A stretch of DNA of 64,000 nucleotides from positions 1,187 through 65,186 of IMG/VR virus record IMGVR_UViG_3300015251_000001. One strand, 5' to 3'. The notes under the pieces are model-generated. The model saw only the letters and a program-made list of their open reading frames with translations, had not been told where the DNA came from and did not search any database. This stretch comes from a virus. This document shows, one piece after another, positions 1 to 64,000 of this stretch. Position 1 is the stretch's first letter. Each line of letters begins with the position of its first letter. The position numbers were made by a program, and so were the translations under genes.

Positions 1-441
1 GGCGAGCTGCTGAGCTACGTGCGCTCCCCGGCCGGTGGGGAATCGCGCCTGCATGCCAAGAGCTCCATTGGCTTCGGCGGCCATGTGGATGCAGAGGATT
101 GTGTTTTCATCGATAGCAGCATCAACCTTGACCAGACCCTCGGCGAGGCCATCAACCGGGAAGTGCGCGAAGAGCTCGGACCTGATCTCCAAGTCATCAA
201 GAAACAATGCATTGGTCTGCTGGTGGACAACAAGGATGCCGTAGGCCGGGTTCATCTTGGCCTCGTAGCGCTCTGGGACCTGGCCCCCGTCCACAGCATA
301 CAGAGCAACGAAGACGAGATCAGCGACGTGGGCTTCCAGAGTCTGGAAGGGCTGCGCGTGGCCGATGACGAGCACGGTAATCTGGAGAACTGGTCATCAG
401 TGCTCGTCCGCTACTTCCAGGTGATGGGGCTGCCAGAATAG
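1..441 (+). CDS. NUDIX-family hydrolase (predicted phosphoesterase type), 5' partial
   Basis: Frame open from base 1. YVR...GESRLH..SIGFGGH followed by Nudix-box-like REVREELG. Confidence 0.75.
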   Translation, partial: GELLSYVRSPAGGESRLHAKSSIGFGGHVDAEDCVFIDSSINLDQTLGEAINREVREELGPDLQVIKKQCIGLLVDNKDAVGRVHLGLVALWDLAPVHSIQSNEDEISDVGFQSLEGLRVADDEHGNLENWSSVLVRYFQVMGLPE

Positions 442-460
442 GAAGATCGGGGAACCTACC

Positions 461-489
461 AAAAGGGCCGCACATGCGGCCCTTTTTTT
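461..489 (+). terminator. Rho-independent terminator, probably bidirectional
   Basis: aaaa-GGGCCGC-acat-GCGGCCC-ttttttt just after the NUDIX stop. Confidence 0.85.
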
Positions 490-532
490 ATTGTGCTTGG
501 CGGATCGAGCGCATTCATCCAAAGGGAAGACG

Positions 533-685
533 ATGAGTCTGTGGCTCTGGTTGCTGGTCCTTGCGGGGATTTCAGTAATTACGTGGGGATCCGTAGCCGC
601 TTGGATGACGTGGCATTACCTAAGCTGGATCAGAAGCAGGAGGGCTTACTATCTCGAAAATGGAAATCGCAAGAGAAGTCAGTGA
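533..685 (+). CDS. Small membrane protein (50 aa)
   Basis: ATG after GGGAAG. One hydrophobic Trp-rich helix followed by a basic tail. Confidence 0.45.
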   Translation: MSLWLWLLVLAGISVITWGSVAAWMTWHYLSWIRSRRAYYLENGNRKRSQ

Positions 686-816
686 AGGATCCTGTGATGG
701 TCCCTTGGTGGATCAGACTGGGGTGGTGTAATGGGGATTCTCCATGCCGGCCAGTGCAGTAGCCGGGGACCATCACCGGATCCTTTACGTAAAGGGAACT
801 AGCTACGTAGCTAGTT
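682..816. repeat. Inverted repeat (682-704 / 766-788, 21/23 match) plus two adjacent perfect palindromes (782-795, 797-816)
   Basis: gtgaaggatcctgtgatggtccc versus the reverse complement gtaaaggatccggtgatggtccc; CCTTTACGTAAAGG; AACTAGCTACGTAGCTAGTT. Confidence 0.9.
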
Positions 817-876
817 AAATTGCTAAACAATACACTACAGCGCACGGGATCTTAGTGCGCGAAAGATAGGGTAACA

Positions 877-1344
877 ATGGAAACATCTACCAAGCCGGTG
901 CTTACTGGACGAGGCGGTCCGGGAAGAGGGCAGGGACGTAAGCCGGGATCAGTAAATAAGCTGCAACGTGAAGCGAGGGAAGCAGCTAAGCAGGAGGGGG
1001 AATTGCCGCACGAGATCTTGCTCCGTATGGCCCGTGGGATGCCAGTCAGGATCATGGAGGATAGTGGCTCGGTAGATCAGGAAGGTAATCGGATCTTCCG
1101 TGAAGTCTACAAGGCGCTTGATGTTGAGCAAGTGAAGGATGCAGCAAAGGCCGCAGCACCCTACTTTGCTCCGAGGCTATCCACAGTAGAAACCATTGCG
1201 GGGCTTACCGATGACCAGCTTGACGAGATCATTAAATGCGCTTCCGCCGAAGCAGAGGATGGCGCTTGCGATGATGGAGAAGGCGAGGAGGAGCCGGTTA
1301 AGGAAGCAGCAGGCACTCGCCGAAGAATCCGATTCGAGGCCTGA
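877..1344 (+). CDS. terS: Terminase small subunit
   Basis: N-terminal [14 protein letters not shown] motif, [12 protein letters not shown] motif, directly upstream of terL. Confidence 0.8.
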
Positions 1345-2671
1345 GTTTGACCCGGAGCACAACGAGCGCAGCCTAGTCCTGAATCGGGCACATAAGCTTT
1401 CGGATCTCTACTACAAGAAAGCCCGCTATAAGGTCTACTGGGGCGGCCGGGGATCGGCTAAGAGCTGGGCTTTCGCCGAGGCTCTGATACGGCTGACTGC
1501 CTCGCATGCACTGCGCGTGCTTTGCGTGCGTGAATTCCAAGCATCCATCAAGGACAGCAGCCACAAGATCCTGAAGGACACGATTACCCGGCTGGGCATG
1601 GATAGCTGGTTCCACGTCACGAAGGAAGGCATTACTAGCCGGGCTGGTGCGGAATTCATCTTCAAAGGGCTGCACGGGAACGAGCAAGGCTTCCGCTCCA
1701 CAGAAGGGATCGACATTGTCTGGGCTGAAGAAGCCGCAGCAATCAGTGAATCCTCGTGGCGCTCCCTGATTCCTACGATCCGTAAGCCAGGATCAGAGAT
1801 CTGGGTCAGCTTCAACCTGGTCGACGAGGACGATGCCACTTACCGGCGCTGCGTGCATCCTGGCCCAGGCGGCCACGTGGACAGCGAGCTGCTTCGCCAG
1901 AGCGGCTACGAGTCCTGGGTCGTCTGCCACAAGATCAACTACGACGAGAATCCCTACTTCCCTGTGAATCTGCGCATGGAGATGGAAGGGGACCGGGAAC
2001 GGGACTATCCGCTTTACGAGCACATCTGGTTGGGGATGCCGCTGAAGATCAGCAATGCGGTCATCTTCTCGAAGAATGCCATCGTGCGCGAGTTCCCCGA
2101 TGATCTGTGGGAGAAGGCTGACCGGCTGATGTTTGGGGCCGATCACGGCTTTGCGCAGGATCCGGCTACGTTGAATCGCTTCTTCATCTTGGAAAAGCAT
2201 CAGTGGCCTGGGGAGGAAGTGCCACGCCGGCGCCTCTTCATCGAGTACGAGGCGCATGGTGTAGGCGTGGAGCTAGATGAGCTGCCTGAGTTCTACGACT
2301 CGATTCCAGGCGCACGTAATTGGCCAATCAAGGCCGACTGCGCCCGGCCGGAAACCAACAGCTACCTTGCCCGCAAGGGCTTTGCTATTAGCGGCGCCGA
2401 GAAGTGGGACGGGTCGGTGAAGGATGGCATCACGCACCTGAAGGGCTTCCACCAGATCGTTATCCATCCGCGTTGCGTGAAGACGGCCGAGGAGGCCAGG
2501 CTCTACCGCTATAAGACGGACAAGCTCCAGCTCGATGCCTATGGGCAGCCGCTGGTATTGCCGGTCATCATCGACAAGCACAACCACCATTGGGATGCAA
2601 TCCGCTATGGTTTGGATGGCTACATCCAGCGGAGCGGGGCCATCGGCATGTGGGAGCGGCTGGGCAGGTAG
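1271..2671 (+). CDS. terL: Terminase large subunit (PBSX-like)
   Basis: Walker A GGRGSAKS, Walker B IVWAEEA, nuclease-domain [10 protein letters not shown] and [11 protein letters not shown] is open from 1196; start chosen behind GAGG (1259 is an alternative). Confidence 0.95.
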
Positions 2672-2673
2672 CG

Positions 2674-2681
2674 GTATAGAT
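2674..2681 (+). promoter_or_regulatory. GTATAGAT putative phage promoter motif
   Basis: Intergenic, 26 nt before ATG 2708; one of seven copies found. Confidence 0.55.
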
Positions 2682-2707
2682 AGGGTTTCACAACCTGGAG
2701 AAAAATC

Positions 2708-2971
2708 ATGAGCAGGATCTACAAGTGGCGCGATTCGTTGGGCCCGGTAGCCGGGCCCGTGCTGACCAAGGCGGAACTGGAGCGCAAACTGGCGTGGGAG
2801 GAAATGTTGACCAATCTGCCCTCAGCCAAGGAACTGACGGATCTGGGCAGGCACATGGCGGAACGTCTCGACCTGTTGGCTGGCAGGCGCAAGAAGTGCA
2901 CATCAGCCACGCGCTCCAATGATGATTGGGAGCCCGCAAATCGTGGGCAGGGGAGCAACAATGCCGACTGA
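2708..2971 (+). CDS. Hypothetical protein
   Basis: Strong RBS (ACCTGGAG); overlaps the endolysin start. Confidence 0.6.
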   Translation: MSRIYKWRDSLGPVAGPVLTKAELERKLAWEEMLTNLPSAKELTDLGRHMAERLDLLAGRRKKCTSATRSNDDWEPANRGQGSNNAD

Positions 2972-3425
2972 CATCCCGTCCGTGGTGGAAGGGGTGGCGG
3001 AACTCTGCCGCCGCTTCGAAGGCCTACGCCTTCGGCCCTATTACTGCCCGGCTGGCGTGGCGACCATCGGCTACGGAGCCACGTCCTATCTGGATGGCAA
3101 GAAGGTCCAACTAAAGGATCCAGCCATTTCCGTGGCTACGGCAGAAGACATGCTGATCCAGCAGATCATCCGGGTCTATCTCCCCGGGGTGCAACGGCAC
3201 TGCCCAGGGTTGCCGGATGAGGCTCAGATAGCCACGACTGACTTTGCCTTCAACCTCGGCCTCAACGCGCTTGGTCAATCAACGCTTAAGAGGCGCCTTA
3301 ACTCGGGGGATTGGCGGCGTGCAGCTGAGGAGATCAACAAGTGGGTCTATGGTGGGGGTAAGGTTCTGCCGGGGCTTGTGTTGCGCCGGCAGGCGGAAGC
3401 CACGCTTCTGCTCAGTCTGCTCTAG
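2961..3425 (+). CDS. Endolysin, GH24 phage lysozyme
   Basis: FEGLRLRPYYCPAGVATIGYG (E-x8-C-x5-T triad), FAFNLG, KWVYGGGKVLPGLVLRR. Confidence 0.92.
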   Translation: MPTDIPSVVEGVAELCRRFEGLRLRPYYCPAGVATIGYGATSYLDGKKVQLKDPAISVATAEDMLIQQIIRVYLPGVQRHCPGLPDEAQIATTDFAFNLGLNALGQSTLKRRLNSGDWRRAAEEINKWVYGGGKVLPGLVLRRQAEATLLLSLL

Positions 3426-3432
3426 GGCCAGC

Positions 3433-3864
3433 ATGGCATCCGCCAAGGCCCTTAGCAAGGCCCAGGAACGCGAATCGCTCTACCAGCGCTATGGGGGCCG
3501 CTGCTCCTATTGCGGGGAGCGCCTGGGCAAGAAATGGCAGGCGGATCACGTGCAGCCACTTGGCCGGCAGGGGCAGTGGGTCAGGGTCGGTCGACGGACC
3601 AAGTGGGTGGCGACCGGTGGCATGGATCATCCCGAGCGGGATTGCTTCGAGAATCTGACCCCAGCCTGCCACCTGTGCAACATCAACAAAGGCAATCACT
3701 CGCTGGAGAACTGGAGGGCTCAGCTTCAGCGCTCCGCCGGCGTGCTGACCCGGGCCTATTCCACGTACCGCCACGCAAAGCGCTTTGGCCTCGTGCTGGA
3801 AGCGCCACCAAAGGTTCGGTTCTTCTTCGAGTATCCCCGCCGAAGAATTTTCAACATCATCTAA
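3433..3864 (+). CDS. HNH endonuclease
   Basis: RCSYCG...ADHVQP...NLTPACHLCNINKG. Confidence 0.9.
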   Translation: MASAKALSKAQERESLYQRYGGRCSYCGERLGKKWQADHVQPLGRQGQWVRVGRRTKWVATGGMDHPERDCFENLTPACHLCNINKGNHSLENWRAQLQRSAGVLTRAYSTYRHAKRFGLVLEAPPKVRFFFEYPRRRIFNII

Positions 3865-3877
3865 TAAGGAAGAAGGA

Positions 3878-4258
3878 ATGAATAATTTCAAGCGTCTCCC
3901 TCTCCAAGTCATGGCCCAGGCCAATCCGTACAACAGCCCGCAGGGGATGCTGGACAGCCAAGGCAACCAGCATATTGTCCCGGCAACCAGTTGGCTGGTT
4001 GAGTTCGCCCCAGGCCAGGTGGCTATTCTGTCGGCTGAGGCCTTCCGCGCCCAGTACGAGAAGGATGTGGCCTTGACCCCGCTGGAAAGCTTCGTGGCTG
4101 CCGTGCAAGATCTTCGCGGTGCCGATGTCATGGCCTATCAGAGGGCCACCAGCATGGAAGACCGGATTTCCGCCCTGGAGGATGTGCTCGCCTCCATGCG
4201 CGATGCCCTGAGCAACGTCGCCGTCCCCCAACTGACCTTTCCCACCCTCACGGAGTAG
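3878..4258 (+). CDS. Hypothetical protein
   Basis: ATG after AAGGA; fits the operon spacing. Confidence 0.6.
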   Translation: MNNFKRLPLQVMAQANPYNSPQGMLDSQGNQHIVPATSWLVEFAPGQVAILSAEAFRAQYEKDVALTPLESFVAAVQDLRGADVMAYQRATSMEDRISALEDVLASMRDALSNVAVPQLTFPTLTE

Positions 4259-4264
4259 CCCATC

Positions 4265-4726
4265 ATGGCCGCTGGCAACATCATCTTCCCCAATCTCGCA
4301 AAGCTGAATTTCTTCAATGCCACAAATCTGTTGGCCGCCACGGCCGCCAATTTCCGGCTGTTGCTGCTGACCAGCACCTTCGCGCCGAACGATGCCACCA
4401 ACGAAGTGCTGGCGGATCTGACCAACGAGGTGGCAAACGGCAATGGCTACGTCACCGGCGGCAATGCACTGGCAAATGTGGTGCTGAACCAGACTGCCGG
4501 CGTGGTGAAATTCACAAGCGATCCCGTGATCTGGACAGCATCGGGGGGCAGTATCCCGGCCTGGCGTTACGGCTACTTCTACTACCTGGGCACCTTGAAT
4601 GGTAAGGTCAACCCGCTGTTGGGCCACTTCCTCGGGGACAACACGCCGGCCGACATTCCCGCCACCACCAACGGCAACACGCTGACCGTGACCCCCAACG
4701 CCGCCGGCATCGTACAAGCAACCTGA
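4265..4726 (+). CDS. Probable virion structural protein (beta-rich)
   Basis: NEVANGNGYVTGG...WTASGGSIPAWRY pattern seen in small phage virion proteins; Ala/Gly/Thr/Asn-rich. Confidence 0.6.
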   Translation: MAAGNIIFPNLAKLNFFNATNLLAATAANFRLLLLTSTFAPNDATNEVLADLTNEVANGNGYVTGGNALANVVLNQTAGVVKFTSDPVIWTASGGSIPAWRYGYFYYLGTLNGKVNPLLGHFLGDNTPADIPATTNGNTLTVTPNAAGIVQAT

Positions 4727-4729
4727 TCA

Positions 4730-5098
4730 GGAGGGATCATGGCTCGTCACATTCACGTTCATGTTCACGACGGCAGCTTCAACGAGTCCGACCACCCGAG
4801 GGCTGAAAACGGTAAGTTTGGCTCCGGTGGTGGATCGGCCGGGGGAAGCCGGAAAGGGGAAGCCGGAAAGGGAGCTGGTAAACCCTCCAGCACCATGGGG
4901 GCCTACATGGCGGGTTCCCATATTCACCTCCGCTACTCTGGCAAGGCAGATATGGAGAAACTCAAGGAAGCTGGCATCAAGCCAAATGGCGAGGCCGGCC
5001 ACATCACTATTACGCCGGAGCAGCTCAAGAAATTGGGCCTAACCGCTAGAGAGAATTAAGATCTAGCCTGGAGGGATCATGGCTCGTCACATTCACGT
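4730..5098 (+). repeat. 29-bp exact direct repeat of RBS plus first codons (4730-4758, 5070-5098)
   Basis: ggagggatcatggctcgtcacattcacgt occurs twice. Confidence 0.95.
4739..5059 (+). CDS. Small putative internal head (cargo) protein
   Basis: Starts MARHIHVHVHD; contains FNESDHPRAENGKFGSGGG; strong RBS GGAGGG. Confidence 0.65.
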   Translation: MARHIHVHVHDGSFNESDHPRAENGKFGSGGGSAGGSRKGEAGKGAGKPSSTMGAYMAGSHIHLRYSGKADMEKLKEAGIKPNGEAGHITITPEQLKKLGLTAREN

Positions 5099-6482
5099 GC
5101 ATCTAGAGAGGGCCTGGCCCAGCCGCAAGACCAGGGATGCTGCCGAGATCACGGCCTCTGATTACGAGCAGCTTGCCGAGGAGCTGCTTGCCTTCATTGT
5201 CAGCAAGAGCAAGACCGGGGATGCCGATCCGAATTGGGAGGAAAGCAAGCACCCCAGGGCGGACAACGGACAGTTCGGATCAGGTGGGGGCGGCGCAGCA
5301 CCCCAGGGTGCCAAACCCACAAGCACCTCGCAGACGAAGAACGCAAAGCACGCGGTGCACGAGCTGCTTAGCAGTGGGCACCCATTCACGCTGCCCGAGC
5401 TGGCGAAGGCGATCGGAGCCGAAAGCACGAAGAACCTTTCGGCCTATATCTCGATGTTCAAGAACGAGAAGACAGCCGGGGCTAAGGGGACGCTGGACAT
5501 TGTCAAGCTCCCGGGCGGGCAATATCAGGTGGTGAAGAAAGACGGCCAACCAGCCCCGAAGGTGGAAGTGCCGAAGAAGCAGGAACCAGCACCAGTCCCC
5601 GCTACGGGATTCAGGACGTTGCCGAAGGTGGCGGATACGATTTCCCCGGAGGAGTTCGCAGGGGGTGATAAGTCTGACTTTGTGAATGGCATGCATGCGG
5701 CCAAGGGGGCACTCCTGGGTGGGGCCGCCGCGAGCGCAAAGAAGATGAAGGAGGCCGTCGAAGCTGCTATGACGAAAAGGCTGGCCAGTAGCAAGTCGTT
5801 TCAGGATATGAAGAACAAGTACGAGACGAGCTTCTCCAGGGATGAGACCTTTGAAGAGCGCTTGATTTCTTCGTGGGCCCACTCCTCCGGGAACGGGCAT
5901 CCAGTTCCCTGTGCGATGCAGCTTGCAGTGAAGGAAGCCTTTGGTCTGAAAGACGCTGTCGATGGGGGCATGACCCTCGTAAAGGAGAAGTCGCCGGAGG
6001 AAATCAGGAAGGACGCAGCCGAGTATCTCCGCATGCCGCTGTCCACTGCCGAAGAAAACCAGCAGTTCAACGAGGCCCTGAAGGATTTTGTCAAGGCTCA
6101 GTACGACGAGACGCAGGAATTCTTTGCAGAGAAGGGGATTAAGGAGCTGAGTCTTGTCCGTGGGATGACGACCGAGTTTAGCGGGGAGCCCCGACAGGTC
6201 AATATGGCTCTGCAACCCGCTTCTTCCTTTAGTGCGGATTTAACCACGGCCCGGAGCTTTGCTGAATCTGGTGGGGCGACCATGCTACTTGCAAAGGTTC
6301 CGGTTTCCCACATTCTGAGCACCTACCGCACTGGCTATGGCTGCGCCAAGGAACATGAGGTGGTGGTTCTCGGGGATTCATCATTGACGGCAGTAGCAAT
6401 GAAAGCGTCCGCCACTGCGAATCTTGGAAAGGCTTCCGAAACTGCTCACGCCGCGCTTCGAGGTCAGGCCCAGCCCGCGTAG
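5079..6482 (+). CDS. Putative virion-packaged ADP-ribosyltransferase (R-S-E type) with a winged-helix-like middle domain
   Basis: C-terminal LVRG / SSFS / EHEVVV triad; N-terminal HIHVH, TRD and WEESKHPRADNGQFG motifs. Confidence 0.7.
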   Translation: MARHIHVHLERAWPSRKTRDAAEITASDYEQLAEELLAFIVSKSKTGDADPNWEESKHPRADNGQFGSGGGGAAPQGAKPTSTSQTKNAKHAVHELLSSGHPFTLPELAKAIGAESTKNLSAYISMFKNEKTAGAKGTLDIVKLPGGQYQVVKKDGQPAPKVEVPKKQEPAPVPATGFRTLPKVADTISPEEFAGGDKSDFVNGMHAAKGALLGGAAASAKKMKEAVEAAMTKRLASSKSFQDMKNKYETSFSRDETFEERLISSWAHSSGNGHPVPCAMQLAVKEAFGLKDAVDGGMTLVKEKSPEEIRKDAAEYLRMPLSTAEENQQFNEALKDFVKAQYDETQEFFAEKGIKELSLVRGMTTEFSGEPRQVNMALQPASSFSADLTTARSFAESGGATMLLAKVPVSHILSTYRTGYGCAKEHEVVVLGDSSLTAVAMKASATANLGKASETAHAALRGQAQPA

Positions 6483-6503
6483 CCGTTCCCAAGGAAAAGG
6501 AGA

Positions 6504-6779
6504 ATGAAGATGGAAACGCTATTGGTTGATGACGGCTTGGAACAATCTGATTGGACCAAGCAGTCGTGGGATCTTCCGCCGTACAAGTCGAAGGCGTTTA
6601 ACGGAATCGTGCCGAACCTGGAAGCATTCAAGCATCTGCCGGTCTACCTTCAGGCCGTGAAGGCGGGACTCATCAAGAACGATGAGTGGGCCGGCCCCAC
6701 CGAGGCCCCTGGGGTTCAGGGCAGGGACCAAAAGCAGCGCGGGAAGCACATCCATATTCACCTGGGCAAGGCCAAATGA
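6504..6779 (+). CDS. Small hypothetical protein with C-terminal HIHIH motif
   Basis: RBS AGGAG; WDLPPYKS...LPVY..AV..GLIKNDEW core; ATGA-coupled to the portal gene. Confidence 0.65.
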   Translation: MKMETLLVDDGLEQSDWTKQSWDLPPYKSKAFNGIVPNLEAFKHLPVYLQAVKAGLIKNDEWAGPTEAPGVQGRDQKQRGKHIHIHLGKAK

Positions 6780-8368
6780 AAACCTCGATCAAGGCATCCG
6801 TAAGGGATGCACAGAAGGCGGACACCTCGTTGCGGGCATCCCTGAAAGCAGGACCAGGGAGGAAAGCCTTTCTCCCGTGGGAAGGTGCGGCAGTCAAAGG
6901 GGTCACGCAAGACTCCTTTGTCAATTTCATGCAGCGCATGGGCATGGGTGCCGACAATGCCGTGAGCACCAGTAGCTACGGCTTCAACCCCATCACGCGC
7001 AACCGCATCATGCTGGAGTGGATTCATCGTGGGAGCTGGTTGGGTGGCGTGGCTGTGGACATCGTCGCCAACGACATGACCCGGGCCGGCATCGACTACA
7101 CCACGGAGCTTCAGCCCGACGAGCAGGAGAAGATCGACCACTGCGTTGCTCGCCACGCCGTGTGGCAGTCGATCAACGAGACCATCAAGTGGGGTCGGCT
7201 TTACGGGGGCTGCATTGGGGTGCTGCTGATTGATGGGCAGGACATGCGCACGCCGCTGCGCTTGGATACCATTGGCCAGGACCAGTTCAAGGGGCTCCTG
7301 GCGCTTGACCGCTGGATGGTGGAGCCCACGCTGGAAGACCTCGTGACGGAGTTTGGCCCCCACCTTGGCTTGCCAAAGTACTACCGGGTTCAGACGAACG
7401 CGCCGGCCCTGCGCGGGCAGGCAATTCACCATTCCCGCGTGGCTATCCGTCATGAAGGGATCAAGCTGCCATACAACCAGCGCATGACGGAGAACCTGTG
7501 GGGGATCTCCGTGCTTGAGAGGCTCTATGACAGGATGGTGGCTTTCGACAGCGCCAGTACGGGAGCAGCCCAGCTCGTCTACAAGAGCTATCTGCGCACG
7601 CTGAAGATCAAGGGCCTGCGTGAAATCATTGCCGGCAATGAGAAGGCGATGGTAGGGGTCATGCAGCAAGTCGAGATGATGCGCCGCTTCCAGTCGATCG
7701 AGGGCATCACGCTCCTGGACGGGGAAGACGAATTCGAGATCCAGGGGCATTCAGCATTCAGCGGGCTATCCGATGCCCTGACCCAGTTTGGACAGCAGCT
7801 TTCCGGTGCCTTGCAGATTCCGCTCGCCAGGCTTTTCGGTCAATCCCCGGCCGGCTTCAGCACGGGCGATACGGACATGCAGATGTACTACGACAGCATC
7901 AAGCAGGAGCAAATGGCTACCTGCCATCATGGCGCGACCATGATTTACAAGGCAGCCGCTGCAAGCGAAGGGATCCAGCTCCCGGACAATTTTGCTGTTG
8001 GGTTCCGCAGCCTGTGGGACACCGATGATTCGGAGAAGGCAACCATTGCCAAGACCAACGGGGAAGCCATCGCAGCCGCTCACGAGGCCGGGCTGATTGG
8101 CCGGCAGACGGCGCTGAGGGAATTGCGCCAATCCTCGCGCGTGACCGGGATCTTCACCAACATCACGGAGGAAATGATCGCCTCCGCGGATGATGAGGTG
8201 CAGCCCCCCATGAGTGAAATGATGCCCCCTGGTGCCGAAGGCCTGGGGATGCCTGGCGCGCCAGGCGCCGTAGAAAAGGGAGCCGAGAATGCCGCTGGAC
8301 CGCAAGGGGAAAAGAAGCCGGTGGGAGACAGCAAAAGGCGTCGAGTCCCGCTACAGCTCCCAGCTTAG
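6776..8368 (+). CDS. Portal protein (DUF1073-like)
   Basis: WIHRGSWLGGVAVDIVANDMTRAG, WGRLYGG, WGISVLE, IPLARLFGQSPAGF.TG..D..MYYD motifs; position after terminase. Confidence 0.88.
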   Translation: MKTSIKASVRDAQKADTSLRASLKAGPGRKAFLPWEGAAVKGVTQDSFVNFMQRMGMGADNAVSTSSYGFNPITRNRIMLEWIHRGSWLGGVAVDIVANDMTRAGIDYTTELQPDEQEKIDHCVARHAVWQSINETIKWGRLYGGCIGVLLIDGQDMRTPLRLDTIGQDQFKGLLALDRWMVEPTLEDLVTEFGPHLGLPKYYRVQTNAPALRGQAIHHSRVAIRHEGIKLPYNQRMTENLWGISVLERLYDRMVAFDSASTGAAQLVYKSYLRTLKIKGLREIIAGNEKAMVGVMQQVEMMRRFQSIEGITLLDGEDEFEIQGHSAFSGLSDALTQFGQQLSGALQIPLARLFGQSPAGFSTGDTDMQMYYDSIKQEQMATCHHGATMIYKAAAASEGIQLPDNFAVGFRSLWDTDDSEKATIAKTNGEAIAAAHEAGLIGRQTALRELRQSSRVTGIFTNITEEMIASADDEVQPPMSEMMPPGAEGLGMPGAPGAVEKGAENAAGPQGEKKPVGDSKRRRVPLQLPA

Positions 8369-9020
8369 GGCCGTTGCACGGGAGATCGGGAATATCGTCA
8401 AGGGCTACGGCCCATCCGATCCCCTGGCCCTGATCAAGGCCCTGACTGGCTACAGCGATCTGCTGACGCCCTGGGCCAGGTCGGTGGCGGAGTACATGAT
8501 CGCTGACGTCAACCGCCGCAACGAGCGGGCCTGGAAGGAAACCGGCAAGGAGATGGGCAAGGCCCTGCGGATGGAGATCGCCTACGCGCCCACAGGGCAG
8601 GTCTTCACGATGCTGATGGCCGATCAGGTGGAACTGATCCGATCCATTCCACTCGATGCCGCAAAGCGGGTGCAGGATCTGACGATCGAGGGCCTGAGCA
8701 CCGGCGAGCGTGCTGCATCCATCGCACGGGAGATCATGAAGACAGAGGACGTCAGCAAGTCAAAGGCAACGCTGATCGCCCGCACGGAGGTGGCCAGGGC
8801 AGCCTCGACGCTCACGGAAGCTCGCGCTACATTCGTCGGCTCCGAGGGCTATATCTGGCGCTCTTCCGGGGATGGTGATGTGCGGCCAACCCACAAGGAA
8901 ATGAACGGCAAATACGTAAGGTGGGATAAGCCACCAGTCACGGACAAGGGCCTTGGCCCATATCACGCCGGCTGCGGACCTAATTGCCGCTGCTACCCGG
9001 ATCCAGTCATTCCAGATTGA
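8289..9020 (+). CDS. Head morphogenesis protein (Mu F / SPP1 gp7-like)
   Basis: LIARTEVARA, YIWRSSGDGDVRPTH, HAGCGPNCRC; overlaps the portal 3' end by 80 nt. Confidence 0.9.
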   Translation: MPLDRKGKRSRWETAKGVESRYSSQLRAVAREIGNIVKGYGPSDPLALIKALTGYSDLLTPWARSVAEYMIADVNRRNERAWKETGKEMGKALRMEIAYAPTGQVFTMLMADQVELIRSIPLDAAKRVQDLTIEGLSTGERAASIAREIMKTEDVSKSKATLIARTEVARAASTLTEARATFVGSEGYIWRSSGDGDVRPTHKEMNGKYVRWDKPPVTDKGLGPYHAGCGPNCRCYPDPVIPD

Positions 9021-9033
9021 GAGGAATCCAAAA

Positions 9034-10335
9034 ATGTCAGCTTACACAAACCCATTGCTCGGGGACCTAAGATCCATGGGGGTACTGTTTGCCACCCCTC
9101 CTGCCGGCTCGGCTGGTATGGCTGGCATCGTCTTCGATGGTGGTGGGGTGCCTACCCAGATTCAGGACCTGTCCGGGGGCCTACATGCTTTCCCCGGAGG
9201 CGGGGGTGGCGGCGCATGGGGATCCATCACGGGCACCCTGTCGGCCCAGACGGATCTGCAAACAGCCCTCGACGCGAAGCCCACCATCTTCACCCCGGTG
9301 ACGCTGACCGGGGCGACTACGCTGAATCGTGCGACGCATGGCAATCGACAGATCATTTTCAATGGGGCCAGTGCTACGCTGACCATTGACAGTGATGCGG
9401 CTGGTGGCTGGGTGACCGATGACTTCGCTGAAGTGCACACGGCCACCGGATCCTCAGGGGTCCCCACCCTCGCGACGCCCGATGGCAAAACGGTCACTGG
9501 ATCCGCTACGAAGATTGTGGGAGCCACCAGGAAGGGGACTGATTCCTGGACCGTTGGCACCACTGATCCGGCCGCGGGGGCCGCGGTTTCTCTACCAGAT
9601 CTGTTCGCAGGGCAGGGCTTCATGTACGCCGCCGCTCGTGGCTCAACCGCGCCTATTGGTGTCGGGGCTGGTGGTCAGAGCGCTGTCGGGACCGCGGCAT
9701 CCGGCACCAGCGCCACCGTGGCCGGTTTGAATCGTCCGAACCGGCACCGCATGACCGTGGCTACGGGCGCAGCCAACACAAATGCGTATTGCGGGTCCCC
9801 ATCGGGATCCGAAGCCGTCGTTATACCAACTGCATTGACCGACCTCCCGGCGCGTGGGAGGGGCCTCTTTATCCCCGGGGATGGGACGTCAGCCTGCCGT
9901 ACTTTCTTTGGTCTGAATGCAATCACCCCCGTCACGACGGTAGAGCCAAGCGCATTCACAAATATTGCCGGATTCGGCGCGGATTCTACGGATACGCAGT
10001 TGTTCTTCATCAGCAATGACGCATCCGGCGCCGCCACAAAGATCGCGCTCAATGGCGGCGCCGGCTTCCCTGCCAATTCGGCGCTCGCGGACGTCTATGA
10101 GTGGTATGTCGAGATCCTTGGGGGTGGCACCCGGGTCATTAACTACTACATCAAAAATCTGGTTACCGGGGTTACGGTAACCGGATCCACGACAGTCGCC
10201 AACGACATCCCCGCAGTGGGCACCGCAATGCGGGTGATGCAGTATCGGAATACGGCCGCCAATGCTGTGACCGCCTTCTTTGAATATGGCTCTTATGCCG
10301 GGGGTAATTGGGCCCTGTTCGGGGCGACGTCATGA
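9034..10335 (+). CDS. Virion fibre/decoration protein
   Basis: WGSITGTLSAQTDLQTALDAK fibre motif; Ala/Gly/Thr-rich beta domains; RBS GAGGA. Confidence 0.6.
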   Translation: MSAYTNPLLGDLRSMGVLFATPPAGSAGMAGIVFDGGGVPTQIQDLSGGLHAFPGGGGGGAWGSITGTLSAQTDLQTALDAKPTIFTPVTLTGATTLNRATHGNRQIIFNGASATLTIDSDAAGGWVTDDFAEVHTATGSSGVPTLATPDGKTVTGSATKIVGATRKGTDSWTVGTTDPAAGAAVSLPDLFAGQGFMYAAARGSTAPIGVGAGGQSAVGTAASGTSATVAGLNRPNRHRMTVATGAANTNAYCGSPSGSEAVVIPTALTDLPARGRGLFIPGDGTSACRTFFGLNAITPVTTVEPSAFTNIAGFGADSTDTQLFFISNDASGAATKIALNGGAGFPANSALADVYEWYVEILGGGTRVINYYIKNLVTGVTVTGSTTVANDIPAVGTAMRVMQYRNTAANAVTAFFEYGSYAGGNWALFGATS

Positions 10336-11717
10336 GGATGCGAGAAAGACGGCTCCAAAACCGGGGATCACTTGGGAACCCCTATGCCCTGACCTTCACG
10401 GATACTGATCTTGGGGCCGGCTTCTTTGGCTATTTTGATGTGGCTACGACGGCAGGACGTAGGGTATGGCAGACGGCCGATGCCGCATTCTTTGTCCGGG
10501 CCCGGGGAACGAGCTGCGTGCTTTCGTGCGAATCCGGGGATGTATCCCCCTGGAATGTTAGCGTCGATGGGGGTGCAGATACAACGCCGGTATTCTCGTC
10601 AGGGGCGATCACGCTGTTCACGGGGCTTTCGGATGATTGGCATACCGTTCACGTGCGGCCGGACAATTCGACAATTGGATCCACATACACCCCAACCACA
10701 GGCACGCTGCTATCCGTGACGGGCGGCGCGCCTACCGCTGAAGTGGTGGGGTCCGGCTACTGGCTTAAGGATCCGGCATTTGCTGGGGTTCAGACGTTTG
10801 CCGAAGTGGCGACATACGGCGGAAACTTCCTGCCAACCTATCCTCGCCCGACTGCAAACGGGGGATGGGGGGTTTCTAACGGCTCTGTGGCATTCAAGGC
10901 AAAATTCACTGATCTGTACGCCTTTACTAATGCTCCAGAAGTCTGGTATTCCGTGGATGGCGGGGAATGGACAAGGGTGACCCTTGGCCCTGGTCCTACG
11001 AATCCTGCCGGCCGGGCCAGAGCTTGGAGGAAGCTTACGGGCATTACGGGCAGCCTGTCCACGTTCAAGGAAATCATCCTTTCCGATAGCCCAGTGACTG
11101 CGTCTGATCTGCCGGTTATGGGGCTCCTGCTGACTGGGACCGGGGCCGCCCTCGAGGCGCCAACTGTGGCAAAAACGGCTGTCCATCAAATGGGGGCCTC
11201 CCAGACTTATGGGGCTTCTGCAACGATGGGCTCGGTGGACATCCAGCGTATTCAGGTGGGGATTCCTTCGCTCGCAGCGGGGCAGCATGGCAATTCCGGG
11301 GGAACCATCGCACAAGCCAATGCAGCCTTTGCGGCGTGGGTAGCGAAGATCCCTGTGCCACTGCGGCAGCACGCCTTACTCAGTATTGGGATCAATTCAG
11401 CGGATGACGGAAGCTTCCAGGCGGACTATCAGACGCTGATTAATAACTTCCTCTCGGCCGGATTTACGAAGGTCATTTGTCGGGGGCTGATCCAGGCGGG
11501 GGTCGACAACACGTCGAAGAACACGAAGACCGCTGCGGCCGTGACGGCCATTGGCAATCCAGTCGTCGTGTTTGCGAGCGTCAGTGCCTGGGTGGCCAGC
11601 ACGACCGGTATTCCAGCGGGCTCTATCACAATGCCGGATGGGACCCACCCGAACGATGCCGGGTATGTGACGATGGCCCTTGATGTCATTCGGGATCATT
11701 TGTCGCTGTTGCCTTGA
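10332..11717 (+). CDS. Virion protein with C-terminal SGNH/GDSL hydrolase (esterase) domain
   Basis: Block I GASQTYG, block II GNSGGT, block III SIGINS, block V DGTHPNDAGY. Confidence 0.75.
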   Translation: MRMRERRLQNRGSLGNPYALTFTDTDLGAGFFGYFDVATTAGRRVWQTADAAFFVRARGTSCVLSCESGDVSPWNVSVDGGADTTPVFSSGAITLFTGLSDDWHTVHVRPDNSTIGSTYTPTTGTLLSVTGGAPTAEVVGSGYWLKDPAFAGVQTFAEVATYGGNFLPTYPRPTANGGWGVSNGSVAFKAKFTDLYAFTNAPEVWYSVDGGEWTRVTLGPGPTNPAGRARAWRKLTGITGSLSTFKEIILSDSPVTASDLPVMGLLLTGTGAALEAPTVAKTAVHQMGASQTYGASATMGSVDIQRIQVGIPSLAAGQHGNSGGTIAQANAAFAAWVAKIPVPLRQHALLSIGINSADDGSFQADYQTLINNFLSAGFTKVICRGLIQAGVDNTSKNTKTAAAVTAIGNPVVVFASVSAWVASTTGIPAGSITMPDGTHPNDAGYVTMALDVIRDHLSLLP

Positions 11718-11752
11718 TGGCGACGCAAACCAGAGCCCAGTAAGGAGGCAGC

Positions 11753-13288
11753 ATGTCAATTCGCAGGTTTCTCAAACGCTTCACGCATGACCGTAGCCGG
11801 GAGCCCCCGGAGCTGCAACAGATCCTCACCGTGGAGCAGATCGGCCCCCGACGGAGTTTGACCCCCGAGGGCTTTTTGCTCTGCGAGGCGGTCCCGATTG
11901 CCAGGGTCGGCGTGATGGTCTACGGGCCCGGCGAGGTGCCCATTGAGGTGGGCCCCGATGGGGTGGCCTATGTGACCCGCACGGCTGATGAGCTCTTCCG
12001 GGCTGAATGCCTGGCCAGCTTCGTTGGCAAGCCGGTTGTCGATGAGCACCCCCCGGACGACGTGAATCCCAAGAACTGGGCCAAGCTGGCCAAAGGGGTC
12101 GCTTTCAACCTCCGCCACGGCGAGGGCGAGGATGCGGATGTAATCCTCGCCGACTTGCTGATCACTGATGCACAGATGATCCTGGACATCAATGCCATGA
12201 AGCGGGAAGTATCGGCCGGCTACGAGGCGGATTACGAACAAACAGGGGAAGGACAAGGAGTCCAGACCAACATCATTGGAAATCACATCGCGCTGGTCGA
12301 GAGGGGTCGCTGTGGCCCGCGCTGTGCAATCGGCGACCGTTCTCACTCTACTACATCAAGGAAATCTCAAATGGCAGTGCAAACTCAGAAGGGCCGGCCG
12401 AGCGCCACCCAACCCCAACGGCGCAAGATCGCGCAAGCCACCCTCGACGCTCTGATGGAGCAGCTCGCGGAGCCGGATGCTTCCACCATGGATGACGGCG
12501 AGCTCAGCGGCCCGGCTGACAGCCATACCCACATCCACATCCACGGCATCGGCAGCACGGCTCCGGCCGGCACCACCGGCGTCCAGGATGAAGAAGTGGC
12601 CGGTGCTGCCGAAGTCAAGAGCCCAGCGGGGGACCCCAACGTCGAAGCCCGCTTCGTCTCGTTGGAAAACGGGCAAAAGGAAATCATTGCCCAACTTGCT
12701 GCTCTGACCAAGGCCATCAGCGGGGAGGGTGGCGCTGGCGGCGAGGACCCCAGTGGTGACCCGGAAGGTGAAGCTGATCCCGAGATGGCCAAGGACGAAA
12801 ATCCCTTTGCCAAGAAGGACGACAAGGACGACGACAAGGAAGAGAAGAAGGACCCCAAGGCCAAGACCAACGACAGCGCCGCGCTGGAGACCTCGTACAA
12901 GGGGACCCTGGCCGGCTGCGAAGTGCTGGTGCCAGGCTTCCGGGTGCCAACCTTCGACGCCAAGGCCAAGCGTTCCACCACCATCGATGCGATGTGCAAT
13001 GCCCGCCGTAAGGCCCTGGACGCCTTCAATGCGACCACCGAGGGCCAGCAGATCATCGAGTCCGTTTCGGGGGTCAAAACTGTCGACACGATCGCTTTGG
13101 GCTGCACGCAAGTGGCAACCCTCTTCCAAGCCGCAGTTGGCGCCAAGAAGCTGCTCAACAACGGCAATGCCACGCGCGATGCCAACCGAATGGGTGCCCC
13201 TCAGTTGCCTGGCGCTGCGAAGAAGGGGCCGACGAGCTTGGCCGACCTGAACAAGACCTATCGGGAGTTCTACGCCGCCAAGCATTGA
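11753..13288 (+). CDS. Prohead protease/scaffold (DUF2213-like)
   Basis: TPEGFLLC..VPIARVG, VDEHP, KREVSAGYEADY, NHIALVERGRCG, then an acidic disordered scaffold region. Confidence 0.88.
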   Translation: MSIRRFLKRFTHDRSREPPELQQILTVEQIGPRRSLTPEGFLLCEAVPIARVGVMVYGPGEVPIEVGPDGVAYVTRTADELFRAECLASFVGKPVVDEHPPDDVNPKNWAKLAKGVAFNLRHGEGEDADVILADLLITDAQMILDINAMKREVSAGYEADYEQTGEGQGVQTNIIGNHIALVERGRCGPRCAIGDRSHSTTSRKSQMAVQTQKGRPSATQPQRRKIAQATLDALMEQLAEPDASTMDDGELSGPADSHTHIHIHGIGSTAPAGTTGVQDEEVAGAAEVKSPAGDPNVEARFVSLENGQKEIIAQLAALTKAISGEGGAGGEDPSGDPEGEADPEMAKDENPFAKKDDKDDDKEEKKDPKAKTNDSAALETSYKGTLAGCEVLVPGFRVPTFDAKAKRSTTIDAMCNARRKALDAFNATTEGQQIIESVSGVKTVDTIALGCTQVATLFQAAVGAKKLLNNGNATRDANRMGAPQLPGAAKKGPTSLADLNKTYREFYAAKH

Positions 13289-13337
13289 GCCTGGCCAGGC
13301 TCCCGTCATCAATCCAATTCACAAGGAATACTGAATC

Positions 13338-13931
13338 ATGAAGAAGACCTTCTTGTCCGCCCTCACCGCCGTGGCGCTGGGCACGCCCAAAGTCATCCGT
13401 GCTCGCACTCGTGATGTGGCCTTTACCTACCGCATGGGTGCCGGCTTCGCTGGTGACATCAACCGCACGCATCCCTTCGACTGCGTGGCGGAGCGCCAAG
13501 ATGTGAGCGATCCGATCACGCTCTACGGCAACGGCTGCTTGATGAACACCGTCAACGGCACCGTCCGGGCGGTCATCGCTGCTGATCAGAGCGACTCCGT
13601 GGCAATCAGCCTCTACGGGGTTCTGGTCCGTCCCTACCCAACCCAGCAAGCCAACACCACGCAGGGGCTGGGCAATACAGCACCGCCCATCGCGCCGGCC
13701 ATCCTCGATATCCTGACCGAGGGCTTCATCATGGTCAAGGTCAACGGCACGCCGACCAAGCGGGGTCCCGTTTTCATTTGGACCAGTGCCTCGGCTGGCG
13801 CGCACGTTGTTGGCGGATTCGAATCCGCTGCTGACGCTGGAGACACCGTGCGCGTGCTGAACGCCTACTTCAACGGCCCGCCTGATGCCAATGGCGTGGT
13901 TGAAATGCGGGTCTGGAACCAGGGCATCTAA
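13338..13931 (+). CDS. Capsid decoration/cement protein
   Basis: YRMGAGFAGDINR N-terminus; sits between protease and capsid gene. Confidence 0.7.
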   Translation: MKKTFLSALTAVALGTPKVIRARTRDVAFTYRMGAGFAGDINRTHPFDCVAERQDVSDPITLYGNGCLMNTVNGTVRAVIAADQSDSVAISLYGVLVRPYPTQQANTTQGLGNTAPPIAPAILDILTEGFIMVKVNGTPTKRGPVFIWTSASAGAHVVGGFESAADAGDTVRVLNAYFNGPPDANGVVEMRVWNQGI

Positions 13932-13975
13932 GCCGCAGCGCTTCTCAATCCAATCTACACAAGGAAAGCTGAATC

Positions 13976-15106
13976 ATGAAACTGTTTACTCAGAAGCGCT
14001 CGATCGTCCGTGCCTTCACCCGTGATGGTGCGATGACCTTCGACAGCATCAACCCCCACGGCATCATCGACATGCAGGGCACTGCCAGGGGCAAGGGCTT
14101 CGATCACGCCTACAAAACCCATGATGGCGCGCGTACTGTGGACTCCACAGGCGCGTTCCTGGTGGGCGAGCTGGAGCGACTGGACCAGACCCTCCACATG
14201 CCACTGGCGGCCGTGACCTGGGCACGGGACATCGACCTGCGGGAGGACGTCTCGATTGCTGACGAAGGCTCCAGCTTCACGCTGTCCAATTTCGGCAGTG
14301 CTGGTGGCCTGGGTGCCGGCAATGGCATCCGCAACGGCAAGGCCTGGATTGGCAAGGCCACGGATCAGATCGGTGGGCTGTCGGTCGACATTGGCAAATT
14401 GCTGCAACCCTTGAGGCTCTGGGGCTTGGAGGTCAAGTATTCCATTCCGGAACTGGAAAGTGCCGCCAAGATGGGCCGCCCCATTGATGCGCAGAAGTAC
14501 GAGGCCCTGAAGCTCAAGCACCAGATGGACATCGACGAGCAGGTTTACGTCGGCGATTCCACCACGGGGGATACGGGCTTGGTCAACCACACCCTGGCCA
14601 CGAACGTCAGCAATCTGCCGAACGGCGCCGGGGGCTCCCCGTCCTGGGCACTGAAGACTCCGGCAGAAATCCTCGCCGACGTCAACGCCATCATCACCAG
14701 TGCTTGGGCTGCCAGTGGCTACGCCGTGATGCCGAACAAGCTGCTGATCCCGCCGACCCAATTTGGCTACATCAGTACGCAAGTGATCAGCACGGCCGGC
14801 ACGACGTCCATCCTGAAGTACCTGCTTGAAAACAACATCCTGGTCACGAGCGGCAAGGGCAAGCTGGAGATTCAGCCGGTCAAGTGGCTGTTTGGCGCTG
14901 GCGTGGGCGGCACCATCGGCACCCCTGGCACGGATCGCATGGTGGCCTATTCACAGGCCAAGGACTACATCCGCTACCCGATGACGCTCCTCCAGCGGAC
15001 TCCGGTCCAGTTCGTGTCGATCTACCACGCTTCGACCTACTACTGCCGGCTTGGCGTGACCGAGTTGGTCTACCCGGAAACCATCGCTTACCGGGACGGC
15101 CTGTAA
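13976..15106 (+). CDS. Major capsid protein (DUF2184-like)
   Basis: GAFLVGELERLDQ, YSIPELESA, YVGD...G..GLVNH, P.KLLIPP motifs; 376 aa. Confidence 0.9.
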   Translation: MKLFTQKRSIVRAFTRDGAMTFDSINPHGIIDMQGTARGKGFDHAYKTHDGARTVDSTGAFLVGELERLDQTLHMPLAAVTWARDIDLREDVSIADEGSSFTLSNFGSAGGLGAGNGIRNGKAWIGKATDQIGGLSVDIGKLLQPLRLWGLEVKYSIPELESAAKMGRPIDAQKYEALKLKHQMDIDEQVYVGDSTTGDTGLVNHTLATNVSNLPNGAGGSPSWALKTPAEILADVNAIITSAWAASGYAVMPNKLLIPPTQFGYISTQVISTAGTTSILKYLLENNILVTSGKGKLEIQPVKWLFGAGVGGTIGTPGTDRMVAYSQAKDYIRYPMTLLQRTPVQFVSIYHASTYYCRLGVTELVYPETIAYRDGL

Positions 15107-15134
15107 TTCGCTCGGTGCAGTGAAGTGATGAAAC

Positions 15135-15162
15135 AAGGGGCGCCGGATCCGGCGCCCCTTTC
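15135..15162 (+). terminator. Perfect 26-bp palindrome after the capsid gene, probable terminator
   Basis: AAGGGGCGCCGGATCCGGCGCCCCTT(T). Confidence 0.7.
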
Positions 15163-15181
15163 AACAACCCAGGAGCCTCAG

Positions 15182-15493
15182 ATGGCACGCAACACGATCA
15201 AGACCCAGAGCACCCAGCCGGAGGCCGAGGTGGAAGAAACCCCGACCATTTCTCGGCGGCCCATCAACATGGCGGCGCAGATTGCCTCCCAGACGACTGA
15301 GGTTCAGCAGTCAGTGGAAAGCGGCAAAACAGTCACGGTCCGGATTCCCCGGGATTTCTCGCTGACCCTGGCTGACTTCACCCAGGTTCACTACAAGGTG
15401 GGCGTAGATGAAATGCCGATCGAGCACGCCACCCACTGGTATTCGGTAGCCAGTGGTGTGGAAATCTATGATTCAAAGAAGAGCCGGGAATAA
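15182..15493 (+). CDS. Hypothetical head-associated protein
   Basis: RBS AGGAG; ends G..EMP.EHA.HWY, a pattern common next to DUF2184-type capsid genes. Confidence 0.65.
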   Translation: MARNTIKTQSTQPEAEVEETPTISRRPINMAAQIASQTTEVQQSVESGKTVTVRIPRDFSLTLADFTQVHYKVGVDEMPIEHATHWYSVASGVEIYDSKKSRE

Positions 15494-15516
15494 GCCCGTT
15501 TGATCAGGAGCCCAGT

Positions 15517-15978
15517 ATGGCAATCACGGTAACGATCGCTCAGTTTCGACTGGATTTCACGGAGTTTGCCAGCCTTACGAAGTACCCGGACGCCCAGCTC
15601 ACTTTCTGGCTGACGCTGGGCTCCCTTCTGATCAACGCCGACCGGTGGGGGGACGTGGTCAATTTTGGCGTGGAGCTCTACATGGCCCATAACCTCGCGC
15701 TGGGGGCCATGGCGCAGAAGCAGGGGGCCAGGGGGATCCCTGGGGCAGCTTCGGGGATGCTGAACAGCAAGAGCGTCGACAAGGTCTCGGCTGGATACGA
15801 TACCGGCTCTGTGGCTGAGGAGTTCGGGGGGAACTGGAACCTGACCACCTACGGCCAGCGGCTCTATCGGCTTATGCAGCAATTCGGCGCAGGCCCCCTC
15901 CAAATTGGCGCCGGCCCGGGTTGCGCTCCGGTTTACAACACCTGGCCGGGGCCCGGGGGCTGGAATGGTGGCTGGTAA
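15517..15978 (+). CDS. Head-tail adaptor (DUF4054-like)
   Basis: FRLDFTEF...YPD, LYMAHNL, KSVDKVSAGYD, WNLTTYGQ. Confidence 0.85.
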   Translation: MAITVTIAQFRLDFTEFASLTKYPDAQLTFWLTLGSLLINADRWGDVVNFGVELYMAHNLALGAMAQKQGARGIPGAASGMLNSKSVDKVSAGYDTGSVAEEFGGNWNLTTYGQRLYRLMQQFGAGPLQIGAGPGCAPVYNTWPGPGGWNGGW

Positions 15979-16574
15979 TGGCGACCAAGGGTGGCACTGG
16001 GGTATTCCGGAAGGATTTCAACGGGGGCCCTGAAATGCTTATCAAGGCCATGAAAGAGATGGCCAGCAATGAGGTCCTGGTTGGCTTCCCAGAGGCCTCC
16101 ACGGACCGCAAGATGGATCCCGAAGACGAGGCAGGGAAGGACCTCACAAATGCACAGCTGGGCTACATTCATGACAACGGGGCCCCGGAAGCCAACATCC
16201 CCGCCCGGCCCTTCATGTTGCCCGGCATCGAAGCTGCAAGATCCAAGCTCATCAAGATCGCCAGGAGCACGGGATTAAAGGCCCTTGATTCTGACAATCC
16301 ACAGGAGACCGTCGATCAGGGGCTGCACATGATGGGCTTGGTTGCCCAGGCCTCAATCAGGGGGGTCATCAACGATGGAATCGACCCACCCCTCGCTGAC
16401 CGCACCTTGCGGGAACGGGCAAGACGGGGCCGTAAGGGGGCCCAGGAGGAACTAGACAACCGCGCGAAGGGGCTGCCACAGGGGAAAGAGCTTGCCAAGC
16501 CCCTGATTGACACGGGCCAGCTTCGCAATGCAGTCAATTACGTGATACGACCCAGGAAGAGAAGGAGCAAATAA
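15978..16574 (+). CDS. Neck/tail-completion protein
   Basis: VLVGFP, LGYIHDNGAP..NIPARPF, KPLIDTGQLRNAV. Confidence 0.8.
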   Translation: MATKGGTGVFRKDFNGGPEMLIKAMKEMASNEVLVGFPEASTDRKMDPEDEAGKDLTNAQLGYIHDNGAPEANIPARPFMLPGIEAARSKLIKIARSTGLKALDSDNPQETVDQGLHMMGLVAQASIRGVINDGIDPPLADRTLRERARRGRKGAQEELDNRAKGLPQGKELAKPLIDTGQLRNAVNYVIRPRKRRSK

Positions 16575-16987
16575 TGCCGTGGCTTGACGTTTCTGATATC
16601 GTAGATGACCCGGACCTCGCGGACATTTTTAACGTGATTCAACGGCCCGAAACGGTCGATCCCGCAACGGGGCGTTCCTCCACAGGCAGCGTGGAGAATC
16701 TGGATATCCTTGGCGTTGTGACGATGCAGGACCCTGCGGAACTGATGCGCCGTGATGACAGCGACTCAGCGCCCCGCCTGATCTTCGTTGCTTCCACATT
16801 CCGATTCCGTGCCACGAGCAAGGAAGGCGGGAGCCCCTACAAGGGCGATGTCATCGTCTGGCCCCAGCCCGGGGAAGCGGGCTCCACCGAATATACCGTG
16901 ATCAAGGTCTATCCGTATAGTCGCTACGGCGCCGGTTTTACCGAGGTGGTGGCCCAATCCATGAACGCAACCGATGAGGTGCTGTAA
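16574..16987 (+). CDS. Head-closure/adaptor protein
   Basis: MPWLDVSDIVDDPD start; synteny in the neck module. Confidence 0.65.
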   Translation: MPWLDVSDIVDDPDLADIFNVIQRPETVDPATGRSSTGSVENLDILGVVTMQDPAELMRRDDSDSAPRLIFVASTFRFRATSKEGGSPYKGDVIVWPQPGEAGSTEYTVIKVYPYSRYGAGFTEVVAQSMNATDEVL

Positions 16988-17655
16988 TGGCTGACACCCC
17001 GGTGCTTCTGGGGGGCGGGAATCTCGTCCTTGATGGCCTGCCACCCGTAGTTCTTCCAACGGATGCCAGCTCAGGCGCTGCGGGCTTCTTGGCGCCCTTG
17101 ACGGCCCCAATCTATGACAACCCCCTGGACGACTTCTTTCACGCGTTCCTGGTGGCGTTAAGCACGATCCCTGGGGCGTTGGTGCGCCCCAGGTGGCAGC
17201 CAGAGCCCCCGAACCTGCCCCCCTTCACGACGGATTGGATGGCTTGGGGCATCGTGGATGTGGATGAGGACCGCTTCGCCTACCAGGATCTGGTGGAAAC
17301 TGAATCAGGCGATCAGTTTGTGGTAGAGCGCGACGAGATCCTGACCATGCTCATGAGCTTCTACGGCCCCAGGGCGGGCCAGCTCGGCAAGCAGGTTTCC
17401 GCCTCCATGCAGCTTTCGCAGAATCGGAGTTATCTCCGCACGCAGAACATGACCCTGATAGAGGTCATGGGTCAGGCCAGAGTTCCGGCCCTGCTCAAAG
17501 AGAAGTGGGTGCCCCGGGTGGATCAGCGGGTGCTCTTTCGACGCCGGGCCACGTGGGCATACCAGGTGCACACGATTGAAAGTGCGCAGGCTTCCCTGGA
17601 GAACGAGCACTATTCAACCCCGCTGGTCGTTACCGACCCACCAACAACGCCGTAA
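16987..17655 (+). CDS. Neck/tail terminator protein
   Basis: LVRPRWQPEPP...WMAWG, SFYGP motifs; synteny. Confidence 0.7.
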   Translation: MADTPVLLGGGNLVLDGLPPVVLPTDASSGAAGFLAPLTAPIYDNPLDDFFHAFLVALSTIPGALVRPRWQPEPPNLPPFTTDWMAWGIVDVDEDRFAYQDLVETESGDQFVVERDEILTMLMSFYGPRAGQLGKQVSASMQLSQNRSYLRTQNMTLIEVMGQARVPALLKEKWVPRVDQRVLFRRRATWAYQVHTIESAQASLENEHYSTPLVVTDPPTTP

Positions 17656-17664
17656 AGGAGCTCT

Positions 17665-18399
17665 ATGCCTAGCGTTACAGCAATCATCTTGTCCCGGCAG
17701 CCGCTTTCCAACAAAGCCAAGGCCCTCAAGGTGCCGGATGGGATCAAGGTTCTAAATTTCGTGAGCGAATTCAAGAGTTTCAAGAGCTACCAGCGCTCAT
17801 GGTTCATGGCAGTAGCCCAGGTGCTTACGGAATGGTTCTTCTTCTTGGACGATGACGACGAACTGCCTCCGGGCTTCACCGGGCTTCTGGATCGGATTCT
17901 GGTGCAGGCGGGGACCGCAGCACTCGCCTATACCAACGAGCTGATCATCAACGATGCCGGCATCGCAGTGGAATCCCGGAAGGCCAGCTACTCGCAAGAC
18001 GAGCATGTTCGCAATGCGATGCTCTGCCATCACCTGGTACTTGGCCGGACAGATGCCGCAAAGCGGGCAATGGAGGTCTGCCCCAGGGGCGATTTCACCC
18101 CAGAGCCCATGGTCTATTTCCAAATGGCAAAGGAGGGGGCCGTTTGGGTGGACGAGATCGGCTACCACTGGTATCGGGGCGCCGGTGGGATGAATCGCTG
18201 GGTCTCGGCACTCGCGGCTCAAGGTGCTGCCCGGCGCTGGTGTGCTGCAAACCGGGAACTCTCCTCGCCCACAGAAGCGCCACCCGAATTGGTGAAGCTG
18301 GAAGCACCACCGCCCCCACAGATGGATCCCGGGCTTGCTCCTCATCGGCCCGTAAAGAAGACGGCTCCCAGGAAAACTAATCGCAGGGTAAAGGGGTAA
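17665..18399 (+). CDS. GT2-like (GT-A fold) glycosyltransferase-like protein
   Basis: VTAII N-terminal strand, TEWFFFLDDDD DxD motif, EP...Y.W.RG..GM C-terminal pattern; RBS AAGGAG. Confidence 0.55.
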   Translation: MPSVTAIILSRQPLSNKAKALKVPDGIKVLNFVSEFKSFKSYQRSWFMAVAQVLTEWFFFLDDDDELPPGFTGLLDRILVQAGTAALAYTNELIINDAGIAVESRKASYSQDEHVRNAMLCHHLVLGRTDAAKRAMEVCPRGDFTPEPMVYFQMAKEGAVWVDEIGYHWYRGAGGMNRWVSALAAQGAARRWCAANRELSSPTEAPPELVKLEAPPPPQMDPGLAPHRPVKKTAPRKTNRRVKG

Positions 18400-18402
18400 C
18401 TC

Positions 18403-20580
18403 ATGGCAATCCGCATCGGTTGGCGAATATTTAATCCCTTTTTCACAGGGGCTGCCTACGACACGACTCAGTCTCTCTATGATCCCAATTATGATGGGGT
18501 CCTGGCGGAGCCCAGCGCAACAGACTGCTGGCACGGTGGCATTAATAACGACGGCTCCGCTATTGGCACCGTGGTGTGGACCCCGACCTGGATACCCGTT
18601 ACGAGTGATCCGGAGCCAACAATTGAGTACGACGGGGGCGGCGTCGTCTTCCGCACCTCCGGGCGAGATGGCATGGGCTCCGGCACCTACCTGGACGGGG
18701 AATTGCGGATGGCCGCTACCGTCGATGCCATTCCGGTTCCCGGCTATCTTCGGATCGTCGTCACGTCAGCCGGCCCCGCCTACGGAACCGCAAATTGGGA
18801 TTCAGTGGGGGCGGGGGCCCTCGTCGTGGATTTTTCAGCAGCCCCCCTAAGTGGTGATGCGCCGCTGGAGGTGCAGTTCACTGATGAAACCACACCTGCC
18901 GCCGACGACTGGTTTTGGGAATTTGGGGACGGAGGCGAGGCCACAACCCAGAACCCAATCCACACCTACGTGGCCCCCGGGACCTACGAGGTTTACCTGA
19001 ATGCTTTCTCAGGCGATTTTGACGGGGAGGAATTAAAGCCTTCCTACATCACAGTCACCAGCCCATCACCCGCCCCACCACCCTCCTCAGGAACCATCAT
19101 GAGCGTTCTCCCAGTTTCCCGTTTGATCCACGTCGGCGTCAATCTCACGCCGTCGGGCGCGCAGGGGCAAGACCTCTCGACCCTGCTGGTTCTCGGCACG
19201 TCGTCTGTAATTGACCCTGTGGAAATGATGCGCACCTATTCGCGCATTGAAGATGTCGCAGCAGACTTCGGCACCAGCGCCGAGGAATATTTGGCGGCCG
19301 TGCTCTGGTTCGAGCAAGTGCCCCAGCCCAGTAGCCTACTGATTGGCCGCTGGGTCGATGCCGCGAGCACCGGTGGCCTAAAGGGCGCGACCCTCTCCGC
19401 AGCCCAGCAGACCCTGAGCCTGTGGACGGCAGTCACGGCCGGCTCCTTCACCTTCACCAAGGATGCCGGCGCAGCGCAGGACATCACGGGCCTGAATTTC
19501 TCCGCAGCGGCCAACCTGAATGCAGTAGCTGCACTGATCCAGGCTGCGCTATCCGGCGTGACCGTGGTCTGGAATTCGATCTATGGCCGGTTTGAGATGA
19601 CCAGCACCACCACCGGCGCCACCTCTGCAATCAGCTTCCTGACCGCAGCACCAAGCGGCACGGACATCTCAATCATGCTCGGCATGCGCAGCACCTCCAG
19701 CGGCGCCTACCGCTTCCTGGGTCAGGCCGCAGCCTCTGCAATTGAAGCCGTGACCCTTTTCGCACTGACCTTCGGGCAGCAGTGGTATGCGCTGGTGGTG
19801 CCGAGCGCCATCAATTCTGATCACTTGCTGATTGCCCCGTTCCTCGAAGCCACGGACACCAAGCACTTCTACGGGGTGACGACGCAAGAGGCTGGGGTGC
19901 TCAGCGCCGTGGACACCACGAACATCGCCTACCAGCTCAAGCAACTGGGCTACAAGAAGACGATGGTGCAGTATTCAAGCAGCAATCCGTATGCCGTGGT
20001 TTCGGCCCTGGCCCGGATCCTGACCACGGACTACAACGGCAATTCCACGGTCATCACGCTCATGTACAAGCAAGAGCCTGGCATCGTGGCCGAGAACATC
20101 AACGTCAACCAGGTCACCGCACTGGAGGGCTTCAATTGCAACGTCTTCGCAGCCTACGACAACAGCACCGCGATCTTCGAGCCGGGGGTGACGAGCTCGG
20201 GGATCTTCGTGGACATCGTGCTGGGCACGGATTGGTTGGCCGTGGATCTGATCACGAACCTCTACAATCTGCTCTATACCAGCACGACCAAGATCCCGCA
20301 AACCGATGCTGGCACCCATCTCCTGGTCACGACGTGTGAAAGCGTGCTGTCGCAAGCAGTGATTAACGGATTGCTGGCCCCAGGGGTCTGGAACGCCGGT
20401 GGCTTCGGACAGCTCGCGCAGGGGGACTACCTCTCCAAGGGCTTCTACGTCTACGCGCCCAGCGTGAACGATCAGGATCCAGCGGACCGGGCAGCTCGGA
20501 TCTCGGTGCCTATCCAGATCGCGGCGAAGCTGGCGGGGGCCGTGCACGAGGTCGTAGTAGCGGTGCTCGTGAACCAATAG
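18403..20580 (+). CDS. Tail sheath (DUF3383-like) with N-terminal extension containing a PKD domain
   Basis: PKD signature WFWEFGDG...NPIHTY..PGTY at about 18826-19060. Sheath part starts MSVLPVSRLIHVGV at in-frame ATG 19099; also LMYKQEPGI, NCNVFAAY, GAVHEV motifs. Confidence 0.85.
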   Translation: MAIRIGWRIFNPFFTGAAYDTTQSLYDPNYDGVLAEPSATDCWHGGINNDGSAIGTVVWTPTWIPVTSDPEPTIEYDGGGVVFRTSGRDGMGSGTYLDGELRMAATVDAIPVPGYLRIVVTSAGPAYGTANWDSVGAGALVVDFSAAPLSGDAPLEVQFTDETTPAADDWFWEFGDGGEATTQNPIHTYVAPGTYEVYLNAFSGDFDGEELKPSYITVTSPSPAPPPSSGTIMSVLPVSRLIHVGVNLTPSGAQGQDLSTLLVLGTSSVIDPVEMMRTYSRIEDVAADFGTSAEEYLAAVLWFEQVPQPSSLLIGRWVDAASTGGLKGATLSAAQQTLSLWTAVTAGSFTFTKDAGAAQDITGLNFSAAANLNAVAALIQAALSGVTVVWNSIYGRFEMTSTTTGATSAISFLTAAPSGTDISIMLGMRSTSSGAYRFLGQAAASAIEAVTLFALTFGQQWYALVVPSAINSDHLLIAPFLEATDTKHFYGVTTQEAGVLSAVDTTNIAYQLKQLGYKKTMVQYSSSNPYAVVSALARILTTDYNGNSTVITLMYKQEPGIVAENINVNQVTALEGFNCNVFAAYDNSTAIFEPGVTSSGIFVDIVLGTDWLAVDLITNLYNLLYTSTTKIPQTDAGTHLLVTTCESVLSQAVINGLLAPGVWNAGGFGQLAQGDYLSKGFYVYAPSVNDQDPADRAARISVPIQIAAKLAGAVHEVVVAVLVNQ

Positions 20581-20610
20581 TAATCCAAAACCAGCAAGGA
20601 TCTTTCAATC

Positions 20611-21051
20611 ATGAGCAATGTCTATAGTTTCCTCGACGTTCAGGCTGCGATCGTGGGGCCCGGCGGGGCCTTTTCCCTGGGTTCTGGTGCCGGCGCCGCT
20701 GACGAGGGGATCAGCATCGACCCGGCCGGTGAGATCGATGGCATGCAGATCGGTGCCGATGGTGTGGGTCAGCACTCGCTCCATGCGGACAAGAGCGGCA
20801 AGGTCACGGTCCGGGTCCTGAAGACCAGCCCCGTGAACAAGCTGCTGTCAGCCCTCTACAACTTCCAGACGGCCAGCGCCGCCAGCCACGGACAGAACAC
20901 CATCACGATCAGCGATGCGGTCCGTGGGGACACCATCACCTGCCGGCAGTGCGCCTTTGCCAAGGCCCCGAACCTGAACTACGGCAAAGAGGCCGGCACC
21001 CAGGATTGGGAATTCAACGCGATTGCAATTGACCGCGTGCTCGGCTCCTAA
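20611..21051 (+). CDS. Tail tube protein (DUF3277-like)
   Basis: YSFLDVQAAIVGPGG, GADGVGQHSLHADKSG, LKTSPVN, WEF. Confidence 0.88.
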   Translation: MSNVYSFLDVQAAIVGPGGAFSLGSGAGAADEGISIDPAGEIDGMQIGADGVGQHSLHADKSGKVTVRVLKTSPVNKLLSALYNFQTASAASHGQNTITISDAVRGDTITCRQCAFAKAPNLNYGKEAGTQDWEFNAIAIDRVLGS

Positions 21052-21076
21052 CCCTTTCACAACCTGGAGAGAATAA

Positions 21077-21517
21077 ATGTCAGAACTCGAAGTATCGGGC
21101 GCCGTCTACCGCGTTGGCAAGATCAACGCGCTCACCCAGCTCCACATCGGCCGCCGGCTCCTGCCGGCGCTGGTGGCCGTGGGGGTCAAGGCGGAGGACC
21201 TCTCCCGATCCGGTGGCGTGGCAGCCATGGCCGACTTCATGGAGCCCGCGGTCAAGATCATGGGTGCGATGAGTGATGAGGATGTGAATTACGTCCTCTT
21301 CGGCGCGTTGGCGGCCGTCAGCCGGAAGCAGGGGGAGCGCTGGGCCCCCATCACATCAGGTCCCCGTCTGATCTTCGAGGACATCGACATGCCCTCGATG
21401 GTCCGCCTGACGGCTGCGGTTCTCCAGGAGAACCTCGGCGGTTTTTTCGCACTGCTCCCCGTCGTGAGGCCTTCGCCCGGAAGCTCAGACACGGCGGGGG
21501 ATCAGGCGCAGACCTGA
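21077..21517 (+). CDS. Tail assembly chaperone
   Basis: YRVGKINALTQLHIGRRLLP; lies between tube and tape measure. Confidence 0.8.
   Translation: MSELEVSGAVYRVGKINALTQLHIGRRLLPALVAVGVKAEDLSRSGGVAAMADFMEPAVKIMGAMSDEDVNYVLFGALAAVSRKQGERWAPITSGPRLIFEDIDMPSMVRLTAAVLQENLGGFFALLPVVRPSPGSSDTAGDQAQT
21442..21448 (+). promoter_or_regulatory. -1 ribosomal frameshift slippery site T TTT TTC
   Basis: X XXY YYZ heptamer in the chaperone frame; the -1 frame is open through to 21681. Confidence 0.7.
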
Positions 21518-21522
21518 TCGCG

Positions 21523-21681
21523 ATGCAGGGCGAGGAGGATTGGCTCTTTCGGCCGGTCCTCCGTGGGATGTACCGGGCGGAGCGGTTGCTCGATTGCTCG
21601 ATCGATCTGGAATTCGTGGCCCTGTGCAATGAGGCTATCGACGTCGAGCAAGAGAACACCGCCCGATTGATGAAAAAGTGA
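21523..21681 (+). CDS. Chaperone extension (T-frame ORF, 52 aa)
   Basis: MQGEEDWLFRPVLRGMY...DLEFVALCNEAIDVEQEN in the -1 frame; too short for the supplied ORF track. Confidence 0.75.
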   Translation: MQGEEDWLFRPVLRGMYRAERLLDCSIDLEFVALCNEAIDVEQENTARLMKK

Positions 21682-21690
21682 GGCAACAAA

Positions 21691-23139
21691 ATGGCAAGCA
21701 GCTCGGACGTTCTGCGGGAATACTTGGTCGCTCTGGGGTGGAAGGTCGATCCGGCCGGCGCAAAGAAGTTTGATTCCGTTATCCACGGCACGGAGAAGGC
21801 TGCCAATGCCCTGACCAAATCGCTGTTCTCCGTGGGCGCAGCAACGACCGCAATGGTCGCCAGCTTCGCCTACAACATGGAGAAGCTCTACTACGCCAGC
21901 AAGCGAACTAAGGCGTCAGTTGGCAACATCCAGGCCCTGCAATTTGGTGCGGAGCAGATCGGGGTCAGCGGGGAGACCATGCTGGCGTCCCTGGAGGGGA
22001 TGGCGAAGTCGATCCGCAATAACCCCGGCATCCTCGCACTGATCAAATCGTTCGGTATCCAGGTTGAAGGCCGGGATATGAGCGACGTCATGAAAGACAC
22101 CGTAAAGGTGTTGGCGTCCATGCCCCACTTCGTGGGTGCGCAGTTCGCTTCCATGTTCGGCATGGACGAACAGACCTTCCTCCACATGAAAGACAACATG
22201 GCGGAGATGGAGGCCGCCATGCAAAAGCGCAAGGATCTGGCAGCCAGCATGGGCGTGGATTCTGACGCTGCGGCACTTGCTTCCAAAGAGATGTTGAACT
22301 CGTGGCGAGCCGTGGTGGAGCAAGCCGGGCTGTTCAAGGACGTGATGGCCATCTCGCTCCTCCCTCTGACCAAGGAAATGTCAGATGTCACGCAAGGGGT
22401 CATGAAAGATTGGGCAAGGATCCTGCGCGAGTCCACTGGACCAAAGGCCACGGGCGGGAATTCGTTCATGGGTCGGTTGGTCGATGGGATTCGGGCAATG
22501 CAGGGCATTGGACCCTTGATGGGCGGGGGCGTGACGCTCACCAAGGAAGCTGATCGGCGTTCCAGGCTGACAAGCAGCGGGGTGGTCACGAACGAAGCCC
22601 CCAGGGCCGTTTCTGGGGCTTCTGGGGCCCCTGCGGACGAAAGGGCCGCGCGCCTGGCCAAGCTGACCGAGCTGGAAAAGAAATACGGGCTCCCGGCTGG
22701 TATCTTGGGGCGGGTCTGGAAAGCTGAAAGCAACGAGGGAAAGGACATGCTTTCGGCCGTGGGGGCCAAGGGGCATTTCCAGTTCATGGATTCTGCGGCC
22801 AAGGATTACGGGCTTGGGGATCCGAACGACTTCTCCAGCTCAGCCGATGCGGCAGCACGCTACTACAGCAACATGCTCAAGAAGTACGGGGGCGACGCCA
22901 GGTCAGCAGCGGCTGCCTACAACTGGGGCCCCGGGAATGTTGATCGCTACGGCCTGGGCCGCGCGCCGGCCGAGACGCAGGGATATATGGACAAGGTGGC
23001 CGGCCCGGCACTGAACCAGAAGACCGATATTCACGTCCACGGTGCCGATTCCCCCACTGAAACCGCCCGGCTGGTCTTCCAGGGGCAGCAACGCGTGAAT
23101 GCAGACCTCGTCAGGAATCTAGGAGGGTCCAGTCAATGA
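21691..23139 (+). CDS. Tape measure protein with C-terminal lytic transglycosylase (SLT) domain
   Basis: Ala-rich helical N-terminus; AES...GAKGHFQFM...AAAAYNWGPGNV. Confidence 0.88.
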   Translation: MASSSDVLREYLVALGWKVDPAGAKKFDSVIHGTEKAANALTKSLFSVGAATTAMVASFAYNMEKLYYASKRTKASVGNIQALQFGAEQIGVSGETMLASLEGMAKSIRNNPGILALIKSFGIQVEGRDMSDVMKDTVKVLASMPHFVGAQFASMFGMDEQTFLHMKDNMAEMEAAMQKRKDLAASMGVDSDAAALASKEMLNSWRAVVEQAGLFKDVMAISLLPLTKEMSDVTQGVMKDWARILRESTGPKATGGNSFMGRLVDGIRAMQGIGPLMGGGVTLTKEADRRSRLTSSGVVTNEAPRAVSGASGAPADERAARLAKLTELEKKYGLPAGILGRVWKAESNEGKDMLSAVGAKGHFQFMDSAAKDYGLGDPNDFSSSADAAARYYSNMLKKYGGDARSAAAAYNWGPGNVDRYGLGRAPAETQGYMDKVAGPALNQKTDIHVHGADSPTETARLVFQGQQRVNADLVRNLGGSSQ

Positions 23140-23897
23140 GTCAGATCACGGGCTTTGTCGCAGCGGCGCTACAGATCGGCCTGCAGTCGATCATGATCAA
23201 GCCCAAACGTTCTATTGGGCCCATCGTGGCCCAGGTGACGCTGCAAGAGGTGCATACCGATACCTTGGAAATCACGGACCACCCGGTGGAGCAGGGGGCT
23301 GTAATCTCGGATCATGCTTTCAAACGGCCGGCAGAGCTGATCATCACCTGCGCCTGGAGCAACAGCCCGAGTGGCAACGGATCTAATTCGCTGCTAAATG
23401 CTGGCCTGGGCGCCACCGTGCTGGGGTTTCAGGGGGCCAATTCGGCCACGGTGCTTACTGGGGCGGTTTCCGGTGCGCTGGGAGGTGCCATTGACCAAAC
23501 CGCAGCCGGCGTGCAGGCATTGCTCACTGGCAACAGCCCGGACCAAGTCAAGGGGATCTACCAGAAGCTGCTAAGGCTCCAGGAGGAAAGGATCCCCTTT
23601 GACGTCTCCACGGGCAAGCGCTACTACACCAATATGCTGGTGCGCTCCTTGCAGGTCACGACCGACAAGACCAGTGAGAATTCCCTGCAAGTCGTGGCGA
23701 ATCTGAGGCAGGTGATCCTGGTCAGCACCAAGCCTCTGACCCAGTCCGCGCCACCGGAAGCCCAGCGCTTCGCAGGATCCACAAATCCGGTTACGAATTT
23801 CGGGACCAAGGTCCTGGGGCCGGCCCTGGCGGATGCGAAGGCGGCCGTGCTCCAGGGGATTCGATCCACAGCCGCATTTCTTGGGGTGAGCCAATGA
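23136..23897 (+). CDS. Tail tube initiator / Dit-like baseplate protein
   Basis: ITDHPVEQGAVISDHAFKRP, TGKRYYTNML. Confidence 0.75.
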   Translation: MSQITGFVAAALQIGLQSIMIKPKRSIGPIVAQVTLQEVHTDTLEITDHPVEQGAVISDHAFKRPAELIITCAWSNSPSGNGSNSLLNAGLGATVLGFQGANSATVLTGAVSGALGGAIDQTAAGVQALLTGNSPDQVKGIYQKLLRLQEERIPFDVSTGKRYYTNMLVRSLQVTTDKTSENSLQVVANLRQVILVSTKPLTQSAPPEAQRFAGSTNPVTNFGTKVLGPALADAKAAVLQGIRSTAAFLGVSQ

Positions 23898-24202
23898 GTG
23901 CCTTTCCTCTGCCAGTCAGCCCAACCGCTCAATCCTTCTTCATCCAGCTCGTGGGGATCAGCTACAAAATCACCCTACGTTGGAACGCTGTGGCGCTTTG
24001 CTGGGTCATGGATCTTGCCGACTCCGAAGAGGTTCCGATCGTGCAGGGGATCCCAATCGTGACCGGGACGGACCTCCTTGCGCCCTACGCCTATCTCGGC
24101 TTTGGTGGGGGCATCGTGGCCCTGACGGAGGGCAACCCGGATGCAGTGCCAACCTTCGACAATCTTGGCAATGGTGGCGATGTCTTCTTCGTGACGGATT
24201 GA
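23894..24202 (+). CDS. Small baseplate protein
   Basis: LRWN...WVMDL...GIPIVTGTDLL..Y.YL. Confidence 0.7.
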   Translation: MSAFPLPVSPTAQSFFIQLVGISYKITLRWNAVALCWVMDLADSEEVPIVQGIPIVTGTDLLAPYAYLGFGGGIVALTEGNPDAVPTFDNLGNGGDVFFVTD

Positions 24203-24204
24203 TC

Positions 24205-25197
24205 ATGAGCGATTCCTCTACCCAGTTTGGTCGGCGTGCCTCGCTCTTTGTGGTTCGGCCGGAGTTCCGGGGGAACAACCCGAGCGCTTTCGTTCCCGAG
24301 GGGGTGATTGACCTCTCCGCAATGCACTTCACTTTCAAGACCTTTGCAGCGGATTCGGAAAGCCCGAACAACGCCGTGATCCGGGTGTTCAATCTGTCCC
24401 GGGGCGAGAATCAGAACACGGTGCAAGACATCATCAAGGGTGAGTATTCCAGGGTGATTCTCCAGGCCGGCTACGAGAAGGGCGAGTTCGCCGTGATCTT
24501 TGATGGCAACGTAAAGCAATTCAAGGTGGGCCGTCTGAATGCCACTGATACCTACCTGGATCTGCTTTGTGCTGACGGGGACCTGGGCTACAACTTCTCG
24601 CAGATCAGTCAGTCGATTGCAGCCGGGAGCACCCCGAAGCAGCGCATTGATGCCATCGTGGCAAGCATGCAGAAGTATGGCGTGACCTCGGGCTCCATCG
24701 CCCCGTCAACGGGTGGAACGCTACCCAGGGGCAAGGTGCTGTTTGGGATGAGCCGTGCAATGCTGCGGCAGCAAGCTGCGACCCAGCAAGCAAGCTGGTC
24801 CATCCAGAACGGCAAAGTCAATCTGGTCCCACTGGACGGATTCCTACCAAGCGAGCCGGTGGTGCTGAATTCGCTTAACGGCATGATCGGCATGCCGGAG
24901 CAGACCAACGACGGCATCAAGGTTAAGTGCTTGCTCAATCCAAAGATCTTGGCCGGGCAGTCGGTGCGCATTGACAACCGGTCGATCAACCAGACGATTC
25001 AGGCCGCGCCTGGCTCCGCCCCTGTGCCGTTCAATCAGTGGAGCGGGATTCAGCTCCTCGCTGATGTCACGTCCGATGGGCTCTACCGGGTCTTCGTATC
25101 AGAGCACGAAGGGGACACCCGGGGCCAGGCCTGGTATACCGAGATAACTTGCCTGAGCATTGATGCAGTATCCAAAGAGGTGAAGCCGTATGGATAG
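24205..25197 (+). CDS. Baseplate hub protein
   Basis: PNNAVIRVFNLS, LQAGY, IFDGNV, GMIGMPEQT, CLLNP. Confidence 0.8.
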   Translation: MSDSSTQFGRRASLFVVRPEFRGNNPSAFVPEGVIDLSAMHFTFKTFAADSESPNNAVIRVFNLSRGENQNTVQDIIKGEYSRVILQAGYEKGEFAVIFDGNVKQFKVGRLNATDTYLDLLCADGDLGYNFSQISQSIAAGSTPKQRIDAIVASMQKYGVTSGSIAPSTGGTLPRGKVLFGMSRAMLRQQAATQQASWSIQNGKVNLVPLDGFLPSEPVVLNSLNGMIGMPEQTNDGIKVKCLLNPKILAGQSVRIDNRSINQTIQAAPGSAPVPFNQWSGIQLLADVTSDGLYRVFVSEHEGDTRGQAWYTEITCLSIDAVSKEVKPYG

Positions 25198-25873
25198 ACG
25201 AGAACGTAATTCCTCCACAAGCGAGGCACTGCTGGCTGCCTTTCAGGGGCTCAAAGCCGAGATCTGGACGGCCCTCCCCGGCATTGTCCAGAGCTTCGAT
25301 CCGGCCAAGATGACCGTGGTGGTCCAGCCGACAATACAAGCCCTGTGGCGTGATCCTCTGGGGGTTCAGACCTGGCAGACCATGCCGCTGTGCCTGGATG
25401 TGCCGGTGATCTTCCCGAGTGGCGGGGGATGCACGATCACCTTCCCGATCACCAGCGGGGATGAGTGCTTGCTGATCTTCGCGTCGCGCTGCATTGATGC
25501 GTGGTGGCAATCTGGTGGCGTTGGGGTTCAGGCCGAGCTGCGGATGCACGACCTGTCGGACGGCTTCTGCCTCCCGGGGCCCCGATCCCAACCTCGGGTG
25601 CTTTCTGGGGTCTCCACGAGCGCTGTGCAAATTCGGTCGGACGATGGGTCTGCCTTCATTGAGATCGAGGCCGGGGGTTCCCATGCAATCAGCGTTCAGA
25701 CGGTTGGGGCGGTCACCGTTGATGCTGCCCAGGCCACGATTAACTGCAATCTGACCGTGAATGGAACGATTACAGCCACGAACCTGATCACCCCAACCGT
25801 AGCAAGTTACAACACTCACCGACACAGCGGGGTCATCCCGGGCGGTGGTTCGACCAACATCCCACTGCCCTGA
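25190..25873 (+). CDS. Baseplate central spike (Gp138-like)
   Basis: WTALPGIV.SFD, DVPVIFP.GGG, RMHDLSD, C-terminal HxH (HRH) metal tip. Confidence 0.88.
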   Translation: MDRRERNSSTSEALLAAFQGLKAEIWTALPGIVQSFDPAKMTVVVQPTIQALWRDPLGVQTWQTMPLCLDVPVIFPSGGGCTITFPITSGDECLLIFASRCIDAWWQSGGVGVQAELRMHDLSDGFCLPGPRSQPRVLSGVSTSAVQIRSDDGSAFIEIEAGGSHAISVQTVGAVTVDAAQATINCNLTVNGTITATNLITPTVASYNTHRHSGVIPGGGSTNIPLP

Positions 25874-25882
25874 GGGGACCCA

Positions 25883-26242
25883 ATGAAATACCGCAAGCTC
25901 GACGAGAACGGGGATTACCAATTTGGGAACGAGGGGGAGTTCTTCGTGGATGATCCGGGTGGGGTTGCCCAGGCGATCAGCACCCGATTGCTGCTCATGA
26001 CCGACGAGTGGTTCCTGGACTCCAACGAGGGCACGCCTTACGATCCCGACATCGTGGGCTATGGGACCGCGAACACCCGGGACCCGGCAATCATTGACCG
26101 GATCCTCGGCACGCCGGGGGTGAACGAGCTCTTGCAGTATGCAAGCAGCGTGGATCAGAGCCGCAGCTTTCGGGTGACCGCCCTGGTTGCCACGATTTAC
26201 GGGGCTGTGCCAGTGCAAGCCACCCTGGCCGTTCCTAGCTGA
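25883..26242 (+). CDS. Baseplate wedge protein (gpW/gp25-like)
   Basis: MKYRKLDENGDY.FG, EWFLD..EGTP, ILGTPGV. Confidence 0.82.
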   Translation: MKYRKLDENGDYQFGNEGEFFVDDPGGVAQAISTRLLLMTDEWFLDSNEGTPYDPDIVGYGTANTRDPAIIDRILGTPGVNELLQYASSVDQSRSFRVTALVATIYGAVPVQATLAVPS

Positions 26243-26259
26243 CAACACCGGAGATTACG

Positions 26260-27444
26260 ATGCCTTTCCCTCTTGCCACATTGGCTGCCACGATCACGCC
26301 CACCGGGATCAGTGCCCCGACTTACTCGGACATCTACCTGTCCCTGCAAGAGTCATTCAAGGAAATCTACGGGCCGGACAGCTACATCACCCCGGATTCT
26401 CAAGATGGCCAGCTCCTCGCGATCTTTGCGAAAGCCGTCTCTGATTGCAATGACACGGCCATCAAGGTCTACAACGATTTCAGCCCCGTGAGCGCTCAGG
26501 GGGCTGGCCTCTCAAGCCTTGTGCGCCTCAGCGGCATCACCCGCCTATCTCCTAGCAATTCTCAGGTGGATGTGGATCTGGTGGGCGTGGTCGGCACCGT
26601 GATCGTAAGCGGCAAGGTGGCTGGCCCCGATGGGAACCAGTGGAGCCTGCCGGCCTCGGTGACCATTCCCCCGGCCGGCCACATCATCGTGACGGCCACC
26701 TGCGATACGCAAGGGGCCATCGGGGCTCAGGTCGGCAGCATCACGCAGATTGTGACCCCGACCCTGGGCTGGCAGAGCGTCAGCAACCCGACCATTGCCA
26801 GCGCAGGGGCGCCGGTGGAAACCGATGCGGCGTTGCGTCTGCGACAACAGCAATCGGTGGCCCAGCCCAGCTCGACGGTGCTGTTTGGCATCCTGGGGGC
26901 GGTCAAGGCCGTGACCGGGGTTACGGAGGCCGTGATCTACGAGAACGACACCAACAGCACAGATGCCAATGGGCTCCCCCCGCACTCGATTGCTGTTGTG
27001 GCCCTGGGCGGGGACGCCACGGCCATTGCTACAGCGATCATGCTTCGCAAGACCCCGGGGGCCTTCACCTACGGCACCGTGACTATTTCGGTGCTGGATG
27101 ATGCCGGGGTGACCCATGAAATCAGCTTCTTTGTTCCATCCACGGTTGCGATCCGGGGAACTATCCAGATCAAGGCTCTGACCGGCTACTCCGGCACCAC
27201 TGGAATCGCGATCAAACAGGCGGTCGCCGACTACATCAATGCACTGCCGATTGGTAATGACGTGGTGGTGGCAAGGCTGTATCTGCCGGCCCAGTTGAAC
27301 GGCGGCGCGGGGTCCGAGCAATTCGATCTTCAGAGCCTCTTGATCAGCGTCGTACCCGATCCTCCGGCCGGTCTGGACATCGTGGTTCCCTTCAATGCTA
27401 CGGCGACCTGTGATGTCGCCGACCTTACCCTGACGGTGGTCTAA
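26260..27444 (+). CDS. Baseplate J-like wedge protein
   Basis: SPVSAQGAGL, ETDAALRLRQ, YENDT, PPHSIAVV. Confidence 0.9.
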   Translation: MPFPLATLAATITPTGISAPTYSDIYLSLQESFKEIYGPDSYITPDSQDGQLLAIFAKAVSDCNDTAIKVYNDFSPVSAQGAGLSSLVRLSGITRLSPSNSQVDVDLVGVVGTVIVSGKVAGPDGNQWSLPASVTIPPAGHIIVTATCDTQGAIGAQVGSITQIVTPTLGWQSVSNPTIASAGAPVETDAALRLRQQQSVAQPSSTVLFGILGAVKAVTGVTEAVIYENDTNSTDANGLPPHSIAVVALGGDATAIATAIMLRKTPGAFTYGTVTISVLDDAGVTHEISFFVPSTVAIRGTIQIKALTGYSGTTGIAIKQAVADYINALPIGNDVVVARLYLPAQLNGGAGSEQFDLQSLLISVVPDPPAGLDIVVPFNATATCDVADLTLTVV

Positions 27445-28587
27445 ATGGCTGATACCCCAGTTGATCCGGGCCCTGGTTCTTTGACGCTCACCGGATCCTC
27501 GCCCGGCGTGGTGATGAATACCCCGGTCGTTCCAGGATCCGGATCCCTGGGGCTGACTGGAAGCGCTCCGTCTCTGACCCAGGGGCCACACGTTCGATTG
27601 GAGGTGGGGTTTATCGCCCTGGCCGGGCCGGCGCCCACGGTCACGCGCCTGGCTGGGTTCATCGAGCTGGGCACGGGCGCCATTGCCTTGGTGGGCGCAC
27701 CACCCACCGTGGCCGTTTCGAACGCGCCATTCCCCGGGGCCGGCATTCTGACCCTGGCCGGGTTGCTGCCCACTCTGATCCAAACCACGCTTGGTGATCC
27801 GCTACCGGGAATCCTGTCCCTGGTCGGATCAGCGCCAACAATCACAAGCTCGATCAACGGCCTGGTTCTGCCGGGCGCCGGCATCCTGACGCTGACCGGC
27901 CCAGCGCCGGGGATCTCCGTGACCTCGGGCGCACGGTTTGTCGATCCCGGCCCCGGGGTGCTTCAGATTCTGGGCTTCATCCCGAGAATTACGCAGTCAG
28001 CCAATGGGGTGATTCCTGGCACCCCCCAGGACTACTCCAGCCTGATCACGAGCGAGCATCGGGACAAGCCCAGATTCAAGGCAGTGGTGGAGCTTCTCGT
28101 TTCCGGCCTTACGGATGGGATGCGAGCGTTGCTATCTATGCCGGTCCTGTACCAGTTCGACAATGCCCTGGGGGAGCAACTGGATAGGGTAGGGGCGTGG
28201 GTTGGGTTGACCCGGTTCGTTCTGGTTCCATCCCTGGGGACGGTGGAACTCTCGGACGCTGACTATCGACTGCTTCTGATCAGCAAGATTGCAGCAAACC
28301 ACTTCGACGGATCTTTCGAGCAGTACCAACAGATCCTTTCCAGTTTGTTCGTGGGCTACGGCTTCCAGATGATTGCCGTGGACAATCAGGACATGAGCCT
28401 TGACATTTACGTCACGGGGGCAACGCCAACCCCGTTGCAGTTGGCGTTGATGCAAGGTGGGCACCTGCCGCCTAAGCCAGAAGGGGTAAGAATTAATTCA
28501 GTGACCGTGGTTGGAGCCAACCCGGTATTCGGGACGGACCAAGATAACTCGATCATTTCCGGCCCGGATGTCGGTGCCTTCTTCTAA
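27445..28587 (+). CDS. Baseplate wedge (DUF2612-like) with N-terminal repeat region
   Basis: C-terminal YSSLITSEH.DKPRF...GEQLD.VG.WVG...DNQDMS; N-terminal half has 8 PGxGxLxLxGxxP-like repeats. Confidence 0.8.
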   Translation: MADTPVDPGPGSLTLTGSSPGVVMNTPVVPGSGSLGLTGSAPSLTQGPHVRLEVGFIALAGPAPTVTRLAGFIELGTGAIALVGAPPTVAVSNAPFPGAGILTLAGLLPTLIQTTLGDPLPGILSLVGSAPTITSSINGLVLPGAGILTLTGPAPGISVTSGARFVDPGPGVLQILGFIPRITQSANGVIPGTPQDYSSLITSEHRDKPRFKAVVELLVSGLTDGMRALLSMPVLYQFDNALGEQLDRVGAWVGLTRFVLVPSLGTVELSDADYRLLLISKIAANHFDGSFEQYQQILSSLFVGYGFQMIAVDNQDMSLDIYVTGATPTPLQLALMQGGHLPPKPEGVRINSVTVVGANPVFGTDQDNSIISGPDVGAFF

Positions 28588-28605
28588 CCTACAAAGGAGC
28601 TACAC

Positions 28606-29199
28606 GTGGCTGCAAACCAATTCGTCCCATTCGGGCTTTCCCCGGGCTCCGGCTATGTCCTGAGCCCGGTGGCCTGGGCTGCTTCGAGCGTCAGAACCAC
28701 TGGGTATGGCCCAGGCCTCTTGCTCAAGGAAAACCTAAACACGGCCATGCGGCAATCGTCCAGTATCTCGACGATGATCGCAAATTTCATCGCTGACAAT
28801 CAGGCCGCCGACGTCCAGGATGACGGGGACCTGGTCACGCTTCTGGCGCAATTCACGGCGGCACTGGCCTCGGGGCCGAGCTCCGGGATCGTAGTGACCA
28901 TGTCCGGCACCAGTGGGCAGATTAAATTCCCTGGCGGCATCGGGCTCACTATCAAGTTTGGCACCACCCCGCTTTACGGAATCGACAGTGTGAATGTCTT
29001 CACTTTCCCGGCGTTGGGCGCCGTGCCGGGGGCCTTTCCATCGACGTGCCTTGGCGCGCTGATCACGGCAAGCAGCGCGCTGGGCGTAACCCTCGGATCA
29101 AACTACAGCGCCGGGGCGAGCACATATACCCCGTCCGGGTTCACAGTGGCGAACGATGCGGGGTCCAGCACCTTTTTCTACATCGCGATTGGATTTTAA
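28606..29199 (+). CDS. Short tail fibre/baseplate protein (gp53-like C-terminus)
   Basis: N-terminal LNTAMRQSS.I..MIANFI baseplate anchor; C-terminal IKFG...TFP..FP..C...FYIAIG. Confidence 0.7.
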   Translation: MAANQFVPFGLSPGSGYVLSPVAWAASSVRTTGYGPGLLLKENLNTAMRQSSSISTMIANFIADNQAADVQDDGDLVTLLAQFTAALASGPSSGIVVTMSGTSGQIKFPGGIGLTIKFGTTPLYGIDSVNVFTFPALGAVPGAFPSTCLGALITASSALGVTLGSNYSAGASTYTPSGFTVANDAGSSTFFYIAIGF

Positions 29200-29201
29200 T
29201 C

Positions 29202-29549
29202 ATGAGGGACGATCAACAATTAGAACGTCTCCTAGAGGTTGCCACGGTTGCCAGTCTTGGGGGGCTTCTGCTTGGCGTTGCCAAGATCATCATTCACGAG
29301 AAGTATGGCACCGCCGTTCGATTTTTCCGTGGGGCTGTGAGTTCTGTGACCGTGGCTGTGCTTGCCGCTTTTGCTCTTGCTGATTCGGGGCTTAGTTTGC
29401 TCCAGCAGTGGGCTCTGATCGGTTTGCTGTCCTACGTTGCAGATGATGTGCTGAATGGCTTTCTCATCCTTGGTAAGCTGTTCGCTCACAATCCTATTTC
29501 ATTTCTCAAGGATCTTTGGTCATCACTTAGGGGCGGGGGGAAGTCATGA
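29202..29549 (+). CDS. Putative holin
   Basis: 115 aa, three hydrophobic segments, charged C-terminus. Confidence 0.55.
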   Translation: MRDDQQLERLLEVATVASLGGLLLGVAKIIIHEKYGTAVRFFRGAVSSVTVAVLAAFALADSGLSLLQQWALIGLLSYVADDVLNGFLILGKLFAHNPISFLKDLWSSLRGGGKS

Positions 29550-29914
29550 GTATTTCATGGGACGATTTGTCAGTGATTGTAACAATTGGGACGGCCCTGA
29601 TTCTAAATCTTGCGTGTCACAACGACCCAATGATTGTCGAGTCCATTATTAAGACCGCTGGGCGCAGGTTGATCATGACGGCCCAGGCCTTGCTCGTTTT
29701 CCGGATTGGTCAGGTCGTCATTGAGTATGGGGGCTCCTCCATGAGTAAACCGATTCTTTTCACCCTGCTGTTATGGGGTCTTGGCTCGATCATGAGCAGC
29801 ATTGACCACATTGCAAAGAGATGGGGCAGGGATATCAGCGAACTCCTGAAACCATCAACCAATTACGAGAGAAGGAGTCATCCACGAGAAAGCACTAAAC
29901 ACACAACCCCGTGA
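29546..29914 (+). CDS. Membrane protein (lysis-associated?)
   Basis: Three hydrophobic segments, basic tail, ATGA overlap. Confidence 0.5.
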   Translation: MSISWDDLSVIVTIGTALILNLACHNDPMIVESIIKTAGRRLIMTAQALLVFRIGQVVIEYGGSSMSKPILFTLLLWGLGSIMSSIDHIAKRWGRDISELLKPSTNYERRSHPRESTKHTTP

Positions 29915-29948
29915 CTAGTTCCGATCAATCAAGACCCAAAGGAAATTT

Positions 29949-30311
29949 ATGCTCAGAAAACTTGCCACAGCCCTGCTGCTCATTCTGGCGATGGGTGGCT
30001 TTCTCGCCGTAGTCCCCGGTTGTGGGGCGCTGGGCGTGCCGGCTCCGGAAAGCGCGCAGGAGCGGATCATCGTGACCATGAGCACCGTGACGGGCGTTCG
30101 TGAAGCCACGTTGACCCTGCTGACTGCCAAGAAGATCACAGCGGAGGATGCCCAGAACGTGCAACGACAGGCAGACAACGTCCGGGCAGGCGTCGTGATT
30201 GCACAGTCCATGCTGGCCACTGATCCGGCTGGTGCGGATGCCAAGATCCAACAAATTCAGGCAATGCTGATTGCCTTGCAGGCCTATCTGGCCACGAAGG
30301 AGAAGAACTGA
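29949..30311 (+). CDS. Predicted lipoprotein
   Basis: Basic N-terminus, hydrophobic core, VPG-C lipobox-like site at Cys25, helical body. Confidence 0.6.
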   Translation: MLRKLATALLLILAMGGFLAVVPGCGALGVPAPESAQERIIVTMSTVTGVREATLTLLTAKKITAEDAQNVQRQADNVRAGVVIAQSMLATDPAGADAKIQQIQAMLIALQAYLATKEKN

Positions 30312-30559
30312 TGAGCACGAACAACGCCACCACCCTGATAACCCTGGTCTTGGGTCTGATCGACCAAGCGGCAGCCGCGAGCGCTCTGCTTACCAAGACC
30401 CGCGCAGAAGGACGGCAGCCCACCGAGGAGGAAATGCAAGCCTTCTTCACGGCCGATGATCAGGCCCGGTCTTCGCTTCAAACGGCCATCGATCAGGCCA
30501 AGGCGGAGGATCTGCCCGGCGCCGTGATGCAGAAGGGGCCGATCTGGGGCAATCTGTAA
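30311..30559 (+). CDS. Hypothetical protein
   Basis: Stop/start overlap with the lipoprotein gene. Confidence 0.55.
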   Translation: MSTNNATTLITLVLGLIDQAAAASALLTKTRAEGRQPTEEEMQAFFTADDQARSSLQTAIDQAKAEDLPGAVMQKGPIWGNL

Positions 30560-30590
30560 ACTCCGGCCTTTCTAGTTGATGCCATGATGG

Positions 30591-30621
30591 ACCAACGGCC
30601 GCTTTGCGCGGCCGTTTTCGG
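30591..30621. terminator. Terminator between convergent late and replication modules
   Basis: AACGGCCGC-tttgc-GCGGCCGTT-tt. Confidence 0.7.
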
Positions 30622-30650
30622 TCTTGGTAGATCCGGCCGGGAGGCCCGAT

Positions 30651-31244
30651 CTACTTCGTTGGCAAGTCTGGATGTGGGCCCGTAAGGCCCTGCCATTCCA
30701 AGCCATCGAGACGCCCGCTGAATTCCTGCCACTTGCGCGTGTTGATCTCCGCGGAATCCAATTCCTCGCCCACCTCCACGGCCCACGAGAAGCTCTGCAG
30801 CCTTGCTGACCACCACCGACGCGTGGTCGGCAGCTTCCGTGCCTCCCGCTCTTGTCGCTCCCTGTCGCTCATTTTGAAGCGCACGTTGTACCAGCCTTCC
30901 CGGACGGGGAGATCCGATTCAGCATCGATGCTGATCCACGCCGTGAGCCCGATGAAGGAAGGGATGTCCAGTTCCAATTGTTTCTCCGCCATTTTGGTTG
31001 CTCCAAGTAGTTGTTCCTTAACGGCTAGGGCATGCTCACAGATAGCCTGCCACTCGTCCGCTGCTTTCTGTCGGGTCCCGTCGGATCCTAACCCGCCAAT
31101 GGAATAGCCACAAAACTTGCAGCGGGCCTCCCATGTCCTGGTGCCCAGGTAGCGGTCCTTGTTTGGGTAAAGCAACACCCCGCCCAGAACGTCACAGTTG
31201 GGGCACCAGAGCCAGAGCGAATACCCGTCCGAGGTGCTGCTCAT
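30651..31244 (-). CDS. Hypothetical protein with N-terminal zinc-ribbon (Lar-like)
   Basis: CPNC...CKFC...AADEW. Confidence 0.5.
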   Translation of the reverse strand: MSSTSDGYSLWLWCPNCDVLGGVLLYPNKDRYLGTRTWEARCKFCGYSIGGLGSDGTRQKAADEWQAICEHALAVKEQLLGATKMAEKQLELDIPSFIGLTAWISIDAESDLPVREGWYNVRFKMSDRERQEREARKLPTTRRWWSARLQSFSWAVEVGEELDSAEINTRKWQEFSGRLDGLEWQGLTGPHPDLPTK

Positions 31245-31637
31245 TTAGACGGCCTCCTGATCCCGGAGTTGTGATGGTGCATCAGGTGTTGCCAATCCGG
31301 ATATCCATGTTCCTGCGCAACCCGGTTCAGGGCCTGGGCCTGGGTGCAGTTCCTTTCCTGTTTGTCCCGCCAGGCCATTGCCTTCATCCGAGAAATCTGC
31401 CTCGGTGAGAAATTCGGGGGATTCTGCGTTGCGATCGTAGTCCCGCCAGACCTGGAGCTTTGCGATGTACGCATAGGCCTTCTTGCCTTTGTAGATGTGG
31501 TGAAGCGCCGATGCTCTGGGGATGCCCATGCCGGCTACGATTTGCGAAAGCCGGCACCCAAGGCTTCTCCAAAGCAGCAAAGCTTCCAGCTCATACCAGG
31601 CTACGGGCTGGTTCCGGGTTCCAATGGGTCGGGGCAT
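31245..31637 (-). CDS. Hypothetical, possible HTH protein
   Basis: LSQIVAGMGIPRASALHH resembles an HTH; overlaps an alternative small ORF at 31241-31474. Confidence 0.35.
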   Translation of the reverse strand: MPRPIGTRNQPVAWYELEALLLWRSLGCRLSQIVAGMGIPRASALHHIYKGKKAYAYIAKLQVWRDYDRNAESPEFLTEADFSDEGNGLAGQTGKELHPGPGPEPGCAGTWISGLATPDAPSQLRDQEAV

Positions 31638-31666
31638 GGCAGTCCTTAGGCTGATGGGTGACCAAT

Positions 31667-33541
31667 CTATACCGTGGATTGAACAACTCTCGATCCCCGA
31701 TCATCCTTGATGATCGTCACGGTCCCGGCAAAACCCCCATAACCCAGGGCCCGATGATCCACCACCCAGATGGCCCGGCGCTCCCGATGCGCTCGTTCAT
31801 TCAGGGCGCCAAGAAGATCGGTGATCCCTTCCTCGCTCAGGCCCTCCGTGGGCTCATCCCAAACTTCCAATGGCATATCGCAGCCGGTGCGAGCGCGGAT
31901 CAGGTTGGACAGCCCGCACTGGGCAGCAATCCTTAGCCGCTGCGATTCACCGCCGCTCCAGGACTCCCACGGTACCCGTTCTTCGTTGTCGGGAGAAAGA
32001 ACGCTGACCGTGAAGCCTCGGGACATGGTGCCCTTTTTGGTTTCTGCATCGACGGCAAAGCGAAGCTCCCAGTCTACGAGCCCGAGGGCCATAAGCTCGC
32101 TGTTGACCTCGATTTCCAGCTCGTCCAAGGCTTCGCTGATCAACTGTAGCCTGACCTCCTTGAAGCCCCGGACCCAGAAATTGTAAAGCGCGTGCCTTTC
32201 GTGGCTCTGATTCAGCCGACCTTGCACTTGCTCGAATTCCTCACGAACCTGATTCAAACGCTGCCCCCGTTCCTGCATCATGGCTTGGAAGGGGTTCTTT
32301 GCCCCTTCCAAGCGCGCCGCTTCGTCCTCCAGGGAGTCTAGACGCTTCTCCTCCGTTTGATGCGCTATGCGGGCGCTGCGCAGTTTCTCAGATGCCTGGG
32401 AGCTCCGGTCGATGACCTTTTGATGCTCTGCATCTAAGCGCTTCAAATCGTCTTCGGCCTCGTCCAGGGCTTGACGGAGGGCCTTCTCGAAGCCCTGCGC
32501 CTGGCGCAGCTCCGCGCCGATCTTTTCAAGGCAGCCCCCAGCCTCCTCCTCAAGCCGGGTCTGGTCGGATCGGCCAGGCTTCACCCCGCAGGTCGGGCAT
32601 CCCTCCCGGTCAAGGATCCGTTCGTAGTGCTCTGTGGCGTGCGTCAAATCCCGGGAAAGCCCAAGGACCTTGTCCTCAGAATGGCGCAGCTTCTTCAGTG
32701 CAGCTTCCCTGCGATCAAAGGCAGCATCGCGCTTTTCCACCAAACCTTTGGACTCCGAGAAGGCTCGGGCTTCGGACTCGTCCGCATCCTCGAGACTCTG
32801 CTTTGCAGCCTTGGCCAGGCGCATTATCTTTGCGTGCTCCAGGGTGATCTGCGCCAGTTTGTCATGGCGCTCCCCCTCGAATGCATCCGCCTCCGTGCGC
32901 AGGTCTTTGAAGTCAGCGGCCTCAAGCCTCCCCTTCAATTCAGCCTGTTCGCTTTCCAGCCGTCGGGTGGTTCGATCCTGATCACTGGCCCTGGTGCTGG
33001 CCGTGGACGAATAGTCCAACCAGCGATCCAGCCCCATCACGGAGGAGAACAGCTGTGCCTTTGGCTCCGGCTTCAGGTCCAGGAACATCTCGCCCCGCTG
33101 CGCCATGTAGATCGACTGCAAGAAGGGCTCGAAGGTCAGCTTGAGCATGGCCAGCAGCGGGTTGGTGTCGTCCTTGGTCAGATCCACCGGCGTGGCATCG
33201 AAGATGTTGGCCAGGGTCCAGGTGTTGGGTCTCCAGGTCTTGACCAATGCAAAATGGTTCCCGGTTTCGCTCCGGAAGCAGAGCCGGACCTCGGTCCCCT
33301 TCTTCATCCCCCACGAGCCTACATCCCCAGCTTTGAGCCCGTTGGCAGTCTTGCCCCAGAGCACCCAGCACAGAGCCTTCCAGATTGTTGACTTGCCGGC
33401 TCCGTTGGCCCCCAATCTAGGCTCCTGGCGGTTCTCCCCCCGCATGAAGTAGAGCCCTGGCTCCTTCGGAAATTTGAAGCGCTGCTGGGTGCGAAAGCTG
33501 CCGAAATTTTCAATGATCAGCTCTGTGGGGGTGATACTCAT
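31667..33541 (-). CDS. sbcC: SbcC/Rad50/gp46-like ATPase
   Basis: Walker A GANGAGKS, coiled coil with CPTC hook, signature WSGGE, Walker B VWDEP. Confidence 0.93.
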   Translation of the reverse strand: MSITPTELIIENFGSFRTQQRFKFPKEPGLYFMRGENRQEPRLGANGAGKSTIWKALCWVLWGKTANGLKAGDVGSWGMKKGTEVRLCFRSETGNHFALVKTWRPNTWTLANIFDATPVDLTKDDTNPLLAMLKLTFEPFLQSIYMAQRGEMFLDLKPEPKAQLFSSVMGLDRWLDYSSTASTRASDQDRTTRRLESEQAELKGRLEAADFKDLRTEADAFEGERHDKLAQITLEHAKIMRLAKAAKQSLEDADESEARAFSESKGLVEKRDAAFDRREAALKKLRHSEDKVLGLSRDLTHATEHYERILDREGCPTCGVKPGRSDQTRLEEEAGGCLEKIGAELRQAQGFEKALRQALDEAEDDLKRLDAEHQKVIDRSSQASEKLRSARIAHQTEEKRLDSLEDEAARLEGAKNPFQAMMQERGQRLNQVREEFEQVQGRLNQSHERHALYNFWVRGFKEVRLQLISEALDELEIEVNSELMALGLVDWELRFAVDAETKKGTMSRGFTVSVLSPDNEERVPWESWSGGESQRLRIAAQCGLSNLIRARTGCDMPLEVWDEPTEGLSEEGITDLLGALNERAHRERRAIWVVDHRALGYGGFAGTVTIIKDDRGSRVVQSTV

Positions 33542-34539
33542 TTTTCAACAATCTCCAAGCCCAGGTCAAGAACCTCGCCCCACAGCTCCTGTGAGGCTGC
33601 GAAGCGCAGCACGGCATCCGATGGGGTGGAGGACCTGGAGCGCTGTTTGTCAAGGGTCAGACTGGCCGTCGAGCGGGCACTAACCAGCTTTACCCCATGA
33701 AGCTGCGCCCCCTGATCCCGAACCCACGCCACTGCCTCCCGTCGGATTCGGTTCCACTGGTGCGCATCGGATTCTTCGAGCTCGATGGTCAGCTTGACCT
33801 GATCCTCCTTGCCAAGATCGTAGCGCTTCAGGGCTGCCAGTGATCCCACCTTGATCGTCCTGCGGCTGATCGTTTCGAAGTGAAGGTCATAGGCCTTGCG
33901 CTTCTTATCGATCACCAGGCACCGGGGCTTGAAATTATCCCCGAAGTGGACGTGATATGGGCTTCCCACGTATTCAATCTTCCCGATCACCTGTGGGACG
34001 TGGATGTCCCCGGAGTAGACCTTGCCGGCATTTAAATCTGGCATCTCATCCCCGTCCATCTTCTGCCCATTGCTTGCCACTGATCCGGGTGCCGTCTGGT
34101 GCATGAACAGAAAGTCGAAGTGGCTGAAATCCCGATCCTTCCAGTCCCGCGCCGGGTTCTTGGTGTAGGGAAGGAACATGCAGGCCGGATCCGACTCCGG
34201 CCCCAATATCTCGGTCGGCTCCGTGATGACCCGAATCCTGGACCCTTGGATGCATTGCAAGAATTTGAAGAACACGCCCCCCTGCTTCAACCAGTCGTGA
34301 TTGCCTGCGAGGATGATGACTTGCTCGACTGGCACGCCAACGATCGCAGCCGTGAGCCGATTGACCAGCTCCGCGGGGTGGTAGTCCTTGGCATCCGTAA
34401 GGTCCCCAAGGATCAGTAACGTTTTGGCCCCCTCCTCCCTAATCTCGTGGGTGAGCCACGGCCATAAGCCCCAGCGGTACTCGTCGTTGGGGCTCGCCGT
34501 GAAGTGGGGGTCACTGATGATGATGGCGGGGAGTTTCAT
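33538..34539 (-). CDS. sbcD: SbcD/Mre11/gp47-like nuclease
   Basis: SDPH, GDLTD, GNHD, H, GDIH metallophosphoesterase motifs. Confidence 0.93.
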   Translation of the reverse strand: MKLPAIIISDPHFTASPNDEYRWGLWPWLTHEIREEGAKTLLILGDLTDAKDYHPAELVNRLTAAIVGVPVEQVIILAGNHDWLKQGGVFFKFLQCIQGSRIRVITEPTEILGPESDPACMFLPYTKNPARDWKDRDFSHFDFLFMHQTAPGSVASNGQKMDGDEMPDLNAGKVYSGDIHVPQVIGKIEYVGSPYHVHFGDNFKPRCLVIDKKRKAYDLHFETISRRTIKVGSLAALKRYDLGKEDQVKLTIELEESDAHQWNRIRREAVAWVRDQGAQLHGVKLVSARSTASLTLDKQRSRSSTPSDAVLRFAASQELWGEVLDLGLEIVEK

Positions 34540-35066
34540 GGCATTCTGATCCTTACTCGTTTGCGCATGTCCGGCGCTTTGGGGCCATCCCAGATCGTGC
34601 CTTTTGCCTGTGGGCTCATCACGTCCAGGGCGTAGTGGAGGATGGCCAGGGCATCGGCCTCGTTGTCGTCTTTCAGGTCCCAGAATCCCTTGCGGCGCAT
34701 GGCATCAATCATCAGTTCCTTGCCGGCATTGCCCTTGCCGGTAGCGTGCTTCTTGATGGTTGCCACCGGCACGCCCTGATACGGGATCTTCTCCACCTCG
34801 CACCACGACGTTAAGCTGGCCAGGAATCCCCCGTAGACATGCGCGGCAGTGGTCCCGGCGTGCCGGCGCACCTCCTCGAACATCACCAGGTCCATCCCAC
34901 CAGTCTGCCCATTGAGCTGGTCCAGCCAGTGTTTGAATTTCAGGTAGCGCATGCCGCCACCACCGAAACGGTCCTGTCCGAACTCGTTCATACCGCTTGT
35001 GATGTGTCCACCGGCTGAAGTAGCCCAACCGGTCTTTGAGCCGAGATCAAGTGCGAGGATTTTCAT
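34536..35066 (-). CDS. ruvC: RuvC-like Holliday junction resolvase
   Basis: ILALDLG..TGWA, FEEV, ATGKGNA.K, DNEADA. Confidence 0.88.
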   Translation of the reverse strand: MKILALDLGSKTGWATSAGGHITSGMNEFGQDRFGGGGMRYLKFKHWLDQLNGQTGGMDLVMFEEVRRHAGTTAAHVYGGFLASLTSWCEVEKIPYQGVPVATIKKHATGKGNAGKELMIDAMRRKGFWDLKDDNEADALAILHYALDVMSPQAKGTIWDGPKAPDMRKRVRIRMP

Positions 35067-35068
35067 GT

Positions 35069-35326
35069 TCAGCCTTTCACGGCCACAGGAACGATGCCGA
35101 ACCCACCCGGCATGGGCAAGGCCCCACGGTCATCCGGCTTCAGGGGATCCGTGGATGGTGCATCGTTGCCAGGCATCCTGGAGACGTTGCGCAGCAACAA
35201 TGCGCAGGGGCCACAACGCCAGCGCCGCACTACAGGCAAGAAGGACCAGCCCGCGGCCATGGCTGCATCCTCGGTAAGCACCGAGCGTTTACAGCTGTCG
35301 CTGCATGAGATGGGATCCAGGTTCAT
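35069..35326 (-). CDS. Hypothetical protein
   Basis: ATGA-coupled to the upstream ORF; fills the gap. Confidence 0.4.
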   Translation of the reverse strand: MNLDPISCSDSCKRSVLTEDAAMAAGWSFLPVVRRWRCGPCALLLRNVSRMPGNDAPSTDPLKPDDRGALPMPGGFGIVPVAVKG

Positions 35327-35607
35327 GTTGGGCTGCCCCCCGTCAGCTCGAAGGCGTCATCTTCGGATTTCCGCAATTGCTGCCATTCCTGGGTGCCGTG
35401 CGGAAGGACCTCCAGGTGTACCATATACTCCGGAGGCTGACCAGAGGGATCGACATCATGCCGGTATGTCCAGGTGCCGTCGATCTTGGACCGAATGATG
35501 TCTTTGTTGTGCACTGGCTTAATTTGATAATCCATTGTCTTCAGTTCCTCATCAGTTGGTTCGGGAAAAGGACCTACGCATTCCTCACAACTGCACCATT
35601 GGCCCAT
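35323..35607 (-). CDS. Hypothetical protein
   Basis: RBS AGGAG; operon position. Confidence 0.55.
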   Translation of the reverse strand: MGQWCSCEECVGPFPEPTDEELKTMDYQIKPVHNKDIIRSKIDGTWTYRHDVDPSGQPPEYMVHLEVLPHGTQEWQQLRKSEDDAFELTGGSPT

Positions 35608-35615
35608 GATCGCTC

Positions 35616-36158
35616 CTATTTACTACTGCTGTTAAAAACGTGATCGAGGTCCCATCCGGCTTTCAGCCTATAAGCAACGGTCTCCCTACTTATACCGGAA
35701 CAGGAGGCCCAGTCCTTTAGGCATTTCGTTTCCCCAAGATAGGTGATCCATCGGCTCTTTTTGCCGTCACTTTTTCTTTTCTTGGTTTCTTCAGTGTCCT
35801 GGGGCCTTGGGCCTCGCTCCTTGTTTGCTTGACTTATTTTGGCTCTGGTCTCTATGCTCCTTGTGATTCCCGTGAGTGCCCTTCTTATTGCTTCATTGTG
35901 CTCGACGCTGTTGGTTTTACCAGATCTGGCCGGACTAGATGCCAAGTAAAGGTTGTAGGGAGGGTTATGCTTGGCTATAGCCTTGAGCTCAGCCTGGCAC
36001 GCATCCTCGAGTCGCGAGTGCCTCTGTTGCATACCGAATACTGTATTTTTCTTGGTACGCCTTTCAAAGGCAGCCTTACGGCCTTTAGGGGAATGGCTCC
36101 TCCCAATGTAAAGGAGCTCCCCTGTGGCCGCGCACAGCAGGTAGTAAACAAAGTGCAT
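35616..36158 (-). CDS. GIY-YIG homing endonuclease
   Basis: VYYL...LYIGRS...R...AE..AI..HNPPYN, NUMOD-like ETRAKIS repeat; AT-richer than its neighbours. Confidence 0.8.
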   Translation of the reverse strand: MHFVYYLLCAATGELLYIGRSHSPKGRKAAFERRTKKNTVFGMQQRHSRLEDACQAELKAIAKHNPPYNLYLASSPARSGKTNSVEHNEAIRRALTGITRSIETRAKISQANKERGPRPQDTEETKKRKSDGKKSRWITYLGETKCLKDWASCSGISRETVAYRLKAGWDLDHVFNSSSK

Positions 36159-36161
36159 GGA

Positions 36162-37223
36162 TCACCCGCCGTACTTCCGACTCTGCGGAAGAAAGTCGGT
36201 TTCGATCTTGGCCCACTCCTGGCGGACCAGCTTGCGCAGGGCCTCGCGCATGTCTTTGGCTTCTTGCCCCCCTTTGTTGCGAATGTTCGTGATGCGGACC
36301 TTGTATCCGTTCTTCGAGAAGCCCAGCTCCTTCATTTGCTCATCCCGCTTCACCTCGAACGCCCATTCGGCCATGGCCAGGAGGTCGTCCACCCCATAGC
36401 CATACAGCACCGAGTAGTCCGCCTTGCGAAACGGAAGCCCGATCTTGTTTTTCTTCACGAAGGCTTGCACCTCCACGCCGACGATGCGCTCCACCTCCCC
36501 GATCTTCCGCTTGATCTTGGACTTCTCGGCAAGCCACATGATGTGGGTGGCGTAGTAGTCGAGGGCCTTGCCCCCGGAGCGGGTCTTGGTTTCGCCGAAA
36601 GTCACGCCGAGCTTGTCACGGAGCTGACTGATGACCATGAGGTGCACCCGCTGCTCCTCGATCCGTTCAACCAGCATACGGAAGAGCTTGCCAATGGCCT
36701 TGGGCTTGGTGCCGCCGAAGCTGCCCTCGTCGAACTCGCGATCCATTTCCGCCTCATCGCTCAGGGCGTCAAGGCTATCGATGATGTAGAGCCCAGGTTT
36801 CCCCTTCCAGGCCTCCAAGCAGCGGAGCAGATCGGTGTATAGGTCTTCGACCGTCCGCATCGGGTTCTTGCCGTTGAACTCGATGCGCTCCACCGGCGCC
36901 CCCATGGCCTGGGCGTACTTGACGTCGAAAGCGGATTCGGATTCCGCGTAGCGAATCATGCCGTCCGGGTAGGTCAATGCGAAATTGGCGCAGCTTTCCA
37001 TTGCAAGCAGCGTTTTCCCGGCGCTCTTGTCCCCGACAACATTGCTGACCCGGCCCAGCACCCAGCCCCCGCCTAGTGCCTCATCAATTAGGCCGCAGCC
37101 AGTGCTGAAAAACTCCATGTCCTTGTCGGCTCCGCTCGCAAAGTAAGAAGGGGCCGGGGCCCCTTCCACCTGGATACGTCGCCGACCATTGCCCTCTTCA
37201 GGCTGAATGGTCTTGCGGGTCAT
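36162..37223 (-). CDS. recA: RecA/UvsX-like recombinase
   Basis: Walker A GDKSAGKT, IIDSLDAL, ISQLRDK, GGKALDYYA, KNKIG.PFR. Confidence 0.93.
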   Translation of the reverse strand: MTRKTIQPEEGNGRRRIQVEGAPAPSYFASGADKDMEFFSTGCGLIDEALGGGWVLGRVSNVVGDKSAGKTLLAMESCANFALTYPDGMIRYAESESAFDVKYAQAMGAPVERIEFNGKNPMRTVEDLYTDLLRCLEAWKGKPGLYIIDSLDALSDEAEMDREFDEGSFGGTKPKAIGKLFRMLVERIEEQRVHLMVISQLRDKLGVTFGETKTRSGGKALDYYATHIMWLAEKSKIKRKIGEVERIVGVEVQAFVKKNKIGLPFRKADYSVLYGYGVDDLLAMAEWAFEVKRDEQMKELGFSKNGYKVRITNIRNKGGQEAKDMREALRKLVRQEWAKIETDFLPQSRKYGG

Positions 37224-37224
37224 A

Positions 37225-38634
37225 TCAACGGTTCCTTTCTTCACGCATGCGGCGCAGCTTAGACGCTGCTTCTTTCTCCCCATCTTCAGGCTCCGCCATC
37301 CGGCGCCTGCCCGTGCTTGTTGCCGGCGCCTTCTTGAGCTTCAGCTCCTCGCAGATCCAATCCGCCAGATCCGCCTGACCATCGGCCTTGCCCGGATTCA
37401 CATCCTGCAAGGTATCTTCGCTTTCGCAAAGGGATTCCAGCTCCTCCAGGGTCATATCGTGGATGGATTCCCACGAATGCACTGGCTCATCGCGATGGCC
37501 GCGCGAACCACTTTCTCGATCGTCTCCGCGAGCGCGAGAGTTTCGGCCAGGTGCCTCGTCGTCTTCACGGGCAGGGTCACGACCGCCACGACCCCGTCCA
37601 CGGTCAGAGTCATCATCCCGGGGGGACCCCCCATCACGAGCGCTTCCCCTTGGGGGGTCCCGATCCTTATCGTCGTCCCGCCCGCGAGCACGGCTTTCGC
37701 GATTGCCAGCCTCCCGGCCTGGCTCTTCCCGCTCCGATTCACGGCCGCGGTGAGACCCACCCCCGCCAAAAGCCTTGGCGATGTGGTCATAGTCGAAGTA
37801 GACGAGCTGATCCGGGAGGGGATTGTCGACGGCCCAGTCGATCCATTTGTTGGATCCAAGAGGCGAGCTACGGCGGGCGATTTTGACTGCTTCATATTTG
37901 GTGTTCCGATCCTTGCCTGTTTTCTCGAATTCAACATCGTAGCCATCCTCCGGGTCATCGATGTTCAGCGTTTCACCGGTGCGCTTGTCGACGGCCAGCT
38001 TGTTCAAGTCGGCATCGATGGTCCATGGCATGGCCCAGAACTGTACGCCTTCTTTTTCGTTGTCCCGATCGATCAGATAGACCCCACAGCGGCGCTTCGA
38101 CTCGATTTCCTTGGCGTACTTCTCATCGCCTTCGCGCAGCGCCTCTGCATGTTCCTCGCTGATCGGATCCGGCTTGTCCAGCATTTTGTGCAGGTCGAGG
38201 TAGCTCCCCCGGTCCGGCCCCACGCCGTAGTGCACGTAGAGGTCAAAGCCGTAGTGTTCCGGCTTCGGCCACGTGGCCGGGAGGATGCGAATCGAATTCA
38301 TCCCGTCGGCCGGCTTCCAGTTCTTGATCCCGTCCTTGATGAGCCGGTCGAACTCCTTGCCCCTCATCGAGGCACGTTTGTCGATCTGTTCGCGGGATCT
38401 GGCGGCGTAGGAGAAAGACGGCCGCGCGCCACGATCATCTCGATCACGGCCACGCGAGTCATCCGACCCCCGATCACGGCCGCGATCGTCGCTGCGAGAA
38501 TCCCCGCGATCGCGGCTAGGGCGATCGCCCCGATCACTCCCACGATCGCGGCTAGGGCGATCGTCATCACCCCGGGCGCGGGTGCTTGGCCGTTCCTCAT
38601 CACGATCCCGACCCCGGCTGCGTTCTCTGTCCAT
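37225..38634 (-). CDS. gp32-like single-stranded DNA-binding protein with Arg/Asp-rich tails
   Basis: Core GMNSIRILP...VHYG...DPI...GYDVEFEKTG...Y; long RD/RS/RG low-complexity ends. Confidence 0.7.
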   Translation of the reverse strand: MDRERSRGRDRDEERPSTRARGDDDRPSRDRGSDRGDRPSRDRGDSRSDDRGRDRGSDDSRGRDRDDRGARPSFSYAARSREQIDKRASMRGKEFDRLIKDGIKNWKPADGMNSIRILPATWPKPEHYGFDLYVHYGVGPDRGSYLDLHKMLDKPDPISEEHAEALREGDEKYAKEIESKRRCGVYLIDRDNEKEGVQFWAMPWTIDADLNKLAVDKRTGETLNIDDPEDGYDVEFEKTGKDRNTKYEAVKIARRSSPLGSNKWIDWAVDNPLPDQLVYFDYDHIAKAFGGGGSHRGRESEREEPGREAGNRESRARGRDDDKDRDPPRGSARDGGSPRDDDSDRGRGRGGRDPAREDDEAPGRNSRARGDDRESGSRGHRDEPVHSWESIHDMTLEELESLCESEDTLQDVNPGKADGQADLADWICEELKLKKAPATSTGRRRMAEPEDGEKEAASKLRRMREERNR

Positions 38635-38746
38635 ATCGTTTGTCCTCGTACTGTTGCTTCGCTCTGAACCAGGCCGCGAAGATAAGCCGTGAAAGCACAT
38701 AGACCCCCAGGAGGGAGCCAACAGAGTAAATCAGGAATTCCATCAT
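38600..38746 (-). CDS. Small membrane protein (48 aa)
   Basis: MMEFLIYSVGSLLGVYVLSRLIFAAW hydrophobic helix; RBS-like AAGGG. Confidence 0.35.
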   Translation of the reverse strand: MMEFLIYSVGSLLGVYVLSRLIFAAWFRAKQQYEDKRYGQRTQPGSGS

Positions 38747-38750
38747 TGCA

Positions 38751-39257
38751 TCACCCTTCGCTGATTCGACGACGGGTTGATTCCCCGGATGTGATCGAAC
38801 GGGTATAGGGCCGCCTTTCCTGAAGGGCGGATACCTCGCTCCTGCGCTGATCCACCTTGCTGCTGTGGCTGTCCTTGGTGTAGTACTGGCCGAGATAGAG
38901 GTCACAAAGGCTACTGATCGAGAACCCCCGGGCCTTCCAGGCCGCGTAAAGCCCTTGCCACTGCGCAAGCTCCTTGCCCAACAGGTTCACCCGTTCGAAG
39001 GCCCTGGCGCGTTCCTGGTGCCTTCTGACGGCACTGTCGGCAGCCTTGTCGGTCATCTTCTCATCGTCGTCCTTGAACTGCCGATAGAGCCTGGCCTCCA
39101 CTACCTTGAGCTCCTGTTCCGCTTCGGCGGCCCGTGCGCCCACGGCCGCCATCCGATCAGAAATGCGACCCATGACTTCAGCCTGGATTTCCAGCTCCTC
39201 ATCGAGCTGGTGCTTGTTCACCCGCAACATTGCACGGAAGGTGTCCAGTTCAGCCAT
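38751..39257 (-). CDS. uvsY: UvsY-like recombination mediator
   Basis: Helical; L.VNKHQLDEEL..Q...MTDKAADSAV...AWKARGFSISSL; clustered with recA and SSB. Confidence 0.65.
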   Translation of the reverse strand: MAELDTFRAMLRVNKHQLDEELEIQAEVMGRISDRMAAVGARAAEAEQELKVVEARLYRQFKDDDEKMTDKAADSAVRRHQERARAFERVNLLGKELAQWQGLYAAWKARGFSISSLCDLYLGQYYTKDSHSSKVDQRRSEVSALQERRPYTRSITSGESTRRRISEG

Positions 39258-39303
39258 GCTTGCAGCGCTCCAAGTTATCCATGATGCGGTTCCTTTCAGG
39301 CCT

Positions 39304-39311
39304 ATCTATAC
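39304..39311 (-). promoter_or_regulatory. GTATAGAT putative phage promoter motif
   Basis: Intergenic, upstream of the uvsY-like gene. Confidence 0.55.
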
Positions 39312-39314
39312 GCG

Positions 39315-40301
39315 CTAGCGGCCCAGAACGAATTCTCCGAAGGCCAGCAGGATTGGAGCCATTTTGTCCGCTGGGTTGCAGGGCCTGGTGAAGGCATGCA
39401 GCATGTCCAGCAGCCTGACTGCCGCCCCATCGCTTCGCGCCCCCATGATGCATGCATTCAGATAGTTCACTACCACGATGCGGATGGACTCGGCATTGGT
39501 ATCCCCGAGTGCCTTAAGCCCATTGGTGACGTCATCCCACCTCATGTTGCCCTTGACCAGCATGCGGCAGAGGTCAATGATCTCCTTGTTGTCCAGCGGC
39601 GTCTCCAGGATCCTGGCGCACTCCTCGGGATCCTGGACATCGTAGACCATGTTCAGCATTACCAGCGCCCGGCGCGGAGATCCGCCACAGGCCAGACCAA
39701 CTTGTTTCAGGATGGCATCCGGAGTCTTGTAGTCCTCCTTGTCGCAGACCATCTCAAGGAGATCCATGATGCCGTCGAAACGGACCGGCTTCAGTAGATA
39801 GCTGTTGCAGCGCGTGGCGATGGTCTCGGGGATCTTGCCGGATTCCGTGGTGCAGAAGAAATAGTAAACGTGCTCCGGGGGCTCCTCAACGGCCTTGAGC
39901 AGGGATTGCCATGCTTGCTTGGAGAGGCTGTGGCACTCGTCGATGATGAAGGCCTTGTTGGGCTCCGCGCCGAAGCCGTGGTACCGGGCACTGGCCGTGA
40001 CCTCCTTCATCGCATCAATGCCGCTGTTGGAGGCGGCATCAACCTCGATGATTGAACCGGGGCCGCAATTGAAACCCTTGGCCAGAATCCGAGCGATTGT
40101 GGTTTTGCCGGTCCCCGAGGGGCCCGTGAGGATGAAGCAGTGGGGTCTCGTGCTGGCTGCAATGGCTTTGCGGATGGACCGGACCACCTCGTCCTGGCCA
40201 AGCACGTCGTTCAGGTGCTGGGGGCGGTACTTCAATTGCAGAGGCTGCTCCATGGGCGGTGCCGGGGCTTCCACTGCTTCAATCTTTCGTCTGGTGCTCA
40301 T
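39315..40301 (-). CDS. dnaX: DNA polymerase III gamma/tau-like clamp loader
   Basis: LKYRPQ..DVLGQ, GPSGTGKT, EVDAASN.GID, IIDECH, EEPP, TRC. Confidence 0.92.
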   Translation of the reverse strand: MSTRRKIEAVEAPAPPMEQPLQLKYRPQHLNDVLGQDEVVRSIRKAIAASTRPHCFILTGPSGTGKTTIARILAKGFNCGPGSIIEVDAASNSGIDAMKEVTASARYHGFGAEPNKAFIIDECHSLSKQAWQSLLKAVEEPPEHVYYFFCTTESGKIPETIATRCNSYLLKPVRFDGIMDLLEMVCDKEDYKTPDAILKQVGLACGGSPRRALVMLNMVYDVQDPEECARILETPLDNKEIIDLCRMLVKGNMRWDDVTNGLKALGDTNAESIRIVVVNYLNACIMGARSDGAAVRLLDMLHAFTRPCNPADKMAPILLAFGEFVLGR

Positions 40302-42925
40302 GATCCTGCCTTGTAAGGGTTGGGTAGGTTGAAAATGACGTCAGACCGATACTTGCCGATCTCCTCCAATTTGTCCCACTGGTGGCCCACCGAGGCCTCA
40401 ACCACCAGGGGCACGTTGATGTAGTCAAAGCGATGCCGGCACATCTCCTGCACGATCCTCTGGCACTTGGACTCCAGCACTTCATCCCGTAGCACGAAGG
40501 TCAGATCATCGTGCCCATTGAAATTGCACTGGTAATCTGGGTCGTCATCCAGAATAGCAATCTCGGAAAGGGCATCCATTGCGGCAGTCACGATGTCGCA
40601 TGCCGTGCCCTGAATTGGCATGTTGATCAGTTCGTTTTTGGTCATCGGCCCACGCCGGCGCCGGCCCCCGAGAGTTTCGACGTACAGTTTCTTCTCGTAG
40701 CCCTTGATCAGTCTTTCCTGCCAGGTCTTAGTGGCTGCGAAGGTGTCCCAAAATTCGGCTCCAAGGTCATCCGACACGTGGTGCGGGATGCCAAGCTGGT
40801 CCGCACAGCTCTTCATGGAAGCCCCGAAAATCTGTGGGAAGACCCATTTGTTTTTCATTTCCTGCCGAAGGGTCTTCAGTCCCTTCTCGTCCCAGTCAAT
40901 GCTGAACTCCTCAACGATCAGATCCTTGATTGCCGGGAAAATGGCAATGAGCCTTTCGGCCCAGAATTTGTGCACATCGTAATCGGTCCAGCAAGCTCGG
41001 ATGATGGCCTCGTCATCCGTTAGCATGCCGGCTACGCGGAATTCAATCTGCCCGTAGTCACAGGCGAGGAACCACTCCCCTGGCTTCACCTGCACGCACT
41101 GGCGCACTTCCCGGTGCTTGCGCTTCGGCCAGTTATGCATCTCCGAAGAAAGCCGGCCAGTCACGGCCACCATGCCGTTGTAGCTGGCGTGGATGATGCC
41201 GTCATGGCTGACGATCCGCTTTGTCAGCACCGGGGCCAAGTAGGTCGAACGCAGCTTCTCCAACGCCCGGGTCTCCAGGATGAGCGGGGCGCTGGGCACC
41301 TCCTTCGCAGGGATGCGGCTGAGGGCTGCCTCATCGCTCGTTGTCCGCTGGACCCCGCGTTCTTCGACATGGACCTCCTGCCTTTGGCAGATCACCTGCA
41401 TGAGTTTGAGCACGTGCCCGGAATTGCCGGGATCGAAGCTGCCAAACCGATTGGTGAATTCCTTCACCTCTGGGGTCCGACGGATCTTTGCTTCGATCTC
41501 TGAAAGCTGCTGCTCGTACTTGAGGTCCAGCTTTTCGGCCGTCTCAATGTCAACGGGCATCCCCTTGTGTTGAATGCCAACCAGAGTCGGGGTCAAGCGG
41601 AGCTTCCGCTCGTACTCCTCCCGGAAGACGTCCACTGCATAGACCTTAGGCTTCAGGGTATCGCAAAGCAAGTCGGTCCACTTGGTGTCCAATCCGTTGT
41701 AGCGCAACACGGCCTTTATTGAATGCTGCTTAATCCACCCCTTTTGCGAGACATCTACGGGGCTCTGGTCTTTCAGAAAGAAGCCAAAATTGATGCGGCA
41801 TTGGACATCCAGGCTTTTCGTCCCCTCGCGTTCGTCCAGGGTATGACACAGCCCCTGCGTGTCTTCCCACCCCGTCTTGCGAAGCAAGGCTTGCCCGTAT
41901 TCAAAGCCGAGCCACAGCTGTTCGAAGGCCAGGTTGTGGCACACCTTCCGGCCGGACTCCAGGAGAAAGGTTCCGAAAGCCCCGCGAACCTTCTTCATTT
42001 GTGCTTCTGAGCCCCAGCCGTCCGGGTGGTCAATCGCAAAGGCGACCGTGTCGTCAAACTTGCCAATAGCCGCGCACCAAATCCTTGGATCCCTGATGTA
42101 TGGTGTGAAGTCAGAGGTCTCCAGGTCCAGGCCGAGGGACTCCTGCCTGAGGAGCCGGTGGAAGGCGTCCTCTAGCCTCTGGAAATCCCCCGGCTCCTGT
42201 CCGGTAATCAGGCTAATTCCTGCATCGTATGGGGCCTGATAGATCCTTGGCTCGTCAAAGTCATCCCGGTTAAGCAGATCAACGAGTCGGTCCACATCGT
42301 GCTCGATTGCCAGCTCATATTCACTCTTCCCGTAGCTCTTCTTCTTTTCCACGTAGTTGGGATAAATCAGCGGGTAGTACCAGCAAGCATGCCGACCGAT
42401 CTTGGTTGCGATCAGGGTGCCACGAAAGGCAAGGGCATTGCGGTTTAGTCCGGTTGCCCAGTTCAGCGGCAGGTCACCCACGCCAACAACCACCAAGGGC
42501 CGGCGTTGCTCGATGTCCTCAACGATGCGGCCCCGACAGCACTCGATCTCGACTTGGTCCGGGTTCATATTCCGCTCTTTGTCGATCAGCGGCGGCATGC
42601 ACTGCGTGATGTGGTTGCTACGAACGTCCCGCCAGACCTTGTCCCCGAACTGGGATTTGATAGCCCGGCCGGCAGCACCTTTCCAATGCTGCCCGGACTC
42701 ATCCTCGTCCAGGTTCGGGGCCGTGCCGAGTAGATAGATCAGCGGGGTGTCCGAGCCGGATGGTGTCATTTTCGGGGTGATTCTTTCCTGCCCATCCTTC
42801 TCCCTGGGGCACACCTCGCAGCCCATCTTGTTGAGTGCCGTGATGGGGATATCCCGGGCCTTCCCCGAAGGTGCACGCGTGGCTGCCTTCGGTGCCCGCT
42901 TGACTTCGTTGTACAGGAAGCCCAC
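40298..42925 (-). CDS. polA: Family A DNA polymerase with N-terminal UDG-family-4-like domain and 3'-5' exonuclease
   Basis: Exo DLET / HNLAFE / YNGLD; motif A DYGQIEFR, motif B R...KNKWVFPQIFG, motif C GHDDL; N-terminal CEVC...GTAP...QC...CC. Confidence 0.92.
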   Translation of the reverse strand: MGFLYNEVKRAPKAATRAPSGKARDIPITALNKMGCEVCPREKDGQERITPKMTPSGSDTPLIYLLGTAPNLDEDESGQHWKGAAGRAIKSQFGDKVWRDVRSNHITQCMPPLIDKERNMNPDQVEIECCRGRIVEDIEQRRPLVVVGVGDLPLNWATGLNRNALAFRGTLIATKIGRHACWYYPLIYPNYVEKKKSYGKSEYELAIEHDVDRLVDLLNRDDFDEPRIYQAPYDAGISLITGQEPGDFQRLEDAFHRLLRQESLGLDLETSDFTPYIRDPRIWCAAIGKFDDTVAFAIDHPDGWGSEAQMKKVRGAFGTFLLESGRKVCHNLAFEQLWLGFEYGQALLRKTGWEDTQGLCHTLDEREGTKSLDVQCRINFGFFLKDQSPVDVSQKGWIKQHSIKAVLRYNGLDTKWTDLLCDTLKPKVYAVDVFREEYERKLRLTPTLVGIQHKGMPVDIETAEKLDLKYEQQLSEIEAKIRRTPEVKEFTNRFGSFDPGNSGHVLKLMQVICQRQEVHVEERGVQRTTSDEAALSRIPAKEVPSAPLILETRALEKLRSTYLAPVLTKRIVSHDGIIHASYNGMVAVTGRLSSEMHNWPKRKHREVRQCVQVKPGEWFLACDYGQIEFRVAGMLTDDEAIIRACWTDYDVHKFWAERLIAIFPAIKDLIVEEFSIDWDEKGLKTLRQEMKNKWVFPQIFGASMKSCADQLGIPHHVSDDLGAEFWDTFAATKTWQERLIKGYEKKLYVETLGGRRRRGPMTKNELINMPIQGTACDIVTAAMDALSEIAILDDDPDYQCNFNGHDDLTFVLRDEVLESKCQRIVQEMCRHRFDYINVPLVVEASVGHQWDKLEEIGKYRSDVIFNLPNPYKAGS

Positions 42926-42928
42926 GGT

Positions 42929-44050
42929 TTAGCCTTTCGAAGCTGGGGCACTTACGTGCGCAATGATGTGCAAGAAAGCCCCCTCATCCGCCATGATCAG
43001 AACCTTCTCGCCGAGGGTCATTCTGGAGCAGAACTTGGATCCACGTACCACGATGGCCGGATCCACGCAGAACGTCAGCTTTTCATCAGGGCCGGAGGAG
43101 AAGCTGAAACTCTCATCGCTTTCCCCGACCTGGGAGGTGCTGCGCAGCTTCACAGTGCCGTCGTCATAGGAGACCTGGGTCACCTTGTCCAGCTCATTGC
43201 CGAGTACGAGAAGCTGTCTAGAGAAGCACGCATCGAAGACGTCCGGGATTGGGGACAGATCCTTGCCAATGCGCTTCACGTCGACGTGCCGCTTGATGAT
43301 CTTGTGGAAATCCAGCGGCTCAAGGTCCGCAATGGTCTTGGTGAACAGGATTGCCCGGTGCCCACTTTCGGCCACGGCGTCTCCGAATTCAGCCATGACC
43401 GCCCCGGGGATCATGAACAGCGTGATGTGCTCCGGAAACGCCTTCGCAAGGGCGATCAACTGGTTGCAGAAGAACGTGGGCAGGATCACCGGTGAATCCC
43501 CGGGGAGCTTGATCTTCGTTCCTGTGCCGTGCCTGGAAATGGTGTAGTTGTCCGTGGCAAAGAGAACGGCCATCCCCTGGTCGTCCACGTCCAGGGTCAC
43601 GCCCATGGTTGCAGGATGGTTCGGATTGTTCCCCACGGACACAAGGCACTTGTCAATCCCGGCAATCACTTCCTTGGACAGTGGGATCATGGCCCCCTCG
43701 TCCATGGGGATCTGGAAGGGGAAGCTCTTCAGCGGCATTGTCGGTACCTTCAACTTGGACCGCCCGGAGCTGATCAGCAGCGTCTGATCGTTACCGGTGC
43801 GCTGGAGAAGGACGTTCTCCGCCGAGAAGCTGCCCAAGGTTTTGATCAGAAGCTCCCCGGGGATGCAGCACGGCTCGGGGAAATCACAACGCACTTGGAT
43901 GGCTGCAATGTCGTTGTGAGTCAAAGCAAAATCGCCGTCGAAGGCGATGTGGTTGTAGGCCGGAATGAAGGTCTGAACCGCCAAGGCCGGCCGGATCAAT
44001 GCTGCGATCTTCAGCAGGGTTTCACGATTCATCGTTGACTTGTCGCTCAT
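42929..44050 (-). CDS. dnaN: DNA polymerase III beta-like sliding clamp
   Basis: 373 aa three-domain pattern (GVTL...LFATD..TIS; ILP; LKLRS...GESDE); adjacent to polA and dnaX. Confidence 0.75.
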   Translation of the reverse strand: MSDKSTMNRETLLKIAALIRPALAVQTFIPAYNHIAFDGDFALTHNDIAAIQVRCDFPEPCCIPGELLIKTLGSFSAENVLLQRTGNDQTLLISSGRSKLKVPTMPLKSFPFQIPMDEGAMIPLSKEVIAGIDKCLVSVGNNPNHPATMGVTLDVDDQGMAVLFATDNYTISRHGTGTKIKLPGDSPVILPTFFCNQLIALAKAFPEHITLFMIPGAVMAEFGDAVAESGHRAILFTKTIADLEPLDFHKIIKRHVDVKRIGKDLSPIPDVFDACFSRQLLVLGNELDKVTQVSYDDGTVKLRSTSQVGESDESFSFSSGPDEKLTFCVDPAIVVRGSKFCSRMTLGEKVLIMADEGAFLHIIAHVSAPASKG

Positions 44051-44222
44051 GATTGGCTTCCGATGGGGGTGGGATGATGGATGGACTCGGGGTTCCCCGA
44101 CTTGGATCCGAGTAGAAAAAGAAGCTAACGAGGATGGCTGCTTGGCTGCTTGGCTGCTTGGCTGCTTGCGCGTACTTCCCCGCTATGTTTGATGGGTCAA
44201 GCCCCGCCAAGTAAATCAGCAT
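44022..44222 (-). CDS. Mini-ORF resembling a DpdA/TGT N-terminus; contains an 8-bp tandem repeat
   Basis: Strong RBS GGAGG; MLIYLAG...ILVSFFFY. Confidence 0.5.
   Translation of the reverse strand: MLIYLAGLDPSNIAGKYAQAAKQPSSQAAILVSFFFYSDPSRGTPSPSIIPPPSEANHERQVNDES
44135..44168. repeat. Tandem repeat (TGGCTGCT)x4 plus TG
   Basis: Direct reading of 44135-44168. Confidence 0.95.
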
Positions 44223-44535
44223 TTACCTCCTCCGGCTCCCCAACGCGCTCCAAGATGACCGCATTACGCTGGCGCAGCTCCGGAAAGTGTTGATCGTAGT
44301 GGCATTGGTTGCGTGGGCAGCTTCCAGCGCTGATCTCGAGGTCCACGGCATACTGGCACCGCCCGTAGCAGGGGTGGTCAATCAGACGGCTGCGAGTGAA
44401 GCCCTTGAGTGGCCTCAGTTTGCTGCCCATGTATTCCAGATAGGACACCAACAGCTCTGGATGCCTGCCGTCAATCAAGCCATCACCGTAGCCAGTGATC
44501 TCATGCCCCGGGGCACTCACAAGGTAAATGATCAC
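44197..44535 (-). CDS. Small ORF resembling a DpdA/TGT N-terminus plus Cys/His-rich tail
   Basis: GTGA-coupled to dpdA; MIIYLVSA...LLVSYLEY; C-x3-C...C-x4-C. Confidence 0.5.
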   Translation of the reverse strand: MIIYLVSAPGHEITGYGDGLIDGRHPELLVSYLEYMGSKLRPLKGFTRSRLIDHPCYGRCQYAVDLEISAGSCPRNQCHYDQHFPELRQRNAVILERVGEPEEVNADLLGGA

Positions 44536-45476
44536 AGGAGCCCCTGTTGACGAACGGTGTAAGGTTGGAAGGGCTTCTCCAGCTTTGCCCGGCTAACTTC
44601 TCGGAAGAAGGTCACATTGACCACAGCTCGGTGGAAGTAGTTGTCCTTGCACTCGGCGTAGGTCTTGCCGCAGTAGCTTAGCCAGCGATCCAAGATTGCC
44701 CGATGCGCCGGGGGGAGGCTATCCCCGTGCTTCTGGTCCTGATTGGCTTTCGGGTTGTTGGCGCTGACCGTGATCACGCTCGGGGTTTGATCAAAGACGA
44801 ATTCTCCATCTACGAGCTGGGGCAGGTAGATGGCACCATTGGCCGTAATCTTGATCCAGGTGGTGCTGTCGACTGAATGCCAGGGATAGCGGAACATCAG
44901 CACCAAGGCCGTCATGCCAAAACCGTGGGTCTTGACCTTCGGGTGGCCGTCCTTGTCGCAGATCCGCAGGAACAGATCATCAAGCCACGCGCGGCGCTCC
45001 TTGGATGGAATAGAGACGAGGCCGCCAATACCGATGTAGGTGCATCCGTGGGAGATCATCCGGTCGAGGAAGCGCCAGGGCTCCCCATAGTGGAAGACCG
45101 GCAAAGGATCCAGACCCTCGCGCTGCATATAGAGGAAATTTCGCCATGTGGCCTCGGCAGCTTCTTCCCGCTCCTTCGTGGTCGCGCTTCGCCCGGGGGC
45201 ACCCGGGATCACATCAAGGCAGGCATAGGCTTCGATCTTCTCGATGTTGACCTTGATGAAGGCACAGTACTCGTCCAGGTCGATGGCGGAGTTCTTGGAC
45301 CATGCAGAGTAAGCGCCGGAGTCCAAGAAGAAACGGAATTCGTCAGGAGTGATCATGTCGAGCTTTCCTGGGTTGCGCCCCAGATCATGAAAGGAGCCCA
45401 GGTAGATAGCATGTCCTCCATCTACCTGGGCACGGAGCCCTTCTTTCCACGCAGTGGTTGAAAGCCAGGCCAGCAC
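44532..45476 (-). CDS. dpdA: DpdA, 7-deazaguanine DNA transglycosylase (TGT-like)
   Basis: FFLDSGAYSAW, CLDVIPG, LPVFHYGE, IGIGG, KTHGFG, SVDSTTW; adjacent to folE and queC. GTG start inferred just after the folE stop. Confidence 0.85.
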   Translation of the reverse strand: MLAWLSTTAWKEGLRAQVDGGHAIYLGSFHDLGRNPGKLDMITPDEFRFFLDSGAYSAWSKNSAIDLDEYCAFIKVNIEKIEAYACLDVIPGAPGRSATTKEREEAAEATWRNFLYMQREGLDPLPVFHYGEPWRFLDRMISHGCTYIGIGGLVSIPSKERRAWLDDLFLRICDKDGHPKVKTHGFGMTALVLMFRYPWHSVDSTTWIKITANGAIYLPQLVDGEFVFDQTPSVITVSANNPKANQDQKHGDSLPPAHRAILDRWLSYCGKTYAECKDNYFHRAVVNVTFFREVSRAKLEKPFQPYTVRQQGLL

Positions 45477-45478
45477 GG

Positions 45479-46078
45479 CTACTCGCGGCAGAGCGCCATG
45501 AATTCGGCCCGGACCTCTGACTTCTCGCGCAGGGCACCGCGAAGGGCACTGGTGGTTGTGGTGCTGCCCTGCTTGCCCACGCCACGGGAGCACATGCAGA
45601 AGTGCTTTGCGCGCATGATCACGCCGACCCCCAGCGGCTCCAGCGCTTCATCCACGCAGTCCGCCACTTGGTGCGTGAGCCTCTCCTGCACCTGCAATCG
45701 CTGGGCGTAGGCATCGACCACCCGGGCCAGCTTCGAGAGGCCGACCACCCGACCATTCGGGATGTAGGCCACGGAGGCTGTGCCAAAGAAGGGGGCCATG
45801 TGATGTTCGCAGTGGCTGTAGAACTCGATGCCGTTGACCACCACCATCTCGTCCACGCACAGCTCGGCTCCATCGGTGAAGGTCTTCAGCAGCTTTCCGG
45901 GGTCCTTGATGGCATACCCCTGCGTCCATTCCTGCCAGGCCTTGACAACGCGTCCTGGCGTTTCCTGGAGCCCTTCCCGGTGGGGATCCTCGCCGATGTT
46001 CCACAGCAAGGAGCGCACCGCGGTTTCAGGCTCGCAGCGCGCGATTCCTTCTGTGATCCTTGGGGGCTTCCTGGCCAT
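45479..46078 (-). CDS. folE: GTP cyclohydrolase I
   Basis: GLQETP.RV, FYSHCEHH..PF.G, GLSKLAR, QVQERLT, HFCMCSRGV. Confidence 0.97.
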   Translation of the reverse strand: MARKPPRITEGIARCEPETAVRSLLWNIGEDPHREGLQETPGRVVKAWQEWTQGYAIKDPGKLLKTFTDGAELCVDEMVVVNGIEFYSHCEHHMAPFFGTASVAYIPNGRVVGLSKLARVVDAYAQRLQVQERLTHQVADCVDEALEPLGVGVIMRAKHFCMCSRGVGKQGSTTTTSALRGALREKSEVRAEFMALCRE

Positions 46079-46080
46079 GA

Positions 46081-46965
46081 TTACACCGCAGGGCCGAAGT
46101 CATCATCGTTTGGCATCGGATACCCCAGGGTCGTCCCCAGGTCCAAATCAAAGCCGAGCTTTCCTTTGAGTCTATGGATGTCCTGCGCGAGGAGATGGAT
46201 CTGGTGCTCGTTCGTGTAGGGGGTTGTGGGCGGCATTCCCATCTTCCCCTCCATCACGGCCCGTATTACCAGCGGATCGGGAAGGCCGGCTTCAAAGAAG
46301 CCATGGGCCCGCAGCACGCTGGCGTGGTCACTGCCGGTTGGCGGATACTTGCCATCGTAGGCCGTGTGCGTGAAGGCAAGGGCGGGGTAGCATCCCTTCT
46401 GTTCCAGGGCGAAGTGAATCGACTGCGCCTTGTCCAGCCACATGAGTGGGGCATCGATGCGCAGGCTCCCGTGCATGAGGCCAAGCGACAAACCGATCGT
46501 GGCCTCCATGGAACGGATGAAGGAATTCCGGCAATCCGGATAGTTGGCATTGTCAGCTTGGCACACGCCGGTGACCAGCACGCCACAGCCAAGGGCCACA
46601 GCCCGATTGGCAGCCATCACCAGGAACAGCGCGTTGCGCATGGGGACGAAGGTCTTCTCTACCCGGTCGCCGATGATCTCGTCCATGCTGTCGAAGTCGG
46701 TGTAGGTCTCCAGCGGCTGTGTTGAATCGGTCAACGGGCTTGTGCTTTCCAGCACCGGGCCCAGGCCCACGAAGTGGTGGGTGATGACATCGGCCAGACA
46801 GGCGACGCGCGCGGCGGCCCTGATCTCTTCTGCATGCGTCTGCCCGTAGTCGAAGGTCACGGCATGCACTTCCTGGAAACGCTGCTTGGCCCAGAAAAGA
46901 CAGGTGGTGCTGTCCTGCCCACCGGACAGGATGACCAGGGCTTTGTTCGATGACAATTGGTTCAT
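46081..46965 (-). CDS. queC: 7-cyano-7-deazaguanine synthase, variant lacking the zinc-ligand cysteines
   Basis: SGGQDSTT, FDYGQ.H..E, TFVPMRN..FL, NYPDCR, PLMWLDKA; alternative start 46977. Confidence 0.93.
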   Translation of the reverse strand: MNQLSSNKALVILSGGQDSTTCLFWAKQRFQEVHAVTFDYGQTHAEEIRAAARVACLADVITHHFVGLGPVLESTSPLTDSTQPLETYTDFDSMDEIIGDRVEKTFVPMRNALFLVMAANRAVALGCGVLVTGVCQADNANYPDCRNSFIRSMEATIGLSLGLMHGSLRIDAPLMWLDKAQSIHFALEQKGCYPALAFTHTAYDGKYPPTGSDHASVLRAHGFFEAGLPDPLVIRAVMEGKMGMPPTTPYTNEHQIHLLAQDIHRLKGKLGFDLDLGTTLGYPMPNDDDFGPAV

Positions 46966-46987
46966 TGGAATCTCCATGGTAGGAATG

Positions 46988-47027
46988 AAAAAAGGGCGCC
47001 GTAGCGTTCTAGCTATACGGCGCCCTT
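46988..47027 (-). terminator. Rho-independent terminator with the GTATAGCT motif (47011-47018) embedded
   Basis: 12-bp stem AAGGGCGCCGTA/TACGGCGCCCTT followed by T6 on the - strand; directly upstream of queC. Confidence 0.75.
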
Positions 47028-47061
47028 GACGACGGCGGCCACCACGGCCGCATGAAGCGGG

Positions 47062-47982
47062 CTACTTCAGCTTGCCCGCCTTCTTCAGCAGATCGATCAT
47101 CTTGTGCGCTTCGGCGTAGTTCATGTTCAGAGTGTTGTCCTGAAACTTCAGATCCTCTTTCTTCAGGATTTTGCCGATGTCCTCAACCGTGCGGGTCAGG
47201 TCTTCAATGATCAGCTCGCGGATACGAGTGCCCACCGACACCGGGCCGTTGCTGGCGCGGGTGCGCTTGCCGTCTTCGGCAGGCGCTTCCTTCTTGACTT
47301 CCTCGGTCTTGTCGGCGCTGCGGCGGCCGGCACCACTGGTTTCTGCCTTGCGCTTGCCTTCGACCTTGATGGATTCCACGCGATCCCGGGCAAATTCCTC
47401 CTCGGCCCCGTCGATCTTCAGGACGATCAGCTCGCCGTCCATCTCCACCAGCTCGCCGGTGATGACCTTGCCACGCTTGGTGGTGACCGTGACGGTATCG
47501 CCCACGACCGGATCCTTGGGGCCTTCTTCGGCCGGATCAGAGCCCCCGGCAAGGGGTTCCACCTTCTCGACGCGGTCCATGGCCAGCTCCTCCTCGTCCC
47601 CGGCCGGTGTCTTCAGGACGATCAGGTCCTTGTCGAGTTCCACGATCTTGCCCGTGACGACCTTGCCACGCTTGGTGGTGACCTTGACGTCGTCCTTGAC
47701 CTTGGGCTCGTAGGCCTTGGCGGGGGCTTCGGCTGACACGCGGCGCCGGCCGGTGGCGGCAGGCGGATCCATGTCCGGGAATTCCGGGAGCGACTTCTTG
47801 GCCGTGGCGGCATCGGCGCTGTCGTTCATCCAGTCTTGGGCTTCCTTGCTGAGCCCGTCCCAGACCTTCTCGGGAACCTTGTTGACGGCCATGGCCAGCC
47901 GCAACAGGAAGGTTTGCCGATCCTCGTCCTTCTTGGGATCGACTTCGGCGGCGTCGCACAGTTCCTTTTGGATCTTGCTCAT
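47062..47982 (-). CDS. Hypothetical protein with two tandem Sm/SH3-like beta-barrel repeats
   Basis: V.VTTKRGKV.TG..VE.D..LIVLK...EEE...DRVE.. twice; 25-bp exact DNA repeat at 47464-47488 and 47659-47683. Confidence 0.7.
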   Translation of the reverse strand: MSKIQKELCDAAEVDPKKDEDRQTFLLRLAMAVNKVPEKVWDGLSKEAQDWMNDSADAATAKKSLPEFPDMDPPAATGRRRVSAEAPAKAYEPKVKDDVKVTTKRGKVVTGKIVELDKDLIVLKTPAGDEEELAMDRVEKVEPLAGGSDPAEEGPKDPVVGDTVTVTTKRGKVITGELVEMDGELIVLKIDGAEEEFARDRVESIKVEGKRKAETSGAGRRSADKTEEVKKEAPAEDGKRTRASNGPVSVGTRIRELIIEDLTRTVEDIGKILKKEDLKFQDNTLNMNYAEAHKMIDLLKKAGKLK

Positions 47983-48045
47983 TTGGTTTCGAAACTCCTA
48001 CTTGGTGGTTGCTGTGGAAAATCAGAACGGCGTGGCCGTCCACGT

Positions 48046-48053
48046 AGCTATAC
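48046..48053 (-). promoter_or_regulatory. GTATAGCT putative phage promoter motif
   Basis: Overlaps the stop of the sigma-like gene; upstream of the 47982 start. Confidence 0.45.
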
Positions 48054-48605
48054 GCTGGTGGAAGTGAAATAGTCCTCCACCAGCTTCACGGGATCGAGTG
48101 CCGGGTCGAGGCCCAACAGTTTGTTCAGGTGGCGGGATCCCCCCGCCTTGTTATTCCCTCCTGCGCGCCATGCATCAAAGGCGGCCTCCAACAGTTCCTT
48201 GGGGGCGTCCAGGAAAACAGACAACACGAGGCGGACCTCCTTTGGAGCCTCCTTGATCATGACCATAAGGAAGCCGCTGTTCTCCAGGTCGCCCGGGGCT
48301 TCGGCAGCCGGACCTGCGCCAGAATCCACACTGATGCAATTCCGATCTTCCGTGTCGTAGCTGGCCATGTCCGAAAAGCGATTCGACCATGCCCGCTTGA
48401 ACAAGGCCATGAAGGCCTGGGGCGTGTCGTATTCCGGGCTCTTCGGGAAGCGCTTGCAACAGCGAAGGAAGCACTCGTATGCCTCCTGCATAACTTCGTC
48501 CCGGGCCATCGTGCGTTCAACGCGCCAATAGGACAGGGACCCTTTAGAAAGCTGGTTGACAACCCAACCCATGATAGGACCTTCAAAAACCGGCTGGTAG
48601 CTCAT
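48048..48605 (-). CDS. Sigma70/ECF region-2-like protein
   Basis: RDEVMQEAYECFLRCCKRF...FMALFKRAWSNRFSDM resembles sigma region 2; weak region-4-like APKEVRLVLSVF. Confidence 0.55.
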   Translation of the reverse strand: MSYQPVFEGPIMGWVVNQLSKGSLSYWRVERTMARDEVMQEAYECFLRCCKRFPKSPEYDTPQAFMALFKRAWSNRFSDMASYDTEDRNCISVDSGAGPAAEAPGDLENSGFLMVMIKEAPKEVRLVLSVFLDAPKELLEAAFDAWRAGGNNKAGGSRHLNKLLGLDPALDPVKLVEDYFTSTSV

Positions 48606-49072
48606 ATGGCAACCCTCTTCTTATAGGGACCCCGCTTCTTGCCCATGCGCGCCAATGCTGCCTTTGCCTGGATCTCTGGCGTGATCCAGTGATTGACCCT
48701 GCCCTTCATGGAAGCCGAAAGCTGATCCCGGTGCTCCTGGCTGACGGGTCGCCCCGCGAGCGCCTGGGAGATCCTTTGCCGCGTCTCATCTCGGAGTGGC
48801 ACCCCAAGATGACCAGCGCTAGAAACGAGCCGTTGGTTGTACGGCGGCTTGTGCTTCATGATTGCCCCTAGTTCCGCTTCACAGGCCCTGGAGAAAATCG
48901 TAAAACGCTGGTAGAGTCCCAATTCAGTTTTGACTCCAGTGCGCCGGTAGAAGTCTTTCCATCGCTTCTCTGGGTCTACGCTTCGACCGATATAAATTAT
49001 TCCACCGTGAACCGGGTCCAGGAGGTAATAAACGTAGTGGACGATGGGCCCCTTGAATTCTGGTTTATACAC
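48602..49072 (-). CDS. GIY-YIG homing endonuclease
   Basis: YVYYL...IYIGRS..P..R...AE..AI.KHKPPYN, ETRQRIS / EHRDQLS NUMOD-like repeats. Confidence 0.8.
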   Translation of the reverse strand: MYKPEFKGPIVHYVYYLLDPVHGGIIYIGRSVDPEKRWKDFYRRTGVKTELGLYQRFTIFSRACEAELGAIMKHKPPYNQRLVSSAGHLGVPLRDETRQRISQALAGRPVSQEHRDQLSASMKGRVNHWITPEIQAKAALARMGKKRGPYKKRVAI

Positions 49073-49418
49073 TGATGAATCTCCGTCGAGTGGTTTTGGT
49101 TTCAGATCCCATGGCCGCGCCTTGGGAAGCCGGCTGGGAGGGCGATTCTAGACGGATCAGGCGCCGGTGGGTCTTCGTTGGCGCAGCACCGGTGAAGGTG
49201 CCATTGCGCACAGCTTCCAGGATGGCAGACAGATCCGTCCCGGCCACGGTGGTGTTGGATGGGGCGACCCAGGCATCTACCCCGTCACAGATTCCCACCA
49301 CGCTATGGTCCCCCGGGACCATGAAGATCTTCACATCTCGTTTCCGATGCGGATCGTGGTACCCGGCGAGATGCAGGCACCCCTGGAAATGACTCTCAAA
49401 CAGATGGTTGTATTTCAT
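49065..49418 (-). CDS. Hypothetical protein
   Basis: RBS AGGAG before MKYNH; ATGA-coupled to primase. Confidence 0.55.
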   Translation of the reverse strand: MKYNHLFESHFQGCLHLAGYHDPHRKRDVKIFMVPGDHSVVGICDGVDAWVAPSNTTVAGTDLSAILEAVRNGTFTGAAPTKTHRRLIRLESPSQPASQGAAMGSETKTTRRRFISV

Positions 49419-50434
49419 ACGAGCGCTCCTTGCTCCTGGCACCACATCTTGGCTTGACGCGCAGTTAGCGCCCCGCCATCCTTCTGGTCATACGGCACTT
49501 TGACCGCTTTCACGTTGTGCATGAATCCCAATTCCTGCTTCAACCGCATACTATCCACGAAGCCCAACGTAGTTGCGTTGTCCATCATTACCAGCTTCAG
49601 ATCGAACTGATCGTCTGCCGCTGACAGCATGGCCGCTTGCTCCTCGCTGACTGAATTGGTGGACAGGGCCACTGAACGCACGCCGTACTTTTTACCGTAA
49701 AAATCGATCTTCAGTGCATCAACGGGGCCTTCCTGGATCACCAGAACCCGGCCCCCTTCGATGATGCAGTCGTGATTGTAAAGCGTCTCCTTCGGCGGCA
49801 CTAGGCAAAATTCCCGATCCAGATCCTTGTATCGCACGGTCGCAGGTCCGATTGCTCTTGCCGTCCACGCCACCATTTTGCCGTCAAGGTAGTAGGGCAT
49901 GATGACCCGGCCGGTGTAATTGCCATCCCTGGCAGTTCGGAGGTCGTAGTCGTGCACCAGATCGAGGATGTCCCGTTCCTCGAAGCCCCGTCCGTAGAGG
50001 TAGTTCCAGGCGCGCCGGGTTCCGATCTTGTCCGTGATTGGCGCGGCGTAGCGGTCATGTTGCAGGAACTCACGGCGGACCTCCTCGGGCCTGCCAGTTT
50101 CAGAGCCCCGGCCCAGCAGCCTTGCGGCTGTGGCATCAAATCCTTCCGGGTCTACATAGTCCTCCCCAAGCCCTGCGGTCTTTCTGGCAAGCCAGTAGGG
50201 GATCCCCAACAGCCGCATGATCAGCCGGACCGGGCTCTTTCCACTGTGGGCCGCGCGGTTCCGCCAACAGCTCCACCAGCCGGTCGTCAGGTTCAGTCCC
50301 ATGTGGTAGCTCGGATCCGCAGAGCCGCATAGTGGGCACCGGATGTTGATCTCGCCCCGCTTCACATTGGGTCCGCGTTCAATGAACGGGATGCCCTCCC
50401 GCCGTAGCAGGTCGGGCCAGTCAAAGATCCTCAC
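49415..50434 (-). CDS. DNA primase (zinc finger plus TOPRIM)
   Basis: CPLCG...CWR zinc finger; VIMPY..DG..VAWTAR; IQEGPVDA; VMMDN. GTG start inferred. Confidence 0.85.
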   Translation of the reverse strand: MRIFDWPDLLRREGIPFIERGPNVKRGEINIRCPLCGSADPSYHMGLNLTTGWWSCWRNRAAHSGKSPVRLIMRLLGIPYWLARKTAGLGEDYVDPEGFDATAARLLGRGSETGRPEEVRREFLQHDRYAAPITDKIGTRRAWNYLYGRGFEERDILDLVHDYDLRTARDGNYTGRVIMPYYLDGKMVAWTARAIGPATVRYKDLDREFCLVPPKETLYNHDCIIEGGRVLVIQEGPVDALKIDFYGKKYGVRSVALSTNSVSEEQAAMLSAADDQFDLKLVMMDNATTLGFVDSMRLKQELGFMHNVKAVKVPYDQKDGGALTARQAKMWCQEQGALV

Positions 50435-50637
50435 AGCCAACGTGCGTAGCGTTGCCGGAAATCCCAATCGCTCATCTCCAGCCGCTCCCTTCTGAGGAGC
50501 TCTACCACGTCCGCAACATCCGTTGGAACGTTGGCGTAGAGCTTGGTCCAATCACGAGCCATGGATGCCCAAAGCTTGTTGGCGAGCTTTCGAAGGTTGA
50601 TGTGTCGACTTGCAAGACGTGCCATTTTTATCTCCAT
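50431..50637 (-). CDS. Hypothetical protein
   Basis: Fills the gap; GTGA overlap with primase. Confidence 0.45.
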   Translation of the reverse strand: MEIKMARLASRHINLRKLANKLWASMARDWTKLYANVPTDVADVVELLRRERLEMSDWDFRQRYARWL

Positions 50638-50658
50638 GTGGCAGGGAAGCCGATGATA

Positions 50659-52221
50659 TCACACCTGACCGCCTAGTAACGCGCTGCGGGTTATACGGCC
50701 GTTCACCACCTTGTCGTACAGGTCATTGCCCTCCGCGATGTCCTGTAGGATGCCGGATTCGACGGTGCCCCGATAGGTCAGGTCATAGATGAAGCACCGA
50801 TGTTCCTGACCTGGGCGATGGATGCGCTTAATCACCTGCTTGCGTTCGGTGGGGCTGCTCGGGCTTTCGTAGAGGATCATGTAGCGAGCCACCTTCTGAA
50901 GGCCGTCATTGCCAGTGCCACCAGCACTAGAATTCATGATCATCACCCGGCACTTCGGGTCCGTCATGAACCGTTGCCGGCTTGCGCTCTTGTCCTTGGT
51001 GCCACCATAGAACCACTCATAGTCAAGACCCATGTGCTTGACCCTCTCTACCAGCATGGCCCCGGTGGCGGTGTAGTCGTAAGCGATCACGGCCTTGGTG
51101 TCCCCCATCTCATCGAGCAGCCGCTCGACCCCATCCAGCTTGGAATTCTGTTTGAAATAGACGACGTGGTCCCCGTGCTCGTCCTTCCATGCGAGGTATC
51201 CGGAGCAGATCTGGCGCATACGCAGCCAAGGCGCCTCAAGCTCCTTGAGCTTCCCCTTGGCGTCCAGAAGCCCCTGCACGGCCCGCAGATAGTGCTCCCG
51301 TTGCTCCGGACACATCTCGAAGTGTTGGGACCTGTGCACGCGCTTCGGAAGATCAAGGACCTCGTCCTCGTCGTAGCGAAGCGACCTGTGCTGGAGCATC
51401 CTGTGGAAGGTCGGCGACTGGTGCTTGTTGAAGATGTACTTAACGCCCTTCCACGGGCTGATTTTCTCCGTGAAGAGGCTAGCCCGGAACAGCCCAAGAT
51501 TTTCGCCGAAGGTCTCGCCACGATCCACCAGGTAGAACTGGGACCAAGCTGCTTCTGGGTTGTGGCCGAAGAGGGTGCCTGTGGTCGCGTAGCAATAGTC
51601 CACACGCTTCGTGATCTGACGGAGCAGGGAGAACCACAGGGATTGATGATTGGCCAGCTTGTGGCTTTCATCAATCCCTATGAAGTTGTATATCTTCAGA
51701 AGCTGCCTCATTTTCTTCTCGTCCTTGACCAGCTTAGACCTCCCGTTGATCTTCTCTTTCACGCTCAGTGCCAGGTGCAGCCCCTGGTAATCGATGAAAG
51801 TGATGTCCCCCTCCGGCTCAATCAGCCGTTCGTATTTCTCGCCGATGTCCGCCACATCGCAGTGCCAGGGCTCCAGGTTCGAGTGCCTGAGCGTGTCCTC
51901 CCACCAGCTGTCAATGTTGATGAGCCTGGGCACGGTCACCAAGGCCTTGGTCAGCTTCCCTTCCCGCTGCACCTGGGTGGCTGCATCCAGAATGATTTTG
52001 CTTTTCCCCAGGCCCATGTCCAGCAAGAAAAGAAAGCGGGGGTGGTGAAGTGCGAGGTAGAAGCAGACAAGCTGGTGGAGCCACGGGTCGGTTTTGAAGT
52101 AGGGCCGAACCCGGAGGCCCCTCAGCTCCCCCATGATCTGATCCCTGGATAACTTCTTCATCCACAGGAAGCTGTCCAGTTCCCTGGACAAGAATTCTGC
52201 TACGGCCCCTTTCTTAATCAT
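50659..52221 (-). CDS. SNF2-family (SF2) helicase
   Basis: LDMGLGKS, GIDESH, TGT, GGTGNDGLQ, Q...RIHRPGQ. Confidence 0.92.
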   Translation of the reverse strand: MIKKGAVAEFLSRELDSFLWMKKLSRDQIMGELRGLRVRPYFKTDPWLHQLVCFYLALHHPRFLFLLDMGLGKSKIILDAATQVQREGKLTKALVTVPRLINIDSWWEDTLRHSNLEPWHCDVADIGEKYERLIEPEGDITFIDYQGLHLALSVKEKINGRSKLVKDEKKMRQLLKIYNFIGIDESHKLANHQSLWFSLLRQITKRVDYCYATTGTLFGHNPEAAWSQFYLVDRGETFGENLGLFRASLFTEKISPWKGVKYIFNKHQSPTFHRMLQHRSLRYDEDEVLDLPKRVHRSQHFEMCPEQREHYLRAVQGLLDAKGKLKELEAPWLRMRQICSGYLAWKDEHGDHVVYFKQNSKLDGVERLLDEMGDTKAVIAYDYTATGAMLVERVKHMGLDYEWFYGGTKDKSASRQRFMTDPKCRVMIMNSSAGGTGNDGLQKVARYMILYESPSSPTERKQVIKRIHRPGQEHRCFIYDLTYRGTVESGILQDIAEGNDLYDKVVNGRITRSALLGGQV

Positions 52222-53720
52222 TTCCTGGCCGTCCTTCTGGTGCCCTGACTCCGGGCTGGTGGCTTTTGCCGGTCTTCTTCCTCTTCGTCATCTTCCACCC
52301 GATGCCGGCTACGTTCCTTAGTCTTATCCTTCATCATTTCCCAATAGTCCCCAGACTTCAACGGCACAGAGTCAAGGCAGAACTGTCCTATTGCATAGGC
52401 TTGCGTGATCAGCACCGAAAACCCGTCCCGCTGGTTCCGGGCCTTCTCCACCAGGATCCGGGCCAGGCCCAGCCGCTCCTCCATGTCCGTGCGAGAAAGC
52501 GTCAGGCAAACGTCCACGGTCGCCAGCTTGCTGATGTCCTCGGCAACCATGGCCCCCGTGACTGTTGTGGCCTCCTCGCTATCCCGGTTGCCCTGACTGA
52601 CGGCCACGCAAGCGCAATTGCGCTTGACCCCGAGACCCCGGAACTCCTCAACGATGCGGCCCAGTTCAACGCGCTTGTTCTTTAGATCGTGCTTTAACAG
52701 ATCAGGGTAGTCAAGGCAGATCAGATCCGGGACAAAGCCCTCGAAGCGCTCAAGCTGGTCAAGATAGGACTCAACGTCCGCCATGGTCGCGGACCCGTTG
52801 GGGAATTGCTTCAGATAGATGGGCTTGCGACGGCTGAAATCCCGTGTGATCCTGGGGGACAGGCTTTCCCGATCTTCCTTGCGGCCGAGGCTGAGCCTCT
52901 CGACTTCTTCGTAGAGCACGTCCTCCAGCGATCCATCCCGGTTCTTGATGAGCTGGGCCAGCCTGACGGTAGATTCCCTCTCGGTCACGGAGAAGAAGGT
53001 TTGAACTATCCGCGCCGCATAGCGCTTCTCGCTCATTTCCAAGGTGATGATCACCACGCTCCATCGTTGAAGAAGCGCCATCTTTGCGCAATGCGTGATG
53101 AACCACGACTTGCCGCGCCCCCGAGGGGCAATCAGCATGAACAGCTCTTTCCTGCGTGGAAAAATGCCGAGCTTATCTAGCTCCGGAATGCCGAGCTCGA
53201 ACCCGGGCTCGTTTAGATCTCCTTCCAGGAGCCCCGCCATTTGGGCCGGATCCTTGAGGTTCAGCCCAGCATCGAAAGAGATCACTTGCTTCGACAATGC
53301 CTTCTGCATTGCCAGCTCGGCCGCCTCAATGTTGCCGGCTTCCATGGCCTCCACGGCCTCTACGAGGCCAGACTTGAAGGTCTGCCCACGCACGAACGCC
53401 TGAAGCTGTGAAATGACATACTGGGCATTCAACGAGTCTTTAGACAGGAACAGATTGTCCACGAGCCGCTTGTAGCTGGTAGCCTTCCGAGCATCATCCC
53501 CTTTCAGAATGTCCTCGAGGTGATCCGGTAGGTGTTCCTTTACGGCCCCCCCATATTGATCGATGAAGGAAATGGCAATCCCCGCCACCTCTCGAAACAC
53601 CGAGGATTCGAAGAGCTGCGGGGTCAGTGCCGCCCTGGCAATCTTGCAGTGGGCGTCGTCAAAGCATAGGAGCGTAAGGAGATTTTCCTGTAACGCCCCA
53701 CTGAGGCGTTCGTCGCTCAT
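52218..53720 (-). CDS. dnaB: DnaB-like replicative helicase
   Basis: Walker A APRGRGKS, ITLEM, CLDYPDLL, AVSQGNR, VEKARNQRDG. Confidence 0.9.
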   Translation of the reverse strand: MSDERLSGALQENLLTLLCFDDAHCKIARAALTPQLFESSVFREVAGIAISFIDQYGGAVKEHLPDHLEDILKGDDARKATSYKRLVDNLFLSKDSLNAQYVISQLQAFVRGQTFKSGLVEAVEAMEAGNIEAAELAMQKALSKQVISFDAGLNLKDPAQMAGLLEGDLNEPGFELGIPELDKLGIFPRRKELFMLIAPRGRGKSWFITHCAKMALLQRWSVVIITLEMSEKRYAARIVQTFFSVTERESTVRLAQLIKNRDGSLEDVLYEEVERLSLGRKEDRESLSPRITRDFSRRKPIYLKQFPNGSATMADVESYLDQLERFEGFVPDLICLDYPDLLKHDLKNKRVELGRIVEEFRGLGVKRNCACVAVSQGNRDSEEATTVTGAMVAEDISKLATVDVCLTLSRTDMEERLGLARILVEKARNQRDGFSVLITQAYAIGQFCLDSVPLKSGDYWEMMKDKTKERSRHRVEDDEEEEDRQKPPARSQGTRRTARK

Positions 53721-54196
53721 GCGATTCGCCGACGGATTTCGTGCTCCACGTCGGCCAGGGTCGCAGACTCGAGCTTTTCTGCAATGCCCACCACGTGATG
53801 AAGCAGCCACGGCGAGAGATAGCCAGTTTCCACACCGCTTGCATTGATCAGGAACACGGGCTTACGGCGCACTACGGCCGCATAGAAAATTTCCATGGAG
53901 GTCCCCACGGATGGCCGATCGTAGTAGGCCAGCACCCCATCACTCAGATTGATGTCAGACAGGTCCTCTTCCACCACGCCCGCGGCTTGCTCCGGCCTCC
54001 AGAAGAGGTTTCGGTAGTCACGGTCCATGGGATCACGACACTCGCCTGGCCAATTCTGCTTGACCCAGTCTCTCCAATCCCGGCATTCAGAGTCCGATCT
54101 ATCTTGGATCGGGCCACAGAGGTAGATCGTCAGCGGCCTGAGCTGCTGTTGAATGGTCGGGGCATGGCCAGCCAAGTCGAATGGGATCGTGTTCAT
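53717..54196 (-). CDS. Nucleoside 2-deoxyribosyltransferase / nucleotide N-glycosidase family protein
   Basis: IYLCGPI...WR...DP...DLSDI..SDGVL....SVGTSMEIFYA. Confidence 0.82.
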   Translation of the reverse strand: MNTIPFDLAGHAPTIQQQLRPLTIYLCGPIQDRSDSECRDWRDWVKQNWPGECRDPMDRDYRNLFWRPEQAAGVVEEDLSDINLSDGVLAYYDRPSVGTSMEIFYAAVVRRKPVFLINASGVETGYLSPWLLHHVVGIAEKLESATLADVEHEIRRRIA

Positions 54197-54199
54197 GAT

Positions 54200-54448
54200 T
54201 CAATCCTTGATAAGGGTTGCTGTCTTGGCTTCTTCTACAGCCATTGAAAGCAGCTCGGCTGTGTAGAAGTCGGTGGTTACGAGTTCAACGGCCACCCCAA
54301 GAGCACTAGCACCGGCGTTCCAGCAAGCAACGGCAATATTCAACAAATCTCCCTCATTCACTGACTGGAGGCTGTCTGATTCAAAGCCAACGGTGTTGGC
54401 AAAAATTACACGGAAGGCTTCCACCTGTTCCGGGGTCATGGTCGGCAT
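54200..54448 (-). CDS. Hypothetical protein
   Basis: RBS AGGAG; operon position. Confidence 0.5.
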   Translation of the reverse strand: MPTMTPEQVEAFRVIFANTVGFESDSLQSVNEGDLLNIAVACWNAGASALGVAVELVTTDFYTAELLSMAVEEAKTATLIKD

Positions 54449-54452
54449 AGTG

Positions 54453-55304
54453 CTACTCCTGGATTTGTTCAAACGAATCAAGCATTGCTTTGGTCACGTC
54501 GATGTCATAACGGCCACAGAATCTATACAGGGCCTGAGCTGAAAAGGAACGAGAAAGGCTGGGAGGCGTTTCCTTCCATGGGAACTGAGGATGCGGGAGC
54601 TTGATCAAGCCCAGGTTCCGGTCAATCATCGGCCCCCACTTCTCCCTCAGCGGACGAAGGAGCGCCGGATCCTTGGCTGCCTTGGCTGCACGAACCTCCC
54701 CGACCCCGGGGATCCCCTCGATGTCGTTGTGAGTGCCTTGCAAGGCCGTGGCGAGCATGAACTGCTCCGGGGTCAATCCCTTGTCCTTCATCAGGGATGC
54801 CCCGGTCACGAGCTTGGCAATGGAATCCCGGTAGATGAAGAAGCGATCACACCCCAGGAGCTGGAACAGATCGCTGTCGTTGCTCGCCGCGTAGATGCAA
54901 TCGTACCTGGATCTCCTCTGCGCTACGCAATGGCCGATCAAATCATCGGATTCGAACCCGTCCACCCCCCACAAGGGGAGCCCGATAACCTCGATGGCAT
55001 CCAGCACCAGCTTCATGGATTGGGAGTACATCAGGAGCAGCTCATCATCCGCGTTCTTCTTGCGAAGCTGCTTGTAGTCTGGATAGGTCGCACTCCGTAG
55101 ATAGGGTTTTCGATCCTGACATATGACGATCTGGTTGGCCCTGGTTTCCCGAATGGTCTTGGCCAGGGTCGTGAGGAAGCCATAGAGCCCACCGGTGAAG
55201 GTGCGCCGGCTTGTCAGCATCGGGTGCGCTGCGGATGCACGGTAGACCTGGTAACTCAAATCCACAGCAAGGAGGATGGGGAGACGCCCAGCACCGCGAG
55301 TCAT
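54453..55304 (-). CDS. 5'-3' flap exonuclease (RNase H / PolI N-terminal-like)
   Basis: VDLSYQVYRA, YPDYKQ.R, FESDD, SNDSDLFQL, DIEGIPGVGE. Confidence 0.9.
   Translation of the reverse strand: MTRGAGRLPILLAVDLSYQVYRASAAHPMLTSRRTFTGGLYGFLTTLAKTIRETRANQIVICQDRKPYLRSATYPDYKQLRKKNADDELLLMYSQSMKLVLDAIEVIGLPLWGVDGFESDDLIGHCVAQRRSRYDCIYAASNDSDLFQLLGCDRFFIYRDSIAKLVTGASLMKDKGLTPEQFMLATALQGTHNDIEGIPGVGEVRAAKAAKDPALLRPLREKWGPMIDRNLGLIKLPHPQFPWKETPPSLSRSFSAQALYRFCGRYDIDVTKAMLDSFEQIQE
54521..54528 (-). promoter_or_regulatory. GTATAGAT motif inside the 3' end of the exonuclease gene
   Basis: Correct orientation for downstream genes; preceded by AGGCC like the queE and queD copies. Confidence 0.35.
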
Positions 55305-55474
55305 CCGAGCTTCTCCCGGTTCTTCTCGTCCGCGAAGCTGTGCGCCCTCTTCCAGCGGTTTTGCAGACGGGCGCACAATCGGTGCCACTTCACGGGCACG
55401 GCACTTACGCGCCAGTAGCCGTTAATCTTGCGGAGATGGGGCTTTTCCGCGCGCCTGACGTCAGCGGCGCTCAT
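55301..55474 (-). CDS. Small basic hypothetical protein (57 aa)
   Basis: ATGA overlaps at both ends: MSAADVRRAEKPHLRKINGYWRV... Confidence 0.55.
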   Translation of the reverse strand: MSAADVRRAEKPHLRKINGYWRVSAVPVKWHRLCARLQNRWKRAHSFADEKNREKLG

Positions 55475-56310
55475 GACAGCCCCACGTAGAGGTGGGTTTG
55501 TAGGGAGAGGCGGAACCCGTACTTGAGGCAGAGCTCCCCCGCGTGATGATGATTGGCTTCGTTCCTGGTGCGATCCAGAAGACCGGGGGTCCAGAAGGAG
55601 ACAGCCTCGCCCTCGTTTCGAGCCGAGAGGTCCCCAGGCTGCGCATTTGCCTGGGTCATGAGCTTCAGTGGCCTGCCTTCCTGATAGCAGTTCATGGGGG
55701 ATACGTAAACCGGCTTCTCCTGTTCACGCATCCATTCATAAGCCCAATCGGGGGGCATGTGATAGGCATTCAGGGGGTTGGAATCAACCACGAATTTCAG
55801 GCAATCGGCTCGGGACAGAACCGCTTCCAATGGCCGGAGATAGCGACCTTTCACTGGCCCGGCCTGGCCCGGTTCCGTGCACTTAGGGCTGACGACAAGG
55901 GTCGTGTTCAGGGGGAGCAAACGTTCTATGAGCCCGTTGCTTTCGACCTGGATTTCTGCCCACTTGCTTGACTGGTGGAGCAGGAAGCCGGCCAGATTCG
56001 CTTGCAAGGTGGGCTCCCCACCAGTGACCACCAGGACAACCTGATCCCCGGCTGCGGAAGGGGCAAAGCCAAAGACAGCCGTCAGGGCGTACCGTTCGAT
56101 CTCATCAAAGGTCATCCATTCGCCTTTATCGAAGGCAGTGTCACAGAAGCTGCACGCCAGGTTGCACCTGGCCAGGCGCACGAAGACGGCCGGCCGGCCG
56201 GTGAAAGGCCCCTCTCCTTGTAGGGTGTAGAAAATCGAGGTCACCAGCAGGGAGTTCATCGGGGCGTCCTTGAACGCCCTTTGCCCTGTGATTTCGTTGG
56301 TTCCGAACAT
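55471..56310 (-). CDS. queE: 7-carboxy-7-deazaguanine synthase (radical SAM)
   Basis: IFYTLQGEG.F.G..AVFVRL..CNLACSFCDT, VTGGEP.LQ, VSPK, RLSLQTH. Confidence 0.95.
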   Translation of the reverse strand: MFGTNEITGQRAFKDAPMNSLLVTSIFYTLQGEGPFTGRPAVFVRLARCNLACSFCDTAFDKGEWMTFDEIERYALTAVFGFAPSAAGDQVVLVVTGGEPTLQANLAGFLLHQSSKWAEIQVESNGLIERLLPLNTTLVVSPKCTEPGQAGPVKGRYLRPLEAVLSRADCLKFVVDSNPLNAYHMPPDWAYEWMREQEKPVYVSPMNCYQEGRPLKLMTQANAQPGDLSARNEGEAVSFWTPGLLDRTRNEANHHHAGELCLKYGFRLSLQTHLYVGLS

Positions 56311-56344
56311 GATCCGTGCTCCTAGGGTTGATGAATCGCGCTTG

Positions 56345-56352
56345 ATCTATAC
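56345..56352 (-). promoter_or_regulatory. GTATAGAT putative promoter for the leftward (queE) operon
   Basis: In the divergent intergenic region, 34 nt before the queE ATG. Confidence 0.6.
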
Positions 56353-56359
56353 CAGGCCT

Positions 56360-56389
56360 TTACCAGGTTCAGCGTCATCACTGTATAAT
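56360..56389 (+). promoter_or_regulatory. Sigma70-like rightward promoter TTACCA-N18-TATAAT
   Basis: Consensus -10; the same -35 hexamer recurs at 57997 and 59455. Confidence 0.6.
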
Positions 56390-56427
56390 CGTAGCGTTCT
56401 ACATCAACCCAAGGAGCATCCGACATC

Positions 56428-56751
56428 ATGGCAACCCGCACCCCGAACCTGAGCATCAAGCAAGTCATGACCCTCGCAGGGGTCTCCCACATGGCCCTCT
56501 ACCACTGGCGCGCAGGATCCACAAAGCGCGAGGCCCTGCCGACTGTGGCCGGCGAGGGCCCCCGTTCCGTGGCCTTCCAGCCCCGCGTGTTGAAGGCCTG
56601 GGCAAAGAAGCATGGGGTCACGTTGAAGCAAGATCCCGTGGCCGTGGCGCTGGGCGAGGTCGAGCTGGAGTCCCCCAAACAGGCCACGAAGAAGTCTGCC
56701 AAGCCGGCCACGAAAACGGCACGTAAAGCAAAAAGTCGCACCAGCCACTGA
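56428..56751 (+). CDS. AlpA/Xis-like winged-helix DNA-binding protein with Lys/Ala-rich tail
   Basis: LSIKQVMTLAGVSHMALYHWR; tail KQATKKSAKPATKTARKAK. Confidence 0.7.
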   Translation: MATRTPNLSIKQVMTLAGVSHMALYHWRAGSTKREALPTVAGEGPRSVAFQPRVLKAWAKKHGVTLKQDPVAVALGEVELESPKQATKKSAKPATKTARKAKSRTSH

Positions 56752-56782
56752 GGCTAACGTAAGGCCACGAGCCGAGAAAGGA

Positions 56783-57526
56783 TTGATCATGGGAACCCCT
56801 CGTAAACGCATCACTGGGCTACGTAATCCGGGCTACGTAGGGGTGTCGAGGGATTCCCTGTCAGTCCCGGAAACAGCGAAAAATAAGCAAAAAGTCTCCG
56901 TGCAAAATCCCACCACCCCCCACCCCCCCTACGAAGTAGGGGTGGGGGTGGGGGCCTGCATGCGGCCGGGCGGGGGCGTGGATGCCCATGCGCCTATGCG
57001 CGAAGGCGCGGACGCCCATGCATGCGCGAACGAGGTCGAGTCTATCCTCGAACAAACGAAAACGCTTACGTCCAAGCAACGTCAGGAATTACTAGACCAG
57101 TTAAGCCTCGCAAACCAGATGACCCGGCGTGCGGGGGATGACCGGGACCTGGACATGTGGGCTGGTGCGATTTATAACGCCCTTACGAGCTGCGTTCCCG
57201 CCTCGGATGGGTCTGGATTCGGCCAGCTCCTTGTGAAGCGCGCACTAGCCCCTACGCAGAATTGGCGTCCCATCCAGAATTTTATGCAGGATTCGAAGCT
57301 CTGTGAATTGCGGGTGGTGGAACGGGCCTCCGTTTACCACATGCTGGCGGAGCTCCTCGTCCAACATGCGCAGCACGTAGCCGACCGGTCTGGTGCGCCG
57401 CTGGGCCCGAAGCTCGTGGGATCTTGTGCCCACGGTATTGCCGGGGTTTTTGACAAAGCCTTCCCCGGCTACCTTCGCGCTGGCCTGGCGAAGATTGCTG
57501 CCCGGCAGCTCGTGCGCGGAGCCTGA
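56783..57526 (+). CDS. Hypothetical protein with a G/C-skewed low-complexity N-terminal region
   Basis: RBS AAGGA; helical C-terminus ending FDKAFPGYLRAGL. Confidence 0.55.
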   Translation: MIMGTPRKRITGLRNPGYVGVSRDSLSVPETAKNKQKVSVQNPTTPHPPYEVGVGVGACMRPGGGVDAHAPMREGADAHACANEVESILEQTKTLTSKQRQELLDQLSLANQMTRRAGDDRDLDMWAGAIYNALTSCVPASDGSGFGQLLVKRALAPTQNWRPIQNFMQDSKLCELRVVERASVYHMLAELLVQHAQHVADRSGAPLGPKLVGSCAHGIAGVFDKAFPGYLRAGLAKIAARQLVRGA

Positions 57527-57528
57527 TC

Positions 57529-57783
57529 ATGCTGTTTGTTGGCGGGCCCCTGCATGGGCATTTAGTGCCGGAGGGCGCGCAGGGCTTTCTCGTAAGGGGC
57601 GAGGTAGTGCTCCGGGTGGTGGTGCTTGACCGTGACGATGCCGGCCACCTGGTGCAGACCGCCAGGGCCTACCTGCGGATTCCCTATTGGAGGATGGGGA
57701 AGCCCTTGCTCTACTTCTTCGGGCTGGTGGGGATGGATCAGGACGAGCTGATTGCCCAGGCAAGAAAGCTCATTGGGCCATGA
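57529..57783 (+). CDS. Hypothetical protein
   Basis: FVGGPLHG start; operon spacing. Confidence 0.55.
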   Translation: MLFVGGPLHGHLVPEGAQGFLVRGEVVLRVVVLDRDDAGHLVQTARAYLRIPYWRMGKPLLYFFGLVGMDQDELIAQARKLIGP

Positions 57784-57977
57784 CCCGGCGTATCCGCCTT
57801 CGTCTGCCAGTCGTTGGGCTGCACCGGCGCACGTGCACGAGGGTTCTTGCCCAGCCCTGGCCCTTCTTGTATTCCGTGGTGGGCGGGGAGCTGATCAAGA
57901 ACCTTCCCCCGGTGCCTTCAGTTGCCAAGAAATCCCGGAAAACGCGTCGTCGTGTGAGGATGCCCACGACCGGCTGA
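57780..57977 (+). CDS. Small Arg-rich hypothetical protein
   Basis: ATGA overlap; MTRRIRLRL...KTRRRVRMP. Confidence 0.45.
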   Translation: MTRRIRLRLPVVGLHRRTCTRVLAQPWPFLYSVVGGELIKNLPPVPSVAKKSRKTRRRVRMPTTG

Positions 57978-57996
57978 AATTTCTGCCGTAACCACG

Positions 57997-58044
57997 TTAC
58001 CAAGCAGCATCTATCTACCTAGAATTGCTTCATCGGATCAGCAA
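57997..58044 (+). promoter_or_regulatory. Early promoter TTACCA-N17-TAGAAT with 28-bp repeat (58017-58044)
   Basis: acctagaattgcttcatcggatcagcaa is identical to 59476-59503. Confidence 0.7.
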
Positions 58045-58076
58045 GGGGCGGATCCGGCAACCACCTGGAGATAGAA

Positions 58077-58352
58077 ATGACCACACCCTATCGTTATGCC
58101 GTTGCTGATAACATCAGCAAGACCACAGTCAGGGTCACGCGCTTGGACTATGGAATCCGAACGACAAAGACCGGAATTGTCGAAAAGATTGGTCCTTATC
58201 AGTTTCGGGCCATTCGGCATTTTGGCGGCCACTTGGCAAAGATTTTTGATACTTCCGATCATGGGGCTTTGTGCATAGACGAGCCGGCCCTGTATCACGC
58301 TGCATTGCAGTGGGCTTGTGGTGGCTTCGACTACTTGGCGCCACGTTTCTGA
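58077..58352 (+). CDS. Early hypothetical protein
   Basis: RBS ACCTGGAGATAGAAATG. Confidence 0.65.
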   Translation: MTTPYRYAVADNISKTTVRVTRLDYGIRTTKTGIVEKIGPYQFRAIRHFGGHLAKIFDTSDHGALCIDEPALYHAALQWACGGFDYLAPRF

Positions 58353-58407
58353 TTCCATCCCACAGCGCAACCAGCTCTGTGGGATGTGGATTCCCCGCAT
58401 CATCAAC
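58349..58407 (+). repeat. 59-bp hairpin element, copy 1
   Basis: 56/59 identical to 59606-59664; ATCCCACAG/CTGTGGGAT stem. Confidence 0.9.
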
Positions 58408-58419
58408 CTGGAGATAGAA

Positions 58420-58563
58420 ATGACCACGATAAGCAAGCGCGATTCCATGATTGCCTGGGCTGCGATGAGCCGCAAGGTCCGCCACGGCATGCGCGCCACT
58501 TGCTCAGTGATCGAGCTGGATGCCTCCGGCCATGTGATCTCTGCTCGCCACGTCTGGCTGTAA
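58420..58563 (+). CDS. Small early protein (47 aa)
   Basis: Same RBS ACCTGGAGATAGAAATG. Confidence 0.55.
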   Translation: MTTISKRDSMIAWAAMSRKVRHGMRATCSVIELDASGHVISARHVWL

Positions 58564-58799
58564 GGGGGACCTCATGGACGACTTTGGCACCAGCATCCTC
58601 GGCTACTCCACGGACTCAGACTACGAACAGTGGCTGATCAGTACTAGCACTTACGGGGGCTACTCCCTGGACGCTTGGTCCCGCTCGGAGCGGGCTGAAA
58701 TCTGACCCCCACACCCTGCGCCCCCAGGGCGCATTAGTGGCGGCCAACGCTACCGACCGGGCCGGATGCCCGGATCCTATCTGCCCCGGAGATTTCAAC

Positions 58800-59051
58800 A
58801 TGACCACCAGCACCAATCCCGCATCCATGATCAGCATCAGTTCCACGCAGCGCACAGACGCCGGCACCAACCTTCCGATTGATCCGCTTTACGCGGCCTG
58901 TTTCGCGCTGTCCATGGCCGTTCTGATCCCCTGCGTTGTGATGGCTTTCAAGGGCCGGGGCGAATCCAAGCGCTTGCGCGCCGATGAGGCTCTGCTGTCG
59001 GCCACCCGTGCGGCCACCAACGCCAAGATCCACGCCGGCCGCAAGGTCTGA
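58800..59051 (+). CDS. Small membrane-anchored early protein
   Basis: RBS GGAG; one hydrophobic helix. Confidence 0.5.
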   Translation: MTTSTNPASMISISSTQRTDAGTNLPIDPLYAACFALSMAVLIPCVVMAFKGRGESKRLRADEALLSATRAATNAKIHAGRKV

Positions 59052-59094
59052 TGATGCCATCGGCAAGGGCACCAAGCTCTTGCCGATGGCATCA
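59052..59094. other. Long intergenic hairpin (16-bp perfect stem) without U-tract
   Basis: TGATGCCATCGGCAAG / CTTGCCGATGGCATCA. Confidence 0.85.
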
Positions 59095-59124
59095 CCACTA
59101 AACCTACGACCTTTGGAGCAAATC

Positions 59125-59427
59125 ATGCTCGTTCCCGCTCATCTCCTCCCTCGGATCCTGGGGCAATCCTCGCCCCCGGTGATCCACCTCTACCAGGCCC
59201 TCTTCGGGGGCGTGATCGTCTGCCTTGGCCAGGAGCTCGCCAGCACCATGGCCGAAGCGGTCGTCATGCGGGAGCTGGGCCTGGACGTGAGCCTGGAAAC
59301 TGGGCATTACGAGCCGGTTGAGGGGGCCCAGGAAAAGGCCAGTGATCGGAGCCTGCCGCTTCTTGGGAGGGTCTACTACGATCTGCCAAGCGTGGTGGTC
59401 TGCGTGAATTTCCTTCGCGGCGTGTAA
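59125..59427 (+). CDS. Early hypothetical protein
   Basis: RBS GGAG. Confidence 0.5.
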   Translation: MLVPAHLLPRILGQSSPPVIHLYQALFGGVIVCLGQELASTMAEAVVMRELGLDVSLETGHYEPVEGAQEKASDRSLPLLGRVYYDLPSVVVCVNFLRGV

Positions 59428-59454
59428 TTCGCCACCTTTTCACCATCACCTACG

Positions 59455-59503
59455 TTACCAGGGAGCCCCAACGTAACCTAGAATTGCTTCATCGGATCAG
59501 CAA
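59455..59503 (+). promoter_or_regulatory. Early promoter TTACCA-N18-TAGAAT with 28-bp repeat
   Basis: Second copy of the 58017-58044 repeat. Confidence 0.7.
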
Positions 59504-59519
59504 CCAGACGGAGCACACC

Positions 59520-59609
59520 ATGACCCTAGTCCTTATCGCCTGCGTAATCAGTGGCTGGACAATCGGTCGTGCTGTCTCCAAGCTGCTTGGCGTTGCTGCT
59601 CTGGCCTGA
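59520..59609 (+). CDS. 29-aa hydrophobic peptide
   Basis: RBS GGAG; MTLVLIACVISGWTIGRAVSKLLGVAALA. Confidence 0.45.
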   Translation: MTLVLIACVISGWTIGRAVSKLLGVAALA

Positions 59610-59664
59610 TTCCACCCCACAGCGCAACCAGCTCTGTGGGATGTGGATTCCTCACATCATCAAC
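59606..59664 (+). repeat. 59-bp hairpin element, copy 2
   Basis: See copy 1. Confidence 0.9.
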
Positions 59665-59679
59665 AATCACGGAGAAATT

Positions 59680-60270
59680 ATGACGATGCTTAGTTACCAC
59701 AACGACCCAGTCATCAAGGCCAAATACATCGCGCGCTTTGAAGCACACCGATCAGCAGATCAAGTGGTTCAAGGTCAAGGATTTGATAGCAAAACCGGTC
59801 GGGGATGCTTCGTCGGCTGCACGTTGGACGCCTATGAGCACTCGCACTTCCCGGTCGAGTTGGGTTGGCCCATTTGGTTGGCCCATTTGGCTGATACCAT
59901 TTTTGAGGGGCTCCCAAAGTCTGAAGCTCCAGCGTTCGGAACTGATTTACTGGCTTGTGTCCCAGTGGGCATCGATTTGGAAATTGTCAGGGTTCCGTTT
60001 CTTGTTTCCGTGCAGAGGCGGAACCTCGATCGTCTGTCAGGAAATTTCGAGCCGTATGCGGAACAGTGCCGTACCGCTATTCAAGGTGTAATTAATTTTT
60101 TACTTGCCGATGCGCCATCGGCAGAGTCGGCGGCAGAGTCGGCAGAGTCGGCGGCAAGGTCGGCAAGGTCGGCATGGTCGGCGGCAGAGTCGGCAGAGTC
60201 GGCAGAGTCGCAAATCCAACGGGACGTTTTGTTGAGTATTCTCCGAAGCCTGCGGATCCCCAAGAAATAA
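59680..60270 (+). CDS. Early protein with AES/ARS/AWS repeat tract
   Basis: GCFVGCTL...LAHLADTIFEGL; SAESAAESAESAARSARSAWSAAES tract; AT-richer DNA. Confidence 0.7.
   Translation: MTMLSYHNDPVIKAKYIARFEAHRSADQVVQGQGFDSKTGRGCFVGCTLDAYEHSHFPVELGWPIWLAHLADTIFEGLPKSEAPAFGTDLLACVPVGIDLEIVRVPFLVSVQRRNLDRLSGNFEPYAEQCRTAIQGVINFLLADAPSAESAAESAESAARSARSAWSAAESAESAESQIQRDVLLSILRSLRIPKK
60118..60210 (+). repeat. Degenerate 9/12-bp tandem repeats (GGCAGAGTC-based)
   Basis: Direct reading; encodes the AES/ARS/AWS tract in frame. Confidence 0.85.
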
Positions 60271-60310
60271 CACCTTCGCGAATTCCCCGTATCCCAACCT
60301 GGAGATAGAA

Positions 60311-61384
60311 ATGACCGATGCAACCCCCAGCAATCCCGTTCCCTCCTCTGGCGAAGCCATCCAAGCCGCAGCGGCTGCCGAGGCCGCAAGCGCCCTGGCC
60401 AAGGCATCCGGCAAGAAGCCCGGCACCGCTCGGCAAGAAGCCCCCGGCATCCTGAAGCGCAGCAACAGCTACTTCGCCGATCCCGCGATGATCACGCGCC
60501 GCGAAGGCTTCAATGCTCGTTTCGATATGGGGGACATCGAGGTCCTCGCTTCGCAGATCAAGGCCAAGAAGGAGCAGGACCCGGAAAGCGGGGGGCTGAT
60601 TCACGACATCCACGTCAAGCGCTTGGTCAAGGGGGACTGCCGCCTGGCGCAGGGCTTCGCCTTCGAGGTCATCGACGGCGACCGCCGCTTGACTGCGATT
60701 GAGCACCTGATGAAGAAGGGTTTGGCGTTCGAGATCGGCGTGCCGGTCAAGATTGTGAACAAGGACCAATCCGAGGTGCAGGATCTGATCCAGATGTTCG
60801 TGGCGAACGAGGGCAAGCCGTTTCTCCCCCTGGAAGAAGCCGCGGCCTATCAGCGGCTGCGGGATGCCGGCCTGACCGTGAAGGAAATCTGCGCAGCGGT
60901 CAGCCGGTCTTCGGTGCACGTGACGGCCATCCTCGCCCTCGCCAATGCCGACGAAAGCCTCAAGCAGGCAGTGAAGGATGGCAAGGTCAACAAGATGATG
61001 GCTCGCAACATTGCAACAAATGCTCGGGGCGACAAGACTAAGCAGGCTGAATTGACTGCGGCTGCCGTGGCCGCCGGATCCGACAAGGGCGCCAAGCGCA
61101 AGGTCATTCGCGAGGTGGAGCAGGCGAAGCAGACCAAGGCCGTGAAGAAGGGAGCCAAGCGCATTCCGAAGATGAGGGCTCTGAGCGATGAGGAACTGTC
61201 GGCTCTGGGGGCCTCTATTGCCGCCCGCCTGCCGAAGCTGGTGCTGGACGCCAAGATCATGATGCACCAGGAAAATCTCGAGTCATGGATTGGCCAGGAC
61301 GACAAGCTTGCCGTGGCCTTCACCTTCGGAGCCTTGCAAGCCTTGAAGGCTGCTGCTGGCCTCAAAGTCAAGCTGGAGCTCTGA
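60311..61384 (+). CDS. parB: ParB-like protein (ParB N-terminal fold plus HTH)
   Basis: FNAR, EVIDGDRRL.A, ANEGKPFLPLEEAAAYQRL...LTVKEICAAVSRS..HV. Confidence 0.82.
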   Translation: MTDATPSNPVPSSGEAIQAAAAAEAASALAKASGKKPGTARQEAPGILKRSNSYFADPAMITRREGFNARFDMGDIEVLASQIKAKKEQDPESGGLIHDIHVKRLVKGDCRLAQGFAFEVIDGDRRLTAIEHLMKKGLAFEIGVPVKIVNKDQSEVQDLIQMFVANEGKPFLPLEEAAAYQRLRDAGLTVKEICAAVSRSSVHVTAILALANADESLKQAVKDGKVNKMMARNIATNARGDKTKQAELTAAAVAAGSDKGAKRKVIREVEQAKQTKAVKKGAKRIPKMRALSDEELSALGASIAARLPKLVLDAKIMMHQENLESWIGQDDKLAVAFTFGALQALKAAAGLKVKLEL

Positions 61385-61544
61385 TCGTGGGGGTCCCGGA
61401 TCCCGTGGACCCCGAACAAGTGGCACGTTTACGTAAAAAGGCGGCCCGCGCCACCCTCCGGAAGCGTGCCTTTGTGAAGGCCAAGAATGCCCGCGAGGCC
61501 CGTACCAGGGCCTCCTCCGAAACCCAGCACCAAGGAGATTCCAA

Positions 61545-61760
61545 ATGCTCGAAGCAGGAAGAGTGATACCGAAGAATTTGGATTGGTTGGTGGTGGAAGA
61601 CGGGAGGATCGTGTCCGCTCATCGCGTGAAGTGCACGGCCAGGATTGAGGCGGACGCCCGGGGATCCGGAGCCGCGATCCTGCTCCAGCAGGATCCGTCG
61701 GCCATGCTTCACATGGGCCAGCGTGTTCGCAACAACAAAGGCTTCGCGCTTCCGGCCTGA
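61545..61760 (+). CDS. Hypothetical protein
   Basis: RBS AAGGAG. Confidence 0.45.
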   Translation: MLEAGRVIPKNLDWLVVEDGRIVSAHRVKCTARIEADARGSGAAILLQQDPSAMLHMGQRVRNNKGFALPA

Positions 61761-61781
61761 TTCGCTCACTGACCCAGGCCG

Positions 61782-61789
61782 GTATAGAT
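61782..61789 (+). promoter_or_regulatory. GTATAGAT putative promoter upstream of queD
   Basis: Intergenic, 41 nt before ATG 61831. Confidence 0.6.
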
Positions 61790-61830
61790 TGGGGTGCAAT
61801 TCCCCAATTCCCAATCCATTTGGAGCCCTC

Positions 61831-62274
61831 ATGCACTACTCCACCAAGACCTACGGCCACGAGATCGGCCTCAGCGCCTGCTTTCGTCAGCACCGTGCCG
61901 AATCCCATTGCCGGCTGCTCCACGGCTATGCCCTGGCCGTGAAGCTGACCTTTGCTGCTGAGGGGCTGGATGTCCGTAACTGGGTCGTCGACTTCGGCAG
62001 CCTCAAATCCCTGAAAGGCTGGTTGGAGGGCACCTTCGACCACACCCTGTTGGTGGCGGAAGACGATCCCATGAAGTCATACCTGCTTGATCTGGACAAG
62101 ATGGGCCTGGCCAAGGTAGTTGAGGTGCCGGCCACTGGCTGCGAGGCCTTCGCTGAGCTGATCTTCCATGCCACGGAAATTTGGCTGGAGGACAACGGAT
62201 ACACCCCGCGCTGTGAGCTCGTCAGCGTGGAGGTTTCAGAACATGGCGCTAACAGCGCCAGTTATTCTCTTTAG
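61831..62274 (+). CDS. queD: 6-carboxy-5,6,7,8-tetrahydropterin synthase
   Basis: FRQHRAESHC.LLHGY, WVVDFG.LK, FDHTLL, CEAFAE, EHGANSA. Confidence 0.93.
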   Translation: MHYSTKTYGHEIGLSACFRQHRAESHCRLLHGYALAVKLTFAAEGLDVRNWVVDFGSLKSLKGWLEGTFDHTLLVAEDDPMKSYLLDLDKMGLAKVVEVPATGCEAFAELIFHATEIWLEDNGYTPRCELVSVEVSEHGANSASYSL

Positions 62275-62286
62275 CTCTTTAACCTG

Positions 62287-63159
62287 GTGATGGAGAAATT
62301 GATGAAGACCAATGCATTTTCGACCTGGATTCTGTGGGCAATCACGATGATTGCCGGCTTGATCGCCTTTCGTTGGCTGCACCCGGCCCTGGGGGTCTAC
62401 TGGGTGGTGGTTGGATCAGCCGTGCTGATCGGCTCCAGCTTCCTTCCCTTGACGCTCTATGCCGGCCGAGGCCGCATGTTCGCGCCCAGTGGGGGCCAGG
62501 CTGCGGTTGACTCTGGGTTCTTCGTGGAGGAGCTTCTGGATGGGGAACAGGCAAAGGTGGATCCGTGGGACCTGCACCGCCCGCTCATGCGCATGAGCGG
62601 ACAGCGGTTGCCGGACCAACCAATGATCACCAGCGAGGTGATCAGGTGCTACGCCGGGATCCTGGAAGAGGCCAGCGAAGCAGGGATCACCCTCCTGGAC
62701 ATCATGCGGAATTCATCACTCAGGGCTGACCAGCTCCAGGATTTTGCTTTGATGAGGCAGACCCTTGCCACGGCAGTTAGATCCATGGGTCTCGCTAGCC
62801 GCAGGGCTTGTCAGATTCTGGGGACCCCAGCATTCAGTGACTGGGCTGGCCGGCCGTTGACCCTGAAGCAAGCTGTCGCGCTGCTCGACGACCACCTGGA
62901 TCTTCAGGTGATGAATACCGGGTTTGGGCTGTCCGCAGGCTTGCCCTGCCAGTCGGGCTACTTGGCTGTGGGCGAGTCCAACGTTAGCAAAGCAGATCCG
63001 GCCACCGGCCGGATCTTGAGGGATAAGTCAGGCAGGTGGATAAAGGGACCGGATTACAAGCAGCCGGACCTGAGGAAGGTGATTTTGGATCGCTTCCCGA
63101 ATCTGCGATCGGAATGGGATTCAGGATTCGCCCCGACCCAGCCAAGCCACCTGGTCTGA
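62287..63159 (+). CDS. MazG-like/all-alpha NTP pyrophosphatase with N-terminal transmembrane segments
   Basis: EEASE...LLDDHLD...ESNVSK...G.WIKGPDYKQPDL; two hydrophobic N-terminal helices. Confidence 0.7.
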   Translation: MMEKLMKTNAFSTWILWAITMIAGLIAFRWLHPALGVYWVVVGSAVLIGSSFLPLTLYAGRGRMFAPSGGQAAVDSGFFVEELLDGEQAKVDPWDLHRPLMRMSGQRLPDQPMITSEVIRCYAGILEEASEAGITLLDIMRNSSLRADQLQDFALMRQTLATAVRSMGLASRRACQILGTPAFSDWAGRPLTLKQAVALLDDHLDLQVMNTGFGLSAGLPCQSGYLAVGESNVSKADPATGRILRDKSGRWIKGPDYKQPDLRKVILDRFPNLRSEWDSGFAPTQPSHLV

Positions 63160-63161
63160 GC

Positions 63162-63812
63162 ATGGACACGCCCCTTTTCGATTCCACGGCAGGGGCGCTT
63201 CGCTTCGCTCTGAATTTCACGAGCAGTCCGCCCAGCCCGGTCATGAACAGAATGATGGCCGACGGGCAGCTCCTGCGGGTAGAGATGGAAGATGGGAGCA
63301 AGGTCACGGTCAGCCCTGGGCACCTGAGACGGGGTCAAGTGCAGATCCCCAGGGGGCTTGACGGGGCCGGGCAGGCGGCACTGATTGCCAAGCAGCTCGA
63401 CCACCTCCAGCCCATTCAGAAGGCTTGCGTGATTGCCAGGTACAAGGAATGGAAGCTCTCTTGCTCCTGCCGCGCTCCGTGCTGCTCTGGCTACCGCAAG
63501 AATCCGGTATGGTCCATCGAGATCACCCATATTTGCGCCTACTTGAAGGACCATGCGGAGCTGTCCAGGATCAAGGGGCGCAAGGGGCTCAGCACCCCGC
63601 CACAAATGCGCATGGCCTTGGTGGAGCGATTCTTCGTCCCAGAGAAGATCCTGGTGCTTGCCGAGCTGGCGGATGCCTGCGGCGTGACCCCCCAGACGGT
63701 TATAACCCACAAGAAGCCCATTGAAAGGTTTCTTTACGATACCTTGCGGGATGGAATCTGCAAGGTGGATGAAATCCTTAACGTGATTGGCATCGTCGGC
63801 TCGACGTATTAA
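63162..63812 (+). CDS. Putative transcriptional regulator (antiterminator-like prophage protein)
   Basis: LFDST.GALRFALNF, GLDGAGQA.LI, CSC..PCCSG, C-terminal HTH LAELADACGVTPQT...H. Confidence 0.55.
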   Translation: MDTPLFDSTAGALRFALNFTSSPPSPVMNRMMADGQLLRVEMEDGSKVTVSPGHLRRGQVQIPRGLDGAGQAALIAKQLDHLQPIQKACVIARYKEWKLSCSCRAPCCSGYRKNPVWSIEITHICAYLKDHAELSRIKGRKGLSTPPQMRMALVERFFVPEKILVLAELADACGVTPQTVITHKKPIERFLYDTLRDGICKVDEILNVIGIVGSTY

Positions 63813-63826
63813 CTGGAAGGTAAGAA

Positions 63827-64000
63827 ATGAACCAAACCTTCGTTCCTGATGTGGCCCCGGATGGCAGCGAGCGTGGCGAGCGCGCGGCGCCGGGCGCAGT
63901 GAATGAGCCTGATCACCCCACGGAGTGCATCAAGCTGCCGAAGCCCCCTCGTCCAGGCGCTTGTCAACGGGATTTGATGGCGCGGCCCTACCGCCACGGT
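63827..64000 (+). CDS. Hypothetical protein, 3' partial
   Basis: ATG after GGAAGGTAAG; no stop before the window end. Confidence 0.4.
   Translation, partial: MNQTFVPDVAPDGSERGERAAPGAVNEPDHPTECIKLPKPPRPGACQRDLMARPYRHG

Follow-up and report, generated by a model that had tools for sequence, protein, structure and literature searches.

Why should a single phage carry the same short arginine-rich peptide on proteins as unlike one another as a portal protein, a RecA recombinase and a nucleoside 2-deoxyribosyltransferase-like protein? In the window analysed here (64,000 nucleotides, positions 1,187 to 65,186 of IMG/VR record IMGVR_UViG_3300015251_000001), a peptide of the approximate form [ST]-x-R-R-[RK]-[IVFM]-x(0-2)-[DE] is found on flexible ends or in linkers in at least 12 unrelated proteins of one 66-kb phage (Table 1). 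Judged from the sequences, this is a genuine short linear motif, specific to the lineage and selected as protein. We show below that it is enriched, takes a terminal position, is under protein-level selection, is conserved among orthologues and is confined to DNA-handling proteins, and we read it, with a probability of about 0.42, as a common electrostatic tether to the replicating-DNA platform, through the DNA of the phage, its acidic, Arg/Asp-rich SSB or both.

Table 1 Carriers of the arginine-rich peptide, with gene and motif coordinates in the window.
Feature	Gene	Position	Strand	Evidence
RRRI in C-terminal tail, putative small terminase (on position)	877-1344	1318..1329	+	orthologue tails TSRRIRFPS, RSRVRIRIGT
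RRRI in tail PRRRIFNII, HNH endonuclease	3433-3864	3838..3849	+	orthologue tails PRRRILNIT, QRRRIINP
RRRV in tail KRRRVPLQLPA, portal protein	6776-8368	8336..8347	+	clade orthologues compared
Weak internal copy QRRKIAQATLD, DUF2213 protease/scaffold (uncertain member)	11753-13288	12419..12430	+	orthologue ARRKLSQATID
Variant RKRVRIRMP at C-terminus, RuvC-like resolvase	34536-35066	34539..34565	-	orthologue tails
RRRI in N-terminal extension (MTRKTIQPEEGNGRRRIQVE), RecA	36162-37223	37173..37184	-	orthologues TRRRVQLE, SRVRVAVE, TRVRVVIE
gp32-like SSB gene		37225..38634	-	PHROG 1192; PF08804 on homologues; Foldseek to gp32
RRRM (TGRRRM, begins 27 aa from end) in disordered C-terminal linker (STGRRRMAEPEDGE), SSB		37297..37308	-	homologue alignment; AlphaFold2
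RRRI in tail TRRRISEG, 168-aa coiled-coil 'UvsY-like' protein	38751-39257	38763..38774	-	homologue alignment
RRKI at N-terminus MSTRRKIE, clamp loader	39315-40301	40281..40292	-	orthologue alignment
RRRV in linker TGRRRVSAEAP, tandem SH3/Sm-like protein	47062-47982	47737..47748	-	orthologue alignment
RRRF in tail TRRRFISV, ORF of no assigned function	49065-49418	49077..49088	-	orthologue tails
RRRI in tail IRRRIA, nucleoside 2-deoxyribosyltransferase-like protein	53717-54196	53723..53734	-	sequence
Weak N-terminal copy MGTPRKRITG (uncertain member)	56789-57526	56798..56812	+	orthologues compared
RRRV in tail TRRRVRMPTTG, small ORF (gene call moderately secure)	57780-57977	57945..57956	+	orthologue in G004

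All 14 peptides listed in the initial annotation are present in the sequence at the genes it named, and its count of eight RRR[IV] was reproduced. An RRR or RRK core was found in 12 carriers, nine of which have it within 40 residues of a terminus. For the statistics, genes were taken from codon-model calls and the null from within-protein shuffles. RRR[IV] occurred 7 times in the window against 0.68 expected, and 5 times within the last 12 residues against 0.05 expected, with none of 1000 shuffles as high in either case. Across the whole 66,340-bp genome, RRR[IVFM] was found 10 times (1.2 expected) and, in the last 12 residues, 7 times against 0.09 expected, about 80-fold; when only the last 20 residues of each protein were shuffled, 0.16 were expected and none of 5000 shuffles reached 7. 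The excess over a composition-matched null that the annotation had predicted is therefore real. The terminal enrichment it proposed holds for C-termini, whereas N-terminal enrichment by itself falls short of significance here (1 against 0.2 expected), and the N-terminal copies are backed by orthologue conservation in its place. Of 13 RRR triplets, 10 are followed directly by I, V, F or M, where the background is 0.177 (binomial p = 5e-6). The proteins that carry the peptide serve packaging, recombination, replication and modification. Among 61 packaging, replication or early proteins, 11 have a terminal copy, and none of the 32 assigned to head, tail or lysis does (Fisher p = 0.014).

Many DNA-binding proteins have a basic tail at a terminus, for example RKR in the phi29 connector and the tail of the P22 small terminase. 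This, together with the shortness of the motif and the drift of its form among relatives, could mean that there is no common partner and that each tail does its own local job, as a cheap solution in a GC-rich, Arg-rich lineage: the small terminase might use it with DNA or the large terminase, the portal with packaged DNA, RecA with itself and SSB for self-regulation. Such independent origins are nevertheless quite unlikely given a stereotyped form (S/T, RRR, I/V, acidic residue) on at least 10 families in one genome, the size of the C-terminal excess and the preference for I, V, F or M after RRR. In addition, the strict form is not enriched in the high-GC relative ZHS, so GC content alone does not make the pattern.

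A nucleotide-level or compositional origin, through downstream Shine-Dalgarno sequences, GANTC sites (xGA + NTC), CGN repeats or mis-called ORFs, is largely refuted and very improbable. In the 49065 family the Shine-Dalgarno site of the following gene (GGAG/AGGAG) does lie over the Arg codons, but of the seven strict C-terminal copies (RR[RK] plus aliphatic, the RuvC variant lying outside this count) six are not at such a position. GANTC lies inside five C-terminal copies, yet these sites are common and, if anything, depleted (223 against 288 +/- 14 expected). The rare codons CGA and AGA account for 12 of the 37 Arg codons in the motifs, compared with 10.7% in the genome as a whole, and CGN repeats read RRR on the opposite strand too; however, non-coding frames give mostly RRRL, and codon choice at the motif varies among orthologues while the amino acids stay constant. 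As the Arg codons differ synonymously between orthologues that retain RRR, selection acts on the protein.

Orthologues retain the peptide down to about 30-40% identity, and the motif columns are invariant or nearly so between variable flanks in the clamp loader, the 'UvsY-like' protein, protein 47062 and SSB (R443). M1, R4, R5, K6 and I7 of the clamp loader are invariant, as are R79 and R80 of protein 47062 in five orthologues, and R162-R164 of the 'UvsY-like' protein are nearly invariant in 30 homologues. Within this last family, RRR falls in the last 12 residues in 21 of 26 homologues, most commonly in the ending TRRR[IV]xE, with I/V at +3 in 19/23 and E at +5 in 17/23. The label 'UvsY-like', which came with the initial annotation, was not supported: Pfam, PHROG and PDB profile searches returned no UvsY match, Pfam giving none at all, PHROG only families of no assigned function and the PDB search a sole match to coiled-coil TRIM25 (E = 0.02). 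If RecA starts at the internal ATG used by its orthologues, as the coordinates and numbering here suppose, GRRRI occupies residues 13-17; conserved copies lie 13-35 residues into RecA, and the orthologues also have an extreme N-terminal MATRK motif. RuvC orthologues end in RKRVRLRAG, VRRRVVLLDQ, SSSRRRLL, PRRERIHLL and SRRKRRVTKK, and those of ORF 49065 in ARRRITNV, PRRRVNVHA, IRRRNVLQA and PRRSRVQLV. ORF 49065-49418 also contains a second, weaker copy, HRRLIRLE, upstream of its tail. The small ORF 57780-57977 begins MTRRIRLRL, and its orthologue in G004 (59% identity) ends in KTGRRVAIVINN.

Conservation is not uniform, and the expectation that orthologues would keep the peptide was borne out for some families (21/26 'UvsY-like', 105/119 SSB) and not for others. 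The copy in ORF 56789 is poorly conserved among its orthologues, and the deoxyribosyltransferase orthologues in G001, G002 and ZHS are without the tail, which was therefore gained in this lineage. Orthologues of the portal within the clade carry RRRVTV, GRRVRIQQ, PRRKLI, RRRALVPE and VRKKIDDAG, whereas such a tail was seen in just 1 of 35 more distant unfused portals. Family searches with the putative small terminase gave no match. The annotation's central proposal of a shared short linear signal on unrelated proteins is thus upheld by synonymous codon turnover and retention at low identity, and further by the absence from more distant portals and the confinement to DNA-handling proteins. Since the portal tail is clade-specific and not general to portals, a lineage-specific partner fits at least as well as DNA.

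Such a partner is what the main rival to the tether supposes, namely a stereospecific docking motif for one folded receptor of phage or host. Here the basic cluster and the hydrophobic residue would sit on an acidic patch beside a hydrophobic groove, as in PIP-box, beta-clamp motifs and MAPK D-motifs, and the receptor could be the SH3/Sm-like protein 47062, the large terminase, the clamp, an unannotated phage protein or a host protein. The strictly terminal or linker placement on many enzymes and the lineage-specific gains on portal, small terminase, HNH endonuclease and deoxyribosyltransferase agree with it, as does a style that varies by lineage (RRR-aliphatic here, RRRRED in ZHS, SRRRR in MAR10), which is the expected product of a co-evolving phage receptor. 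Non-basic positions are also conserved in the SSB and 'UvsY-like' families, and the conserved S/T at -2, I/V at +3 and next acidic residue are unneeded by pure electrostatics and point to more specific recognition. However, no receptor was found, large spacing changes (RVRIR) are tolerated, and the hydrophobic residue is lost in distant relatives. The clamp probably has a separate ligand motif, to go by the resemblance to clamp motifs of two conserved termini, the RQQGLL end of DpdA and the MGFLYNE start of PolA. We therefore regard docking as possible but somewhat doubtful.

For the tether, the same peptide on many unrelated proteins, kept by relatives, looks like a common address tag. Its binding partner and its effect on localisation we infer as follows. 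The arginine triplet would bind a polyanion met by all carriers, either DNA, in the manner of the adenovirus 'molecular sled' pVIc with its KRRR, or the gp32-like SSB through its acidic blocks and its C-terminal domain, likewise acidic, or both, with the adjoining aliphatic residue adding some specificity. Packaging, recombination, replication and base-modification proteins would thereby be concentrated on the same DNA. The tolerated variants (RVRIR, RKRVRIR, RRKL and RKKI, and the SRRRRSR or TSRRRRR ends in Vibrio phage MAR10) fit such loose electrostatic recognition. Most carriers belong to families expected to be oligomeric, which would give avidity. Direct tethering to DNA, which the initial annotation did not list, is at least as likely a reading.

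Mainly through its likeness to T4 gp32, SSB is a reasonable candidate for the receptor or platform. Its structure matches T4/RB69 gp32 with a Foldseek E of about 1e-6, indicating the gp32 fold, and the core of that fold is joined to an acidic domain of three helices, the motif and, at the end, a helix RLRRMREER. Arg/Asp-rich disordered regions, one of them the N-terminus, have 45 Arg and 48 Asp/Glu in their 159 residues. Among gp32-like SSB homologues, 105 of 119 have [ST][ST]RR[R][VI] and then a stretch of acidic residues, with S/T at -2 in 65/105, V/I at +3 in 57/105 and an acidic residue next; the conserved copies lie 23-30 residues before the C-terminus, and in some homologues the unit P-[AT]-RRR-[VA]-x-DDD is repeated two or three times. 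The motif segment had pLDDT below 50 in both AlphaFold2 models (residues 439-450 in the full-length one), and SSB's own copy was not docked in cis onto its folded parts, which counts against the tether. So do the strongly acidic linkers that precede several carrier tails, as in the small terminase, and the weak DNA binding of RRR alone, with a Kd above 1 uM even at 2 mM NaCl (PMC4797294).

The peptide also resembles signals for ClpX, being a terminal basic-aliphatic sequence on proteins of DNA transactions, as in phages and transposons, and a degron of MuA type had been suggested. MuA C-terminal RRKKAI and the N-terminal signals of lambda O type are recognised by ClpX, and IRRRIA, TRRRISEG and MSTRRKIE are similar to C-motif 2 and N-motif 1. 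A tag for a ClpX-type AAA+ unfoldase, serving remodelling or timed turnover of DNA-bound complexes, is still improbable. Seven copies lie within seven residues of the C-terminus, and the extreme C-terminal position of C-motif 2 suits these strict copies and the RuvC variant, but not SSB, protein 47062, RecA or the clamp loader, whose N-terminal and linker copies are conserved; those of SSB, 47062 and RecA are internal and equally so. ClpX is moreover highly conserved among hosts, yet the motif takes a lineage-specific form (the window's clade, ZHS and MAR10 all differ), and there would have to be a particular reason for tagging a dozen essential phage proteins for destabilisation. A Tat signal (N-terminal S/T-R-R-x-F-L-K plus hydrophobic h-region) does not match either, as the copies lie mostly at C-termini and lead into no hydrophobic stretch.

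Sliding-clamp motifs, that is bacterial QL[SD]LF, PIP-box and APIM (PMC6881253), likewise place one short peptide at the very N- or C-terminal end of many DNA enzymes, commonly with basic flanks. The sequences differ, as no copy has the Gln or Leu-Phe pattern of QL[SD]LF or Qxx[LM]x[FL], and the carriers here include SSB, portal and small terminase. SPKK, or S(T)PXX, is a minor-groove DNA-binding motif of S/T-P-basic-basic, usually in tandem. The phage peptide shares S/T at -2 (in the SSB proportion above), then any residue, sometimes Pro (TPRRK, SPRRR, KPRRR), and at least two basic residues, but it seldom has Pro at -1, continues with an aliphatic and an acidic residue and is mostly present as a single copy.

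Closer likenesses are found in T4 and adenovirus. For T4 we know of no stereotyped partner-side motif. The C-terminal region of T4 gp32 recruits UvsX, UvsY, gp59 and Dda (PMC11551737), and the carriers overlap this classical partner set in a recombinase, a mediator-position protein and a clamp loader around a phage SSB of gp32 fold, although packaging proteins carry the motif here too. The gp32 LAST cooperativity motif has the same composition, three basic residues and two Ser/Thr, but the order is reversed, S/T coming first, and the motif lies on partners and in the C-terminal linker of SSB, not at its N-terminus. The adenovirus pVIc sled, GVQSLKRRRCF (PMC4740752, PMC4797294), differs in that the phage peptide usually has three basic residues with a conserved S/T before and an acidic residue after, is found on a dozen phage proteins in a bacterial host, and is not known to be cleaved off. 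Both are viral terminal peptides in which hydrophobic residues come after a KRRR/RRR core and spacing variants are tolerated, and the phage peptide has the contiguous basic core, the RRR minimum and the short terminal form of a molecular sled. By holding its cargo on the viral DNA, pVIc brings together partners bound to that DNA, and the phage peptide may likewise bind DNA.

The shared terminal peptide is a solid observation: RRR or RRK followed by an aliphatic residue recurs on flexible ends and linkers of unrelated proteins of this phage, and every copy quoted in the initial annotation is present in the sequence. Within-protein shuffling of the window proteome predicts 0.68 copies of RRR[IV], against seven observed, and 0.05 copies in the last 12 residues, against five (0/1000 shuffles reached either count). 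Extended to RRR[IVFM] in the whole genome, ten copies compare with 1.2 expected, and seven C-terminal copies with 0.09. The enrichment also holds over the Arg-matched shuffled null that had been proposed for it: when the last 20 residues of each protein were shuffled, a harsher null as Arg-rich tails keep their Arg richness, seven C-terminal copies stood against 0.16 expected, a number reached in 0/5000 shuffles. The residue after RRR is I, V, F or M in 10 of 13 cases (background 0.177, p = 5e-6), and in non-coding frames the four-residue pattern is mostly RRRL or an antisense reading of CGN repeats. In the related contigs G001, G002 and G004, C-terminal RR[RK][IVFLM] occurs in 3 copies against 0.1-0.2 expected. 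The strict motif is not enriched in Edwardsiella phage vB_EpM_ZHS (ZHS), where tails are Arg-rich in another form, which makes ZHS a poor experimental stand-in.

The window covers bases 1187-65186 of an IMG/VR virus record of 66,340 bp with direct terminal repeats and a G+C content of about 59%, in which about 90 genes were called with a codon-usage model trained on long ORFs and annotated with Pfam and PHROG. The minus-strand block encodes SbcCD, RuvC, RecA, a gp32-like SSB, clamp loader, a beta-clamp-like protein, FEN, a PolA fused to a UDG-like domain, SNF2 and DnaB-like helicases, DpdA, FolE, QueC, a radical-SAM (QueE-like) protein and a deoxyribosyltransferase-like protein. No close cultured relative was returned when the portal region was compared with GenBank phages by megablast. 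ZHS is the nearest cultured phage (syntenic, PolA identity 52%), and the replication module is common to Vibrio phage MAR10 (PolA identity 35%). Further relatives were located with the clamp loader and portal as queries, and three complete and one partial were fetched. Three genes with MARHIHVH or HIHIH leaders, including a 467-aa gene, lack orthologues in G001, G002, G004, L006 and ZHS, so that this cassette is specific to the genome, whereas the RRR tag is family-wide.

Positions of gene blocks and of individual features in the window
Feature	Position	Strand	Basis
Packaging, head, tail and lysis block	0.9-30.6 kb	+	Pfam/PHROG
Replication, recombination and nucleotide block	30.6-56.3 kb	-	Pfam/PHROG
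Early block		+	Pfam/PHROG
terS-position ORF	877-1344		gene position
HIHIH-leader cassette	4739-6779	+	
ADP-ribosyltransferase-like gene	5079-6482		
Portal	6776-8368	+	
MuF-like gene	8289-9020		
gp32-like SSB	37225-38634	-	
48-aa membrane protein	38600-38746	-	
UvsY-like protein	38751-39257	-	
PolA	40298-42925	-	
DpdA	44532-45476	-	
Protein 48048	48048-48605	-	
DnaB-like helicase	52218-53720	-	

Of 61 proteins assigned to packaging, replication or early functions, 11 have a terminal copy; among 32 proteins of the head, tail or lysis groups there is none (Fisher p = 0.014). The carriers are the ORF labelled terS from its gene position only, HNH, portal, RuvC, RecA, SSB, the UvsY-like protein, clamp loader, the SH3/Sm-like protein 47062 (named, like others here, by its lower coordinate), the deoxyribosyltransferase and two small ORFs without assigned function. 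The label UvsY-like from the initial annotation was not confirmed, as a PDB sequence search gave no useful match for this 168-aa coiled-coil protein, and an ESM Atlas search gave no usable match bearing on the function of 47062. At the C-terminus of the DnaB-like helicase stands an Arg cluster lacking the aliphatic residue (GTRRTARK), and orthologues of the helicase end in GRRRRREEDDDEE or SRRRRREAEDEGKD; this protein may belong to the tag set as one more, divergent member. A Tat signal, a kinase site and an Arg-ADP-ribosylation target were considered among the readings of the peptide and set aside; relatives in which the motif is kept lack an orthologue of the ADP-ribosyltransferase-like gene.

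The retention in orthologues that the initial annotation expected of a shared signal was found for the portal (within the clade), HNH, RuvC, clamp loader, RecA, the UvsY-like protein and SSB, but not for the deoxyribosyltransferase, whose tail is specific to this genome, or for distant portals. Basic-aliphatic tails persist despite diverged flanks in orthologues of portal, terS, HNH, RuvC, the 49065 family, the 57780 ORF and the UvsY-like protein. N-terminal copies are conserved in the clamp loader (MxTRRKI, with R4, R5, K6 and I7 invariant) and in RecA (MATRK... plus RxRVxVE). Of 26 database homologues of the UvsY-like protein, 21 have RRR within 12 residues of the C-terminus and 19 have RR[RK] with an aliphatic residue there, the commonest ending being TRRR[IV]xE(G); R162-R164 are nearly invariant while the 25 residues upstream are variable. 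SSB has 307 homologues, the best of which lie on contigs as long as about 76 kb, and the linker behind its conserved acidic domain contains RR in 105 of the 119 examined, with S/T at -2 in 65 and V/I at +3 in 57 of these carriers, followed by an acidic run; in some homologues the unit is present in two or three repeats. Recombination proteins of ZHS and MAR10 keep Arg clusters and have largely lost the aliphatic residue (terminal RARRRED, SRRRRSR and TSRRRRR). A tail of the portal type occurs in only 1 of 35 unfused portal representatives (41-61% identity) and is thus clade-specific, and in portal, terS, HNH and deoxyribosyltransferase the tag appears to have been acquired in this clade. Within the portal family, 115 of the best 150 representatives are proteins of 580-1780 aa in which a long C-terminal extension is fused to the portal; in this phage, by contrast, a MuF-like gene is separate and overlaps the portal gene.

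The Arg codons vary from copy to copy of the motif, and orthologues have exchanged them for synonymous ones with the amino acids unchanged; sequence artefacts would be an extremely improbable source of such tails. The portal motif is encoded by AGG CGT CGA in this genome and AGG CGC AGA in contig L006, that of HNH by CGC CGA AGA or CGG CGC CGG, and that of the UvsY-like protein across orthologues by CGT CGT CGA, CGT CGC CGA, CGT AGA AGG or CGT CGG AGG. In the window, 12/37 (32%) of the motif Arg codons are the rare CGA or AGA, against 10.7% genome-wide, and this over-use creates GANTC in five copies. GANTC sites, read as xGA plus NTC codons, were rejected as the origin of the motif, as these sites are common yet mildly depleted overall (223 against 288 +/- 14 expected) and orthologues do not share the codon preference. 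Only in the 49065 family do the motif codons coincide with the Shine-Dalgarno sequence of a downstream gene in a way that could account for them. The failure of both readings, together with the synonymous turnover, points to the peptide itself, and we conclude on sequence grounds that selection acts at this level. Independent, unrelated tails are an improbable alternative: the stereotyped form in one genome, its retention by selection and its gain by unrelated proteins in the clade indicate a shared function, in agreement with the signal first proposed.

As to what this function could be, the reading ranked first, tentatively and with a probability of roughly 0.4, is a tether to a polyanion platform, in which the peptide would bind DNA itself or acidic parts of SSB. 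In adenovirus, the peptide pVIc (GVQSLKRRRCF) slides on DNA with KRRR as the core of its function; RRR by itself also slides, and altered spacing is tolerated (PMC4797294, PMC4740752), a tolerance that matches the phage variants RVRIR and RKRVRIR. The C-terminal region of T4 gp32 recruits UvsX, UvsY, gp59 and Dda, and its basic Ser/Thr motif LAST mediates cooperativity (PMC11551737 and its references 50-52); this recruitment of partners is a precedent for SSB as the receptor in the present phage.

The SSB core adopts the gp32 fold of T4 and RB69 (Foldseek E ~1e-6; PF08804 on homologues), while a sequence search of the PDB gave nothing useful. Two disordered Arg/Asp polyampholyte regions (45 Arg and 48 Asp/Glu in 159 residues) precede an acidic three-helix domain conserved as W.S.H.M..ELE.L...DLADWICEE, behind which come the motif, a run of acidic residues and, at the end, an RLRRMREER helix; the polyampholyte regions, the acidic domain and the terminal helix are all absent from T4 gp32. 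AlphaFold2 gave the acidic domain a pLDDT of about 95, in the full-length model only. The motif segment stayed below 50 both there and in a model of the C-terminal 93 aa, so that no docking in cis is predicted, and docking of the motif on the acidic domain or core was dropped. A complex prediction with SSB 72-441, residues 85-306 of protein 47062 and the UvsY-like tail 125-168 scored 0.25, under the 0.32 mark, and weighs neither way. Between the UvsY-like and SSB genes lies a gene for a single-pass membrane protein; the same arrangement in L004, L005, L012, ZHS and MAR10 (gp074) makes it a conserved member of the recombination cluster.

Alternatively, the peptide could dock on a single folded receptor, a reading ranked second and rather doubtful, in favour of which are the conserved S/T, aliphatic and acidic positions and a motif form that differs between lineages. 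As a candidate, the clamp is unlikely, since DpdA and PolA possess termini of their own that resemble clamp motifs. DpdA ends in RQQGLL and its orthologues in RQQGLL, KQQGLL, RRGALL or RKQSLW; PolA begins MGFLYNE, and its orthologues have M[GS]F[FLI][YF]NE at the start and PNPY at the end. The conserved ends of both proteins are reminiscent of classical sliding-clamp binding motifs, by which deazaguanine insertion would be coupled to the clamp. Protein 48048 (185 aa, conserved in all relatives, adjoining the highly codon-biased 47062) was rejected as a hub because its alignment resembles an ECF-type sigma factor, with blocks like regions 2 and 4 (DxxMQEAY..FLR...FMALFK; EAPxEV..L..FL). The ClpX-type degron of the initial annotation, akin to the MuA tag, would account for the extreme C-terminal copies but not for the remaining ones, and is a quite remote reading.

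The peptide could perhaps be a portable address tag. Proteins of recombination, replication, base modification and packaging would then be brought together in one DNA factory by the Arg/Asp-rich SSB, or by some other single receptor, and new proteins would enter it by gaining the tag; this fuller model is slightly less probable than a folded receptor as such. If there is one receptor, the tag would offer a direct handle on DNA-factory organisation in a medium-sized phage, as well as a sequence rule predicting dark proteins of the factory such as ORFs 49065 and 57780, and given the large family of SSB homologues this rule would reach many uncultivated phages. The proposed factory would be set in an ordinary 66-kb phage. 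If the tag is a DNA tether only, it would be the first phage-wide case of the adenovirus 'molecular sled' principle.

A search of the literature did not bring up any account of a motif network of this kind in phages, and we know of no stereotyped partner-side motif joining phage packaging, recombination, replication and DNA-modification proteins. Sliding clamps and bacterial SSB tails are familiar examples of motif-based hub networks, and the finding would fall among short linear motifs by which many DNA enzymes are linked to a common platform. Read as an address tag, the peptide would be the counterpart, in a bacterial virus, of PIP-box or NLS-type motif networks.

Follow-up and report, generated by a model that had tools for sequence, protein, structure and literature searches.

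The QueC homologue that we describe here is very probably (we would put it at about 85%) a functional preQ0 synthase belonging to a large lineage that lacks the zinc site of the family, in which a conserved C-terminal segment would take the place of the metal; the predicted base in the DNA of this phage is dPreQ0. The gene lies at 46081..46977 on the minus strand of the 64,000-bp window that we analysed, which covers almost the whole of an IMG/VR virus record of 66,340 bp that has direct terminal repeats. Its product (P0001) has 298 aa, or 294 aa if translation begins at the alternative start Met5, as in identical database entries. From the sequence features, the predicted fold, the distribution, and the gene contexts, all observed or computed, we infer that the enzyme is catalytically active and free of metal, and that its extension compensates for the lost site.

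Profile, motif, and fold comparisons all place the protein in the QueC family. It matches PF06508 over residues 12-230 with 169 bits (cut-off 22; E 1.3e-49) and scores 160.8 bits against the TIGR00364 equivalog, above the cut-off of 150.3, and reaches 151 bits against NF008317 in the same NCBIfam profile search, below the strict 378-bit cut-off of that model. The PP-loop ATP-binding motif SGGQDS (residues 18-23; 46909..46926, minus strand), which is nearly invariant in the homologue alignment, and YPDC (residues 146-149) read intact from the translation, just as the preliminary description had reported. Previous work on E. coli QueC has defined a signature of YxQxHxxE, VPxRN, and YPDC together with an essential tyrosine beside the first zinc cysteine, Cys1 (Y35, R99, Y131, and Y189; PMC13329287). 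All of these elements are kept in the phage protein as Y44-G-Q46-T-H48-A-E-E51, V111-P-M-R114-N115, Y146-P-D-C149, and Tyr207, the last aligning as the counterpart of the essential Y189. The AlphaFold2 model, built from a 115-sequence alignment, has the QueC fold with a pLDDT of 91.8 and a pTM of 0.89, and superposes with VIA-align on B. subtilis 3BL5 (Z 22.6, rmsd 2.4 Å over 190 residues, model range 10-233) and on Pectobacterium 2PG3 (Z 21.2), with the former zinc region included; the best Foldseek matches of the model are QueC structures. Judged by these scores, the protein is a canonical-type QueC that lacks the zinc motif only.

The former zinc knuckle occupies residues 206-220 (46318..46362, minus strand; A-YDGKYPP-T-GS-D-HA-S), as placed by alignments to 2PG3 and 3BL5. 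Opposite the four zinc cysteines of both structures, HMMER alignments set A206, T214, D217, and S220 (THTAYDGKYPPTGSDHASVLRAHGF), such that Cys1 is replaced by Ala, Cys2 by Thr, Cys3 by Asp, and Cys4 by Ser, with Tyr207 retained and with the spacing found in close zinc-containing relatives (HTCYAGxxPPCGxCHxC). This bears out the earlier observation of a QueC without any of its four zinc ligands, which had been made on positions 46081-46440, the C-terminal 120 codons of the minus-strand gene. Among 218 Cys-poor homologues, Ala or Ser stands at the Cys1 position, only Asp (82%) or Asn (18%, including the QueC of Pseudomonas phage Iggy) at the Cys3 position, and Ser, Thr, or Asn at the Cys4 position, and the Tyr next to Cys1 is invariant; position 214, that of Cys2, is hypervariable and takes T, V, N, L, S, I, P, K, M, or Y. 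These residue frequencies at the four positions, together with the invariant Tyr, indicate strong selection for a polar, non-metal replacement of the four-cysteine (Cys4) site, rather than a pattern of decay. Since position 214 is hypervariable and position 217 is either Asp or Asn, a conserved alternative metal site is unlikely. The zinc independence proposed in the preliminary description is thus plausible at the level of sequence, given the missing Cys4 site and the residues at 214 and 217, and it is from the sequence that freedom from metal is deduced.

Beyond the knuckle, a segment at residues 232-257 (46207..46284, minus strand; consensus PDPLVxRAxxEGxMxLPxTxNY; pLDDT 96-97) is conserved across the clade and absent from zinc-containing relatives in our alignments, and bacterial housekeeping forms of 243 aa end just past it. 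It is followed by a lineage-specific tail at residues 258-298 (46084..46206, minus strand), which, on AlphaFold2 secondary structure and pLDDT, is predicted to form an amphipathic helix (257-273) and a disordered acidic end. This tail is conserved among the closest homologues only, and tail length across the clade ranges from 2 to 96 aa. In the phage protein, 63 residues follow the PDP motif as against a median of 10 in zinc-containing relatives, an extension of ~53 aa that agrees with the earlier estimate of about 55 aa; for zinc-free forms in general, the median tail is 42 aa, as against 10 aa for zinc forms. We measured the extension by tail length after PDP, as a strict LPxTxNY expression undercounts it and misses the phage protein itself, which reads PPTTPY at this motif. 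Model confidence is high (pLDDT 94-98) over residues 200-270, a range that includes the former zinc loop and the greater part of the extension. Because the tail co-varies with zinc loss and is modelled at high pLDDT, we suggest that the conserved segment may compensate structurally for the lost metal by packing against the core.

Homologues of the same type are widespread. All of the best 120 matches in a collection of 5.8 billion proteins (57-87% identity), many of them on phage-sized contigs, are without the four cysteines, and they share the motif HTAYDGxYPPxxxDHAxxLRAxGFxxAGxPDPLVxRAxxEGxMxLPxTxNY. The nearest 150 cluster representatives at 50% identity divide into 62 with no zinc cysteine, 14 with Cys1 only, and 74 canonical forms, and a Cys-free QueC is found in 74 of the 80 nearest IMG/VR loci. 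Among cultured phages, approximately the top 43 of 269 QueC-bearing records are of the Cys-free type (at least 48% identity, with the alignment running into the extension), and the motif was confirmed directly in Iggy, R26L, RHph_Y55, Bhz54, Me-ZS1, vB_Ade_ART, MMDA13, and vB_EpM_ZHS; the QueC of Vibrio phage GR7B, 39% identical to that of the window, is canonical. The phage protein carries both of the elements by which we define the zinc-site-free (Iggy-type) lineage, HT[AS]YDGxYPPxxx[DN]Hxx and PDPLVxRAxxEGxMxLPxTxNY, and by sequence it is a member of this large group, which comprises hundreds of phages and some bacteria. In the literature that we searched, a limited library, neither a zinc-free QueC lineage nor its cysteine loss was explicitly described.

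Several related genes have unusual architectures of their own. One homologue of 576 aa (P0178) contains an intein-like, in-frame element of ~280 aa ending ...FVHN|CYDG, exactly at the position of the first zinc cysteine; another of 544 aa (P0235) has an in-frame insert that ends ...FIHN|SGYPDC, just ahead of YPDC; and three further proteins (P0147, P0148, and P0179) are interrupted between VPxRN and YPDC by an insert of ~200 aa. Vibrio phage vB_VcorM_GR7B (locus L164; MT366760.1 100500-102090) has two neighbouring genes annotated as 7-cyano-7-deazaguanine synthase, and the product of one, GR7B_118, is canonical, keeping four cysteines with a longer Cys1-Cys2 loop.

The zinc-free state is strongly clustered in phylogeny, requiring 8 changes on a FastTree phylogeny of 197 sequences as against a mean of 64 when states are shuffled, and 4 changes on an IQ-TREE quick tree of 69 sequences, where well-supported branches force 3 of them. 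A single clean origin of this state is not supported, as both trees need at least 3 changes. Specifically, five Desulfovibrio-type proteins that contain zinc cysteines and have no extension nest on the zinc-free side of the tree, which suggests that the zinc site was lost repeatedly or else regained. Such QueCs with zinc cysteines, which share 56-60% identity with the phage protein and fall inside the zinc-free side, occur on Desulfovibrio MAG contigs L015, L017-L020, L023-L025, and L027-L029.

The phage of the window has genes for a complete preQ0 pathway (FolE, QueD, QueE, and QueC) together with DpdA. Directly downstream of queC is folE (GTP cyclohydrolase I; 45479..46078, minus strand; PF01227 1e-70; NF006825 241 bits), followed by dpdA (DNA 7-deazaguanine transglycosylase; 44532..45356, minus strand), which was recognised by a match to phrog_887, queuine tRNA-ribosyltransferase (9.1e-54), and by synteny with the clusters of Iggy, MMDA13, and ZHS; its likely start is the ATG at 45356, although the longest ORF reaches 45593 and overlaps folE. 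Beyond dpdA lie a beta-clamp-like gene and then a family-A DNA polymerase. The gene for QueE (55471..56310, minus strand) has a PF04055 domain, NCBIfam QueE matches of 1e-14 to 6e-19 that are below equivalog cut-offs, and a match to phrog_2076, QueE-like (5.8e-47), and the gene for QueD (6-carboxytetrahydropterin synthase; 61831..62274, plus strand, likely start ATG 61831) scores 59-60 bits against PF01242 and encodes a protein 59% identical to the QueD of Iggy. Between 66 and 72 of the 80 related viral loci have folE or queE. We found no QueF, QueF-L, MMDA13-type QueF-like protein, or Gat domain in the phage of the window, where the sole PF14489 match is the expected weak cross-match inside FolE. 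This gene set predicts DNA that is modified with dPreQ0 and resistant to restriction.

Other ORFs in these regions add detail to the neighbourhood. The one directly upstream of queC (47062-47982, minus strand) encodes a protein of 306 aa that combines two RimP-C/SH3-like repeats (VTTKRGKV.TG.IVE.D..LIVLK) with a C-terminus like phrog_38529; we considered it as a counterpart of the tail of Iggy QueC, and comparison revealed no similarity. A homing-endonuclease-like ORF with GIY-YIG and NUMOD3 (48602-49072, minus strand) is situated within the replication module, the family-A DNA polymerase (40298-42925, minus strand) has an N-terminal UDG-superfamily domain (PF03167, 3.4e-07), and the ORF just 3' of queD (62287-63159, plus strand) has a C-terminal match to phrog_671, nucleotide pyrophosphohydrolase (MazG-like).

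What such an enzyme produces can be judged from four independent lines of evidence, drawn mostly from phages and bacteria that carry the same variant, and all four indicate preQ0. The preliminary description had raised the possibility that a zinc-independent QueC stops at the amide, ADG, or yields a different 7-substituent and hence a different DNA base. Without zinc, only the first adenylation and the amidation would then take place, and DpdA would insert ADG (as dADG) or a further derivative. There are phages with dADG, and an ADG synthase named 'QueC*' has been proposed for Campylobacter phages (PMC10516641), but we regard such an arrest as quite improbable here. The variant is common, and Iggy, which has it, contains dPreQ0 only, at 16.9% of G, with dADG, dCDG, dPreQ1, dG+, and dQ also monitored by LC-MS/MS (PMC10484667) and no dADG detectable; the host, P. 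aeruginosa, has a QueC of its own, so that dPreQ0 in Iggy is no strict proof that the phage enzyme completes the nitrile step. A second line of evidence comes from QueF. Enzymes of the QueF family act on the nitrile of preQ0, and phages that carry one would therefore need a QueC that forms the nitrile. In Dinoroseobacter phage R26L, the gene for a Cys-free QueC neighbours those for FolE and for a true QueF, which scores 108 bits against PF14489 and shows both the ESKSWKLY motif for NADPH and the catalytic CPxTGQPD; 22 of the 74 Cys-free IMG/VR loci have a QueF-family gene in the cluster (43-61% identical to R26L QueF by tblastn, at positions distinct from FolE). The 'QueF-like' gp33 of MMDA13 has no Pfam match, and 6 loci with a gp33-type protein were left out of this count. 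QueF also accompanies Cys-free QueC in bacteria with a full queuosine pathway. Finally, the QueC* of Campylobacter phage CP220, the only ADG-stopping QueC so far proposed, reads CYKGGNKPCNVCPTC and keeps all four zinc cysteines, so that zinc loss is not what goes with an arrest at ADG; it deviates from QueC elsewhere, and the phage protein is only ~28-32% identical to the Campylobacter proteins over partial length. As far as the comparative data allow, the proposal of an altered product is thus not upheld, and synthesis of preQ0 remains the preferred reading.

Two other explanations concern the site itself and the fate of the gene. A metal, zinc or another, could be re-ligated by a site made of His204, Asp217, and His218, with water or a residue of the tail as a possible further ligand; conservation of the two histidines is ~90-94%, and 82% of Cys-poor sequences have Asp at 217. 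Nevertheless, the closest zinc-containing relatives share the two histidines (SHTCY...CHAC), which thus cannot count as new ligands, Asn takes position 217 in the remaining 18%, position 214 is hypervariable, and positions 206 and 220 hold Ala/Ser and Ser/Thr/Asn, all of which make a rebuilt metal site unlikely. Far harder to credit is a decaying or inactive relic, with the host QueC supplying preQ0 during infection. The hosts of such phages do as a rule have a QueC of their own, and an enzyme without its hallmark motif is often one without function, yet the lineage bears the mark of strong purifying selection, with hundreds of sequences down to ~40% identity and every catalytic motif intact; moreover, the fold is confidently predicted, the gene is kept in complete folE-queD-queE-dpdA sets, and four bacterial MAGs with QueF, Tgt, and QueA have no other strong QueC match than a Cys-free protein.

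These bacteria came from a scan of species-representative genomes, in which small marine MAGs (Dadabacteria, Thermodesulfobacteriota, and similar labels) had Cys-free QueC on long chromosomal contigs. In the four MAGs, the Cys-free protein matches PF06508 with 184-196 bits and all other matches are PP-loop cross-matches of 18-24 bits, and 4 of 4 have QueF (114-123 bits) on the same contig ~30 kb from QueC, and Tgt (460-485 bits) and QueA in the genome. The zinc-free enzyme appears, from this gene content, to be the preQ0 synthase that these cells use for queuosine; the MAGs are of ~1 Mb and of unknown completeness, such that a second, canonical QueC may be missing from the bins, though all four agree. 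In one of them (L049), the Cys-free queC has chromosomal surroundings with methylmalonyl-CoA mutase and ThyX housekeeping genes, and it overlaps a downstream radical-SAM gene that is QueE-like by PF04055 and Fer4_12 matches only. A Fibrimonadaceae MAG (L057, 9361-11570) has a Cys-free QueC with a gene for endonuclease VII on one side and a DHPS-like gene, for a pterin-binding protein, on the other; the genome gave no QueF match, and the copy could be cellular or phage-derived.

Taken as a preQ0 synthase, the phage enzyme would carry out the two ATP-dependent steps from CDG to ADG and from ADG to preQ0 on an unchanged PP-loop active site. The Cys4 knuckle, which normally pins the C-terminal helices, would be replaced by small or polar residues (Ala/Ser at the first position, variable at the second, Asp/Asn at the third, and Ser/Thr/Asn at the fourth), and the added segment RAxxEGxMxLPxTxNY would pack on the core in place of the metal. 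FolE, QueD, and QueE of the phage would together with QueC supply preQ0, which DpdA would then exchange for guanine in the phage DNA. Structural work on the QueC family has described the zinc site as completing the fold (PMC13279940), and a replaceable, structural role of zinc fits this description. We hold it likely that the hallmark zinc is purely structural and dispensable, and that a polar, hydrogen-bonded cluster and a C-terminal clamp have given rise to a metal-free preQ0 synthase in many phages of Proteobacteria and Cyanobacteria and in the queuosine housekeeping pathway of small-genome marine bacteria. If so, selection might favour such an enzyme where zinc is limiting, or in infections during which free zinc or the redox state of cysteine is unreliable.

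Accounts of QueC to date, among them a 2026 survey of the family (PMC13329287), regard the Cys4 zinc motif as a hallmark that is needed for function, and predict that preQ0 synthesis is lost where the signature is altered. The lineage described here contradicts the rule that Cys4 is required and apparently keeps normal activity. For annotation, this means that Cys-free genes should still be called preQ0 synthases and that dPreQ0 should be predicted for the DNA of the phages that carry them. More generally, these observations bear on what zinc does in QueC and are no pointer to a new DNA modification; we would see in them a structural variant of a known enzyme, which corrects a textbook generalisation, rather than new chemistry.

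Set against canonical QueC (PF06508 Cluster 1, EC 6.3.4.20), the phage protein is alike in fold (Z 21-23), in its PP-loop, in YxQxHxxE, VPxRN, and YPDC, in the essential Tyr, in the folE/queD/queE pathway context, and in a score above the TIGR00364 equivalog cut-off; it differs in lacking all four cysteines of C(x)7-8CxxCxxC and in the ~53 added C-terminal residues, of which ~25 are conserved in the zinc-free lineage. A further point of reference is the QueC of Iggy (QEA09769.1; Iggyvirus, Queuovirinae), the sole representative of the lineage with experimental characterisation, a protein of 353 aa that is 53% identical, has likewise lost the four cysteines (to S, T, N, and N), and shares the PDPLVxR...MxLPxTxNY segment, a long C-terminal tail, and the syntenic order queC ... 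folE-dpdA-clamp-polymerase. Here too there are differences: the tail of Iggy QueC is ~55 aa longer and of unrelated sequence, Asn is present at the Cys3 and Cys4 positions where the phage of the window has Asp and Ser, and queE and queD lie within one cluster in Iggy but 9 and 15 kb off in the window. The authors who described Iggy remarked on a 'prolonged QueC', not on the loss of cysteines (PMC10484667).

Other proteins with the QueC fold stand further off. The QueC* of CP220 is also a phage-encoded QueC homologue in a pathway of 7-deazaguanine DNA modification, but it has YGSNH and FPDC in place of YxQxH and YPDC and no C-terminal extension, whereas YGQTH and YPDC of the phage protein are canonical and its Cys4 site is missing; given these differences and the distance between the two, we rejected a QueC*-type assignment. 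An assignment to Gat-QueC, as in phage 9g and Crenarchaeota, was likewise set aside, the phage protein consisting of the QueC domain alone in 298 aa with FolE and the SH3-like repeat protein as its neighbours. Readings as QatC or Cap9, for which there are no Qat or CBASS partners, and as a LarE-type protein were ruled out by domain content and context. Gat-QueC, QatC, and Cap9 are all, like the phage enzyme, PP-loop ATPases of the QueC fold; unlike it, published QatC (PMC13279940, PMC13329287) and the Cap9 chain that we aligned keep the cysteines of the zinc site, and both modify other proteins.
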